A stretch of 64,000 nucleotides of DNA from Prorocentrum cordatum (Eukaryota): contig CAUYUJ010000148.1 of the NCBI GenBank assembly GCA_963575745.1, positions 1-64,000 of the forward strand. Reading direction: 5' to 3'. Positions 1-64,000 of this stretch are shown piece after piece (within the stretch, counting starts at the first letter, position 1; every line of letters starts with the position of its first letter). The translations under genes and the position numbers were made by a program. A model generated the notes under the pieces. The model was not told the origin of the DNA and made no database searches. It worked only from the letters and a program-made list of their open reading frames with translations.

Positions 1-261
<261 letters not shown>

Positions 262-570
262 ACCGCTGGGGCGTTCTCTTTTTTTCACGGGGGTCCCCCC
301 CGTCGCGCGCTGGCAGGCAAATGCGACGACGACGACGACGGCGACGACGCTGACGGCGACGAGGGCGACCGAAGACCAACGACCAACGACGAGGAGGATG
401 GGACACTACAAGCGTCGGGCGGGTCGGTCTGACAGGGCATTAAAGCGGTCGGGTCGGTCGGTCGATCAGCACTCTGAGGCGGGCGGGTCGACTGGGTGGG
501 CGGCTATGGGAGGGGCGGGCGTGCAGGATCTGGGCGGCTTCATGACGGGCGGGCGGGCAGGATCTTGAAT

Positions 571-630
571 GTAAGCTTCGCTCGTTGAAAGTAAGCTTCG
601 CCCGCTGAACGTGAGCTTCGCTCGTTGATC
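571..630. repeat. 3 x 20-bp tandem repeat (GTAAGCTTCGCTCGTTGAAA-like)
   Basis: gtaagcttcgctcgttgaaa / gtaagcttcgcccgctgaac / gtgagcttcgctcgttgatc. Confidence 0.85.
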
Positions 631-1765
631 GCGAGGGTGGTGGACAACACATAAAAAAGAAACCCAATAGAAACGACGACAACGACGACGACGAGTATGG
701 GCGCATCATTCACGCAGGTGGGCTGGACATGAAATGGAAATCTCGCACACGTTGATGCGACAAGTCTGCGGACAGCTTAACTAGGGCAGCGACAGAGAAT
801 ACATGTATAAAGCGGGGGGGGGGCTGGACATGAAATGAAAGCCTTGCTCCTCGATGCGACAATGCTGGGCAGTAGACTAGGGAAGCAACACAGAAACAAA
901 AAACGACAACGATGACGACGGGTGTGTGGTTCAAGCTGGCGAGTTGGCGGGACACGAAACTGACACCTCGCTCGCTGATGTGCCGAGCTTCCTCGTCGTC
1001 GTCGGCATCGTCGTCGCAGCGGTCGTCCACAAGGGGTACATATCCCGACTTCCGGGGGCAGGCTCGACCCTCCGGCACCCTCCCACGTCCCCTCTGAAAA
1101 GCGCTCACGGACGCCGCTCCTTCGAACGACGTGTGGTCGATTTCCCTCTCGTTCTGGGTCCGAGGCCGCAGAATGCCGGGCGGAATCAGTGGATCGAATG
1201 GAGCTCGGTTGGCCTACAAAGAAATCAGACAGCGTCCAAATCCGGTGAAAGAGGGACAGAAGAGGTCCAAGTGGCGTGTTGGGGCCCTTAGGGGTGCTGG
1301 GCTGCTCTGTCATTATGTGTTTTGTGTGTGCAGGTCGGGGGGATCAGCCGTAAAGTCCCAGTGAGACTACATAGGAACTACAGTCATATCATGCTTCTCG
1401 TCTCTCTGTGTTCCACTCTGGATGCCAACCGTTGCTCGTAGATCGATCGAATCCCTTGAATAGCTTGACGGGTTGAGTCGATTCCCATCCCTGGATCAGC
1501 GGAATCGCCGTTTGGGTGCGTCCAGCGCGACTGGATCAGGGGGATGCGCGGTAGAATGCAAGGACGTTGGACGCTCAAATTGGATCACCCTTATGATGCC
1601 GTTTGGCTGCAATCGAGTTGATCGGCACCACGCGCCAGCATCGGAACGCGTCATCGAACCAGTTCGAATCCTCGGCAACCCTGCCTCCAACGCAGTCGGG
1701 CTGCCTCCGAACCCCCAGGAGATGGGAGGAGGAGGAGGAGAAGGAGGAGGAGGGGAAGGAGGAGG

Positions 1766-3527
1766 ATGAGTTCAAGAACACTCGAGTTTTTGATGTGCGC
1801 CGACCCTACCCTGGACCCGACCTACCAAGCCAACCTCCTCCCCCTCCAGTCCTGGGTGCAGGCGTGGCGCGAGAGTTGGTTACCCAGGAGCCGCATGAAG
1901 AACCTCTTCGAGCAGGCCCAGAAGGGTCCGGTTGATGATTGGAATCGCATTCGGGACCCTGGAGGAGCTGTATGGTGCACCCTTGGGCGACTTGGGTGGT
2001 CAGGTCAGCATTGTTGAGTGGCACGACCCCATTGGCACTCTCTACGATTTCGGGTACCTCGGTGAGAATTCTCTGAAGACATCGGTCAATGTGGTCTCCA
2101 AGAAGGCCGTGATCAAGAGCCTCGAGGGCACTCACTTTCATGGCAGTATCCTGCAGGGACCCCCTAGACTGGAGCTCATGGTGGATGTCTTGAGGCTGCT
2201 CAGAGGACGTAGTCAGGCTGCCGAAGCGGCCTACCTTTCTGGACGTGTCTCCGGAGGTCTCCCGACGCAGAGCAGGCTTTTCATGGACCTTCGCACGCGG
2301 CCTGCCCGAAGTGCAAGCTCCGCGGCGAGCTCGGCAGGCCCTGGCACAGGGTTGTGGGCTGCCCTGCGACATGGTGGGCTCGACGCGAACTGGACGTGTC
2401 CGAGGCCCTCGCCGACGTCGAAAAGGCTGCGCCACATGATATGGGTACCGTCAGCTGTCTTGCCCCCAGACTGGCTTTTGAGGCACCTCCCCCCGTATGG
2501 ACTGTTCTCAAGATTGGAGCGTCTCACCCCCACATGGGGTCTTCAGTGGGAGTGTTGCTATAGATGGCTCGGCCTTTTCCACTGGAGACATCTCGCTTGA
2601 AAGGGCAGGCTGGGGCGTGGTCCAAGTGGACCGCCACGGGGGCTTGGATGGCGCCCTGTACGGTCCCCTGCCCCACCCTGTCCAGCAGGCGGGGTGTGCC
2701 GAAGTGTATGCGCATTTGATGCCTGTGAAAAACGTGGGGGTGGAACCCGTCCATGTCCTGTGCGATTGTAGGATGGGTGTTGATAGTTGGGAGGCTGGGC
2801 CCCATCAGTCTCTGGATAATGCAGCTTGTGCAGAGTTGTGGCGAGATCCTTTTGCCGACATTGCGAAGATATCACTGCGCCGATCACTGTTGAGAAAATT
2901 CGGAGCCATCAATCGTGGGCCTGAGCTGCTGCCCAAGCTTGTGCGCGGTGGGCCCGGAGAGGCAACCGCGAGGCCGACAGACCTGCGAAGGTAAGAACCA
3001 GGATGCACAGTATGCCCCTGAAGCTCATCGATGAACTCTGTGCCCTCGACTTCCAGGCTCGCGGCGGTACAGGATGGGTCGCGGGAGTCGGGGAAGCGTT
3101 CTCCAGGCTGAATTTCAATGATGCTAATAAGTTCCGAGCCAAGAGGCTCACGGCGCCAGCTGTACTCGAGTGAGTGTCAGAAGCGAACTGCCACGATTTA
3201 GTGCGAGTGGGCAAGAGAACCGCTTATATCAAGTGTGGAATTCGTGACTGGTCGAGAAGCGCGGTGACAGCGTTTCCGTGTACTGGTTTCCCCAGGCATG
3301 TTCGATTGGCGCCCCCCTCCCATCGACTTTGGAGTGGTGCGGGTGGTCGAGTGTGGTGCAGTGTCTGTGTGGCGTTCGGCATAACCAAGGTGTTCCTCCT
3401 TGCAAAGCCCTGTAATAACGGTCCTGGCAACAAGGCTGCCTGCCATACCCAGAGTCTCCTGAAGAGCGGGATCGGCCCCTCATCGGGTGCGGATTTTGGC
3501 AGGCCCTTCCCGTTCAAAAGAGAGTGA
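1766..3527 (+). mobile_element. Degenerate non-LTR retrotransposon, 3' part: post-RT region, CCHC zinc knuckle, RNase H, C-terminal Cys/His region
   Basis: Frameshifted frames give WNRIRDPGGAVWCTLGRLGW, CPKC...WHRVVGCP (about 2304-2365), and RNase HI motifs IDGSA...RAGWGVV...LYGPLP...AEVYA...LCDC followed by KIRSH...GNREADRPAK (about 2560-2990). Multiple frameshifts and stops. Confidence 0.8.
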
Positions 3528-3621
3528 TCCCTGGTTGGTGCCGTACGTTATTGGTTACCTCCATTTTTGCTGCAGGTGTTGCAGTAGCAGGGTCTGGTGT
3601 GCCAAGGACCGAGAGGACCTG

Positions 3622-3770
3622 GAGGGGGAGGAGGAGGAGGAGGAGGAGGAGGAGGAGGAGGAGGAGGAGAAGGAGGAGTAGGAGGAGGAGGAGGAGGAGG
3701 AGCAGCAGCAGCAGTGGCAACAGGAGGGGGAGAGAAAGAGATAGAGAGAGAGAGAGAGCGAGAGGATGAG
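3622..3770. repeat. (GAG)n / (CAG)n / (GA)n microsatellite
   Basis: Direct reading. Confidence 0.9.
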
Positions 3771-6700
3771 TAGGTCTGGTTACGCAGGACAGCCCCGAGG
3801 GGAAGCGCCTCGCAAGTCTGAAACGTTACAGGGCGGGAGTGGGGCCCACCAGAGGGGGACTTCTTGCCACCCCGGCAGAGGATGCGGAGCCCGCCAGGGG
3901 CCCTGCCCCCCAAGAGCCACCAGGCTCCCTCGGCCCTGGACTCCGAGGAGCCACACCCTCTCGAGGAGCGCCGCCAGTCTCTGCAAGAGGAGGGGGGAGG
4001 GGGAGGACGAGGAGGGGGAGGGGGTCACGCTAGGCGCGCTCGCTCGCGTCATACCTGACGTCCTACCCTTCCCTCCCATTTCTACCGTGGCGTAGATTCC
4101 CCCTCTGTTCGCACAGCTTGATATCGAAGCGTGGCGTAGCATTACATGGCATAGCATATTGTTTAAGATCAGCGCGTAGCACGACACAGCATGGCGTGGC
4201 GACTCCCGCGAGTGGGGGGGGTGCAGGGGGTGGAGGAGGAGAGAGATGACCGATCCTGAAACGCCACCCTGGGACCCTGGGACTGCACTGAAGCTTGGAA
4301 GCGGCTGGGGGGTCTGCGCTGAAGGCCCCGATGACGGGGCACAAGGACACACCAAACATATACACACAAAAATACAAATATTCCCAATAGTTGTCCACAT
4401 TTTCTGGGTTTTTGTCTTTCCCCCCACTTCCTATATTTTCCCATATTTCTAGGGATCGACGGTTAATTGTGCCTGTGTTTTCACCCTCCTAAAAGGCCCC
4501 GAGAGAATAGGCCAAGAGGGGGGGGCGAAGGCAAATGTGCTCAAAATCAGACCCCGGACCCCTCCCGGGGACCGAAGCTGATCAGTTGTTCGAGCCACGT
4601 CCAGCCGCGGCGATCAAGGGCACCTTTCTCCCACTCGTTACCGCTGGTCAGAACAGGTACTCGGCCACACCGTTCGGTGGCAACTCATGGGATCCTCCCG
4701 TGCCATCTTGCTGGCACTTGCGAATCGACGTTAACTGGCACCAGTCGCAACCAATCAAAACTATCGATGATGATCGGCGCTGAATCGACGCTGGATCGGC
4801 GCTTTGCTAGCGCAGGCTAATGCACTCTAGATGCAATGTCGAGGAGAAAAACACAAAACTCCCGCGATGTGCTACTGTGCTCAAAAGAAAAAACAATCAA
4901 AGAAATGCCCGGACAACACCCGTGACAACTCAAACAACGCGTGCTGATTAATGATGACAGCATGGTCTGCCCGGGACAACCCCTCGGACAACCCATCCTT
5001 GGACAAACCTTCTCGGGATTTCTTCCATAATCGGGAGCGGCCAAGAGGGGGTGGTCCAAGAGGGGGGGTGCAAATCATGACCGGCGGCATGTGCGCGGCC
5101 CAGCGGGGGGGCCATGAGAAGAGGCGCCTTGAAATCTGGGGAAATATCATGGCCCACGCCATGAAATCCCCCGTCCCTAGCCATCACCCCCCTCTTTGCC
5201 GCCCCCGAAGATGGCGTCGCGATTTTCTCAGCTGGCCAGAGCCCGTGCTGGGCAACCTCGGCCCCCCAAGCCGGTTCCAGACTGGAGCTGGCCTGCCCCC
5301 TCCGGATGGGTTGGCGCTGCAACGATTGCGTGCAACACCGATCTCCGAAGTTCACGCTACCCCTGTGAGGCGATCCCCCCCCGGGCGATGGCCCCTTCCT
5401 TGCACGATATCCCCTTGCGAGGGGCTGGTCGGTGCACGCTATCCTCGGCGGTGGACAAACCTCCCTTCAGTAAACCTCCCCTTAATGAAAACGACCTAGG
5501 GTCGAAATCGACGGACCTGGACCCGCAAAAATGACGGCCGCGACGCCCTCTCGCGAACCGAAAACGGCCAATTCCTTAATCGACGTGTCAGGGTAATTAG
5601 GAGGTCTGTCCCCCTCCGAGATCCCCCTGCCATAATACCCCCCCTGTGTACGCTAGCCGCAGGCCCGAGAGAGCGCAGAGAGCTGGAGACGGCGCGCGAC
5701 CAGCACGCCGGGGAGCAGGAACGTGCTGCTCACTTCGAGCATCCGCTCGACCCGCGGAGAAGCCGCGGGCGCTTGCAGGGACTCCCCCTGAGCTCCCCCC
5801 ATGCATTGGCCCGCGGCAGCGGCCTACGATCCGCGCGAGGGGCGTACCAAACTGGGCGAAGGGCTTTCGGGCCTCCGGGGTGTCTTTCGGACCATCCCCC
5901 TCTACCTCCCCTGCCCTCCCCGACCTTGCTAAGAAGCTGTTCTTCTTCAGACACTAGCAGAAGTTGACTTGCACGCCCTCCAGTGCTATCGCTTGGTCGT
6001 CTTGTCAACGATTACCCCTCCCCCCTCACTCCCCCTCCCCCCCCTCTCCGCCACCTGTTCAAGCAGCGCTGGGCCGAAGTTTCGTGCGAGTGAGTCCTGC
6101 CTTGCGTGAAGGTGTCAGAGTTCCTTTCTGACCTTACGATGCCACTCCGCGCCCCCTCCATGCATGTTTAACTTGCCAGAATCTGAAGGACAACTCCCCA
6201 AGACTTCGGGCTGGGCACAGGCAGCCCTCCAAGGAGTAGTCTCCTGGCTGGCTTCAACAGCCCCCCCCGAGGAATCGAGAGAGGCTTCAACACCCTGGCG
6301 CCGCCTCTGGCGGCGCTCCGTGCTCCAGGCTGGAGGTGCTGAGACTGGCCCAGACTCCTCGAGGGGCCTGCTGAGGCCAGCCAGGACTACCTGAGGAGCT
6401 GTCCGTGCCCAACTCCAGGTCTTCTCACTCGCCCCTTTACCCCTCTGCCCGTCCCCTGCTCCCCCTCCCCCCCTTTCACCTCCCCCCCCCTGCGGCAAGC
6501 TCAATCGGCGTCGAATCGGGAAGCTCGAATATCGAAATGCGCGTCGGATCGGGGCGCGTCGGCACCATAGTCGAAACCGAGCAGGATCGGCTGCGCCAGG
6601 ACGCACAACAGCAGATATCGGGCCGATCCTCACACATTGAAATCGAATCGCGTGGAGCCAGTCGGAACCGATATTGAAGTTAAAACGATCGGGTCGATCA

Positions 6701-7092
6701 CGCAGATCGCAACTGAACCCGGGAGCGTGCTGATCAGCTCATGCAGCTTGTTCTCCTGGAGGCACCTGTGCATTGAGACAAGCGCCCAGCGGCGGGGCCG
6801 TGCCTAGCTGCATGGAGCAGACTTCCCACCTCACACTGTTCCTGGTCCCCCCCTTCGCCCGCCCCGAGATGAGGGAGAGGGGACTCGCATGGATTCACTG
6901 GCCCTCACGGAAGCGGGTCCTGACCCCAGGGCTTTCCGCTCCGCAAGACCAGCTCTTCTTTCTGAGCGTTTTCTCATTCGGCGTTACGGCATTAGGCGGA
7001 ACTGGGGCAGGGGGAGGGGGGGGTCTGGCTCCAGACCTCTGCTTAGCGCGACGGTTTGAGACAAGTGCGGGGGGGTCCGACGACCCCCTCCT

Positions 7093-7749
7093 GAAACCTT
7101 CCTGAGGAAGGTTGTTTTGTACGGTTTTGGGAAGGTTTTCCCGGGGGGGGGAGCGAGGAAGGTTTTAGGAAGGTTTTCCAAAAACCTTCAAAACACAACC
7201 TTCCAACAACCATTCTACAAACCTCCCAAACACCTTTTCAAAGCAAACTTCCAAAAACCTTCCTAACACCAGCATTTAGCAAAGCTGCCCAACACATTCC
7301 AAAAACATTCCAAAAACCTTCCAATAACCGTTCAACAAAAAACCTCCCAAACAAACCTTGAAACAAACCTGCCAAAAAACATCAAAACAACCATCCAAAA
7401 ACCTTCCAAAAACCTTCCAACAAAACCTTCCCAAAACCTTCCTAAAACCTTCCTCAGGAAGGTTCCAGAGGGGGTTGACGCAAAAACCTTCCAAAAACCT
7501 TCCTGAGGAAGGTTTTAGGAAGTTGTTTTGTGTTGGAAGGTTCCAGGAATCCTTGAACCTTCCTGAGGAAGGCGGTAAGAAGGTTTTCCCAAAAAACCTA
7601 CCAAACACATTCCAACAACCTGCCACACACCGTCCTAAAACCTTCCAGCATTTAGCGAAGCCGCCCAATACATTCCAACAACCTTCCAACAAACCTTCAA
7701 CACACCTTTTCCAAACCTTCCAAAAACCTCGTTTATTGTTCTGTGTATG

Positions 7750-7793
<44 letters not shown>

Positions 7794-8640
7794 AAGAGAG
7801 AGAGAGAGAGAGAAAAAAAAAGCGTCCAAACACCTGTCAAAAACATACCTTCCAGAAGCCTTCCAAAGAACCGTCCAAAAACCTTCCTAAAACCTTCCTC
7901 AGGAAGGTTCCAGGATGGTTGACGCAAACACCTACCAAAAACCTTCCTAAGGAAGGTGTTAGGAAGGTTGTTTGGAAGGTTGTTTGGAAGGTTCCAGGAA
8001 TCATGGAATCTTACCGAGGAAGGTTTTAGGACAAATTTAAGAAGGTTTCTCCAAAAACCTTAGAAAAACCTTTCAAAACAAGAACGTCCAAAAACCTGCC
8101 AACACAACCTTCCAAACACCTTCCTGAAACCTTCCTGAATTTACCGGAACCGCCCAATACATCCCAGAAAACTTCCAAACACCGTCCAAAACACCTTCCA
8201 AAAGCTTTTCAAACACCTTCCAAAAACCTTCAGAAAAGTAAAACAAATCAAAAACCGGCCAAACACCTTCAAACAAACACCACAAAACCATTCCAACAAC
8301 TGTGCTAAAAACCTTCCAAAAACCTTCCTGAAACCTCCCAAACAAAACCTTCAAAAAAACCTTCAAACAAAACCCTCCCAAACAAACCGTCCAACAAAAA
8401 CCTCCCAAACAAACCTTCAAAAAACCAGCCAAAAACCATCCAAAAAACCTTCCAAAAACCTTCCAAAAACCTTCCAACAAAACCTTCCAAAAACCTTCCT
8501 GAAACCTTCCTCGGGGAGTTTCCAGGAGGGGTTGGCCCAAAAACCATCCAAAAACCTTCCGGAGGAAAGTTTCAGGAAGGTTTTTTGGAAGGTTCCAGGA
8601 ATCCGGGGACCTTCCTGAGGAAGGTTTTAGGGAGGTTTTT
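7093..8640. repeat. AAAACCTTCC-based degenerate satellite with embedded palindromes AACCTTCCTNAGGAAGGTT
   Basis: Dozens of aaaaccttcc units. Palindromic cores (some imperfect) near 7095, 7446, 7496, 7556, 7891, 7940, 8553 and 8608. (TA)n(GA)n tract at about 7750-7812. Confidence 0.9.
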
Positions 8641-10058
8641 CCCAACCATCCTGTGGTGTTGGGTCCTCGTTTTGAAGAGACGGTCCCCGCGTTCCTTTCC
8701 TCTTCTCCTCCTCTTCCCCCTCCTCCTCTCCGCCGCCCGCGTGCGCTCCACACGCCCATTTCGGCACATCCCTCACACGTTTCGCGGCCCCATAGGGGGA
8801 GCTCCACCGAAGGCCCCAGTGGGACCGCCCGCATGCGTCCCCCACACCCAACTTGGCATTGTCACCTACCCAGTACAGCGCTCCGTGGCCCCATAGGGAG
8901 CTCCACCGAAGCCCCCAGTGGGACCGCCAGCATGCGCCCCCCACGCCCAATGTGTCATTTTCACCCACCCAATACAGCGCTTCGTGGCCCCATAGGGAGC
9001 TCCACCGAAGCTCTCAGTGGTAGCGCCCACATGCGCCCCCCACATCCAATTTGGCATTTTCACCCACCCAGTACAGCGCTTCGTGGCAAAATAGGGAGCC
9101 CCACCGAAGCCCCCAGTGGGACCGCCCGCATGCGTCCCCCACACCCAACTTGGCATTGTCACCCACCCATCATAGCGCTTCGTGGCACCATAGGGAGCTC
9201 CACCGAAGCCCCCAATGGGACAGCCCGCGTGCGTCCACCACACCCAACTTGGCATTGTCACCCACCCAGCACATCGCTTCGTGGCCCCATAGGGAGCTCC
9301 ACCGAATCCCCCAGTGGGACCGCCCGCATGCGTCCCCCACGCTCAATTTGGCACTTTCACCCACCCAGTACAACGCTTCGTGACCCCATCGGGAGCTCCA
9401 CCGAAGCCCCCAGTGGTACCGCCCACATGCGCCCCCCACATCCAATTTGGCAGTTTCACCCACCGAATACACAGCTTTGTGGCCCAATAGGAAGCCCCAC
9501 CGAAGCCCCCAGTGGGACCGCCCGCATGCATCCCCCACACCCAACTTGGCATTGTCACCCACACAGCACAGCGTTTCGTGGCCCCATAGGGAGCTCCACC
9601 GAAGCCCCCAATGGGACAGCCCGCGTGCGTCCCCCACACCCAACTTGGCATTGTCACCCACCCAGCACAGCGCTTCGTGGCCCCATAGGGAGCTCCACCG
9701 AAGCTCCCAGTGGGACCGCCTGATGCGTCCCCCACGTTCAATTTTAGCATTTTCACCCATCCAGCACAGCGCTTCGTGACCACATAGGGGGAGCTCCACC
9801 GAAGCCCCCACATCCAATTTGGCATTTTCACCTACCCAGTACAGCGTTTCGTGGCAAAATAGGGAGCCCCACCGAAGCCCCCAGTAGGACCGCCCGCATG
9901 CGTCCCCCACACCCAATCTGGCATGCTCACCCACCCAGCACAGCGCTTCGTGGCCCCATGGGGGGCCCCACCGAAGCCCCCGATGTGACCGCCCGCATGC
10001 GTCCACCATGCCCAATTTGGCATTTTCACCCGCCCAGTACAACGCTTCGTGGCCCTGT
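8641..10058 (+). mobile_element. Non-autonomous element: hairpin head (cccaaccatcctgtggtgttggg...ttttgaagagacggtc), CT-rich linker, 99-bp minisatellite
   Basis: The head follows a T run and is homologous to heads at 26690-26743(-), 36632 and 38318. The 3' end was not found. Confidence 0.6.
8765..10058. repeat. 99-bp minisatellite, about 13 copies
   Basis: cacccaccc recurs at 9061 and 9160. This gives the spurious 33-aa repeat in ORF 8653..9723. Confidence 0.95.
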
Positions 10059-10485
10059 AGGGAGACACCTCGCAGCCTGCCTAAGACAGGAGGTTCTGCT
10101 GGGGTCTCGACGGTGCGATGTGTCATGGCGCCGCCTCGAAACGGGGCGATGAGGGGGGGGCGCGGGGGGGGACCGGGGTGGTGGAAGGCAGGATGGGCGA
10201 GGGAAGGGACAACTCAGACCTCCGACATCGTGATGCTATCACGACGTGGGTCCCACGGGGTCTGGCAACCTAAAGGGGCCCTGGCACTTCATCCCGAGCC
10301 GTTCGCTGGCGGTCCCTGGGCGTGGCCCAAGGTCCCCGTGGGGCCGATGATTGCCGGAAGCCGAGGGAGCAACACGAGCTGCTCCACGGACCTCTCCTGA
10401 GGGGGGCGTCCTGGCCATGATCTCGAGGCGAATCCAGCCGCGGCGACGAGGGAGGGGCAACGGTATCGGTATCCAAGGGCTCCCA

Positions 10486-10518
10486 ACTTCGCGCTTCGCG
10501 CTGCGCGAAGCGCGAAGT
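10486..10518. repeat. 33-bp palindrome acttcgcgcttcgcgc-t-gcgcgaagcgcgaagt
   Basis: The 16-bp arms are exact reverse complements. A related motif lies at about 14878-14905. Confidence 0.85.
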
Positions 10519-11918
10519 GCGAATAACTTCGCGCTCTCGCGCCGCCTCCCAGGGAAAAAGAGGAAGATGAGGGGGGGTCGGAGCCGAATCGCGAAGCGCA
10601 AACCGCGAAACGCGAATAACCTCGCGCCCTCGAGGGCGCCCTTGGTATCCCTCCCTCCTCTGAAGACCCTCCCGTCGTGTTCTTCTGCGGCGCGGGGGGG
10701 GGGCCTGGGAAGGCCGAGGGGGGCCAAGATGGCCGGGCGGCGGGCGGCGTCGGCCCCTCGCGGCATCTCCTCGAGCCGCCGTGGGCGCGCCACGGCGAGG
10801 TCGGCAAGGTGCGCGTCGGCGTCGGCATCGGCCTGTCCAGGTGGTCGACAGGGGGGGGGGGAGGCAGGGAGAGCAGCGGCCCGGGGTGGCCTCCAATGCG
10901 GCCAGGCAGCCTCCCCGGAAGGAGCAGGAGAGAGGAGGCCGCCCAACCTTCTGCGGCAACTCGTGGGAGCCTACCATACCATCTTGTTGCATCTTGCGAA
11001 TCGATGATGGTCGACGCCAATCGACGCTAAATCGGCGCTAGTCAGCGCAAACCGACGCTAATCGGCGCTAATCGAAGCTAACTTGCGCTAAGCGGCTCTA
11101 GTAGACGCTAAGTCGGCGCTTTCTCATCGACCACCAGTCGCTGGCGCACGCCGATGCACTCCCAACGACGGGATTCCCCAATTACCGCGAAAGGCACGCG
11201 GAACGAGGGGAGGGGGGGAGGAGAGAGGCCACGCGGGGAGGAGAAGATCGGGCTCCTCCTCGAGGGCCTCCCTCCCCCGGCCGATCCTCCCTCTCCCGGG
11301 CCCGGGGCCAGCACTTCGGCCTCCGCGGGGCCGTGCAAGGGCGGGGAGTGGAAGCCAGGAAGAGCGAGGCGGAGCGATCCTCGAACGCCCCCCTCCAGTG
11401 GAGGGGGGGCGACCGAGGAGCGCTCCTTCTCCCGCGGAGGGGGGCTGCTCCACTGCGGTCGCACACGTGGGTGGAGGACCTCCAGCCGCGTGTGACCGCA
11501 ATGGCGCACCCCCCCTTGACCCCCTCCCTCCATAGACCCCTCAGCTGACTCCTCAACTGAGGCATTCATCATCAATCCCCCTTATGTGAACTCCCTCCTC
11601 CTCCTCCTCCTCCTCCTCCTCTCGTCCCTCCTTTGTGCTATGGCGTTGCTGCCCTTCATTCCCCCTCTGGTCCCTGGAGGCATTCCCATGCACAGCAAAA
11701 GCATTTTTATGTGGGGGGATCCCCGACCCGTTGTTCCTGCCTTGCTCGCTGCTTCGCCTGCCCACGCCACCCAGGAGTGAGGAATACAGTCATCGTGCTA
11801 CTACAAGGAACACATAATCAGGAAGGAAGGGGCTTTTCTGGCCACGGAGGGCATAGACCACAAACAGGCTCAACTACGTAAATCGGAAGAACAGCCTGAG
11901 CCCAAAACGGTCCTGATG

Positions 11919-12343
11919 TCCCGCCTGAGCCCAAAACTACGAGGCCAATGTTTATACACCATCACCGCCCGCAACAGTAGTTTATCGCAAAAGGGGTTAG
12001 GGGCAGGGTCATGCCAGACGACGCTGCGACGCCACGGCGACAAGGAGCGCGGCGCAGCTCGCAGGCGACATCGCATGGGAGTTCCTGAAGCAGGAACAGC
12101 ACTTCTTGGTGGTGGTGGTGGCGGTGTATGATAATCGCTCCACTTGGTAACCAAAATTGTATACACAACCACCGCGCGTGCTTTGATGAATTCTGTTTCG
12201 GTACTTCAGAGAGAGAGAGCGCAGCCCGGTTGCCGCTGGCGGGGGGAGGGGGACTGCCGGCTTTTCACCAGAGCAAAACTGCACCAAATCGCATCGTAGA
12301 TGATTCTCGATCTTGGTGGTGGTAGTCATATACGGTGCTCGGA
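11919..12343. mobile_element. About 400-bp dispersed SINE/MITE-like element, copy 1
   Basis: Colinear with 16118-16480. Flanked by the 16-bp direct repeat caaaacggtcctgatg (11903-11918 and 12344-12359). Confidence 0.8.
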
Positions 12344-15029
12344 CAAAACGGTCCTGATGCCAGCATCTTTACTGTAGCAACCCAACCGCGCGGCGTGGAG
12401 GCACGCAACGCACATGTCCGAAGTGCCTGCGAGGGGGGAAGCGTAAGAACCTCCTCCACCTCCTCGACGCCCTCCTGCTCTTGCCCGTAGTTCCCGTGTT
12501 GCCAGCGTCGTTGCTCTCCTCGCCGACTGCGCTTCCAGAAACCGCCCGCCTTCCACACCCGCCGCGGCCTGGATGAAACGCGCGACTTCCAGACTCTCGA
12601 GGAAGGGCCACAGCGATGCCACTTGGAAAGCCTCGACGTGTCCCATAGTTGGGCCGACCGTTCGCGAGGCAACGAGTCGCACAGACGCGCGACCACTTTG
12701 GGGTACGCTCTCCAGTCCGAGGGGCCCAAGGGAGCCCCGAGAGGACCCCAAGAGCGCCCAAGAGCGCCCCAAAAACGCCCCAAGAGGGCCCCCAAGACGC
12801 CCTGCCTGAGCTTCCGAAGAGGGACCATAACTTCCCAGCCCCGCCATTCTGAGCGACGGGGCCCAAGATCGCTCCAAGGGGCCTGCAAGACTCCCACTTT
12901 GCAGGCTCTTTGCAGGCCCCCCTCCACTCTCTGCAAGGACCCTGGAACGACCCTGCGAAACGGGGACCTCTCTCGTGTTGGTTATGGAACCTTCAGCCCC
13001 ACTGTTCAAAAAAAGGGGTGTGTGTGTGTGTGACATGCAGTCCCCCCACCACTGAAAACTCAAAATTCGTGCCGCGATAATTATCCTCTTCCTCCTCGTG
13101 TTCCTCCTCCTCCTCCGCCTCCTTTTCCCTTTTGCCTCCTGCCCCTCCTCTTCCTCCTCCTTTTCCTTCTCCTCCTCCTCCTCCCCGGCCAGCGCATCAG
13201 GCTCCTTCAAATCCGTCCAGAAACCCCACAAGGACCAAAGGAAACTGGAGGATCAATGGGGTATGTGTTACATGAGTCAGTAATGGTCCCATTGCTTCCC
13301 CGCCACTAATGCGCTTCCGCGGCGGCCCGTTCCACTTCATGTTGCTACACCGTCGTCATTCTAGCAACCCCCGTCGCAATTTATTTCGGGATGGGCTTGT
13401 GGATATACTTTTCGACCGCGAGCGACACAGGCAACTGCGCGCCGTGTAAGAACTCGGATTTGTCGAGGTATGTTTGTTTGGTATGCGGGCCCGCGAAGCA
13501 AGTCGAAAACCGTCCGAACACGAGTCGGGCCGCGACTTAGCAGCAGGAAAAGAAAGGCAACCGAAGCGAACGCGCGCGGGCAACCACTCAGAAGAATAAC
13601 TAAAAACGAAACTCCCAGACCGGTGGCGTGGAGATCCCGTTGGCGAGCAGCAAGTAAGCGCAGCCAAAATGGCGCGGCGGCGCGACCATAAACACGCAGA
13701 GGTCAACCACTCGGTGTGAGTCGGCACAAGGCACCGTCAAAGACGAGCATACAGGACGAACTGGCACACCCGGGCGACGTCCGTGCCGTAGGCGACACAA
13801 CTGCACCGTGTCATCGCAAGAGTGACTTGTGGAGACACGCGGCGAAAACAAATGTCTGGGGCAGCGGACACGGCTGATTAGCTACAAGACGCGCCGCAAA
13901 CCGGCCGGCCCACTCACCAAGCAGCCGCGGGGTACTTGTGGAGATACGCGAAGCGTCAGGAATTGTCACGTGATCGGGCCGACCGCTCGTGAGGCTGCGA
14001 GTCGCACTGAAGCGGGACCACTTCGGGATACATTGTCAGGTCCAGGGGTGCAAGTGTGACCGGTGAACAAACATGTGGTTGTACGCGTGGCCCCACCGAT
14101 GCCCTGACAGTGACGCTACTAGCGACCTCCCTGATGGCCCCTACTGCGAGGCCACTTACACGATGGGGGCCGCCCGAAAAGAGCACGTCGAGTGACGAGC
14201 CAGGAGGACAACGCCCGTCGTGTTTTTTTTTTGTGTGTGTGTGTGCGTGGCTGCACGTGCGCTTCTGTCCTAAATTGCCACCCCTTGCTGTCCCGCCTTT
14301 GCCGCCGCCGCTGCGCCTCGCCTTGTCTCCCCTGCCTTTTAGGCACTTGCCGTACGGCACATCCCCTTCCTCCTCCTCCTCCTCCTCCTCCTCCTCTTCC
14401 TCCTCCTCCTCCTCGTCCTCCTTTTTCCCCCTCCTCCTCCTCCTCCTCCTCCTCCCCCCTCTCCTCCTCCTCTTCCTCTTCCTCATCTTCCTCCTTCTCC
14501 ACCTCCTGGCCGCAGGCCTCCCCCCCCCCACATGCCTACCCAGGGCCTGCGCATGACACACTTGATCTGTTCGGGTGGGTCCAAGCCTCTGGTTTCTGAG
14601 TGGTGGGCCGGCCGCGCACGCTTTCGGCGCCCCGTTCCTCGACCTTCTAGGCCTCGACGCTGCGTGTGAGGCCGCGAAACCAAAAAGTAAGTTGTGTGTT
14701 TTGTGTGTTGTTGTTTGTGTGTGCTTTGTTCGTGGGTGTGAATATTTGTGTGTGCGTGTCTGCGTGCGTGCGTGCGTCGACACGTCTGGGGGCCTAAAGC
14801 GACCCCGCCCCTCCAGCGAAATCCGCCTCCCTCCCCGCCCGCCCGCACCTCCAAAACCTAGATCTTCAAACTGTTTGCACTTCGCGCTGCGCGCTGCGCG
14901 CAACGCGATGATCGGTCCCAACGCGGGGCGCGATGACCTGAGTCGGGTGCTGCTAGAACTGCCTTTGGCCTGAGGCCCCCCCAGGAGCTCCAAGCAGGCC
15001 CCCGCGGCCCCCAAAACACGCCTCTGGAG

Positions 15030-18000
15030 GCCGAGAGGGCCATCGCAAGCAAGCAAAGAACCTTCTCTCCGCAACAGGCAGCCACTCTCCGATAAGCCAT
15101 GCGTGAGCTTGCCAAACACGACTGCCTTCTAGACCTCAATTGTCCTACGCCTGCTCAGACCTGAATGTCGCCAGAACTTGGACAGCCTGTCGAAGTCGGC
15201 ACGCGCCGCGCCCACGCGGCGACTGAGTTCGTTGCCCGCGGCGCCTATTCCATACATCGAAGCACCCTCATATCTTCTTGGGCTGGGATGACGTTTCCAT
15301 TCGAATCACGAATACTGCTGGCGCATCTGCTTTACAGAAGCTGGCATTTGCCCGGGCACAACTCCATGTGTTAAGATTTCCCAGATCTCTGCGTAGCAGC
15401 AAAGATGTGTTCCACCCCCCGCTTCATCCTTCCCAGAATCAGCGCGTCGTCCGCGCGCGGCAGGACGGCGATGGATCCGATGTCCTAGAGAGCTGGGTGC
15501 CATGCTGCAAGTTGGGAAATATCGTCTTCGATCTTTCTTGTCATGGTCATCACGAACAGGAAGGGTGATAGAAGGCATCCTTGCGATATCCCAGACGACA
15601 GCGGCCTCGAGGAAGAAGCCGCCCCGCTGTCCCGCACCTCAAAGAGCCTGTCGCTGCAAATCGCCTCGATTGCCTCCACTGCGTGCTCGGGCAAGCCGGG
15701 AGGTCGCGGACCGGGCAGCATGGCCAACGGGCCGACGGAGTCGAAAGCTCCCTGCCAGTCCAAGGCTAATGCGTACACATCACCTGATGATGTACCCACC
15801 TCCAAGTCCATAGGCCGACGGGGCGCAAACATTGCCTCTTGCGCCCCATGGTCCGATCGAAAACCAAATTGCGATCCCGTCGGCCTGGATTCTGCCCCTG
15901 CCTCCACCAAGCGTCGGCGCAGCAAAAACGCGAATACTTTGCGCCCAATCGCGCGAAGACTGGTTGGTCGATAATTCGCCCAATCGTCTGGTTTCCTTTG
16001 TCGTGCATTGCTGTTGGCCCATGCTGTGCGCCATCCTTGCGGCGCCCTTCGCCCTTGCCAACGGCGGTCCGCAAAAGTCGCGACGCGTTGCAACGCCCTC
16101 TAGTCGTCTGCAAGTGCTGCGAAGCCAATTCTCATGCACCACCACCGCCCGCAACAATAGTTTACCGCAAAAAAAGGGTCAGGGGCAGGGTCACCGCGGC
16201 GCAGCTCGCAGCTCGCAGACGCCATGGGGAGTTCCTGAAGCAGAAACAGAGCTTCTTGGTGGTGGTGAACAATATCGCTCCTCTTGGTAACCACACTTTT
16301 ATACACTACCACCGCGCGTGCTTTGATGAAGTCTGTTACGGCCCTTAAGAGAGAGGGGGCAGCCCGGTTGCCGTTGGCGGCGGGAGGGGGGCTGCGGGCT
16401 TTTCACCGTCGCAAAACTGCACCAAGTCGCATCGCAGATGATTCTCGATCTTGGTGGGGGTAGTCATCTACTGTGCTCAGAAGTGCCTTCCAATATTCTG
16501 GCGGGTTGCCGTCTGGCCCAGGTGCGCTGCCATCGCGCAGCTGGCGAAAACGTGCCCTGACCTCGCCGCCCGCGAAAAGGGCAAATTGGCCAGCAGCGCG
16601 CGTCCGAAGGCGGGTGCGTCGGAAACGTCGGCTGGAAGCGCGCCCCATTGCACCGTCTCGAGGCATGTTGCCATGGCGTCTGCTCGGACTTCGCTGATGA
16701 CTCGTTATCCTTACAAGTTCCGGGCCCGCCCCTGCTTGGCGAAACGGGTACCTCGGGGCTTCCTGATGCTATCCCAGGAACCAGGCGCCGCCAAATCATC
16801 CAACTAGTTGGGCTTATCTTCTCGTGCAGATTTTCGCGCAGCCGCGTGTTTCTCCTTCTCCTGCGCGGCGTTCCCGCCCGCTCGAGCCTGCGCTGTTTCT
16901 TGGATGGGCTGCGCTGCCCGGCCGCTGATCCACAGTTGTCTGGCTCGGGGTGGCTCGCGCGGCAAGACCTCGGCTGCAGTCTCGATCGCGGCCGGGGCGG
17001 CTTGCCGGGCGCCGTCGATCGCGTCGGCGGCGCCCGTGGCGTCCTCCGCGCAGTTCTGCAATAATGCCGTAACAGTTTGATGTCGTATACCCGGTGTTTG
17101 CGAACTCCTTCTGTTTTTGAGCGCGGTGTCGACGTGGCTGAGAATGCTGAAAATCGAGGTCGATCTGGCAACGCATTGCGAGCAGCCGCGTGGCCAGCGC
17201 TCCTTCGCGGCGGCAGCCACCAGGCGCCATTCGGTCAAAACTTGCGCCCGGCACGAGAAACAAATCGAGCAAAGCAAATTCGGCAACATGAAATCGCTGG
17301 GTGTTCGGCCGCTCTCCACGCATGCAACCCGTTGCCCGTCTGTCACGCTCTGAAAACTGCTGCTGATGCTGCGCTGCTGCGCCGTGCAGAACTCCATCAC
17401 TCGATCCCGTTTGGGCGACTCTTCTGTGCGTTTCGCGTCTGCTCCAAAAAAACGCAGTTCAAGCGCGCGTTCTTCGCTTCGCCATTGTTGGCCAAGCCGG
17501 GCGTTGAAGTCCCCAGCGATGCGTTCGAATCCATTCGCCGATATGATACTGGACAATTTTTCCAAGTCCAGGTAAATGCGCAATCGTTCGGGGAGTGGTC
17601 GGAGGGCGCGCGGGGCGTGGCCGGCGATTATCCGCCGGCTTGAACCTGCTTCCCCGTATCTTCAGGCGAGCGAGCCGGTCTGAATCTTGCAAGATGCCAC
17701 AGATGGACGGCAGTATCTCACTCCTGATCTAGGTTTGTCTGCGCTGCCTGCAGTTTCCGAGCCCGCCAAAATAATAAAGCGCCCATCGCTCGCGCAGCAC
17801 TCTGCATTCGAACCCCGCGTCTCCTGGGGGCAGAGGACATCGACGTTTAAAACACGCTTTGCCTCGCAAAGCTTCTCGTTGGTTAAGCCAGCGACGTTCC
17901 ACGCGGCGATTCTGACGCGCCCGCATTGCGAGCTCGAGGCTCCGCGCGGGCGCGGGCGCGGGCGCCGCAACGGCGCTGAACAACGATGGGGTGACAGTCC

Positions 18001-18900
18001 TCGCCCTCCGGGCCCCGTCACTTCCCCCCGTTCTCCCCTTCCCCTTGGCGCGCGTCAGTGGCGCGGGGCGGTGCTCTCTCGCTGGACGTGCGGGGCGCAA
18101 TCAAAGTCGCATCGTTTTGGAGGTCAGCCCAATTCTCCCATTCTGCACAGTGTCGTCTGAGCTTGAGTGCATGGTGAGCTTCTCGTCGTCATATCTAGAA
18201 AGCTTCGGAGCGCGCGCGGTCCCTCTGTGAGCTTCTCTCGCCCCATGTCGGCGTGCGTGGTAAGCTTCTCGTCGTCGATCTGGACGAAGGCCAGGAGCTG
18301 CTGAGGGCCGAATAGCATCTGGCTCGGGATCCTGACAGAGGCTGGCTAATTTTTATGTGGCCAGACCCTTTTGTTCTTGCAATTAACTGGTGAAGCTCGT
18401 AACATGCGCAGCGCTGTCTCTGCATCTCTGTCGTCGCTCATCTTTGCAAAGCCCCTTTGTAGATACCGCCTTTCATGCAGATGCCACTTGGCGCTGGCAT
18501 GTTTGACTTGGCCATCCCCTGTTTGAGAAATGCGACTGCCTCTTCCACCGATGCCAGTTCCTCCAAGCCCCCAGGGACAATCGTCTCAGTTGCCTGTTGT
18601 GGGGCGCGGCGTAGGTCGGCAAACTCCAAAGATCCGAGGCGCACTTCGACCTCAGGGCTCAATCAGGTATCTGACGCCGTCAGATAATGGCCGCGAGGGG
18701 TCAGCTTCGATTGCAGTCACTCGGGCTTCCACATGTCCCAACGAAGCCTTCAGCGGTGACACGGCAGCTTGACGATTACGTTGAAAAGATCTGTGGCTGT
18801 TGATGGCCGCGAGGTCCATCCGAATAGGCTTCAGGAGCTTCTGGGTCGCCTCTAACGTCGCGGGCGTGCTTGAAGATGCCCTTGCAACAGCACGTTCGTG
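15030..18900 (-). mobile_element. Degenerate LINE (RTE-like): ORF1 remnant, APE endonuclease, reverse transcriptase
   Basis: Endonuclease motifs RIAAWNVAGL...DVLCPQETR (about 17815-17920) and AGDFNARLG (about 17490-17517). RT motifs GSAPGPDG, NYRPTSL, QFGFR, LDWQGAFDSV, GISQGCLLSPFLF, LPRADDAL (degenerate YADD, 15443-15460) and ELSRRVGAARADF. An ORF1-like, possibly coiled-coil region lies at about 18100-18900. Confidence 0.9.
16118..16480. mobile_element. About 360-bp SINE/MITE-like element, copy 2, inserted in the LINE RT
   Basis: 6-bp TSD aagtgc (16112-16117 and 16481-16486). Excision rejoins EYWKAL|ADD*RALQRVATF in one frame. Confidence 0.85.
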
Positions 18901-19589
18901 CTGCCGTTGACGTGCTGCTGGGAGATATTCGGAAGCCAGTGCAAGAACCCCGTCCATATCATTCAGCGGGCTGTGAATCATTATCGCATTTGCTTTGGGC
19001 TTCCCTGGTATTGGGGTCCACGGTGGCGAAACAAGTGGGAAACATCCATCACTGAACACCTGCCTGACACGGGTGCCTGGCACGCGCGCGTCCCCATTCG
19101 CACCCGAAGCACACATCGCTGCAGGCATGCTCGCGCGAGAAGGTTGGATGAAGGGGACGTAGCGATGAAGAGAAAATGCAAGTGCTAGCCAGGTGTGGTC
19201 AGTGAAAGATAAATGTGCCTGACGTGATCCAATGCACGCGTTCCAAAATTGAGCGAAACGCTGTGGGCACCGTGGGCCAGGGGCACATTTAGCACCCCCC
19301 GCCGGTCGGGGCCCATGGGCGGCACAAACATTTGTATACACACACGCACACGCACGCGCGCACACACAAACACACACAGACACACACACACACACACACA
19401 CACGCACGCACGCACGCACGCACACACGCACGCAGGAACGCACACACGCACATGTTTTTTTTCCCACGTGTCCTGGTTTACATGTCTCCCACATCTCTCC
19501 TTCCCATATTTATTCCACATTTTTACGACTCCCAGGTTCGTTTTTTTTCCGGCGTTTCGAAGTTGGGCGGAAGGGGGGCGACCGCTGGT

Positions 19590-20038
19590 GTCGCCGGCGG
19601 CTGGTTTCGCTTGGCTGGTTTCGCCGACGGATGGTTCCGCCGCCCAGCGAAACCAGTTGCCGTCGGCGAGACCAGCTCCGTCGGCGAAACCAAGTGCTAT
19701 CGGCGAAACCAGCTGCCGTCGGCGAAACTGCCCGACCCGACCCGCCCGCGAGGGTCCGCCCGCCCGACCCGACCCGCCCGTTAGGGTTCGCGCGTGCTCC
19801 GTTGAGCGCGCCCCAAACTTTAATGTCCCGCCCGCCCGACCCGACCCGATCGTGAAGGTCCGCCCGCCCGACCCGGCCCGACCCGCCCGCTAGTGTCCGT
19901 CCGCCCGACCCGACCCGCCCGTCAGGGCTCGCGTCGGCGAAGCCAGCGTCGGCCAAACCAGCGCCCGGGCGAAACCAGCGGGGCGAAACCAGCGGGGCGA
20001 AACCAGCGCCGGCGAAACCAGCGCCGGCGAAACCAGCT
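19590..20038. repeat. Foldback-like GC-rich repeat (ctggtttcgcc / ggcgaaaccag units plus cccgacccg tracts)
   Basis: The unit occurs first inverted, then in direct tandem. Confidence 0.75.
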
Positions 20039-20789
20039 CATGCCGGAAGGGGGGGGGAAGGGGGGGGCTGGCTCCGGACCTCTGCTGGAGTGTGGCTGTT
20101 AGTAACCGTGCGTCCTATGGGGTGGGGACTCCACCTGCTGGAAACAGGCGCCCAAACCAGCCAAGATCTACTCCATGGGGGGGAGGGGAGGGGAGCGAGG
20201 GCCCGCGCCCCTCGGCACAACACTGCAACAAAAACGATCGCACGACACCCGGCGTGTTTTTGTGTGTGTTTGCGCTGTGATCTCCCTCTGCCTCCCTTCG
20301 CACACCCGCTGCGGGCGCGCCGCGCCGCCCCGGGCAGCCGGCGGCCGACAGGGGGCCTCGATCTCCCGACGCAGGGCGCGGGCCCGCCGGCCCAGCAGCT
20401 CGCAGAGCCTGGGGGCTGCCGGGGCCCCTCCTCGACTCTTTGTTCGCGGCGGTTGGGCTGCATCTGTGAGCATCGTTTAGCCGATCCCCGTCCCGAGCGG
20501 CGTGGCCTGGGCCACGCTGGCCGAGCTGGGGGTAGTAATTTGGTGAGGGTCTCTAAGGGAATGGGGATGGGGATGGGGATCGGTTACACGATACCGAATC
20601 TGGGGAGGAGGGGGAGAATGAAGCGAAGTGACATGCAGCTCGTGGAATCCAGTGCGCCTGTCCGTGAGAGCGACCGTGCCCTGGAGTCACCGGAAAGCGG
20701 CACCGCCGCAATCAGAGCTAAGGATTCTGAGCGGGCGGCACTCCGCCGACTTGTGCGCCTCGAAGCCGCAGCTGCACCTGCCGCAGCCA

Positions 20790-20980
20790 GCTGCAGCCGC
20801 AGCCGCAGCCGCAGCCGCAACTGGCCACAGCCACAGCCACCGCCACAGCCACAGCCGCAGCCACAGCCGCAGCCACAGCCGCAGCCACAGCCGCAGCCAC
20901 AGCCGCAGCCACAATCGCAAGTGCAATCGCAGCCGCAATGGCAATCGCAATTGCAACCGCAGCCTGAGCACCGCAGCCAC
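20790..20980. repeat. (GCCACA/GCCGCA)n hexanucleotide repeat
   Basis: Direct reading. Confidence 0.9.
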
Positions 20981-23164
20981 GGACTGTCGCGCGCTCCCCT
21001 ATTGGGGCACGGGTCCAGGCAGCAACCCTAGGGGCGCGCAATCCTCTGTTGGGCGCCGCCCGCAGGACGTGAGTCCTGCGGAGGATGACGAGGGAGGAGG
21101 GAGGAGGGAGGAGGGAGGAAACGACGACGACGACGACCACGACGACGAGCGGAACTGAACGGAATGTGCCCGAAGGGAGAGCGCACAGCACATCACCTGT
21201 GCTTGCCCAGGGTCGCTTGCCTCTGGAGGCTTCTTCTGATGCGCGCTCTCGGAACGAGAGCGGCCACACGCTGCTCGTGAGAGGAGGCTGCCCCCGAGGC
21301 CGAACACGATCTGCTGACCACCATCAGGTCTGGAATCACCGCAGACTCCGAGGGGCCAAGGCAGGAGGAGGAGGAGGAGGAGGAAGAGGAGGAGGAGGAG
21401 GAGGAGGAGGAGAACGAGGGAGGACGAGGCTGACGAGGAGGCGGCGGAGGAGGACTCCTCCCCCGCCCCTGGCGGAGCGGGGGAAGAGGAGGGGGTAAAG
21501 GGAGGGAGGAGGGCGGAGGGAAAGGGAGGGGAGGGAGGGAGGGGGGAAAGGGGGCGCGCGCGCTCTGGAGCGAGACGAGGACAGGATCAGGACAAATGCG
21601 GACGAAGACAGATCGGGGATCTCTTAGAACTGGTGGGTCTGGACGATGCATCGGACGTCGCAGTCGTTCCAAAGCGGTTCGGCACGCTCTGGAAGTGTTC
21701 CAGAACGCTCTGGAGGGATTTACTCGTCATGGGCCTGCTTGGACGTTTGGACCTTCGGAGGCATCGGGATGCAAGATCACTCATCATCGGATCAGGCTTG
21801 CATCCAATCTGATCGGATGCGCCTGGATGCGCAACAATGCCATTCGAACATCGGGCCGCATCGGATCTCCAGAATGTCGGAATCGGATCGAATCGGCTGG
21901 GAACCGCTCAAGAATCGGATCGATCGGACCGGAATGGACCTGTCTTCAGTCGTCCTCCCACCTGCTTCTGCTGCTGCTCCTGCTGCGTTTCTTCCTCTCG
22001 CTCCTCCTCTTCCTCCTGCTCCTCCTCCTGCTCATCCTCCTCCTCGAGTTGTTTTGCTCTTCCTGGTATGTGGTGTTGCTGCTGCTCCTCCACCGTAATA
22101 CGCCTCCTCATCCTCATCTACCTCCCCACCCTCCGCCCCTCCCCTCTCTACAGCCCCCCCCTCAAATCCTCCAACCTCCTCCTCATCCACCTCCTCCCTG
22201 CTCCATCCTCCACACTTCTCCACCTCCTCCTCCTCATCCTCTTCCTCCTCCGTCACGCGTCCCTCCTGAAGTCGGATAACGGCACCGAGCCTGCCTGGGC
22301 TCGGACGGGAGAAGTTTGACCTTTGCGAGAAATCTCTGTGCGATGCATCGGGGACGTCGGCGACGCATCGGCGCCGTCGGCACGGAGAATACGGAGCTCC
22401 ACATCCAGCCGCATCACCGATGCATCGGCGATGCGGCGCGATCCTGCGACGCCATCTACTCGGACCCAATCTGGAGGGCTTGAACACTCAGTGCCGCGGC
22501 CGGCATTCCCCTGACAACTCCTTGTGTCCTTGATTCGTGCGCGTCGCTGCAGAACAATAACTAGGCCCCAAACGAGAATCGAAGCCAAAGCGCGCGCCGA
22601 TGTGCTGTCCTGAAGGGCCCGATACGTCTTATTATGTTGGTGTCTCCTCTGGGAGAACTGAAAACCGAAGAAAAATACAAAGGCGAGGCGATCCAAGGCA
22701 CCCTCTTCACGATCATAATCCACTTGCTCATCCGCCTCCTGCCCCCCTTCTCCCCTTTTTTTCCAATGCTTCTCCACAACCCACGCCACTCTTCTTAGCT
22801 CCTCCGCCTCCCTCTTCTCCTCCTACCCCCCGTCCTTACCCCCAGGAATCTCCCCCCGATCCCTGATCAGGGGAGGGATGGGGGTCGATGGCTGGGGAGA
22901 GCCATAGGGGGACGAGGAGCCCAGGATCAGACGAGAACGCGCCAGCCCCCCGCCTGCCACGGCGCGGGAAAGCGTGTGAATCCGTTTGGCCGCCCCCCTC
23001 CCCTGCGCTCCAAAATCCTGTTAAAGAACGTGGTGGGCGCACGAGCTCCCCAGCTCACCTCCCCGGCCCTCGGAGCCCCCAAATCCACCCACCGCAGCCC
23101 CCTAAGATGCCCTGTGTAGTGGTGCGAGGCGCGAGGCCAGAAGGCCAGCTTCTCGTTTTGCATC

Positions 23165-24695
23165 TGTAGAATGATGCCCTGTAGAATGGTGCGAGACGCG
23201 AGGCTGGAAGGCCGTCTTCTCCTTTTGCATCCACAGCGAGAACAGCTGCCCCTACGAGCGGCGCTGGTATCCTGGTGCAAAGTGGGTTCAACATAGGGAT
23301 ACAGTCAGCCGACCTGCCGCAGTACACTCCGCCGCAGTGCTTTCCAGGGCACTCCCCCATCTGTGTCATTTCAGCTTGTTTCGAGGACTCGGTTGGCCAC
23401 AGCAATACTAATGTGTACCTCGATACCACTGCAGGGTGGTGCCCACAGAAGTACAAGATGCCTGTTTTCATGGGGGTTGATTTCAACGTGAATCCTTCCA
23501 TGGTCACAACCTCAGGAGTATGCGACAGAGCCAGCTTGGCGCTGATTCACACCAGCGGCTACACCATGTTTCAAGGCAAAGGCAGACGCAATATCGATGA
23601 TTGCCTCATGAGTTCCTGTCTAAAAAATTCGGTGCAATCTATGGACGTGCTGAAGCAGTACCCGCTGTCCCCTCATCGTCCGGTGCGTTTGGAGTTTGCG
23701 TTCGGGGCCAACGTCATGATCCCCGTGCTGTGCAAGGCCGAGAAACTCCCCACCAGGAAACCCTTCGGACCCTCTCTGGAGAACATCCGTTGGATCAGGA
23801 CCCAGGCCGCTCTGGGCACTCTTGGGGCGATCTTGGAGGACGTAGAGGACCCTGTCCAGCAGCAAAGTGCTATATAAAATGTATGATGTTCTTGTCAGTG
23901 AAATGCATGGAAGCGACTATCAGCAGAGCTACCAACACCCCCATCAAACATCAAGGACAAAGATGCGCCACCCCCAAATCTGGTGTTTTTGTCACCCGAG
24001 GCAGTAGAGTCAACACCGAGCATAATTGAAGTCGTACTGGCGCTTTGTTCGTTGGCTCCTCAATCGGGTAATGGAGATTCAAGGAGACATCTTCAGGAAG
24101 CAGGCCGACGAATTACCAGACTTACACCAGGCGCTTGGAGAGCAGCCGCCAGAGGTCAGCGCCAATGAGTTGGCAGACTTGCACCTTCAGCGAGTCTTTT
24201 GCGGGATGTGCAGGGCCAAAGCACAAGAGGTGTTTCGGAACAGGTAAGGTCCATCTTTTCGGAGTTGCACGAAGGTTCACGAAGTTTCTGGATGGAGGAA
24301 AACAGCTCCGAGGATCTACTCTTGGGGCTACTGAATCTCAGAAATAATGGGTGTCGGACAAGATGAACTCAAGTGTTGGATGGGCTCGCAGGTGGACCAA
24401 CAACCTGCGCGCTTGGACGCCATCCAGAACCAAAACTGCCAGAGGGGATTTTCCAGGTTGCCCCACGGAGTTGCTCTACTCGACGGTGCGACGCCTTACT
24501 GACATCTGGGAGCCCCGACAAGTTCAACAAGATAAGGTTCCAGGAGATCCCCTTGCTGCCTCCAGGGTCCAGAAAATCACCCCCAACATGCTCAAGAGGG
24601 CCCTGGGGAAATTCAGCCATGCCACGTCCGAGACGTAGGACGGCATCCAACCGTGCCAATTCAGGCTGCTGGCGGTTGACCAGCAATCTCTAGAA
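23165..24695 (+). mobile_element. Degenerate LINE fragment: APE endonuclease to the start of RT, truncated by a minisatellite element
   Basis: SGAGILV...VISACF...MGVDFNVNP...NIDDCLMS...SPHRPVRL matches the GDFN / IDY / xxH pattern of APE endonucleases. LKRALGKFSHATSET*DGIQP resembles RT domain 0. Confidence 0.75.
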
Positions 24696-24709
24696 TGCGG
24701 TGACCAGCA

Positions 24710-26567
24710 CGAAACGCTGGGCGGGGGAGACGCCTGTGGATACCGCCACTAGGGCGTGGAGTTCCCTATGGGGGAAACGCTGTACTGATTTGGGGAGACG
24801 CATGCGAACGGATCATTGATTGAGGCCTTCGGTGGGGCTCCATGTGGGGCTGCGAAAGGCTGTATTGGGTGGAGGAAACGCATGTGGACGGTTCCACTGT
24901 GACTTTCGGTGGGGCACCCGATAGGGCCACGAAGCGCTGTACTGAGGGAGAAACGCATGTGGACTTTGCCACCGAGGCCTTCGGTGGAAATCCCTATAGG
25001 GCCACGAAGCGCTACACTGGGTGGGGGAGACGCATGTGGACGGCGCAATTGAAGCTTCCACTGGAGCTCCCCATGGAACCACGAACCGCTGTGATGGGCG
25101 GGGGAGAAGCCTGTGCACGGGTCCATTGGGAGCTCGGTGGAGCTCCCTCTGGGGCCACGAAGCGTTGTACTGGGCAGGGGAGACGCATGCCAATGCAGCA
25201 ACTGGGGCCTCCGGTGGCGCGCTCCCCATGGGGCCACGAAACGCCGTGCTGGGTGGGGGAGACGCACGTGGACACCGCCGCTGGGGCCACGACACGCAGT
25301 GCTGGGTGGGGGAGACTCATGGGGACACCGCTGCTGGGGCCTTGAGTGGACCTCCCTGTGGGGCCACGAAGCGCCGTGCTAGGTGGGGGAGACGCATGAG
25401 GACACCACCACTGGGGCCTTGGTTGGACCTCCCTATGGGGCCAAGAAGTGCCATGCCTTGCTGGGTGGGGGGAAACGCATGTGGACACCGCCACTGGGGC
25501 CTGGGGTGGACCTCCCTATGGGGCCACGAAAGCCGTGCTGGGTGGGGGAGATGCATGTGGACACCGCCACTGGGGCTGTGGCTGGACATCCCTATGGGGC
25601 CAAGAAGTGCCATGCCTTGCTGGGTGGGGGGAAACGCATGTGGACACCGCCACTGGGGCCTGGGGTGGACCTCCCTATGGGGCCACGAAAGCCGTGCTGG
25701 GTGGGGGAGATGCATGTGGACACCGCCACTGGGGCTGTGGCTGGACATCCCTATGGGGCCAAGAAGTGCCATGCCTTGCTGGGTGGGGGGAAACGCATGT
25801 GGACACCGCCACTGGGGCCTGGGGTGGACCTCCCTATGGGGCCACGAAAGCCGTGCTGGGTGGGGGAGATGCATGTGGACACCGCCACTGGGGCTGTGGC
25901 TGGACATCCCTATGGGGCCACGAAGCGCCGTGCTGTGTGGGGAAACGCATGTGGGCACCGCCATAGGGGCCTTGGGTGGACCTCCCTATGGGGCCACGAA
26001 AGGCCGTGCTGGGTGGGGGAGGCTGGGGCCACGAAGCGCACTGCTGGGTGTGGGAGGCGCATGTGGACACCGCCACTGAGGCCGTGGGTGGACCTCCCCA
26101 TGGGGCCACGCAGCGCCGTGCTGGGTGGGAGAGACGCATGCGGACACCGCCGCTTGGGCTTTGGGTGGACCTCCCTATGGGGTCACGAAACGCCGTGCTG
26201 GGTGGGGGAGACGCATATGGACACCGCAACTGGGGCATTGGGTGGAATTCCCTCTGGGGCCACGCAGCGCCCGCCGTGCTGGGTGGGGGAGACTCATGGG
26301 GACACCGCCACTGGGGCCTTGGGTGGGCGTCCCTATGGGGCCACGAAGCGCCGGGCTGGGTGGGGGAGACGCACGTGGACACCGCCGCTGGGGCCGTGGG
26401 TGGACATCCCTATGGGGCCACGAAGCGCAGTGCTGGGTGGGGGAGACGCATGTGGACACCGCCACTGGGGCCTTGGGTGGACCTCTCTATGGGGCCACGA
26501 AAGGCCGTGCTGGGTGGGGGACACGCATGTGGACACCGCCGCTTGGGCCTTGGGTGGACCTCCCTAT
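24710..26567. repeat. About 77-bp minisatellite (shorter relative of the 99-bp array, opposite strand) with a 159-bp higher-order triplication
   Basis: ggggcca recurs at 26414 and 26491. ccaagaagtg recurs at 25441, 25600 and 25759. Confidence 0.95.
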
Positions 26568-26743
26568 GATGATGCTGCTGATGATGCTGCTGATGATGAT
26601 GATGCTGCTGATGCTGATGATGCTGCTGATGATGCTGATGATGATGATGCTGATGATGATGATGACGACGAAGGAAGGAGGGAGGGAAGAAACGCGGGGG
26701 TCGTCTCTTCAAAACGAGGACCCAACATCACAGGATGGTTGCG
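24710..26743 (-). mobile_element. Non-autonomous element: hairpin head at 26690-26743, (CAT)n linker, 77-bp minisatellite
   Basis: gtctcttcaaaacgaggacccaacatcacaggatggttgcg is the reverse complement of the 8641 head, and the layout is the same. Confidence 0.6.
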
Positions 26744-26749
26744 AAATAA

Positions 26750-27444
26750 CCCCAGACGGCCCAAGAGGCCTCCAAGAGGCCTCCACGAAGACCAGAAAAG
26801 GCCAAAGTCATTGATGTTCCGTAGGTTGTCGGATGACTTTGGTATTTGCTTCTTTTCGGCCTACCGACGGCCCGAGACGGCCCAAGAGCTCCAAAAGTTC
26901 GCCCCAAGATCGCTGAAGAGGCCTCCAGGATGGCCCCAGAACGGCCCAAGAGGCCCCCAAAACGACCCCAAGAGGGCCCCAAGACTGCCCAAGAGGCCTC
27001 CAAGATGCCCAAGATGGCCCTGGAGCACCCAAACCCAGGAGAGCCCCAAGTCGGCCCAGAGAGGCCCCCAAGACGGCTTCCGACGGGCCATGAGCCCATC
27101 ACGACGGCCAAAGAGGCCCCCCAGAAGCCCCCAAAGGCACCCAAGTGGCCCAAGGCGGGCCCCAAGATGCCTCCAAGAGGCTCCCAGGAGGTCCCAAGAG
27201 TGTGCCCAGAGGCTCCCAAGATTCCTCCGCCTCTTCCTCCTCCTCCTCCTCCTCCTCCTCACTCCTCCTCCGCATCCCCAAGTGTTCCCCGCCGTCCTCC
27301 CCAAAGTGATCCCCGAAGAGTTTCCACAACGGTTGGGGGAACACATGGTCCGATAGCTTGGCAGAGCTCTTGCCACAACGCTCGGCCACATGGACGATTC
27401 TAGAAGGCAGGGGGCGGCGGTGATTCGCCGTAGGCGTCTTCGAT
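26750..27444 (+). repeat. CCAAGA/GGCC-rich composite repeat, 3' part with conserved tail
   Basis: ccaagaggcc / ccaagacggc units ending in cagggggcggcggtgattcgccgtaggcgtcttcgat. Confidence 0.8.
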
Positions 27445-29439
27445 AATGCCAACGTCCCAATCTGCGCTGATGATTCCAATCCGCCCCCGCATGATATTCC
27501 CAGATGCGCGAAGGCAGCGCCGAGACGCACCGACGCGACACTGATATATCCCAGTATGATAGAAAGGGCGCTGGCCGCAGGGGGCAAAGCCCTTACGGAT
27601 AATGTTACGATGGAATTGGCTCCAAACATGTTGTGGTAACTCTGAAGCTTCTGGCGGCCCTAAGACATTCCTGGAAAATGTGGGACGCATCGTTACCATT
27701 GATTCTCTCTCTTCTGAGTGAAAGGAACGGAAGCAGAGGTGGAAGGATAGGCATAATGAATCAACATCGGATCGGAACGTGTGCCAAATCAGGCTGCATC
27801 GGCACGGAATCGAAATCGAATATGATCGGCTGCGCCAGGATGCGCAGCAACGCCGTGCGAGCGTTGGGCCGCATCGGATCTCGGGAACATCTGAATTGGA
27901 TCGGAATGGGACGGCTAGAACCGATATCGAATCGGATCGATCGGACCCTCTGGTCGATCCGATTAGATATCTGTTCCCAACCCCTTCCCCTGCTCGTGCT
28001 CCCCTGCTCGTCGCTCGTCCTACTCCGCCTCCTCATCACCTACTCGTCCTTGCCCTGCTCGTCCTCATCCTGCTCGTCCTTATCCTGGCATCCGATGAGA
28101 TATCGATCCTTTCCCTGATCGTCCTCCCCCTCCCCCCAAGGTCCCCAGGGTGAGGCGGACGACGAGCAGGGGAAGCGGAGGCCCTCTCGCCCCCCCCCCC
28201 CTCCCCCCCGACTGCCGGAGGAAGCTCCTCCGAAGCGCCGCATCAAGCTCCTGGCCCCTCTCGAGGGAGCGGACCGCGGCCGCGTCCGCGACCTCGGCGG
28301 CACGACGGGCGAAACCGCCCCCCTCCCCCCCACTCCATCCTCCTCGCGCCTCCTCCTCGTAGGGGAACAATTTTTACGTCGCAGCGCGGCAGGGGCAGGC
28401 GCTAATCCTCACAGGGGAGCAAACAATAACATAAACATACGAACTCTGAGGTCCGCGCGGATTCCTTGGATCGGCGCTGGAGGCCCCCTGGCGGCGCTTC
28501 CGGCGCCGCACCTGGCGCGCTCCTCGCGCCATGGAGGGGGGTCCAGTGTCGATCCAAGAATTTCGCGCGGCCCTTAATGTTCATGTCATTGCTTGATCCC
28601 CGATCTCAATGGAACAGAAGTCACCAGCATAAGCATGACTTCCTGAGGCACGAGTGATGGCATGCTGCGACTGGCTCAGGATACGTGCCATCGGCGGCGA
28701 GCGAGGCGGGGAAGTAAGAATGAGAATGCCATCTCAGAAGGCGGAGGAGCTTCGCAGAAGCCCTGACGCCTTCTGAGAGATTTGTTGTCTTCGGGGAAGG
28801 CTTAGACAACTTTTCAAGACGCCAGGGGACTTCCGAACCGTCTTGGAAGGCCTTCTCCTTATCACGTTCCCCCCGCTTGCCGCCCATACCAAGAAGTCTG
28901 ACGCATCTAGCGGCCATCGGCACTTGCCGCAGGCAGCTGGACAACGGTGGCAACCTGCCGCAGGCAACTGGACGACGGTATAAGATGACCTTACAGGCCA
29001 TCTACGCAGGTCATCCAAATCCGCGCACCCGCGATGCGCGACGATCCTCGCGACCGCGCGCCGCCCTTTTCTGCAGATGGGCAGCCGCTCTGGCCCAGGC
29101 CGCGGATCGCGCGATGATCATCGCGCCCTCATGGGTAACTTGCGCCATCGCGGACGCCTGTCTCGGGCTGGCTCGTCCTCCTCCTCCCCCCCCTCTCCTC
29201 CTCCTCCTCCACCTCCACCTCCTCCTCTTCCTCCTCCTCCTCCTCCTCCTCCTTCTCCTCCTCCTCCTCCTCCTCCTCCTCGTCCCCCTCCTCCTCCTCA
29301 TCCTCCTCCTCCTCCCCCTCCTCCTCCTCATCATCCTCCTCCTCCTACTCCGGCCCAGACTGCGGCGCGCAGTTCTCTTCGCTCCCTGGCGGGTAACATG
29401 CGCCATCGTGGACGCCCATCTCGGGGGGGAAGACAAGGA

Positions 29440-29615
29440 AGGATAGCAAAGGGCAGGGTAGAGACTCAGCTCACGTAGCTGGGTATCCTGGCGCCTTCTG
29501 GCGCTGGGAGGCGCCCATGGAAGTATGGAGGAATGGGCCCGGCGGCGGGGCGAAAACCAGCTGTATGCAGCAGATTTCGTAACCTCCTCTTTCCCCATCC
29601 TCCCCTCTCGTCTGG
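29440..29615. repeat. About 175-bp dispersed repeat, copy 1 (copy 2 at 42845-43015)
   Basis: Shared ggatagcaa...cacgtagctg...gaggaatgggcccggcggcgggg...gcagcagatttcgtaacc...tttccccatcc. Confidence 0.85.
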
Positions 29616-30064
29616 CCCGACTGTCTCAGGGCGGCTCGGAGATTTACACCTCGACGCGCCACTGGGAGAATATTGACGTTCCACCCGCCCTGGGGCATGC
29701 GCCCCCGACGGACAGTTTCATGCTATTATCCGCCACCGTGCCATCAGCACGTAGTGGAGTGACCCACGGCACATGCAACACTGGGATGTAGAGGGGTCGT
29801 GAGGTTCTTGAAGGCCCGTACCCTGGCTTTCCAGGTGGTCCCGAGCGGTCCCGGCCCCAAGAGGCCCCCACAAGGCCCCCACAATGCTCCAAGAGGCTCC
29901 CAAGAGGACCCCAAGGGGCCACAAGAGGCCCCGAAACACCTCCCCAGAATTTTCGAAACTGCCTCCAGGAGGCCCCCGAGAGGCCTCGACGGGATCCCAA
30001 CGACCATCCACGAGACCTCAGACCCACAACCCAAGCACGGTGGCGGGATGGGCCGAAGGCTATT

Positions 30065-32090
30065 AATCCGCCGCCCCCTGTCGATTCATCGCAGGGGTGC
30101 CTGGCGTGCCGAATGGTTCTTTTTCCAAAAGAACTCCCCCTGGGACTTCGGCCCGTCCCGCCGGGGTCCTGGGAGATTCCCGAAAATCCATCTGTCAATG
30201 CCTTTGCTGCCCCAAGTTGGCCCAAGATGGCCTCCAAGATGGCCACGATGGCCCAAGATGGCCTCCAAGGTGGTCCAAGATGGCCTCCAAGTCCGCCCAA
30301 TATGGTCCGAGACGGCCTCCAAGACGGCCCAAGAGAGTCCAAGACGGCCCAAGAGGCCAGAGGCTAAAATCAGTGACTGTCCTTAGGTGTTTGAAGGATT
30401 TTGGAATTTGCTTCTTCTCGGCATTCCGACGGCTCAAGACGGCCCAAGAGGCCCCCAAGATCGCCCAAGAGGCCCCCAAGAGGGCCCCATGACGGCCCAA
30501 GTGGCCTCCAACACGCCCAAGATGGCCTCCAAGACGTCAAGATGGCCTCCAAGACGGCCCCGAAGCGCCCCAAGAGGGTCCCAAGTCGGCCCAGAAAGGC
30601 CCTCAAGATGGCTCCCTACGGCGTCAGACGTGCCAGGAACCCACCAAGATGGCAGAAGTTGGCTCGAAGCTTGCCCAAGACGGCCCAAGAGGCCCCAAGA
30701 GGGCTTCCAGGAAGGCCAGCAGAGGCCAAACACATTGAGGTTCCTTAGGTTTTTGACGGAGTTTGACATTTGCTTATTCTCGGCCTTCCGACTGCCCGAG
30801 ACGGCCCAAGAGCCCCCAAAAATCGCCGAAAGATCGCTGAAGAGGCCTCCAGGATGGCCCCAGAACGGCCCAAGAGGCCAACAAGACGGCCCCAAGAGGA
30901 CCCCAAGACTGCCCAAGAGGCCTCCAAGACGCCCAAGATGACCCTGCAACATTCCAAGGGGGCCCCAAGTCGGCTCATAATAGAGGCCCCCCCAACGGCC
31001 TCCGACGGCGTCAGACGAACCAGGAGCCCACCAAGGCGGCCGAACATGGCCCTAAGATGGCCCAAGACGGCCCAACGAGGCCTCCAGACGGCCAAGATGA
31101 CCTTCAAGATGCCCACGTGTTCCCCGAAGGTTTTCCAAACCGATTCGGGGAACACATGGTCCGATAGCTTGGCAGGTCTGGCCTCAACGTTCGGCCACAT
31201 AGGCGCTTCCAAAAAGGCAGGGGGCGGCGGTGATTCGCCGTAGGCGCCTTCGATCTGCCGCCCCCTGTTGATTCATCACAGGAGTGCCTGGCGTGCTGGA
31301 TGTCTTACGTTCGGGTGCTGGCTCTTTTTCCAAAAAAGAACTCCCCCTGGGGCCTCGGCCCGTCCCGCCAACTGCCTGCCTCATCGGCACCTTCGCTCAA
31401 GATGGCCCAATATGGCCTCCAAGATGCCTCCAAAACGGCCAAGATGGCCTCCAAGACAGCTAAGATGGCCTCCAGACGCCTCCAAAACGGCCCAAGATGC
31501 ACCCAAGACAGCCGAAGATAGCCTCAAGAAGGCCCAAGACGGCCTAAGAGGCGTCCAAGAGGCCTCCAAGAGGCCTCCAAAATGGCCCAAGAGGCATCCA
31601 AGAGGTCCTCCAGAAAGGCCCGAAGAGGCCAACATCATTGATTTCTTTTGGGCTTTTGAACGAGTTTGGGAGTTGCGCCTTTTCGGCCTTCCGACGGCCC
31701 CAGACGGCCCAAGAGGCCCCCAAGGTCGCCCCAAGATCGCCCTAGAGGCCTCCAAAATGGCCCCATGACGGCCCAAGAGGCCCCCAAGACGGCCCGAAGA
31801 GGGCCCCAAGGCGGCCCAAGAAGCATCTCAGACGCCCAAGAGGGTTTTCCAGACGGCCCTGAAGCGCCCCAAAAAGGCCCCAAAACGGCCCAGCGAGGCC
31901 CCCAAGACGGCTTCCGACCGCATCAGACGGGCCAGGAAGGCCCTGAGACTGCCAGAGAGGCCCTCAAGAAGCCCCCAAAGGCCCCCAAGAGGCCCAAGGA
32001 GTCCCCCAAAAGGCTTCCAAGAGGCCACCAGGAAACTCCCAGGAGGCCCCAAAGAGTGCCCCAACAGGCTCTCACGAGGCCTCCTCCTCC
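30065..32090 (+). mobile_element. Head-to-tail pair of CCAAGA-rich composite elements (30065-31254; 31255-about 32090)
   Basis: Head atccgccgccccctg...ttccaaaagaactccccctggg. Tail cagggggcggcgg is the inverted repeat of the head and is followed by a cgccgtaggcg hairpin. Confidence 0.7.
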
Positions 32091-32687
32091 TCCTCCTCCT
32101 CCTCCTCCTCCTCCTCCTCCTCCTCTCGAACACATCTACAACTACACACAGCAAAACTGCACCTTGTTGCGGAGACCAGGGGTGGCAATCATAATTCGAT
32201 TTGGCGCGTCCGTCGGTCTGGGTGGACGGACACCGCCTCACGACCTACGATGGAAGGTGATGGTCGTGCCGACGACGTTGCGCGCCAAGCGTGGAAGCGA
32301 TCACCACGTTGCACGGCGAGGCTTGGCGGCAGCCGCAAGAAAAATCATAACACGAAAAAGCGCTCACGCTCGGACGGGGAATCCTGCACGAAGAAGAATT
32401 TGAAAGCGCGGGGGGTCGGATCGCGAATTTGCTGCTGGGGCACAGGCGGGGGAGGGAAGCGGGCTGCGAGACGTCGAGGCCCCCAGGCACACGGCTGGCT
32501 TCGCTGAGCCAGGGGATGCGGGATGTCGGTGGGGAGCGGCCCAGGGGGCGGGGCCTCGGCGATGGGCAGCGCCGGCAGCCGATGCTTCGCGAAAAGGGGA
32601 CACGCACAAAACGGCACTTAGCGGCCGGGGCGCGGGACACGTCGGGGGCGCGAGTGGCGGCCCCCGACATGCACCCCGCCCCGCCGG

Positions 32688-32835
32688 CTAGGTGTAGTTC
32701 TATAAGTGCTCCGTTTTGTGGGGATGTTTCCGGCGAAACCAGCACGTACAGAACTACACCTAGTGCCCGGCTAAGTGTAGTTCTGCACGCGCTGGATGTC
32801 TCGCGCGGGGCGAGCACGTACAGACCGGCACCTAG
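32688..32835. repeat. Two tandem hairpin (MITE-like) units, about 83-bp period
   Basis: ctaggtgtagttct (32688-32701) and agaactacacctag (32750-32763) form a perfect inverted repeat. A degenerate second unit lies at 32771-32835. Confidence 0.75.
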
Positions 32836-34530
32836 CGAAAGGGGCGGGGTACACGTCGGGTACGTCGTCGCGCCCCGCCAGCAGAGTCAGGAAGGCAAGG
32901 GCCGCTGAACCCCCTGCCTGCCTCCGGGCGGAGGTGTCTGAACGTCCCGGGGCTATCAGAAGGAATTCCAACTGCGGCCTCCGCGCACATCGCTCCCCCT
33001 ATCAGAGTATCTCGCCTGGTCACTATGTTCACCATTCCCCCCCGTCCTTTGCCCTCCCACCCCCCGTTTTTCCTCTACCTGCCGCCCTCCATCTCCCTGA
33101 GCGTTTCCTACTTGCCCCTGGCCCCTGAGTGGCGGCAAACGCCCGCGCCCCCCCGCAGCTGAAAGACTCACCTTGCGCTCATGCTCCAATCCACTCGCGA
33201 GGCGCAAGCCTTGGTTCCAGACTGACAATGGCAAGAGACGCCGAGGCCCCGGCAAATCCAACAGGCGCGATCGGCCCCCTCGAATGGCGGGCGAACCAAT
33301 ACGTAAGACGATGTCGCACAAGTAAATTTGGAATTTCGGGATCCGCGCAAGAAGCTAATCCACTCGCCCAAAGTGTAGTTCTATGCCTGTCCGATCCTCC
33401 TCGTCCCCCTCCTCCTCCTCCCCCTCCCCCCCCCGAGAGGCTCCCAAAAAGCCTCCTCCTCCTCCTCCTCCTCCTCCTCCTCCCCCATCCGTCTTCCTGG
33501 TCCTCTTCTTCCTCCTCCTTGTCCTTCTCCTCCTCCTCCTCCTCCTCCTCCTCCTCCTCCTCCTCCTCCTCCTCCTCCTCCCCCTTGTGTTCTTCGAAGG
33601 CTTTCTACAGCGGGCTGGGGAACATCTAGACCGATAGTTTGGGCAAGCTGTGGCCCAACTTTCGCGACCACAGAGGCGCTTTCCAAAAAGGTAGGGGCGG
33701 GCATAAGACGGGCCAGAAAAGCCCAAGACGGCAACAGAGGCCTTCAAGAAATCTTGAAGGCCGCCAAGAGCCCCAAGGAAGGAGGCTCCCGGGAGGCCTC
33801 CAAAAGACCCTCAGAGAGCTCAGGAGTGACCACAAATGACCCAGGAGGTTCCCAGAAGGTCTCTTTCTCCTGCTCATCCTCCTCCTCCTCATATTCCTCT
33901 TCTACCTGTTCCTCCCTCCCCTCGCTCTCCAATTCCGTCTCCACATTTTCCCCGAAGGCTTTCCAAACCGACTCGTGGAACACATGGTCTGATAGCTTGG
34001 CTAAGCTCTGACCCAAGTTTCGGCCACATAAGCGTTTTGAGAAATCCCTGGGACGGTCAAACAGGTTTCCAAGGACCGCATAATTATCTGGATGTACGGT
34101 AGCTCCGAAGAGGTCTCCAAGAGGCTCCTGAGAAACACCGAGGTTGCACCAATAAGGGCCAAAGAGGCCCAAGAGATGTCCTCCTTCTCCCATTCTTCGT
34201 CTTCCTCCTGTTCCTCCTCCCGCTCCCTCTCCCTCTCACTCTCTCTCATTCTCTCTCTTGCTCGTTCTCGTTCTTTTTCGTTCTCGTTCTCCTCTCTGTC
34301 TCTCTCGCTCTCTCTCTCTCTCTCTCTTTCTCTCTATCCATCTTCATATTCCATCTGCTAATCGTCATCGCGCAGTGGATGATTCATGCTGACCCACATT
34401 GGAAATTTGATGTGGCCATCGAGCGATGAGTCCGCAATGTCACGGCATCTCAGTGAAACTGCATGCACGGCTATGGGCTTGTGAAACGCTCGCGTTGTGA
34501 GCGGGGCTGCTCACGACGCATGGCCGTGAC

Positions 34531-36630
34531 AATCCGCCGCCCCCTGTTGCCTCATCGCAGGGGTGACCGGCATGCTGAATCCTCTCGCTTTTGGTGTTGT
34601 TGGTTTTTTCCAAGAGAAATTCCCCTGGGGTTGCGGCCCCGCCCGCCGGGGTCCCAGAATGGCCCGGAAAGATCCCGGAATGGCCCGGAAAGGGTGGTTC
34701 CAAAGTTCCTCCTGCTCCAGATGGCTCCAGGATGGCCCAAGATGGTCCAAGATGGCCTCCAACACGGCCCAGGAGAGACCAAGATGCCTCCACGTTCGCA
34801 CAAGAAACCTCTCAGACGGCACAAGACGGCCCCAGAGGCCTCCAAGAGGCCTCCAAGACGGTCCAAGAGGCCTCCAAGAGGTCCTCCACGAGAGCACGAA
34901 GAGGTCAAAATCAATGTGCTCCTCAGGTTTTGAAGGGTTTTGGCTTTTGTTCTTTTCGAGCCTTCCGACGGCTCACGACGGCCCAAGGAGCCCGAAAGAT
35001 CGCCACCAGAGCGCCCAAGAGGCCTCCAAGATGACCCCATGACGGCCCAAGAGGCCTCCAAGACCCAAGACGGCCCAAAGAGGGCGCCAAGGCGGCTCCA
35101 GAGGCATCCAAGACGCCCAAGACGGTCTCCAAGACGGCCAAAATGGCTTCCAACACGGTCAAGATGAGCTTCAAGACGGCCAAGATGGCCGCTAAGACGG
35201 CCAAGATGGCCCAAGATGGACCCGAGAGGTTCCAAGATTGCCACAGAGAAGTCAAAGAGGTGCTCCAGAAAGGCGCGAGGGAGCCAACATCTTAAACTTT
35301 TCTCAGGTGTTTGAAAGATGGTTGTGTTTCCTCGGTGTTGGTGTTCCGACCACCTAAGACGGCCCAAAGAGTCCCCAAACTAGTCCCAGGGGCCTCCCAG
35401 ATTGCTCCAGAACGGCCCAAGAGGCCTTCAAGCCAGCCCCGAGAGGGCCCTAAGAAGGCCCAAGAGGTCTCAAAAACGGCCAAGGTGGTTTCCAAGATAC
35501 CTCAAGACTGCCAAGATGACCTCCAAGACGACCAAGATGGCATCCAAGACGGTAGAAATATCCCCAAGAGAGCCTATGGTGGCCCAAAAGGCGCCCAATA
35601 TACCTCCAAGACAGCCCAAGATGCTTCCAAGACGTCCACCAGGAATGCCCGAAGAGGCCACAATCATTGATTGTCCTTTGGCTTTGAGGGATTTATGCGT
35701 TTTCTTCTTTTCAGCTCTCCGACGGCCCAAAACGGCCTCCAAGATGGCCCCATGACAAGCCAAAAGGCCCCCAAGAGGGCCCCAACATGACCCCAAGACG
35801 GCCCAAGAGGTCCCCAAGACGCCTAAGATGGCCTCCAAGACGGCCAAGATGGCCTCCAAGATGCCGCCAAGACGGCCAAGAAGGCCGCCAAGACGGCGAA
35901 GATGGCCCCAAGATGCACCCACGACGGCCCTGGATGGCCTGAAGATGACCTTCGACTGCCCAAAACGCCCGCCTGAGGCCTCCAAGACGGCCCAAGACCC
36001 TCCAAGACGTCCTCCAGGAGGCCCGAAAGCTCGGACACCTGGTCCGATACCTCGCCCGACTCCGTGTTCCTCGAAGGCGTTCGAAACCCACTCGGCGAAC
36101 GCGTGGCCCGACAGCTTGGCCGGGCTCAAAACCCAACTTTCGGCCACGCAGGCGCTTCCAAAAAGGCAGGAGGCGGCGGCGATTCGCCGTAGGCGTCTTC
36201 GATAAGATCCGCCGCCCCCTGTGCTTGTCACCAGGGTGCCCGGCGTGCTGGATCCTCTCGGTTCTGGTTTTGGTTTTTTTTTCCAAAAGAACTCTCCCAT
36301 GGGGCTTCGGCCCGTTCCGCCAGCCACGCGGAAGCTGCGCCAGTTAACCCCTTTCACGCCCACATGGCCCCAAATGGACTCCAAGATGCCTCCAAGACGA
36401 CCAAGACGGCTCAAGATGGCCTCCAAGTCCAAGATGGTCCAACACGGCCACCAAGACGGCACCAAAGTCCAAAATGCCTCCAAATCCGCCCAAAAAGCCT
36501 GTAAGACGGGCCAAGACGGCCCAAGAGGTGCCCAAGAGGCCTCCAAGACGGCCCAAGACGCCTCCGAGAGGTCATCCGTAAATCATTTATAATCCGTTGG
36601 TGTTTGAAAGATTTTCGTATTTGCCTTGTT
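34531..36630 (+). mobile_element. CCAAGA-rich composite elements (34531-36203; the next copy starts at about 36207, is interrupted at 36631 and resumes at 39685)
   Basis: Same head and tail modules as 30065-31254. Tail-head junction at about 36168-36220. Confidence 0.7.
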
Positions 36631-36631
36631 T

Positions 36632-50599: not shown

Positions 50600-50860
50600 A
50601 TCGAATTGATGTCGGTTTGGCGATCGGAATGAATCGGATGGGTGGACATCTGCAGCCAAAACGGGAGACGTGGAATCGGCGGAAATCGCCAGATTAGCAA
50701 AGCCTCCATGGAGACTCCTAACTCCAAACCAGAATTCGACGTCGAATCGAATCGGAACCGAAGCCGAATCGAATCGGAATCCGAAATCGAATCGGAATCC
50801 GACGTCGAATCGAATCGGAAGCGGCATTGCTCGAAATCGAAACGAATCGAGTCGAAGGAT
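50600..50860. repeat. GAATCG-rich degenerate repeat
   Basis: gaatcgaatcggaa units. Related ATCG-rich dispersed sequence at about 6500-6720, 21780-21940 and 27760-27970. Confidence 0.7.
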
Positions 50861-50879
50861 CAACGAAGCGAGCCCTGGA

Positions 50880-50991
50880 GGGGCTCCGCCCAGCGCTGCC
50901 GCATGCCCTGCAGGAGCTCCAGGGCCGCGCGCCACTGCGAGCCCCTCGCGCACGCGGCCGGCAGCGCCGACCACGCGATCCGTCGTGCGCC
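50880..50991 (-). CDS. PPR protein exon (boundaries approximate)
   Basis: The minus frame reads RIAWSALPAACARGSQWRAALELLQGMRQRWAEP, a typical PPR motif. It is not in the ORF track. Confidence 0.7.
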
Positions 50992-52545
50992 CTCGCCCGT
51001 TCGGGGCCCTCTGGCAAGGCCTGCCTCCTCCGGCCTCCCCAGGGAAGAGGGAGGATGCCTCCTCCCCTCGCGTCACCGACCATCACAAGCAATGGTAGGG
51101 ACTGAACGCGTAATGAGCCGTGCTTTAGAGAGTGTCGCGGCGGTTAACGGGAACCAGACTTACTAAACAATCCCAGCGAATGGAAAAGGCGTAACACCAT
51201 CGATTAAACGCAGACGCCGTTGCATGAACACATTATTATTTTAGCTATTCGTAGGTAAAAGTGATAATGATATAAGCAATCACCATGAGCGGATTAAGTT
51301 CACTCCCATGACCTGGGTGCTTCGATGATCTGCTCCTTGTTCCGTTTCTCTTGGTCCTTCATCCTCCCACTCCTCGGCCCCTGCTCGCCTCTCCTCCTCC
51401 TCCTCCTCCTCCTCCATCCTCCTAGCTCCTCCCTGTGCTGCCAGCGATTCGATCGGCCCGAGGGGGAGGAAGAAGACGATCGCGAGGAGAAGGCATTTCT
51501 TCCTCCCTCTGATATGAAGTATGATTGCGCATCGACCCCGAATCTCCTCCCTGTTCATCCTTCCACTCTGACGGCCTCGGGGGCGCTCGGAGGGCCCCGA
51601 CGTACCGAAAACAACGAACCCCCTCAGCCACCGTTTCCTCATGAGCCGTCTGTTGAATAACGACTTATTTGGGCCACCGACCGAGTGAGTGTGCGGAGGA
51701 GGGTCAAAGCAAACAACAATTTGCAAACGCTCTCAGAAATGATCCACCGTTGCGTACGGAACGCGTGAGGTTAAGCTCGCCCCATTTCAACCTTCCCAAG
51801 CCTGAAAGCGAAGCAACGACGATGATGATGCTGCTAATGATGGTGATGATGATGACGGTGGTGATGATGATGACGATTATGATGATGATGCTGATGATGA
51901 TGGTGACGAAGATGATCGTGAATGGTGATGGGGATGGTGGTGGTGGCTGTGATGGTGGTGATGATGATGATAAGAAAGGCGAGGAGGAGGAGGAGGAGGA
52001 AGAGGAGGAGGAACATGAAGAAGAAGAAGAGGGGGAACCGTTTCCTCAGAACCCTCCGGGCGACTCCTCTAGGCCACTGGCAAGAGTCGGGAGATCGGGG
52101 AGGCCCCGGAGCCCCCCGGCGAGATTCTTGAAGACGTAGGCGTGTGCGCCCGCTGCCGCGAGGCACGCCCGCGGCCCTCGTCATTCCTCCCTCCTCCTCA
52201 TCCTGGGCCTCCGCATCCTTTACCTCCTTCTCTTTCTGTCGATTTTCGTGGGGTAAACTTTGAAACTCCTCCTCCTCCCCAACCTCCTCCTCAACCTCCT
52301 CCTCCTCAACCTCCTCCTCATCCTCCTCCTCAACCTTCTTCTCAACCTCCTCCTCCTTCCCTGCGAGTGCGGCCTCTGTCCCTCCTTCCTCCTCCTCCTC
52401 CCTCCTCTTCCTCCTTCCTCTTCCTCCCTCCTCTTTGTCTCCTCCTCGTCCACTTCTTCCTCCTCCTCCTCTTCCTCCTCCCCCCTCCTCCCCTTCCGCT
52501 TCGCCATTCTCACCCCCTTCCTGTCAGGGTTGTTAACGTGCGTGC

Positions 52546-52623
52546 CGCAAGGCGCCCCGCATGGCGCCGAGCTCGGCGGAATCGCGCCGCGCAGCGCGGA
52601 ATAGCTGCAGGCTCGCAGCCCAC
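52546..52623 (-). CDS. PPR protein exon (3' end approximate)
   Basis: ccccAG|G acceptor. (R)WAASLQLFRAARRDSAELGAMRGALR is in phase with exon 60155-60217. Confidence 0.7.
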
Positions 52624-53163
52624 CTGGGGCGGCAACGCGGCACACGCCAGACACACAGACACACAGGACAAGCATAGACACTGACATTGACAACGCTACA
52701 ACCCCCGCCCAAAAACCCCAGCGAGCTGACCTGGCGATCCAGGGGGGGGGGTCCTGGCCAGGCGTGTGCGTGCATGCGTGCATGCGTGCGTGCGTTCGTG
52801 CGTGCCTGCGTCTGTGTGTGTGTTTGTGCGTGTAGTTTGTTAAGATGTAAGCTTTACAATCACAAGTATACCTTAGCTTCCAAGCGTAGTTGTGCTCGTG
52901 GGGGAGTCGCGGGCCAAAAGTTCGGACCCAAAGGCTTGAGCGACACCTCCTGCGAGCAGGAGGTGTCGGCGGGATATTTCACAATGTGTATGGTATGCAT
53001 GCTTGTGTGTGCCTCTTTCAGTTTGATTGCTCCGCTGCCGTTTGTGTGTTCAGGCCTGTTTAGGGGCCTCAATGCCCCCCCGAGTCGCCGCGGCGGCAGA
53101 CCGTGCTTAAACGAGCCTCACTCGGGCGGTACTGGCGAAATGATGCCAGATCTTGGATTTGTC

Positions 53164-54731
53164 TGTATCTCTCGCTGCTGCTGATCTTTCTCATCGTTGA
53201 GTTGAGACTGAGATGGGGGACGGGAGTGCTTGTTTGTCTGAGATGTATATCTGCACTATCGTGTGCATGCGCCAGAGTGGATTTGCTGTAGTCTCTGAAA
53301 CGTTGTACCAGCGGCGCCCTTCATACACCTTCTCTTTCAGATGCAATATCCTTCCTCTACCACGTTCGTACACCATATCCAGTTCAGATGTCAATTGGGC
53401 TCTTCAATGAGCGAGCACTCAGAAGTTGGCTAAACATGAGGCAAACCTTCTCAGACCTCGACTGTCGGCACGGAGATTTGCGGTGTTTGAACCATCGCAC
53501 TTTCTGAGTGATGAAGTACGCGCGCGTGGCCCCCTTTCGTGTGCCCCTTCTGTTTCGACAGACACCTAGTCAGCACGCCCATATCATTATTTGATGCTGG
53601 ATTGCAAAAACTTTGCAAGCGATGATTGATCGACCTAACCCTGCCTTTGTGCAAGCCCTCCGTGAGATCCACGATGTTTATATTCGGCATACGAATGACC
53701 AATCTCCTACCCTCACACCGTTTGGGTGGGAGTTGTTCACGAGTATTGCAGTTGCCTGTTCTTTAATGTCATTACTTTGTGACAATGCACGTGGACGCCA
53801 ATACGTCTGGTGGGTTCTGAGATATGTTAACGTGCTGAGTGGACCACACCGCAAAGCGCTTCTCAGACGAGGTGAGGCTTGCTTCCATGACATCGTTTCT
53901 CGTTGTTCTCTTGTACGGCTACAAACGTCTGCTTTGCATGGCTGACATCCACGAGGCCAAGGCCTGCATAGTCTCATGTACCAGCTTGGCTTCAAAGCGC
54001 ATTACGTGGGACAAACATGTCAATATAGAGGTCTTGGAACCTGTACTGGGTTTGTGAGCCGTTTCCGTGAACATGTTCGAGGCTGGGCTCGGACTCTCAC
54101 GGGCTCCAAAGGACCTCGAGATACGCGGTATCAGATTTTGGTCGGAAAATATGGCCGACGACGTCTTCAGATTCTAGCCATTGACTTTGTTGCCACATCA
54201 AATGTGTTTGCACGTGGGTCTGCATACATCAACCTACACCGTCCTGAAGCTAATACCGTACCTGTCCCTGTTTCACGTCGTCGTCGTCGTCGTCGTCGGG
54301 CCCGCGGGCAGGCCCGAAAACGTCATGATGGACGCGCTGCACGATCGGGAACAAGAGCACTCGACACTTTTCTGGATAACTCGGACACTTGGCACACACG
54401 TATACTCGACCGCCTCGTCTTACAGTATGTATCGCGACAACGGTACCTCGAAGGTCGCTCTCGTCTTCAAACTATCCTACGCTATCAGTTTATGTGTGTC
54501 TACTATATCTACCATCAGGTAATGTGGAAAAAGACACGAACCCTGGGCCGGCCGGCTAGATCTTGACCAACCTGGACATTTACCCCTTTTCGTTAAGTAT
54601 CTGATCCTTCGACTGGAGGAGATTCACTGCATGTATCTCTCGCTGCTGTTAATCTTTCTCATAGTTGAGTTGAGACGGGGACGGGGGACGGGAGTGCAAG
54701 TTTGTCTGAGATGTATATCTTCACAATCGTG
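53164..54731 (+). mobile_element. GIY-YIG endonuclease relic, Penelope-like, bracketed by direct repeats of about 100 bp
   Basis: MYQLG...HYVGQT...RFREH...AYINLHRPEAN in ORF 53976..54566. Repeats at 53164-53263 and 54632-54731. No RT motifs seen. Confidence 0.7.
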
Positions 54732-56149
54732 CGTGTGTGTATGTATGTATGTATGTGCGTGAGTGCGCGTGTGTGTGTAAGGTGTGTGTGTGTGTGTGCG
54801 CGCGTGCGTGTGTGAGTGTATGTGTGCGTTGATGTGTTTATGTGTTTACGTGTATTCGTGCGTGTTCGGGGCAGTTGGGTGCACAAAAAACCCTCAACCC
54901 CTGCCAGGACCCTTGGATCATCAGGTCGGGCGTGGGGATCCTGGCTGGGGATGGGGGTGAATTGTGCTGTCCGCAGACGTACACAGTGACACAAGCGCGC
55001 GCACGTATAGCACGCAACACACTGACGCATCGCACGTGTGCGCGCGCACGCTTGTTCCTCCGACGCTCGGGTAGCGCAACCGCAGCGAATGATAGCATGG
55101 GGCACAATCTTTCGTGAATTGCACCAGGCGTTGCAAGAGGGTGGTTGCGCTAGGCGCGCGGGCGTGCCAAAACAAATGCTCCAAATGGGTGGCCGGGCAG
55201 CGAAACCAGCGCGCGCGGACGCGCAGGGATGCTAAGATCCCAGGCGCGGACAGCAAAATGAATAATGGATCGAAACCGCACAAAAGCGCAAGCACACGCA
55301 CACGCACACGCACACGCACACGCACACGCACACACACACACACACATATAGAGAGAGAGGGAGAGATACACACAAAATATGAGTGACAGCCAGGCGGCGG
55401 GGTCGAGCGACAGCCCTGGGATCGCTTTGAGATATTGATCTCTCTGGCCAGACCCCTTGTAACTTCCTCTTCTGGGCCATCGCAGTTGCGAGAACGCACC
55501 GAACCATTTAAAACTGCAGCACTGACATGTGCGGGCCTCGAGGACCGACAGGATCCGCATCCATCGAAACGACCGGCGCGGCCAGGACATCGAAAGGTGA
55601 GACCCGCACCAAGCAGTGCACGCACAAAATTGTTTGAGGACTCGCCAGACTATCGCAGAAGCGTTGCGGGCGGACTGCAAAGCCGAGGGTAGCAAGAAGG
55701 AGGAAGTATGCAACAATTGCGCTGCGACGTGATACGGCCTCAAAGTCCGACTCCTGCCTGTGCCGGCTATTCACCGTAAGCGCATCCATGTTAGGCCAGG
55801 CGGCGGACGCGAGCGACGTCCTTGAGATCGCTCCTGCATCTCGATCCTTCTGGGTCAGGCCCCGTTTAACTCCCTCTGTTCGGCCATGGCAGCTGCTAGA
55901 GCTCACCGAACCTTTCAAAGCCCGCGCACTCGCGGACCTCGCGGGCCGACAAACGACAGGGCCCGTTCCGGGCGTTAACTTGCAACCGTCGGAACGACCG
56001 GCGCGGCCGCGACAACGGGCGGGGGGGCCCGCGTCAAGCGGCGCGCGCGCAAAATCGTTCGAGTCCACCGCAATCTCTGAATGCCCAAACTCCTCGCGCT
56101 TCTGACTCTGGCCCCCGCAGCGCCGACTCAACCCTGGCCCCCTCGTCGG

Positions 56150-56960
56150 CGGCCTTTGCTAGCGCGGCGGGCCCCGGCCCGAGCGAGACAGGTGCTCGCG
56201 CGGCAGTTGACAGCAGCTCCGTCTTCGAATAAATCGACGCAGCGCGTTGGGAGCTCAAGCGGCCATCGCGCCGGCAAGGTCGCCCGGCCGCAAATATTCA
56301 CGGGCGGCCCCTCCTCGCCGCAGACTGCAGGGCGAGAGGCGGAGATGCTGACGACCAATCTCCCGAAGGCCAGCGCGGAACACCCGATCGAATAGCGCGA
56401 GGGGGCAGGAGCCAGAGGCGCAAGGAGGGGCCAGAGGCGCGGTTGATGGCCCATGCACGGGGGCGCGACGGCCCCATGCATGGGCCATCAACCGCGACGT
56501 TTTCTCTCGGACCATTCTGGCTAGACGTCTTTTTCTCATGGCAGGGGCGCCGCGCCTCGGCCACCGGCCCCAACCTTCATCGCAGCACTCGCGACGCCCA
56601 GAGCCTCGCCCTTGCGCGGGCGGAAATGCAAACCCAGCAAGGATGGCAGCGGCGAGCGCGATCTCGCCTCGGGCGAACGCCCAGCCAGCAAGCGCAGCGC
56701 ACGCCCGGGCAGACGTGGGCGGGGCGCGGGACGGCATTGCCAGGCGGCCCCAGACTGAAAGCAGCCTCCAAGCGCCTGGGGCTTGGCGGCGTGTCTCAAG
56801 CAAATGATACACTCCGCTCAGCGCGTAGTTGCCCTGGCCCTCAGCGGCGCTGCCCGCCCGAGGGCGCTCGAAAAAACTGGAAATTGGTGGCGGCCACATC
56901 GTGGACAAACTGCTGAGCCACACGCGGGCATCGCTTCAGTGCCTGGGCTCCGACCTGCGC
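56150..56960 (-). pseudogene. Tyrosine recombinase, frameshifted
   Basis: RAPP box, GF...RxGE box I remnant, SLRRGGA box II and downstream AASIY. Confidence 0.8.
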
Positions 56961-57029
56961 GTCGCCCAGCCTCCACGGGCCAGCCCTGGCGGCACGCCTG
57001 GCGGCCAGCCCCGCGGTTCACCCGTCGGC

Positions 57030-57500
57030 AAAGCGCGACGGCGATCCCGTTGGGTTCTTGGCTGACGACGCGCTGTTCGCGAGCTTCCAGGCTGAGATGC
57101 TGCGCGCCACCTGGTTGAGCTGCCTGCTGCTGGAACGGCGCCTCGAGAAGGCGACGACGTTGACCGTCCTATCGACGAGGCGCGAGCCTGCGCGCTGCTG
57201 ACGGGCGACCGACCTCGCGCGCCACTGCATCGCCATCAGCGCGCCCTGGCACTCCAGGACATTGATGTGCTGCGCGGCCCCCCCGCGCCAACTGCCCTGC
57301 CTTTCACCGCTGCAAGAAGAGGGCGTCAAACTCCTGCCTGGGGAACGCTTTGGCAAGAACTTCTGAATTCCTTCCGCTTTCAAATCTGCGCCGTTGCGAT
57401 GGCGGGCCGTCGCCGGGCCCGGCGCAATGCTCCGCGACGCGCCTGTGTCGCGCCATTCAGCATGCCCACGCTTCGCAAGCTCAGCGAGCAGCACGTCGGC
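57030..57500 (-). pseudogene. DIRS-type RNase H-like domain
   Basis: QHINVLECQGALMAMQWRAR...LVDRTV...RRSSSRQLNQVAR...KNPTGSPSR. Confidence 0.75.
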
Positions 57501-57879
57501 CTGGCGCGGCAGTTCTGGCGGGCGGCGGCACAGAAGCGGCGCGCCCCGCAGCTCGCCTTGGGCCTCCAGTTGCTGCGGCTGCGACTGAAGCCAGCTGGCG
57601 TCGACCGCCACCGCGTCCTCTCGCGGGCGCCGAGGGGCCACCGCAAACGGGTTGCCCCGGCGCGAGGCGGCCGCCGCCCAGCGTCGGGGGCCGCGGAGAA
57701 CGTGCGCGGACGCGCCGTGCTTCCCCAGCGCCACAAAGCGGCGCTCCGCGAACTCTTCGCGCCCGCGCCGCACCAACGCAGCGCCCCCGGCCCAGTCGGC
57801 GGCTGCCGCCCCAGGAGCGCGCGCTGGCGCGGGGCTCCTCGAGCGGCGGCGCGGCGGCCACCGGGCGCGCGACTGCCGC

Positions 57880-58600
57880 CCAGTGGCTGACCAGCCAAGC
57901 CACCACTTCGCAATGGAAAGATCGACCGATGATTTGCACAAGGCCCCATGCTTGTCGGGCTCCGCCTTGGCCTCGCTGCTCGTCGTGCAGGGCGCCGCGT
58001 GCCCTTTTTGAAAGCCCATCAGCTTCTCGCGAACCCAGGCGCAGGGCAGCCCCACCCGCCCATGGGGCCAGTGCGCGCGCCACTTGCCACGAAACTGGAA
58101 CGGCGAGGCCGCGACGCGAAAGGGCTTGGTTGGGCCGTCGAGCGCTCCCCGATGCCCGCAGGCCTGGGGCGCGGCTGGCCGCGAGGGGTCAAGGGCATGA
58201 GCGCGGGGGGCGGCTCTCCGCCTGGGGCCCCTGGGCAGCGCGCGCCCCGCGTCGCCCGCTCCCCCGAAGGGGGGCGCGGGTCCATGAGCTGCGCGCGCCA
58301 AGCGCTCCGCGCGCCCTCTACCGACCTCGCCATCACGACGGTCGACTCAGCCTCCAAGGTCGGCAGCAGGCCCTGCGACGCCCAGTGGAGGCGCGGCCGC
58401 TTGACCCGGCCGAAGTCGCCCGCCTGATTCACGGGGAACGACTCGAAGAAAACTAAGCGGCTGAGGCAAGGAACGTCCCTCTCCACCATCGACGCTGCGT
58501 TTTCCCAGAAGAAATCGATCCGAGCCTCTGGTAGCTCCGGCTCCAGGCCAGCCGCAGCCCTCAACTGGTGCTGCACCAGGCCGGCCCGCGGATCGGCCAG
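57880..58600 (-). pseudogene. C5 cytosine DNA methyltransferase domain (motifs VI, VIII, IX, X), frameshifted; motifs I and IV not found
   Basis: ENV-like, RxR and GNS-like motifs occur in the correct order across three frames. Confidence 0.75.
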
Positions 58601-59919
58601 CCCCTGGAGAGCAACGTTCAGGACCGCGCGCGGGCCCCGCCTCGGGCGCGTCCGCCACGCCCGCGAACGCCGCGCCCGCGGGCGCGAACAGCACGGGCAA
58701 GCGCGCCGCGGCCGAGTCCTCCGCCAGCCCCCGCGGCCGTGGGCTTGGGTTTGGCCTTGCCCTTGGCGTTCACCGCGCTCTTGGGCGCCATCGCCGAAGC
58801 CGGCCAGGGCAGCGACGAGGGCGGCGATGTGGCGCGCCTGGTCCCGCAGCACCGCCCGCTCCGCCGAATCCTGGTGGCCTTCTGGCGCGCGAGGGCCAGC
58901 AGGTGGCACAGCTCGAACGACCCCAGCAGGACGCCAGACTATGGGAGCGCCAGGGACTCCCCCGGCGCGGGGCGGGCCCCGGACCACCCGCAGCGTCGCG
59001 CGGGCGAGGGCGGATGCGACGGGATGTTCATGCCCACCTCGAGGGCTTAAGGCCAAAGCTCTAAACCACAACAACTGCCGTGCGACATCACACGGCCTCA
59101 ACTCCGACTCTCGCCGAGGGCTCTGTGCAGCTCAACGGGGGACGGAGGAAGACAAAACGCAAAAAGCATACACTTTCGGAAGCCTGCGTGGACATCTTGG
59201 GTCGGAGCTTGCCCACCCTCGCTGGCGCGCTCAAGTGTTCTCCAGACAGTGCTTGCACTTCGGGGTCCTTCCCTGGGTTGCCTAATTACGGTTAGACTTC
59301 GCCGCGTGGGCGGCCGTGGACGCCTCGTGTCCGCCCCGCGCGCTGGGCGGGTGTGGCGAGGTCTCGCCTGAGGGCGGCCGTGAGCACCACATAGCTGACG
59401 CCACATGATTCACGCACTTCACATGTACTGCACCCGGTAGCTCACACCACATAGCCACACATAGCGCACCGCACAGATTGTGCCACATAGGCTACTCGTG
59501 CACAGCGCAATACCTCACTGTTTGGCGCCGGCGCTGGCAGACGTCGTATAATTGCGCAACGTGCTTCGTGACGGTCCCCCTTCCTCCAGACTGGCGTTTT
59601 ATCACGAGTCCTCATTTGACGGCCGCGATGCCTGGTGGGGGCAACCGGAGGCCGAAACTGGCGAAAAACCTTCCGCCATGTGCTTTTCACGACGCGAGGG
59701 GATCTGGGGCCCCTGGGCATAGAGGCCTCTCGGATGGGGTCGGAGCAGACGGGGTCGGGGGATCGCGCCGCATGGTCGATGCCTCACCGATGCACCGGCG
59801 ATGCCACTGCGACGTCGGCGTGGAGAGCATCGGGTTCCGCATCGAGCCGCGTCGCCGAGGCATCGGCCGGGTGGGGGCGATCCTCCGACGCCACCTGCTC
59901 GGACCCCCTCTGGGGAGAA

Positions 59920-60110
59920 CAAGGAGGGGGAGGAGGAGGAGGAGGAGGACGAGGAGGAGGAGGAGGAGGAGGAGGAGGCGAAGGAGGAGGAGGCGGAGAA
60001 GGAGGAGGAGGAGGAGGAGGAGGAGGAGAGGAGGAGGAGGAGGAGGAGGAGGAGGAGGAGGAGGAGGAGGAGGAGGAGTAGGAGGAGGAGGAGGAGAAGG
60101 AGGAGGCGAA
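59920..60110. repeat. (GAG)n microsatellite
   Basis: Direct reading. Confidence 0.95.
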
Positions 60111-60154
60111 GGGGGTCCGAAGGAGCAGCCCCCCGACAGGGCGCCCACGGCCGC

Positions 60155-60217
60155 CTCCCGCCCCGCTCCGTGGCCAAGATCGCCGTGCCCAGCAGCACCG
60201 CGCCGGCGGACGCCGGC
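60155..60217 (-). CDS. PPR protein exon (63 nt)
   Basis: AG|G acceptor and AG|GC donor. Reads PASAGAVLLGTAILATERGG, and the phase matches both neighbouring exons. Confidence 0.7.
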
Positions 60218-61563
60218 CTCCCGCCACGATCGCGCGGCCCGCCCGGGCCCCGCACGGGCCGGGTCGGACGAGCCGGTGGGAAGGGGCGCGTCGCTTCCTG
60301 TCGGCGACGAGCCCGCGGGGAAGTCGGGTGGGCAGGCCCCCTCAGAAGCTTCTCAGAAGCCCTCACGCCTTCTCCGAGAAGCCGTCTGCAGCTCCGGAGA
60401 AGGCCTGCGAGGCTCCTGAGACGGCGCGGGGGCTTCTGAGAAGCCCCGCCGCCTTCTGCGAGGGTAGGTCACGACGTCAGGTTTGGGCTCGCTTTCGGTC
60501 TCAGGGGGGCCTCCCCAGGCACTAGGACAGTCAAAACAGGGTTCGGGATGAAACAAGTGTGCCCTGGGGAAAGCGTCTGCACTTCTGGGGGCGCGGTACT
60601 GAAACCAGACCGTCAGACGTCTGGAAACGGGTCTGGGGGAAATAACCAGCCTCGAACTTGTCCCTATCCCCAAGATCGGCAATGACAGTCCTAGGGATGT
60701 GCGCTCAGAAACTGAGAGAGTCGCTAGGATCGGTACCGAGGAAAGTGATGCCAAACAAAGGGATAAGGATATGTATCAAGCTGGTCCTGGATGTTGCTTC
60801 ACCGTTTTCGGGCCCCTGGGGCCCTTTTCTCTGTCACCGAACGCGACTCGGGTCGGGACGAGGAAGAGGAGGAGGAGGGACAGGAGGAGGAGGATGAGGA
60901 GGAGGAGGAGGCGGAGGAAGAGCTGGTCCTGGGGAAAGCCTCAGGGCCCAGGACCCATGATTTTTTTTGGTTTCTCTCTCTCTCTCTCTCTACCCGGCGC
61001 CAGGTGCGCACCTGGTATGTCGAGGGGAGTGGTGGGCTTGTTCTCCACAGCCACAACCACGAGTGGGAGGGGGAGGGGGCCTCCTCCCCCTCTCCTTCCT
61101 CCTCCCCATGATCCTCCGCCTCCTTCCCCCCCTCCGACCTCTGGTGGTGGTGCTGGACCACCGGCCCCTCAGACACCGCTCGGCGGCGGGGCCGAGCCCG
61201 GCCGCCGCGGCGGTCTTCGCCCCGAGCGGTCCTCGCCCTCTGGCCCTTGCTCGGGTCGCAGCGGTCGGGCCTCTGGCGGCCAGCCCGGGGCGCTCCCGGG
61301 CACCCCGTGCGGAGCGCTCTTTTGCGGCCCAGGCGCAGCTGCCGGAGAGCACCCCGGGGCTGGGAAGCCGCCGAGGACCGACCGCGAGCGCCCGAGAAAG
61401 CCTCGAGCACGGCACTCGAACGGGAGATCTTCTGCCGAATGGACTTACCCTGGGATTATTTGCTTCGGCGACTCTACAACAAACACACAGAATGTTCGCA
61501 TATCGACTGGATGTTGAACCAAATCCATGGCGCCTCCCAATTCGTCCGACCCGGATGGGATGC

Positions 61564-61674
61564 CCCTGGCTCCGCGCCAACTCGAGGAGGCCCAAGGACC
61601 CGGGCCAGGCCGCCCCCTCCCTCCACGCGCGGGCGGCGCTGCACACCGCGACGGCGTTCGGCTCGACGCCGCTC
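61564..61674 (-). CDS. PPR protein exon (111 nt)
   Basis: cccAG|G acceptor and GC donor. Reads SGVEPNAVAVCSAARAWREGAAWPGSLGLLELARSQ. Confidence 0.75.
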
Positions 61675-62183
61675 CTGGGAAAGGAAACAGCAAAACACAC
61701 CCATACCCACAGGGGGGTCTTGGCGGCGCGCGGAGGGGGAGGGGGGCAGCCTTTCTGAAAGGCCCTGGCCTGACGTATATCGAAGGCCAGCGCCTTCTAA
61801 AAAGCAGGAGTGCTTCTAAGCAGCCTTCCCCCCTCCCCGTACCCCCTTCTGCGCGTGGCCGACCCATACCCACAGGGGGGAGAAAGACTGGCCACGGGTA
61901 TGGATGCGGGCTGTCGGACCCGGAGGAGGCTCCCTCTCGAGCGAGGACCCTCATTCGACAACACGCACCCATAGCCCCCTCCGTCCCCCATATGGATATG
62001 GGTTTGTGTTGTTCGTTCGTCACCTGGGGAAACCAAAAGGAACTGATACCGCTACTCCGTGGACCCCTCCTTGGGTGTGTTCGGGGCGAATCCAGCGGTG
62101 GCGACGGGGGCCTCCCACGAAGCCCGAAAAGGCGAAGACGAGGCGAGGGTAGCAGTGTCGGTACAGTTTCCTCCTCTGAGCTC

Positions 62184-62215
62184 CTGCGGTAGCCCGTCCG
62201 CAGGAAGAGCAGCGC
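62184..62215 (-). CDS. PPR protein micro-exon (32 nt)
   Basis: AG|G acceptor and AG|GA donor. ALLFLRTGYR(R) bridges WRE and SGVEPN in frame. Confidence 0.7.
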
Positions 62216-62392
62216 CTCCCGCCGACGAAGAGCAACAATCCGCCAAGAATCGGTCCACGGACCCCTCCCAGGGCCCATCTGGTGAAGTTTTCCACCCTGG
62301 ATCCGTTTTCGACGGTCCCGGGACCTCGGACCTGCTCGACAAAAGACCTGCTCGAACCCAAAACCTCGAATCTCCCCCCCCCCCTGCAGCGC

Positions 62393-62450
62393 CTCCCGCC
62401 AGCGCCTCGCCAGCTGCAGCGCCCGCGCGGCGGTGTTGCAGCTCAGCAGC
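62393..62450 (-). CDS. PPR protein exon (58 nt)
   Basis: cccAG|G acceptor and AG|GC donor. Reads LLSCNTAARALQLARRWRE. Confidence 0.75.
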
Positions 62451-63661
62451 CTGGGCTGTCTGGCGGCGCGCATGGGGGGAGGCCTAGCGCGAGGGGAGAG
62501 CGCCACGCGACGACAGAGGGCAAGATTCAAGGGGCCCAGGGAGACGCAAATCCGCCGACCCTTCGGCGTTTGTGAGATGTTGCCGTCGTCTTCGTCGTCG
62601 CCGTCGTCGTCGTGGTCGTCAGTCCCGAGAAAGCTGAGGAACGTTACGGGGAAAAGAAACGTCGTAGTTAAAACGATTCCCCCCCCCTCCTTTCCTTCCC
62701 TGAAAGGGGGCGGGGCACGGCGGGGGGGTAAAGAGGGGGGCGTCCCAGGTCACGTTATCGCCCCGCGAGGGTCCCGGCGGGTCCCCGGGGGTGCTTCCAC
62801 CCGTTGGACAAGAGGGACTGCAAGAACAGGTTCCCCCTGTGGGGGCCAGCCCCGGCCCCGGTCCTGGCCCGGAGGGCCCCAGTCCTGGCCTCAGGTCGGG
62901 CGTCCTCCTGCAGGTGGATTCTGACAGGAAAGTTAGAAATACCCCAAATTAATCCAAAAAAGGCCAGACATGCTAGAAAGATTGTCCCCTGACTATTTTT
63001 TCATATATTTGTGAATATTTCTCCGGTAGAGGGACGTGCCCGACTTCATCCTGGCTCCGGCCGTGACCCCGGCCGTGGCCCCGGCCATGACCCCAGCTCC
63101 AGCCCTGGCCTCGGCCCCAGGGTCCTGCAGGGGGGGTTCCAAGAGAGGTCCCGCCTTTCGGGTCGGCAGCACCAGCCGCAATGCCTTCACAACAGATTTC
63201 CACAGACCGCAAGATGCCTTCTGTTCTGAAATATCATCTGGATGTTCCTCTCCCCTTCCAGTTCCCATATACCCACATCCGTGGGAATCCACGTTCAGCT
63301 CTGTCTGTGCCTATTTCTCCCTCCTACGAGATGTCTATCAATTTCAACTGCGTCTTGGAGTTTACAGCTCCCTGCCCATAAACAAGGTGTGCAGTGGGCA
63401 CATGCTTTCCCCATAACAACTTCAACTCGGTCTACTGGCGCCCCTTACCAGAACGTCCAACACGCTATGGAACTGGAGACCACTCTTGTACGCAGACGTT
63501 TTGGAGGCGGGGGCGTCCCCTGCAGGAAGCAGAAAAAAGGCTTTCACTGAATGGCCCAAGGGGCTCAACAAAAAAGGGCTTTTGAAAAGCGGACTCCGCG
63601 GACCCCCCCCCGCGTTCTCAGGAGGCGCCCCCACTGGCGCCGCCCCCCTTGGGCGCGCCGC

Positions 63662-63935
63662 CACGCTGTATGCCGCGAAGCTCCATGTCTTCTACCAGTA
63701 CCAGCGCCTCCTTCCAGCGCGGTTCCTCCAGGAGAGAATCGATGCAGCACGCGCTCGCCGCGCTGGCGAACGTGATGGCGTCGCGCTCCACGCCGCTGCG
63801 AACGGCCACTGCGAGGAAGCTCAGCGCGCCGCGCCACTCCGAAGCTTCGCTGCAGGCGCTGATGATGGCGTTCTGCATGACGCGGTCTGGCAGCAGGCCG
63901 GCCTGTCGCGTCACCTGCTCGAAAGCCTGAGCAGC
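63662..63935 (-). CDS. PPR protein exon (3' end approximate; the gene continues beyond the window)
   Basis: ccaAG|G acceptor. AAQAFEQVTRQAGLLPDRVMQNAIISACSEASEWRGALSFL...RDAITFASAASAC...WKEALVLVEDMELRG contains two PPR motifs. Confidence 0.85.
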
Positions 63936-64000
63936 CTTGGCACGGGGGAAACCGGAGTTTCACGTTCGATCGGGCATGCCCCCCTACAGGCGAATTTTGG

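What the first reader, a model, noticed from the sequence alone, without database searches (positions are those of the whole stretch)
15030..58600. Directional T>C / A>G erosion of TE catalytic motifs (opposite of CpG decay or RIP)
Seen, compared with family consensus motifs. In the RTE-like LINE, LYADDT reads PRADDA (ccg cgc gcg gac gac gcg, 15443-15460), YRPISL reads YRPTSL, TWNV reads AWNV and CLQET reads CPQET. In the YR element, ENV reads ENA, GHT reads GHA and PYSLRRGGAT reads PCSLRRGGAA. Each change is explained by T>C or A>G, and several create CpG from TpG/CpA. Repeat B1 also differs from B2 mostly by G-for-A and C-for-T. Established: dinoflagellates replace part of their thymine with 5-hydroxymethyluracil. 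Inference: a repeat-targeted T>C hypermutation process, possibly linked to 5hmU, could inactivate TEs and raise GC content. The ancestral residues are assumed from consensus.
Basis: partly seen in the sequence, partly recalled or inferred. Interest (0 to 1): 0.75.

Follow-up and report, generated by a model that had tools for sequence, protein, structure and literature searches.

The report
AT-to-GC biased decay of dead transposons
Two dead jumping genes in a GC-rich dinoflagellate-like genome have lost their key residues mainly through T-to-C and A-to-G changes, a real and measurable bias that most likely reflects a pressure towards G+C acting on the whole genome, not a weapon aimed at repeats.

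Summary
The cited motifs are in the sequence. Homologues confirm the assumed ancestral residues for YRPISL, LYADDT and PYSLRRGGAT. TWNV and CLQET are only weakly conserved. ENV and GHT could not be checked.

I polarised the whole LINE relic and the recombinase relic against conserved columns of homologues. Of 86 unambiguous single-step changes, 41 are T>C or A>G and 14 are C>T or G>A. That is about 5.5-fold per site (p 4e-9). The bias is strand-symmetric, hottest at TpA, and shows no CpG decay. Paralogous contigs from a public run show the same asymmetry, in transversions too.

"Repeat-targeted hypermutation" is not shown:
- Three tandem arrays in the same window have a near-symmetric spectrum.
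- The candidate B1/B2 repeats differ symmetrically.
- T>C/A>G is only 48% of changes.
- The LINE relic has the same GC (0.597) and TpA deficit as the rest of the window (0.603).

The closest named relative belongs to Prorocentrum cordatum, reported as the GC-richest dinoflagellate. My best reading is ordinary decay under a genome-wide GC-ward bias. A link to 5hmU stays open and testable. The look-ups of this scan's earlier notes that I ran found no such finding.

The parts
15087..17925 (-). Dead RTE-like non-LTR retrotransposon (LINE) copy. Endonuclease-like N-terminal part plus reverse transcriptase, broken by stops and frameshifts.
   Evidence: Pfam RVT_1 on 15488-16099(-), E 1e-9. 6484 RT relatives at E<=0.001, best 50% identity. 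A profile of 18 full-length homologues aligns to three frames over profile positions 5-813. Stops and frame changes are seen.
15443..15460 (-). RT active-site box read as PRADDA; the family reads LYADDT.
   Evidence: Y>R needs T>C plus A>G; T>A(la) needs A>G.
15956..15973 (-). YRPTSL; the family reads YRPISL. I>T by T>C.
17818..17904 (-). Endonuclease-part motifs AWNV (17893-17904) and CPQET (17818-17832).
   Evidence: The homologue columns are only moderately conserved.
16112..16480 (.). Nested insertion of a short high-copy repeat (about 369 bp) inside the LINE. A second copy lies at 11937-12343.
   Evidence: An X1 contig joins 16111 to 16481, skipping 369 bases, and depth is 62-134 here against 0-18 in the rest of the LINE relic (15087-17925). 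The in-window pair is 77-88% identical.
11937..12343 (.). Second copy of the short high-copy repeat. Used to polarise changes in the nested copy.
56264..57005 (-). Dead tyrosine-recombinase-like gene (core-binding-domain / integrase family), spread over three frames. It ends before the C-terminal catalytic part.
   Evidence: 10 homologues at E 3e-33 to 3e-10, one named as a Prorocentrum cordatum core-binding-domain protein and one as an integrase. Alignment. Frame-aware profile hits.
56303..56332 (-). PCSLRRGGAA; the family reads PYSLRRGGAT. Y>C and T>A(la), both by A>G.
58022..59131 (-). Open frame holding FFWENAASM (58487-58513). Family unknown, so the motif claim is unverifiable.
   Evidence: No Pfam match, no PDB match, no homologue among 8000 scored candidates. 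Coordinates.
8700..10165 (.). 99-bp tandem array. Control for the substitution spectrum.
24700..26570 (.). 77-bp tandem array. Control.
36670..39200 (.). Two blocks of a 101-bp tandem array (36670-37830 and 38490-39200) with similar flanks (37864-38315 and 39228-39683). These are candidate repeats B1/B2 and also serve as a control.

Best explanation
The window carries two long-dead mobile-element copies. One is an RTE-like LINE with a short repeat nested in it. The other is a tyrosine-recombinase gene relic. The genome is about 60% G+C and dinoflagellate-like; the closest named relative of the recombinase belongs to Prorocentrum cordatum.

Shown: since losing function, both copies have accumulated substitutions under a strand-symmetric regime biased from A/T to G/C. 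It is dominated by T>C and A>G, is hottest at TpA, and has no CpG hotspot.

Inferred: this regime is the pressure that shapes the whole genome's composition (high G+C, half the expected TpA). It could be GC-biased repair of mismatches during recombination, or a mutational bias. It is not a process aimed at repeats. Dead elements merely make it visible, because their ancestral residues can be read from relatives. Catalytic motifs are hit because they are rich in Tyr, Leu, Ile, Thr and Lys codons, which offer many A/T sites.
For: 1. Polarised spectra.
- LINE: 233 conserved columns, 138 unchanged, 54 unambiguous single-step changes. W>S transitions 22, S>W transitions 9, W>S transversions 6, S>W transversions 6.
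- Recombinase: 128 columns, 88 unchanged, 32 single-step changes. The same four classes count 19, 5, 1 and 3.
- Combined transitions are 41 v 14, about 5.5-fold per site, p 4e-9. The bias holds at 90% column conservation (15 v 5).

2. The bias is strand-symmetric: A>G 21 and T>C 20 on the sense strand.

3. Independent DNA evidence from paralogous contigs.
- The window has C/G where paralogues have T/A 107 times v 67 the other way in X1, and 59 v 23 in X2. Transversions are alike: 31 v 19 and 20 v 7.
- Among the 40 best-supported sites, transitions are 19 v 5 and transversions 9 v 2 (my count).
- In the nested repeat, the second in-window copy agrees with the other copies at 11 of 15 sites. That makes the derived changes W>S 9 (5 transitions, 4 transversions), S>W 1 and W>W 1.

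4. The relic matches the background. LINE relic GC is 0.597 and TpA observed/expected 0.47. The other 54,144 bases have 0.603 and 0.50.

5. Other repeats lack the strong bias. In the tandem arrays, W>S is 0.535 and S>W 0.514 per site. T>C is 74 of 1468 cells and C>T 130 of 2992 (summed). The context order is the same as in the relics: TA highest, TT lowest.

6. P. cordatum is reported as the GC-richest dinoflagellate, at 59.7% (PMC11114475, passage). That implies a lineage-wide GC-ward shift.
Against: - The bias in the relics is stronger than what would merely maintain 60% GC. All W>S v S>W is 48 v 23, a per-site ratio of 3.8, p 1.8e-4 against a ratio of 1.5.
- In the protein-polarised data the bias is specific to transitions. 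The transversion ratio is 1.4, and Fisher's test for transitions v transversions gives p 0.03. A pure fixation bias need not behave so.
- The tandem arrays differ significantly from the relics, so the regime is not uniform over sequence classes or ages.
- Unique DNA could not be polarised, so "genome-wide" is inferred from composition only.
- The "rest of the window" may itself be mostly repeat-derived.
Confidence: 0.5

Rival explanations
1. Thymine-modification mutagenesis that acts preferentially on transposons. Thymines in silenced elements are converted to 5hmU, and on to 5-formyluracil. These mispair with G or C at replication, or provoke faulty excision repair. The result is T>C (and some T>G) on both strands, fastest where the modification is densest.
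For: - T>C/A>G is about 5.5-fold over C>T/G>A per site in both relics and is strand-symmetric.
- T>C by context, changed of all such sites: TpA 10 of 17, TpC 11 of 64, TpG 17 of 75, TpT 3 of 39. TA v the rest gives p 4e-4. Conserved Tyr codons are lost in 12 of 13 cases.
- 5hmU is reported to prefer TA and TC in C. cohnii, and to be enriched in and to silence repeats in A. carterae (PMC11572971, passages).
- 5-formyluracil is reported to pair with C and G (PMC2673420, abstract in the listing). That would also explain W>S transversions.
- The relics are more biased than the tandem arrays (v 64).
Against: - TpC is not enriched.
- TpA depletion is equally strong in the non-relic 54 kb, and from general knowledge it is common in genomes without 5hmU.
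- The TpA signal rests largely on Tyr codons.
- At the DNA level only 2 of the 19 best-supported T>C-type sites lie in TpA (my count).
- The LINE relic is not GC-richer than its surroundings.
- No modification data exist for this locus.
- In A. carterae, high 5hmU density marks younger, less diverged copies (PMC11572971, passage). That says nothing about mutagenicity.
Confidence: 0.22
2. Artefact of the comparison or of the assembly. Three routes are possible. The family consensus comes from AT-richer organisms. Short-read contigs under-sample GC-rich paralogues. Or modified bases were miscalled in the assembly.
For: - The protein homologues are only 31-50% identical and mostly of unknown origin.
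- X1 is a small run (547 million letters), and only 40 of 309 variant sites were shown.
Against: - The bias persists in columns at least 90% conserved (15 v 5).
- It includes destructive changes, such as L>P at eight sites and Y>C at five.
- Two independent kinds of reference (proteins and DNA contigs) agree.
- Three X1 contigs match the window without any difference over 816 bases: 15982-16283, 16839-17061 and 18258-18548.
Confidence: 0.1
3. RNA-level editing before reverse transcription. Edited element transcripts (A-to-I read as G, or U-to-C) were copied into DNA, so the changes arose in bursts at the birth of each copy.
For: The LINE replicates through RNA. From general knowledge, dinoflagellates edit transcripts and editing footprints are known in retroelements of animals.
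Against: - A>G (21) and T>C (20) are equal on the sense strand. That would need two editing types of equal strength.
- The nested repeat shows W>S transversions as often as transitions.
- Tandem arrays, which do not pass through RNA, share the same context order.
Confidence: 0.05

Closest known systems
GC-biased gene conversion, and compositional drift of dead repeats towards the host background (described for mammals and other eukaryotes; Duret and Galtier 2009 and Pessia et al. 2012 seen only as entries in reference lists)
   Same: There is an excess of AT-to-GC substitutions in neutral DNA. The process is strand-symmetric. Older substitutions are more GC-biased than young variants (relics v array variants). 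The relic ends up at the composition of the background.
   Different: In the protein-polarised data the bias is confined to transitions and is hottest at TpA. No recombination data exist. In dinoflagellates the process has only been suggested (PMC7299967 and PMC11114475, passages).
Repeat-induced point mutation (RIP) of fungi (from general knowledge)
   Same: Directional transitions destroy repeated elements, with a dinucleotide preference.
   Different: The direction is opposite (RIP is C>T). Here the favoured class is only 48% of changes. Tandem repeats in the same window are spared. Nothing shows dependence on duplication.
5hmU marking and silencing of transposons in Amphidinium carterae (PMC11572971; abstract and passages read)
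   Same: A thymine modification is concentrated on repeats in a dinoflagellate, and TA is a preferred dinucleotide in older work cited there.
   Different: That work concerns transcriptional silencing. The word 'mispair' does not occur in its main text, and of the two occurrences of 'mutation' the one passage I was shown is a general remark on TEs. No mutational consequence is described in the passages I read.
Aberrant thymine-DNA-glycosylase repair proposed for TpG/CpA-to-CpG bias in CpG islands (PMC4041421; abstract start in the listing only)
   Same: A repair-based route to T>C that creates CpG.
   Different: Here TpG is not preferred (17 of 75, against 11 of 64 for TpC). TpA is the hot context.

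Membership tests
Non-LTR retrotransposon (LINE), RTE-like | Reverse-transcriptase domain | tested here: met
   Pfam RVT_1, E 1e-9, 38.9 bits against a cut-off of 29.6. 522 relatives at E<=1e-10.
Non-LTR retrotransposon (LINE), RTE-like | N-terminal apurinic-type endonuclease upstream of the RT in the same element | tested here: inconclusive
   The frame-2 translation aligns to positions 5-421 of a profile built from 18 full-length homologues (164.8 bits). It shows the QET and GDFNA boxes. No Pfam endonuclease family was reported for ORFs of 100 aa or more.
Non-LTR retrotransposon (LINE), RTE-like | Placement in the RTE clade by phylogeny | not tested
I built no tree.
Tyrosine-recombinase mobile element (Crypton or DIRS-like) | Recombinase homology with the conserved box PYSLRRGGAT and the LRTGE box | tested here: met
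   10 homologues. The box is aligned in 9 of 9 that cover it. The LRTGE region is recovered in another frame as HFRPRKGE.
Tyrosine-recombinase mobile element (Crypton or DIRS-like) | Complete catalytic set, including the C-terminal RGRW...Y part | tested here: not met
   The frame ends after PGDLAGAM. The homologues' C-terminal 50-60 residues have no counterpart above noise. This fits a truncated relic.
Tyrosine-recombinase mobile element (Crypton or DIRS-like) | Pfam integrase domain, and linked RT/RNase H (for DIRS) | tested here: not met
   No Pfam family at E<=1 in three frames of 55900-59200. An RNase-H-like look at 57147-57269 is my recollection only.
Repeat-targeted hypermutation (RIP-like) | One mutation class makes up the great majority of changes | tested here: not met
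   T>C plus A>G is 41 of 86 unambiguous single-step changes.
Repeat-targeted hypermutation (RIP-like) | Repeats are affected and unique DNA is spared | tested here: inconclusive
   Tandem arrays lack the strong bias. Unique DNA could not be polarised. The relic's composition equals the background.
GC-biased gene conversion | W>S excess among substitutions, in transitions and transversions alike | tested here: inconclusive
   DNA comparison: ratios are alike, 1.60 and 1.63 in X1 and 2.57 and 2.86 in X2. Protein-polarised: transitions 5.5, transversions 1.4.
GC-biased gene conversion | Strength follows the recombination rate; derived W>S alleles segregate at higher frequency | not testable with these tools
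   No genome, map or population data are held.
5hmU-linked mutagenesis | T>C concentrated in the dinucleotides that carry 5hmU (TA and TC) | tested here: inconclusive
   TA is enriched (10 of 17, p 4e-4). TC is not (11 of 64, against TG 17 of 75).
5hmU-linked mutagenesis | The rate follows the measured 5hmU density | not testable with these tools
   No modification map is available.

The most novel reading that the evidence does not exclude
In this 5hmU-rich lineage, modified thymine is itself mutagenic. T>C (with some T>G) arises fastest at TpA and in heavily marked, silenced transposons. The silencing mark would then double as a slow, RIP-like eroder of transposons running in the opposite direction to RIP. 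It would also be a driver of the exceptional G+C content and TpA deficit of the genome.
Probability: 0.2. Interest if true: 0.8.

Novelty: new member of a known kind. Interest (0 to 1): 0.5.

Why it matters
If the bias is genome-wide, these relics give a first polarised look at the substitution regime that made this the GC-richest known dinoflagellate lineage. T>C would exceed C>T several-fold per site, with no CpG decay despite the cytosine methylation reported in dinoflagellates.

If it is tied to thymine modification, it would show that an epigenetic silencing mark has a mutational cost, or a use. That would be new.

Either way the question is now sharply testable with the whole genome, 5hmU maps and population data. 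My searches listed no paper that reports a polarised substitution spectrum for dinoflagellate repeats.

Tried and rejected
- Whole genome of the window: none is held.
- Metagenome scan with a 20-base pattern from the nested repeat: 9 loci, all chance matches of the pattern alone.
- Closer protein relatives of the RT: none above 50% identity.
- The ORF holding ENA: no homologue and no Pfam or PDB match. The ENV/GHT claims are left open.
- Pfam integrase or methyltransferase in 55900-59200: none at E<=1.
- CpG decay of the other copies as the cause of the asymmetry: rejected. Only 6 of the 19 best-supported sites lie in a CpG of the window, and C>T at CpG is 4 changed v 77 unchanged, like other contexts.
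- One-strand RNA editing of the ADAR type: rejected by strand symmetry.
- Runs X3 and X4 laid nothing useful (0 and 1 records).
- Earlier notes of this scan: none near the finding and none for these words.


Full report
**What is there**

The window is about 60% G+C, and no whole genome is held for it. I scanned 376 stop-to-stop frames of at least 100 residues against Pfam. Above the curated cut-offs this gave only a reverse transcriptase at 15488-16099(-) and a PPR repeat at 63621-63959(-).

The reverse-transcriptase frame carries four in-frame stops over 299 codons. The element changes frame several times. It is therefore a dead LINE copy spanning roughly 15087-17925.

A 369-base piece (16112-16480) is a nested insertion of a short high-copy repeat. 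The evidence:
- One contig of run X1 joins 16111 directly to 16481.
- Depth there is 62-134, against 0-18 in the rest of the LINE relic.
- A second copy lies at 11937-12343.

The frame at 56258-56935(-) has no Pfam match, but it has 10 homologues (E 3e-33 to 3e-10). One is named as a core-binding-domain protein of Prorocentrum cordatum and one as an integrase. A profile of these homologues finds the relic in three frames between 57005 and 56264.

The frame at 58022-59131(-), which holds FFWENAASM, has no detectable relative.

**Are the assumed ancestral residues right?**

- For YRPISL, LYADDT and PYSLRRGGAT, yes. The nearest RT homologues carry the first two. For the third, 9 of 9 recombinase homologues that cover the stretch carry it.
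- For TWNV and CLQET the columns vary (S/T and L/I/M).
- ENV and GHT cannot be judged.

**Is there a direction?**

I replaced the seven hand-picked residues by all conserved columns.

- LINE: 18 full-length homologues, 233 columns with at least 60% agreement, 138 unchanged, 54 unambiguous single-step changes. The counts are W>S transitions 22, S>W transitions 9, W>S transversions 6, S>W transversions 6, W>W 6 and S>S 5.
- Recombinase: 128 columns, 88 unchanged, 32 single-step changes. The same classes count 19, 5, 1, 3, 1 and 3.
- Combined: transitions are 41 v 14. Corrected for the number of sites where such a change would show, T>C/A>G is about 5.5 times C>T/G>A (p 4e-9). Against the ratio of 1.5 that would just maintain 60% G+C, p is 8e-6.
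- The result holds in columns at least 90% conserved (15 v 5).
- A first pass on the RT alone gave 13 v 5.
- On the sense strand A>G is 21 and T>C is 20, so the process acts on DNA and on both strands.

**DNA evidence**

A public run, X1, holds 36% of the sampled words of the LINE stretch. I laid its contigs at 80% likeness or more on 14760-19330.

- The window has C or G where the contigs have T or A at 107 places, and the reverse at 67. For transversions the counts are 31 v 19.
- Run X2, a metagenome, gives 59 v 23 and 20 v 7.
- Of 309 variant places only 40 were shown. Among these, where the other copies are nearly unanimous, I count 19 v 5 transitions and 9 v 2 transversions.
- In the nested repeat the second in-window copy sides with the other copies at 11 of 15 sites. 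This fixes the polarity: W>S 9 (5 transitions, 4 transversions), S>W 1, W>W 1.
- Three X1 contigs match the window exactly over 816 bases, which speaks against miscalled bases there. X1 may be the source sample, so it is not independent proof.

**Context**

- Among sites where a T>C change would alter the residue, the numbers changed are TpA 10 of 17, TpC 11 of 64, TpG 17 of 75 and TpT 3 of 39. TA against the rest gives p 4e-4.
- Conserved Tyr codons are lost in 12 of 13 cases.
- C>T shows no CpG hotspot: CG 4 changed v 77 kept, CC 4 v 83, CT 4 v 42, CA 1 v 56.
- Only 6 of the 19 best-supported DNA sites lie in a CpG of the window. CpG decay of the other copies therefore does not explain the asymmetry.

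**Controls that speak against targeting**

- Three tandem arrays were polarised by their majority unit; 52 of 57 units were kept. They show 46 W>S and 77 S>W transition events, and 22 and 49 transversion events, on 127 A/T and 245 G/C sites. Per site that is 0.535 against 0.514.
- Per cell, T>C is 74 of 1468 and C>T is 130 of 2992 (summed). There is no CpG effect. The context order is the same as in the relics, with TA highest (0.077) and TT lowest (0.021); in the arrays this is not significant (p 0.15).
- The candidate B1/B2 pairs differ symmetrically: 12 v 13, 16 v 13 and 34 v 31.
- The LINE relic has G+C 0.597 and TpA observed/expected 0.47. The remaining 54,144 bases have 0.603 and 0.50. 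The relic has therefore reached the background and not overshot it.
- The recombinase relic (0.693) lies in a block of 0.69-0.72 that extends beyond it.

**Reading**

The proposed mechanism is not shown:
- T>C/A>G is 48% of the changes, not a hypermutation signature.
- Other repeats in the window lack the strong bias.
- Transversions share the asymmetry in the larger DNA data set.
- The background has the same composition as the relic.

P. cordatum is reported to have the highest G+C of any dinoflagellate, 59.7%, against 46-51% in others (PMC11114475, passage). A lineage-wide GC-ward shift must therefore have happened, and old neutral DNA would record it.

Young array variants are nearly unbiased while old relic substitutions are strongly GC-biased. 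Two things could produce that pattern: a fixation bias such as GC-biased gene conversion, or a past change of regime. I put this family of explanations at 0.5.

**What keeps the bolder reading alive**

- In the protein-polarised data the bias is specific to transitions (Fisher p 0.03).
- The bias exceeds what equilibrium at 60% needs (p 1.8e-4).
- The bias is hottest at TpA. According to PMC11572971 (Discussion passage), 5hmU preferentially replaces thymine in TA and TC in C. cohnii, replaces 12-68% of thymidine in dinoflagellates, is enriched in repeats of A. carterae, and silences them (abstract and passages).
- The further oxidation product 5-formyluracil is stated to direct incorporation of C and G (PMC2673420, abstract in the listing). 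That would yield T>G and T>C, both of them W>S. Transversions therefore do not exclude this route.

Against this reading:
- TpC is not enriched.
- The TpA signal leans on Tyr codons.
- TpA is as depleted in the rest of the window.
- No modification map is at hand.

I give it about 0.2.

**Literature**

Searches for dinoflagellate with 5-hydroxymethyluracil and mutation, with biased gene conversion, with mutational bias and GC content, and for 5hmU with transposable elements and mutation rate listed no paper reporting a polarised substitution spectrum of dinoflagellate repeats. GC-biased conversion is only suggested there (PMC7299967 and PMC11114475, passages). Supplements were not consulted.

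**Verdict**

This is a genuine directional decay of two dead elements, most likely the local trace of the genome's general GC-ward pressure. It is a new instance of a known kind of process. A specific and testable alternative links it to thymine modification.

Noticed in passing
window 16112-16480 and 11937-12343: A short repeat of about 370 bases, very abundant in run X1 (depth 62-134). One copy is nested in the LINE and the other lies 4 kb away. Its nature (SINE-like or other) is unknown.
   Followed up: partly
window 8700-10165 and 24700-26570: The 99-bp array and the 77-bp array are distant relatives in opposite orientation (about 61-63% identity over roughly 1 kb).
   Followed up: no
window 8700-10165, 24700-26570, 36670-39200, and the two relics: Neither the array variants nor the relics show a raised C>T rate at CpG. 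Yet the arrays have CpG observed/expected of 0.57-0.73, while the relics are at about 1.0-1.1.
   Followed up: partly
window 26700-42700: Many dispersed short arrays of 21- and 32-base units of the CCCAAGACGGCC type, on both strands, recurring at spacings of about 4 kb.
   Followed up: no
window 57147-57269 (-): Upstream of the recombinase relic, a frame reads HINVLECQ...VDRTVNVVAF. From memory this looks like the RNase H of tyrosine-recombinase retrotransposons. No Pfam match at E<=1.
   Followed up: partly
window 44000-46000: About 2 kb of CTC/CCT-rich low-complexity sequence with extreme strand skew (GC skew -0.79). Similar GGA/CTC runs occur at 3.6, 14.4, 29.2, 33.5 and 60.0 kb.
   Followed up: no
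window 41739-42137: A long pentanucleotide microsatellite of the AGCTT / AGCAT type.
   Followed up: no
window 63621-63959 (-): A PPR repeat match (PPR_2, E 6e-8). It is the only clear host-type protein signal found in the window.
   Followed up: no

What the first reader, a model, noticed from the sequence alone, without database searches (positions are those of the whole stretch)
55437..59112. YR retroelement carrying a C5 DNA methyltransferase, RT-less, inside a PPR intron
Seen: on the minus strand, a MAPK..AKGKAK ORF start (about 58790) is followed by DNMT motifs VI, VIII, IX and X, a DIRS-type RNase H and a tyrosine recombinase, all frameshifted. No RT motifs and no DNMT motif I or IV were found, and only about 280 bp separate the ORF start from motif VI. 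Established: DIRS-group retrotransposons that captured cytosine methyltransferases are known from dinoflagellates. Inference: this is an internally deleted, non-autonomous derivative of such a family.
Basis: partly seen in the sequence, partly recalled or inferred. Interest (0 to 1): 0.8.

Follow-up and report, generated by a model that had tools for sequence, protein, structure and literature searches.

The report
Dead methyltransferase-carrying retrotransposon copy, dinoflagellate
This is a decayed, internally deleted copy of a dinoflagellate jumping gene that normally carries its own DNA-methylating enzyme; the copy is ordinary genomic debris, but its family has an extra enzyme-like domain that the searched papers do not mention.

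Summary
On the minus strand, 59122-55389 is one element bounded by split direct repeats (A1 - coding - B1 - A2 - B2).

**What the coding part keeps**
- a broken small 5' ORF;
- the back half of a Dnmt3-type cytosine methyltransferase, starting just after motif IV and running through motifs VI, VIII, IX and X;
- the larger part of an RNase H;
- a tyrosine recombinase.

These parts carry about 11-12 frame changes and 2 stops.

**What is missing.** A profile built from 15 relatives finds nothing for the reverse transcriptase or methyltransferase motifs I-IV anywhere in the 64 kb. Longer relatives have them. They come from Prorocentrum cordatum (the likely source organism), Fugacium and metagenomes, at about 50% identity. 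So this copy has an internal deletion of roughly 3.7 kb.

**Limits**
- Pfam's own models do not hit the window's reading frames. Identity rests on the family profile and on the relatives.
- Whether other copies share the deletion could not be tested, because no genome is held.
- "Inside a PPR intron" is plausible but not shown.
- The "MAPK" ATG is not a conserved ORF start.

The kind is known (SymbioDIRS-Dnmt3, 2018). DUF4326, the small 5' ORF and the host genus are modest additions. Interest is low to moderate.

The parts
55389..59122 (-). Whole element: a decayed, internally deleted tyrosine-recombinase retrotransposon with the layout A1 - coding - B1 - A2 - B2
   Evidence: Repeats. Family-profile hits. 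Frameshift-aware alignments. GC is 0.695, against 0.56 and 0.64 in the flanks.
59069..59122 (-). A1, the 5' copy of the split direct repeat
   Evidence: 59110-59069 matches 55753-55711 at 35 of 42 positions. A looser alignment extends this to 59122 and 55768. None of 300 dinucleotide shuffles reaches the score.
58760..59022 (-). Remnant of a small conserved 5' ORF (CxxC...CxxC in relatives), broken by 1 stop (58939) and 1 frameshift (58865)
   Evidence: Aligns to P0169 aa 58-147 (z 15.5), P0170 (z 15.3) and P0171 (z 12.3), and to P0011 aa 1-93 (z 12.6). It has no Pfam family.
58628..58759 (-). Junction zone holding the deletion breakpoint. Relatives carry a gag-like region, RT, RNase H strand 1 and DNMT motifs I-IV here. 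The MAPKS ATG at 58791 opens an ORF in another frame that crosses this zone.
   Evidence: The family profile starts at position 708 at 58627. Aligning this zone to DNMT motifs I-IV is not significant (z 2.1 and 1.5).
57892..58627 (-). Dnmt3-type C5 DNA methyltransferase, from just after motif IV through motif X. Motif VI is ENV changed to ENA, and motif X is GNS changed to GRS. Motifs I and IV are absent.
   Evidence: Family-profile positions 708-863 (E 2e-29) and 845 onward (E 3.6e-38). Identity to P0152 is 296 of 553 over 58627-56962. The family profile hits DNMT3A/3B at E about 1e-27. Pfam DNA_methylase is found in 11 of 15 relatives.
57465..57700 (-). Decayed DUF4326 domain (SRRGNPFAV ... 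ADVLLAELAKRG)
   Evidence: Pfam DUF4326 at E 0.0085 on ORF 57018-58346 aa 227-287, which is 57668-57486. Relatives reach E 6.4e-17 in P0002, and 7 of 15 carry it. Alignment.
57030..57330 (-). RNase H from about strand 3 and helix A onward (HINVLE, LVDR, RSSS; NPAD changed to NPTG). The first strand (DAS..GG in relatives) was lost with the deletion.
   Evidence: Alignment to P0152. The model of relative P0125 matches RNase H chains at Z up to 8.6, rmsd 3.2, 98 residues aligned, model 141-243 against chain 28-128.
56209..57000 (-). Tyrosine recombinase remnant. The first Arg (RKGE) is kept, YSLRRGGAT is now CSLRRGGAA, GRW is now GRL, and the Tyr codon is kept (IY). It is broken by 6 frame changes.
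   Evidence: 139 of 278 positions identical to P0002 over 57068-56209. A profile of 40 relatives hits XerD (E 2.3e-4) and Cre. Pfam Phage_integrase is found in 17 of 40 (best 6.1e-11).
55795..56081 (-). B1 repeat
   Evidence: 202 of 262 ungapped columns identical to B2. Score 123 against a shuffle maximum of 28.
55711..55768 (-). A2, the internal copy of the A repeat
55389..55660 (-). B2, the 3' terminal repeat. It abuts a (CA)n tract at 55281-55346.
   Evidence: Both B copies end in the same CGCCGCCTGGC.

Best explanation
Window 59122-55389 (minus strand) is a dead copy of a DIRS-order tyrosine-recombinase retrotransposon with split direct repeats, in a Prorocentrum cordatum-like dinoflagellate genome.

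**The intact family, read from relatives**
- a small 5' ORF and a gag-like region;
- a Pol made of a divergent reverse transcriptase, the first strand of RNase H, a Dnmt3-type cytosine methyltransferase, a DUF4326 domain in one subfamily, the rest of RNase H, and a tyrosine recombinase.

**How intact elements most likely work.** This is inferred from the family and from de Mendoza 2018, and is not shown here. The RNA is reverse-transcribed. The A and B repeats let a complete, probably circular, cDNA form. The Dnmt3 domain methylates that cDNA at CG. The recombinase inserts it without target-site duplication.

**This copy.** It lost about 3.7 kb, covering the gag-like region, RT, RNase H strand 1 and DNMT motifs I-IV. 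The loss lies between the end of the small ORF (58760) and the residue after motif IV (58627). The copy has since gathered about 11-12 frame changes, 2 stops inside the Pol remnant, and substitutions in catalytic motifs. It can encode nothing functional.

**Shown:** anatomy, homology, the deletion relative to relatives, and the decay.

**Inferred:** the mechanism of the intact family, and that the deletion is a secondary loss.
For: **Source organism and annotation.** P0001 (752 aa, annotated in P. cordatum) is a chimeric gene model of this very locus.

**Family size.** Relative P0002 has 9771 representative hits at E up to 1e-3.

**Domains in relatives**
- Pfam DNA_methylase in 10 of 18 and DUF4326 in 6 of 18 proteins scanned.
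- In alignment A1: DNA_methylase 11 of 15, DUF4326 7 of 15, RVT_1 3 of 15 (best E 0.012), Phage_integrase 2 of 15.
- The A1 profile hits DNMT3A/3B at E about 1e-27.
- The RT region of P0008 lies nearest to Atlas clusters carrying RVT_1 (score 0.93, 171 shared features).
- The recombinase profile hits XerD at 2.3e-4 and Cre, and Phage_integrase is found in 17 of 40.
- RNase H fold at Z 8.6.

**This copy**
- The profile matches only 58627-56273, from position 708 onward.
- The 5' ORF match is significant.
- The A and B repeats are significant.

**Assembly check.** Short contigs of two public runs reproduce 57946-58228 without a difference. That stretch includes the frame change near 58128. These runs may be the assembly's own data.

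**Names of relatives:** P. cordatum, Fugacium kawagutii, and unnamed ENA records.
Against: - Pfam's curated models do not recognise the window's own ORFs, so every domain call for this copy goes through about 50%-identical relatives.
- The relatives are automatic gene models that may merge or skip ORFs. P0003, for example, lacks motif IX.
- The RT assignment in relatives rests on weak Pfam hits, motifs read by eye and one Atlas lead.
- The A1/A2 repeat is short (42-54 bp).
- No second copy is in the window and no genome is held. The size and the exact breakpoint of the deletion are therefore known only relative to diverged relatives.
Confidence: 0.85

Rival explanations
1. This is a member of a propagating non-autonomous subfamily. 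The deletion happened first, and the short element was then copied in trans by full-length relatives, so other copies share the junction between 58760 and 58627.
For: Both ends needed for the DIRS-type cycle (A1 and B1-A2-B2) are kept while the middle is lost. Diverged related contigs pile up on conserved parts of the element in two runs, with depth 23-30 at 56652-56695 and 57208-57249.
Against: No copy with the same junction was found. A search with the 5' region among shorter proteins gave only 3 small-ORF proteins. The window holds no second copy. The piled-up contigs are short and cover only conserved motifs. A one-off deletion at this locus explains the data equally well.
Confidence: 0.3
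2. This is a composite of two unrelated fragments. A 5'-truncated element (DNMT to recombinase to B-A-B) happens to lie next to a separate fragment carrying the small ORF.
For: 5' truncation is common among decayed retroelements. The junction zone 58759-58628 has no significant homology.
Against: A1 at the far 5' end matches A2 inside the 3' repeat block (0 of 300 shuffles reach the score). Both parts have the same strand and order as in P0011, where the small-ORF sequence precedes the Pol in one gene model.
Confidence: 0.07
3. This is a naturally RT-less tyrosine-recombinase DNA transposon (Crypton-like), or a domesticated host gene, as the annotation P0001 would suggest.
For: P0001 is deposited as a protein. 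No RT is present in the window.
Against: About 11-12 frame changes and 2 stops break the coding part. P0001 reaches its length only by splicing across frames and adding distant PPR-like exons. The closest relatives carry an RT-like region upstream of the same DNMT. Split direct repeats are a retroelement feature.
Confidence: 0.04

Closest known systems
SymbioDIRS-Dnmt3 (de Mendoza et al. 2018, PMC5890265; passages read, and 3 supplementary text files searched)
   Same: Both are DIRS-like retrotransposons of dinoflagellates. Both carry a Dnmt3-type C5 methyltransferase inside Pol, a tyrosine recombinase, and the A - coding - B - A - B repeat layout.
   Different: - The host genus is Prorocentrum. 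The word does not occur in that paper or its held supplements.
- This subfamily has a DUF4326 domain between DNMT and RNase H. It is not named in that paper's legend, nor in the held supplements.
- In the gene models here the recombinase follows in the same frame as Pol. That paper reports a separate ORF. Gene models may mislead on this point.
- The window copy lacks RT and DNMT motifs I-IV.
- No tree was built, so clade membership is untested.
PAT-like / Ngaro / DIRS1 tyrosine-recombinase retrotransposons (Goodwin and Poulter 2004, seen only as a reference in PMC5890265; details recalled)
   Same: They share a tyrosine recombinase in place of a DDE integrase, RT plus RNase H in Pol, split direct repeats (A1..B1A2B2), and no target-site duplication.
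   Different: DIRS1 and PAT-like elements carry a Dam-like adenine methyltransferase, according to the passage. They do not carry a C5 Dnmt3, and they have no DUF4326.
Crypton DNA transposons (recalled)
   Same: They have a related type of tyrosine recombinase and no RT.
   Different: Cryptons have no RT by nature, and no RNase H or split repeats. Here the RT is absent through deletion.
Earlier scan note e1-7627974 (same genome, another piece)
   Same: It describes a tyrosine-recombinase retrotransposon with cytosine-methyltransferase-like domains in this genome, and names SymbioDIRS-Dnmt3 as closest known.
   Different: That element is a 15.6-kb, young, single-ORF copy with two DNMT-like domains. 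This one is 3.7 kb, old and deleted. Their relationship was not tested.

Membership tests
DIRS-order tyrosine-recombinase retrotransposon | Reverse transcriptase in Pol | tested here: not met
   It is absent from this copy and from the whole window. It is present in relatives only as a divergent RT-like region: Pfam RVT_1 in 3 of 15 (best E 0.012) and an Atlas lead. The copy is filed as a deleted derivative, not as an intact member.
DIRS-order tyrosine-recombinase retrotransposon | Tyrosine recombinase (R..K..HxxR..W/H..Y) | tested here: met
   A remnant lies at 57000-56209 and aligns to P0002 (139 of 278 identical). The family profile hits XerD and Cre, and Pfam Phage_integrase is found in 17 of 40. 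Pfam does not hit the window ORFs themselves.
DIRS-order tyrosine-recombinase retrotransposon | RNase H domain | tested here: met
   The C-terminal three quarters are present. The fold was tested in relative P0125: Z 8.6, rmsd 3.2, 98 residues aligned. Foldseek alone gave no E of 1e-3 or better. The first strand is missing in this copy.
DIRS-order tyrosine-recombinase retrotransposon | Split direct repeats A1 .. B1 A2 B2 (or ITR plus ICR) | tested here: met
   B1/B2 are 77% identical and A1/A2 are 83% identical over 42 bp.
DIRS-order tyrosine-recombinase retrotransposon | No target-site duplication | tested here: inconclusive
   No direct repeat was seen by eye at the two borders. In so old a copy this carries little weight.
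SymbioDIRS-Dnmt3 | Dnmt3-type methyltransferase inside Pol | tested here: met
   The best solved matches of the family profile are DNMT3A/3B/3C at E 1e-27 to 1e-25, ahead of DRM2, bacterial enzymes and DNMT1. The window keeps only motifs VI-X.
SymbioDIRS-Dnmt3 | Falls in the same clade by RT or DNMT phylogeny | not tested
   No tree was built, and no SymbioDIRS-Dnmt3 reference sequence was at hand. P0084 from Fugacium kawagutii is a relative at about 29% identity.
SymbioDIRS-Dnmt3 | Recombinase in a separate ORF | tested here: inconclusive
   Gene models P0002 and P0003 run from RNase H into the recombinase in one frame. Many relatives are stand-alone recombinases of about 315 aa.
C-5 cytosine DNA methyltransferase (PF00145) | Motif I (FxGxG, SAM binding) and motif IV (PCQ, catalytic Cys) | tested here: not met
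   The profile match starts two residues after motif IV. Aligning the upstream zone to motifs I-IV is not significant (z 2.1 and 1.5). There is no Pfam hit.
C-5 cytosine DNA methyltransferase (PF00145) | Motifs VI (ENV), VIII (RxR), IX and X | tested here: met
   All are present in degenerate form (ENA; RPR; REKLMGF; GRSF), as shown.
DUF4326 (PF14216) | Match to the Pfam model above its cutoff | tested here: not met
   The window ORF scores 17.2 bits against a cutoff of 25. Relatives pass, with 62.4 bits in P0002. The window region aligns to theirs, so it is a decayed copy of the domain.

The most novel reading that the evidence does not exclude
The family behind this dead copy may be an undescribed lineage of DNMT-bearing tyrosine-recombinase retrotransposons, found in Prorocentrum and in unnamed environmental records. 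Three features set it apart:
- A two-part module, Dnmt3 plus a DUF4326 domain, sits inside the RNase H fold, between its first strand and the rest. Others predict DUF4326 to be a rhodanese-phosphatase-type enzyme tied to ADP-ribose and DNA-modification systems.
- A conserved small CxxC..CxxC ORF opens the element.
- DUF4326 would be a second nucleic-acid-modifying accessory activity carried by a retrotransposon. It may act on the cDNA together with the methyltransferase.
Probability: 0.45. Interest if true: 0.55.

Novelty: new variant of a known kind. Interest (0 to 1): 0.3.

Why it matters
**The copy itself does not matter much.** It is one more decayed transposon in a repeat-rich dinoflagellate genome, and it has misled an annotation. 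P0001 fuses transposon frames to PPR-like exons.

**The family-level points are of some use:**
- DNMT-carrying DIRS-like elements, described from Symbiodiniaceae in 2018, also occur in Prorocentrum. That bears on the paper's open question of whether these elements predate the unusual dinoflagellate methylome.
- One subfamily adds DUF4326, a domain so far discussed for phages and giant viruses.
- The methyltransferase appears to be inserted within the RNase H fold rather than beside it.

These points come from relatives, not from this locus. They need a genome-wide study.

Tried and rejected
- **Whole-genome search:** no genome is held for this window.
- **Second copy in the window:** blastn of 54501-60500 against the window gave only low-complexity matches.
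- **Single-sequence searches against solved structures:** the window's DNMT piece and P0002 both gave only chance-level rows, with E above 1.
- **Reading 58868-58640 as decayed DNMT motifs I-IV** (FGGAGGA as FDGIGGG, GPRAV as FPCQV): rejected. Scores are z 2.1 and 1.5 against shuffles, while the same DNA matches the small 5' ORF at z 12-15.
- **First decay count against P0003:** set aside for 58139-57930, because P0003 lacks motif IX. It was redone against P0152 and P0002.
- **Public runs:**
  - 2 coded runs were listed, holding 0.08 and 0.07 of the words. No RNA holder was listed.
  - The contigs are short and none spans the junction, so the breakpoint question stayed open.
  - One joint (58031 to 58140) appears in a single diverged contig and was not interpreted.
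- **Search for shorter proteins sharing the 5' region:** it returned 3 small-ORF proteins, none with the deletion junction.
- **Plus-strand ORFs inside the element:** 0 of 14 had a Pfam hit.
- **Long ORFs elsewhere in the window:** of 33 scanned, only one low-complexity hit turned up.
- **Small 5' ORF:** no Pfam family and no usable Atlas lead (best 0.88).
- **PPR context:** the upstream PPR ORF resembles only one downstream place, and weakly (E 0.014). P0001's C-terminal exons get no Pfam PPR hit.

Full report
**Setting.** The window is GC-rich eukaryotic DNA (GC 0.54-0.71 in 2-kb steps). The best protein match of the largest minus-strand ORF in the finding is P0001, an "unnamed protein product" of Prorocentrum cordatum (91% identity over 99% of the query). 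tblastn maps P0001 aa 7-606 onto 58718-56678 in shifting frames. Its tail maps onto short pieces at 52625, 50946, 48790 and further down the minus strand. P0001 is therefore a chimeric automatic gene model of this locus, and the window comes from P. cordatum or something very close to it. No whole genome is held. The window has no second copy of the element.

**Observation.**
- DNMT motif VI: FFWENAASM, 58513-58487.
- DNMT motif VIII: VKRPRLHWAS, 58405-58376.
- DNMT motif IX: REKLMGFQKGH, 58031-57999.
- DNMT motif X: IGRSFHCEVVAWL, in another frame, 57930-57892.
- RNase H: HINVLECQGAL, 57269-57237.
- Recombinase: RPRKGEALG, CSLRRGGAA and GRLSSQRAASIYS between 56622 and 56226.
- The ATG of MAPKSAV is at 58791, 286 bp before the Glu codon of motif VI.

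Pfam's curated models do not see any of this. Of 16 minus-strand stop-to-stop ORFs scanned at E up to 1, none hits DNA_methylase, Phage_integrase or RVT. One gives a sub-threshold DUF4326 match (E 0.0085, 17.2 bits against a cutoff of 25). That is why the relatives matter.

**Relatives.**
- P0002 (707 aa, P. cordatum, 46% identical) is an intact relative. It carries motifs IX-X, a Pfam-significant DUF4326 (E 6.4e-17), the RNase H motifs and a complete recombinase.
- Searched against 1.84 billion representatives, P0002 has 9771 hits at E up to 1e-3, and 338 at up to 1e-30.
- I scanned 18 of these hits. DNA_methylase is found in 10 and DUF4326 in 6, each above Pfam's cutoff. Five have no family at E up to 0.01.
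- The long members and P0152 (1407 aa) share one order: an RT-like region, then VTASDAS..GG, DNMT motifs I-X, optionally DUF4326, then W.WK...HIN.LE / HLLDS / RSSS / NPAD, then the recombinase (sequences, consensus). The RT-like motifs are LNG.FGV.K, RLI.NLIP.N, S..D....FY.F..P, MGW.SAVGV.QH and Y.DN/YLDD.
- Names where given: P0003, P0006, P0007, P0011 and P0038 are from P. cordatum, and P0084 is from Fugacium kawagutii. P0008, P0041, P0013 and P0022 are unnamed ENA records.

**What the domains are.**
- *Methyltransferase.* A profile of 15 members (A1) hits solved DNMT3A, 3B and 3C at E 1e-27 to 1e-25 over profile positions 616-806. DRM2 follows (1e-23), then bacterial enzymes and DNMT1. It is a Dnmt3-type enzyme.
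- *Recombinase.* A profile of 40 stand-alone relatives of about 315 aa (A2) hits XerD over nearly its whole length (E 2.3e-4) and Cre (3e-3 and up). Pfam Phage_integrase is found in 17 of 40 at E up to 1 (best 6.1e-11).
- *RNase H.* Pfam gives no RNase H hit in any of the 15 A1 members, so I folded relative P0125 (243 aa, mean pLDDT 76).
  - Foldseek finds no match at E 1e-3 or better, but nearly all of its top rows are RNase H domains.
  - The VIA second look gives Z up to 8.6 (3hst_D, rmsd 3.2, 98 residues aligned), and all 50 rows shown are RNase H.
  - The tool warns that Z near 8 can be a common arrangement. The uniformity of the list and the catalytic motifs make RNase H the sensible reading.
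  - The aligned part is model 141-243 against chain residues 28-128. The first 27 or so residues of the RNase H fold are missing from this part. In the family, a DAS..GG strand typical of retroelement RNase H sits just upstream of DNMT motif I.
  - My inference is that the DNMT (plus DUF4326) lies inside the RNase H fold.
- *Reverse transcriptase.* This is the weakest assignment. RVT_1 is found in 3 of 15 (best E 0.012). An Atlas lead points to RVT_1-bearing clusters (0.93, 171 shared features). The motifs were read by eye. de Mendoza et al. say the DIRS RT of Symbiodinium aligns poorly with Pfam (passage).

**This copy against the family.** I built an HMM from A1 (1464 positions) and ran it against every six-frame ORF of 15 residues or more in the window.
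- All meaningful hits lie on the minus strand between 58627 and 56273:

| Profile positions | E-value |
|---|---|
| 708-863 | 2e-29 |
| 845-1153 | 3.6e-38 |
| 937-987 (another frame) | 7.5e-08 |
| 1219-1296 | 4e-21 |
| 1370-1409 | 1.7e-05 |

- A sixth piece of the same stretch (positions 1158-1197, 57005-56883) has E 0.19. Every hit outside 58627-56273 has E of 0.9 or more.
- Motif I is at positions 628-634 and motif IV (GFPCQG) at 701-706. The copy therefore begins two residues after motif IV.
- Nothing in 64 kb matches positions 1-707. tblastn with 10 long relatives agrees.
- Frameshift-aware alignment gives 296 of 553 identical residues to P0152 over 58627-56962, and 139 of 278 to P0002 over 57068-56209.
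- That alignment shows frame changes near 58128, 57943, 57792, 57367, 57282, 57010/56882, 56626, 56535, 56390, 56262 and 56227, and stops at 57304 and 57018.
- Catalytic motifs have drifted: ENV to ENA, GNS to GRS, NPAD to NPTG, YSLRR to CSLRR, and GRW to GRL.
- Contigs of two public runs reproduce 57946-58228, 55582-55820 and 55942-56092 without a difference. At least the frame change near 58128 is therefore not peculiar to this assembly, though those runs may be its source.

**The 5' end and the deletion.**
- Upstream of the DNMT remnant, 58956-58695 aligns to P0011 aa 1-93 (z 12.6 against 30 shuffles).
- A search with that region among shorter proteins returned three small proteins of 88-147 aa. 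Two are from ENA. One carries a EukProt label of a green alga, which I did not pursue.
- The window's 59022-58760 aligns to P0169 aa 58-147, right up to that protein's end (z 15.5), with one stop and one frameshift.
- In relatives this small ORF has CGWC and CELC pairs. It has no Pfam family and no Atlas lead.
- A rival reading takes the same DNA as decayed DNMT motifs I-IV. It scores no better than shuffles (z 2.1 and 1.5) and is rejected.
- In P0011 the small-ORF sequence is followed by about 1,225 residues before the point where the window resumes. These are the gag-like region, RT, the DAS strand and DNMT motifs I-IV.
- In the window only about 130 bp lie between (58759-58628). That amounts to an internal deletion of roughly 3.7 kb, measured on a relative only 45-59% identical.
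- The MAPKS ATG sits in a third frame across the end of the small ORF. Only P0001 uses it.

**Ends.**
- B1 (56081-55795) and B2 (55660-55389) are direct repeats, with 202 of 262 ungapped columns identical. The score is 123 against a shuffle maximum of 28.
- Between them lies A2 (55768-55711). It matches A1 at the far 5' end (59122-59069) at 35 of 42 positions in the core. None of 300 shuffles reaches that score.
- Read on the minus strand, the order is A1 - coding - B1 - A2 - B2. This is the layout given for SymbioDIRS-Dnmt3 (legend passage).
- Both B copies end in the same 11 bases, and no target duplication is visible.
- The 23% divergence between B1 and B2 and the heavy coding decay point to an old insertion.

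**Surroundings.**
- The plus strand of the element has no Pfam match (0 of 14 ORFs).
- On the minus strand, a PPR_2 match lies upstream at 63621-63959 (E 6.1e-08, above cutoff). It is the only PPR hit among the 118 flanking ORFs scanned.
- Downstream, P0001's exons look PPR-like by eye but get no Pfam hit. They resemble the upstream ORF only weakly.
- The element may therefore lie in an intron of a PPR gene or between two genes. This was not decided.

**Comparison and novelty.**
- The kind is in print: SymbioDIRS-Dnmt3 (PMC5890265).
- No paper in the library holds Prorocentrum, DIRS, methyltransferase and retrotransposon together. In the 15 listed of the 166 papers holding three of the terms, the Prorocentrum count is 0.
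- DUF4326 occurs in 9 papers, none about retrotransposons by title or abstract. I read passages in two of them. They predict a rhodanese-phosphatase-type enzyme fused to ADP-ribose-processing, replication and restriction-modification components in phages and giant viruses.
- The 2018 paper's text and its three held supplementary files mention neither DUF4326 nor Prorocentrum. Its figures are not held.
I did not test it.

**Verdict.** The locus itself is ordinary debris. The family shows a modest new variant of a known kind.

Noticed in passing
window 58760-59022 (minus); relatives P0169, P0170, P0171: A conserved small ORF (88-147 aa in relatives, with CGWC and CELC pairs) opens the element. 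It has no Pfam family and no useful Atlas neighbour. The relatives come from short assembled contigs, which may be transcripts. One carries a green-alga label in EukProt.
   Followed up: partly
relatives P0003, P0008, P0013, P0084 and others: In the family, the Dnmt3 domain (plus DUF4326 in a subfamily) appears to sit inside the RNase H fold. A DAS..GG strand lies before DNMT motif I and the rest of RNase H lies after it. Many members have YxDN instead of YxDD in the RT-like motif C.
   Followed up: partly
window 52545-52625, 50881-50946, 48533-48790 and further down (minus); P0001: The deposited protein P0001 is a chimera. Transposon frames are stitched across frameshifts and then joined to distant PPR-like exons.
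   Followed up: partly
window 63621-63959 (minus): An ORF with a Pfam PPR_2 match above cutoff (E 6.1e-08). It is the only PPR hit among the 118 flanking minus-strand ORFs scanned.
   Followed up: partly
window 53946-54566 (plus): A 206-aa open frame with a GIY-YIG-like look (..YVGQT..RFREH..) followed by an Arg run. Pfam gives no hit at E up to 0.01.
   Followed up: partly
window 59912-60128, 43900-45000, 29170-29360, 14360-14510, 33395-33590, 52266-52500, 3600-3775: Long purine/pyrimidine-biased low-complexity tracts (GAG/GGA-type, translating as poly-E, poly-R or poly-G) recur across the window and match each other at 75-90%. The 44-46 kb stretch has GC skew -0.79.
   Followed up: no
window 56438-56496: A 28-nt near-perfect palindrome (93% complementary, 3-nt loop) lies inside the recombinase remnant.
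   Followed up: no
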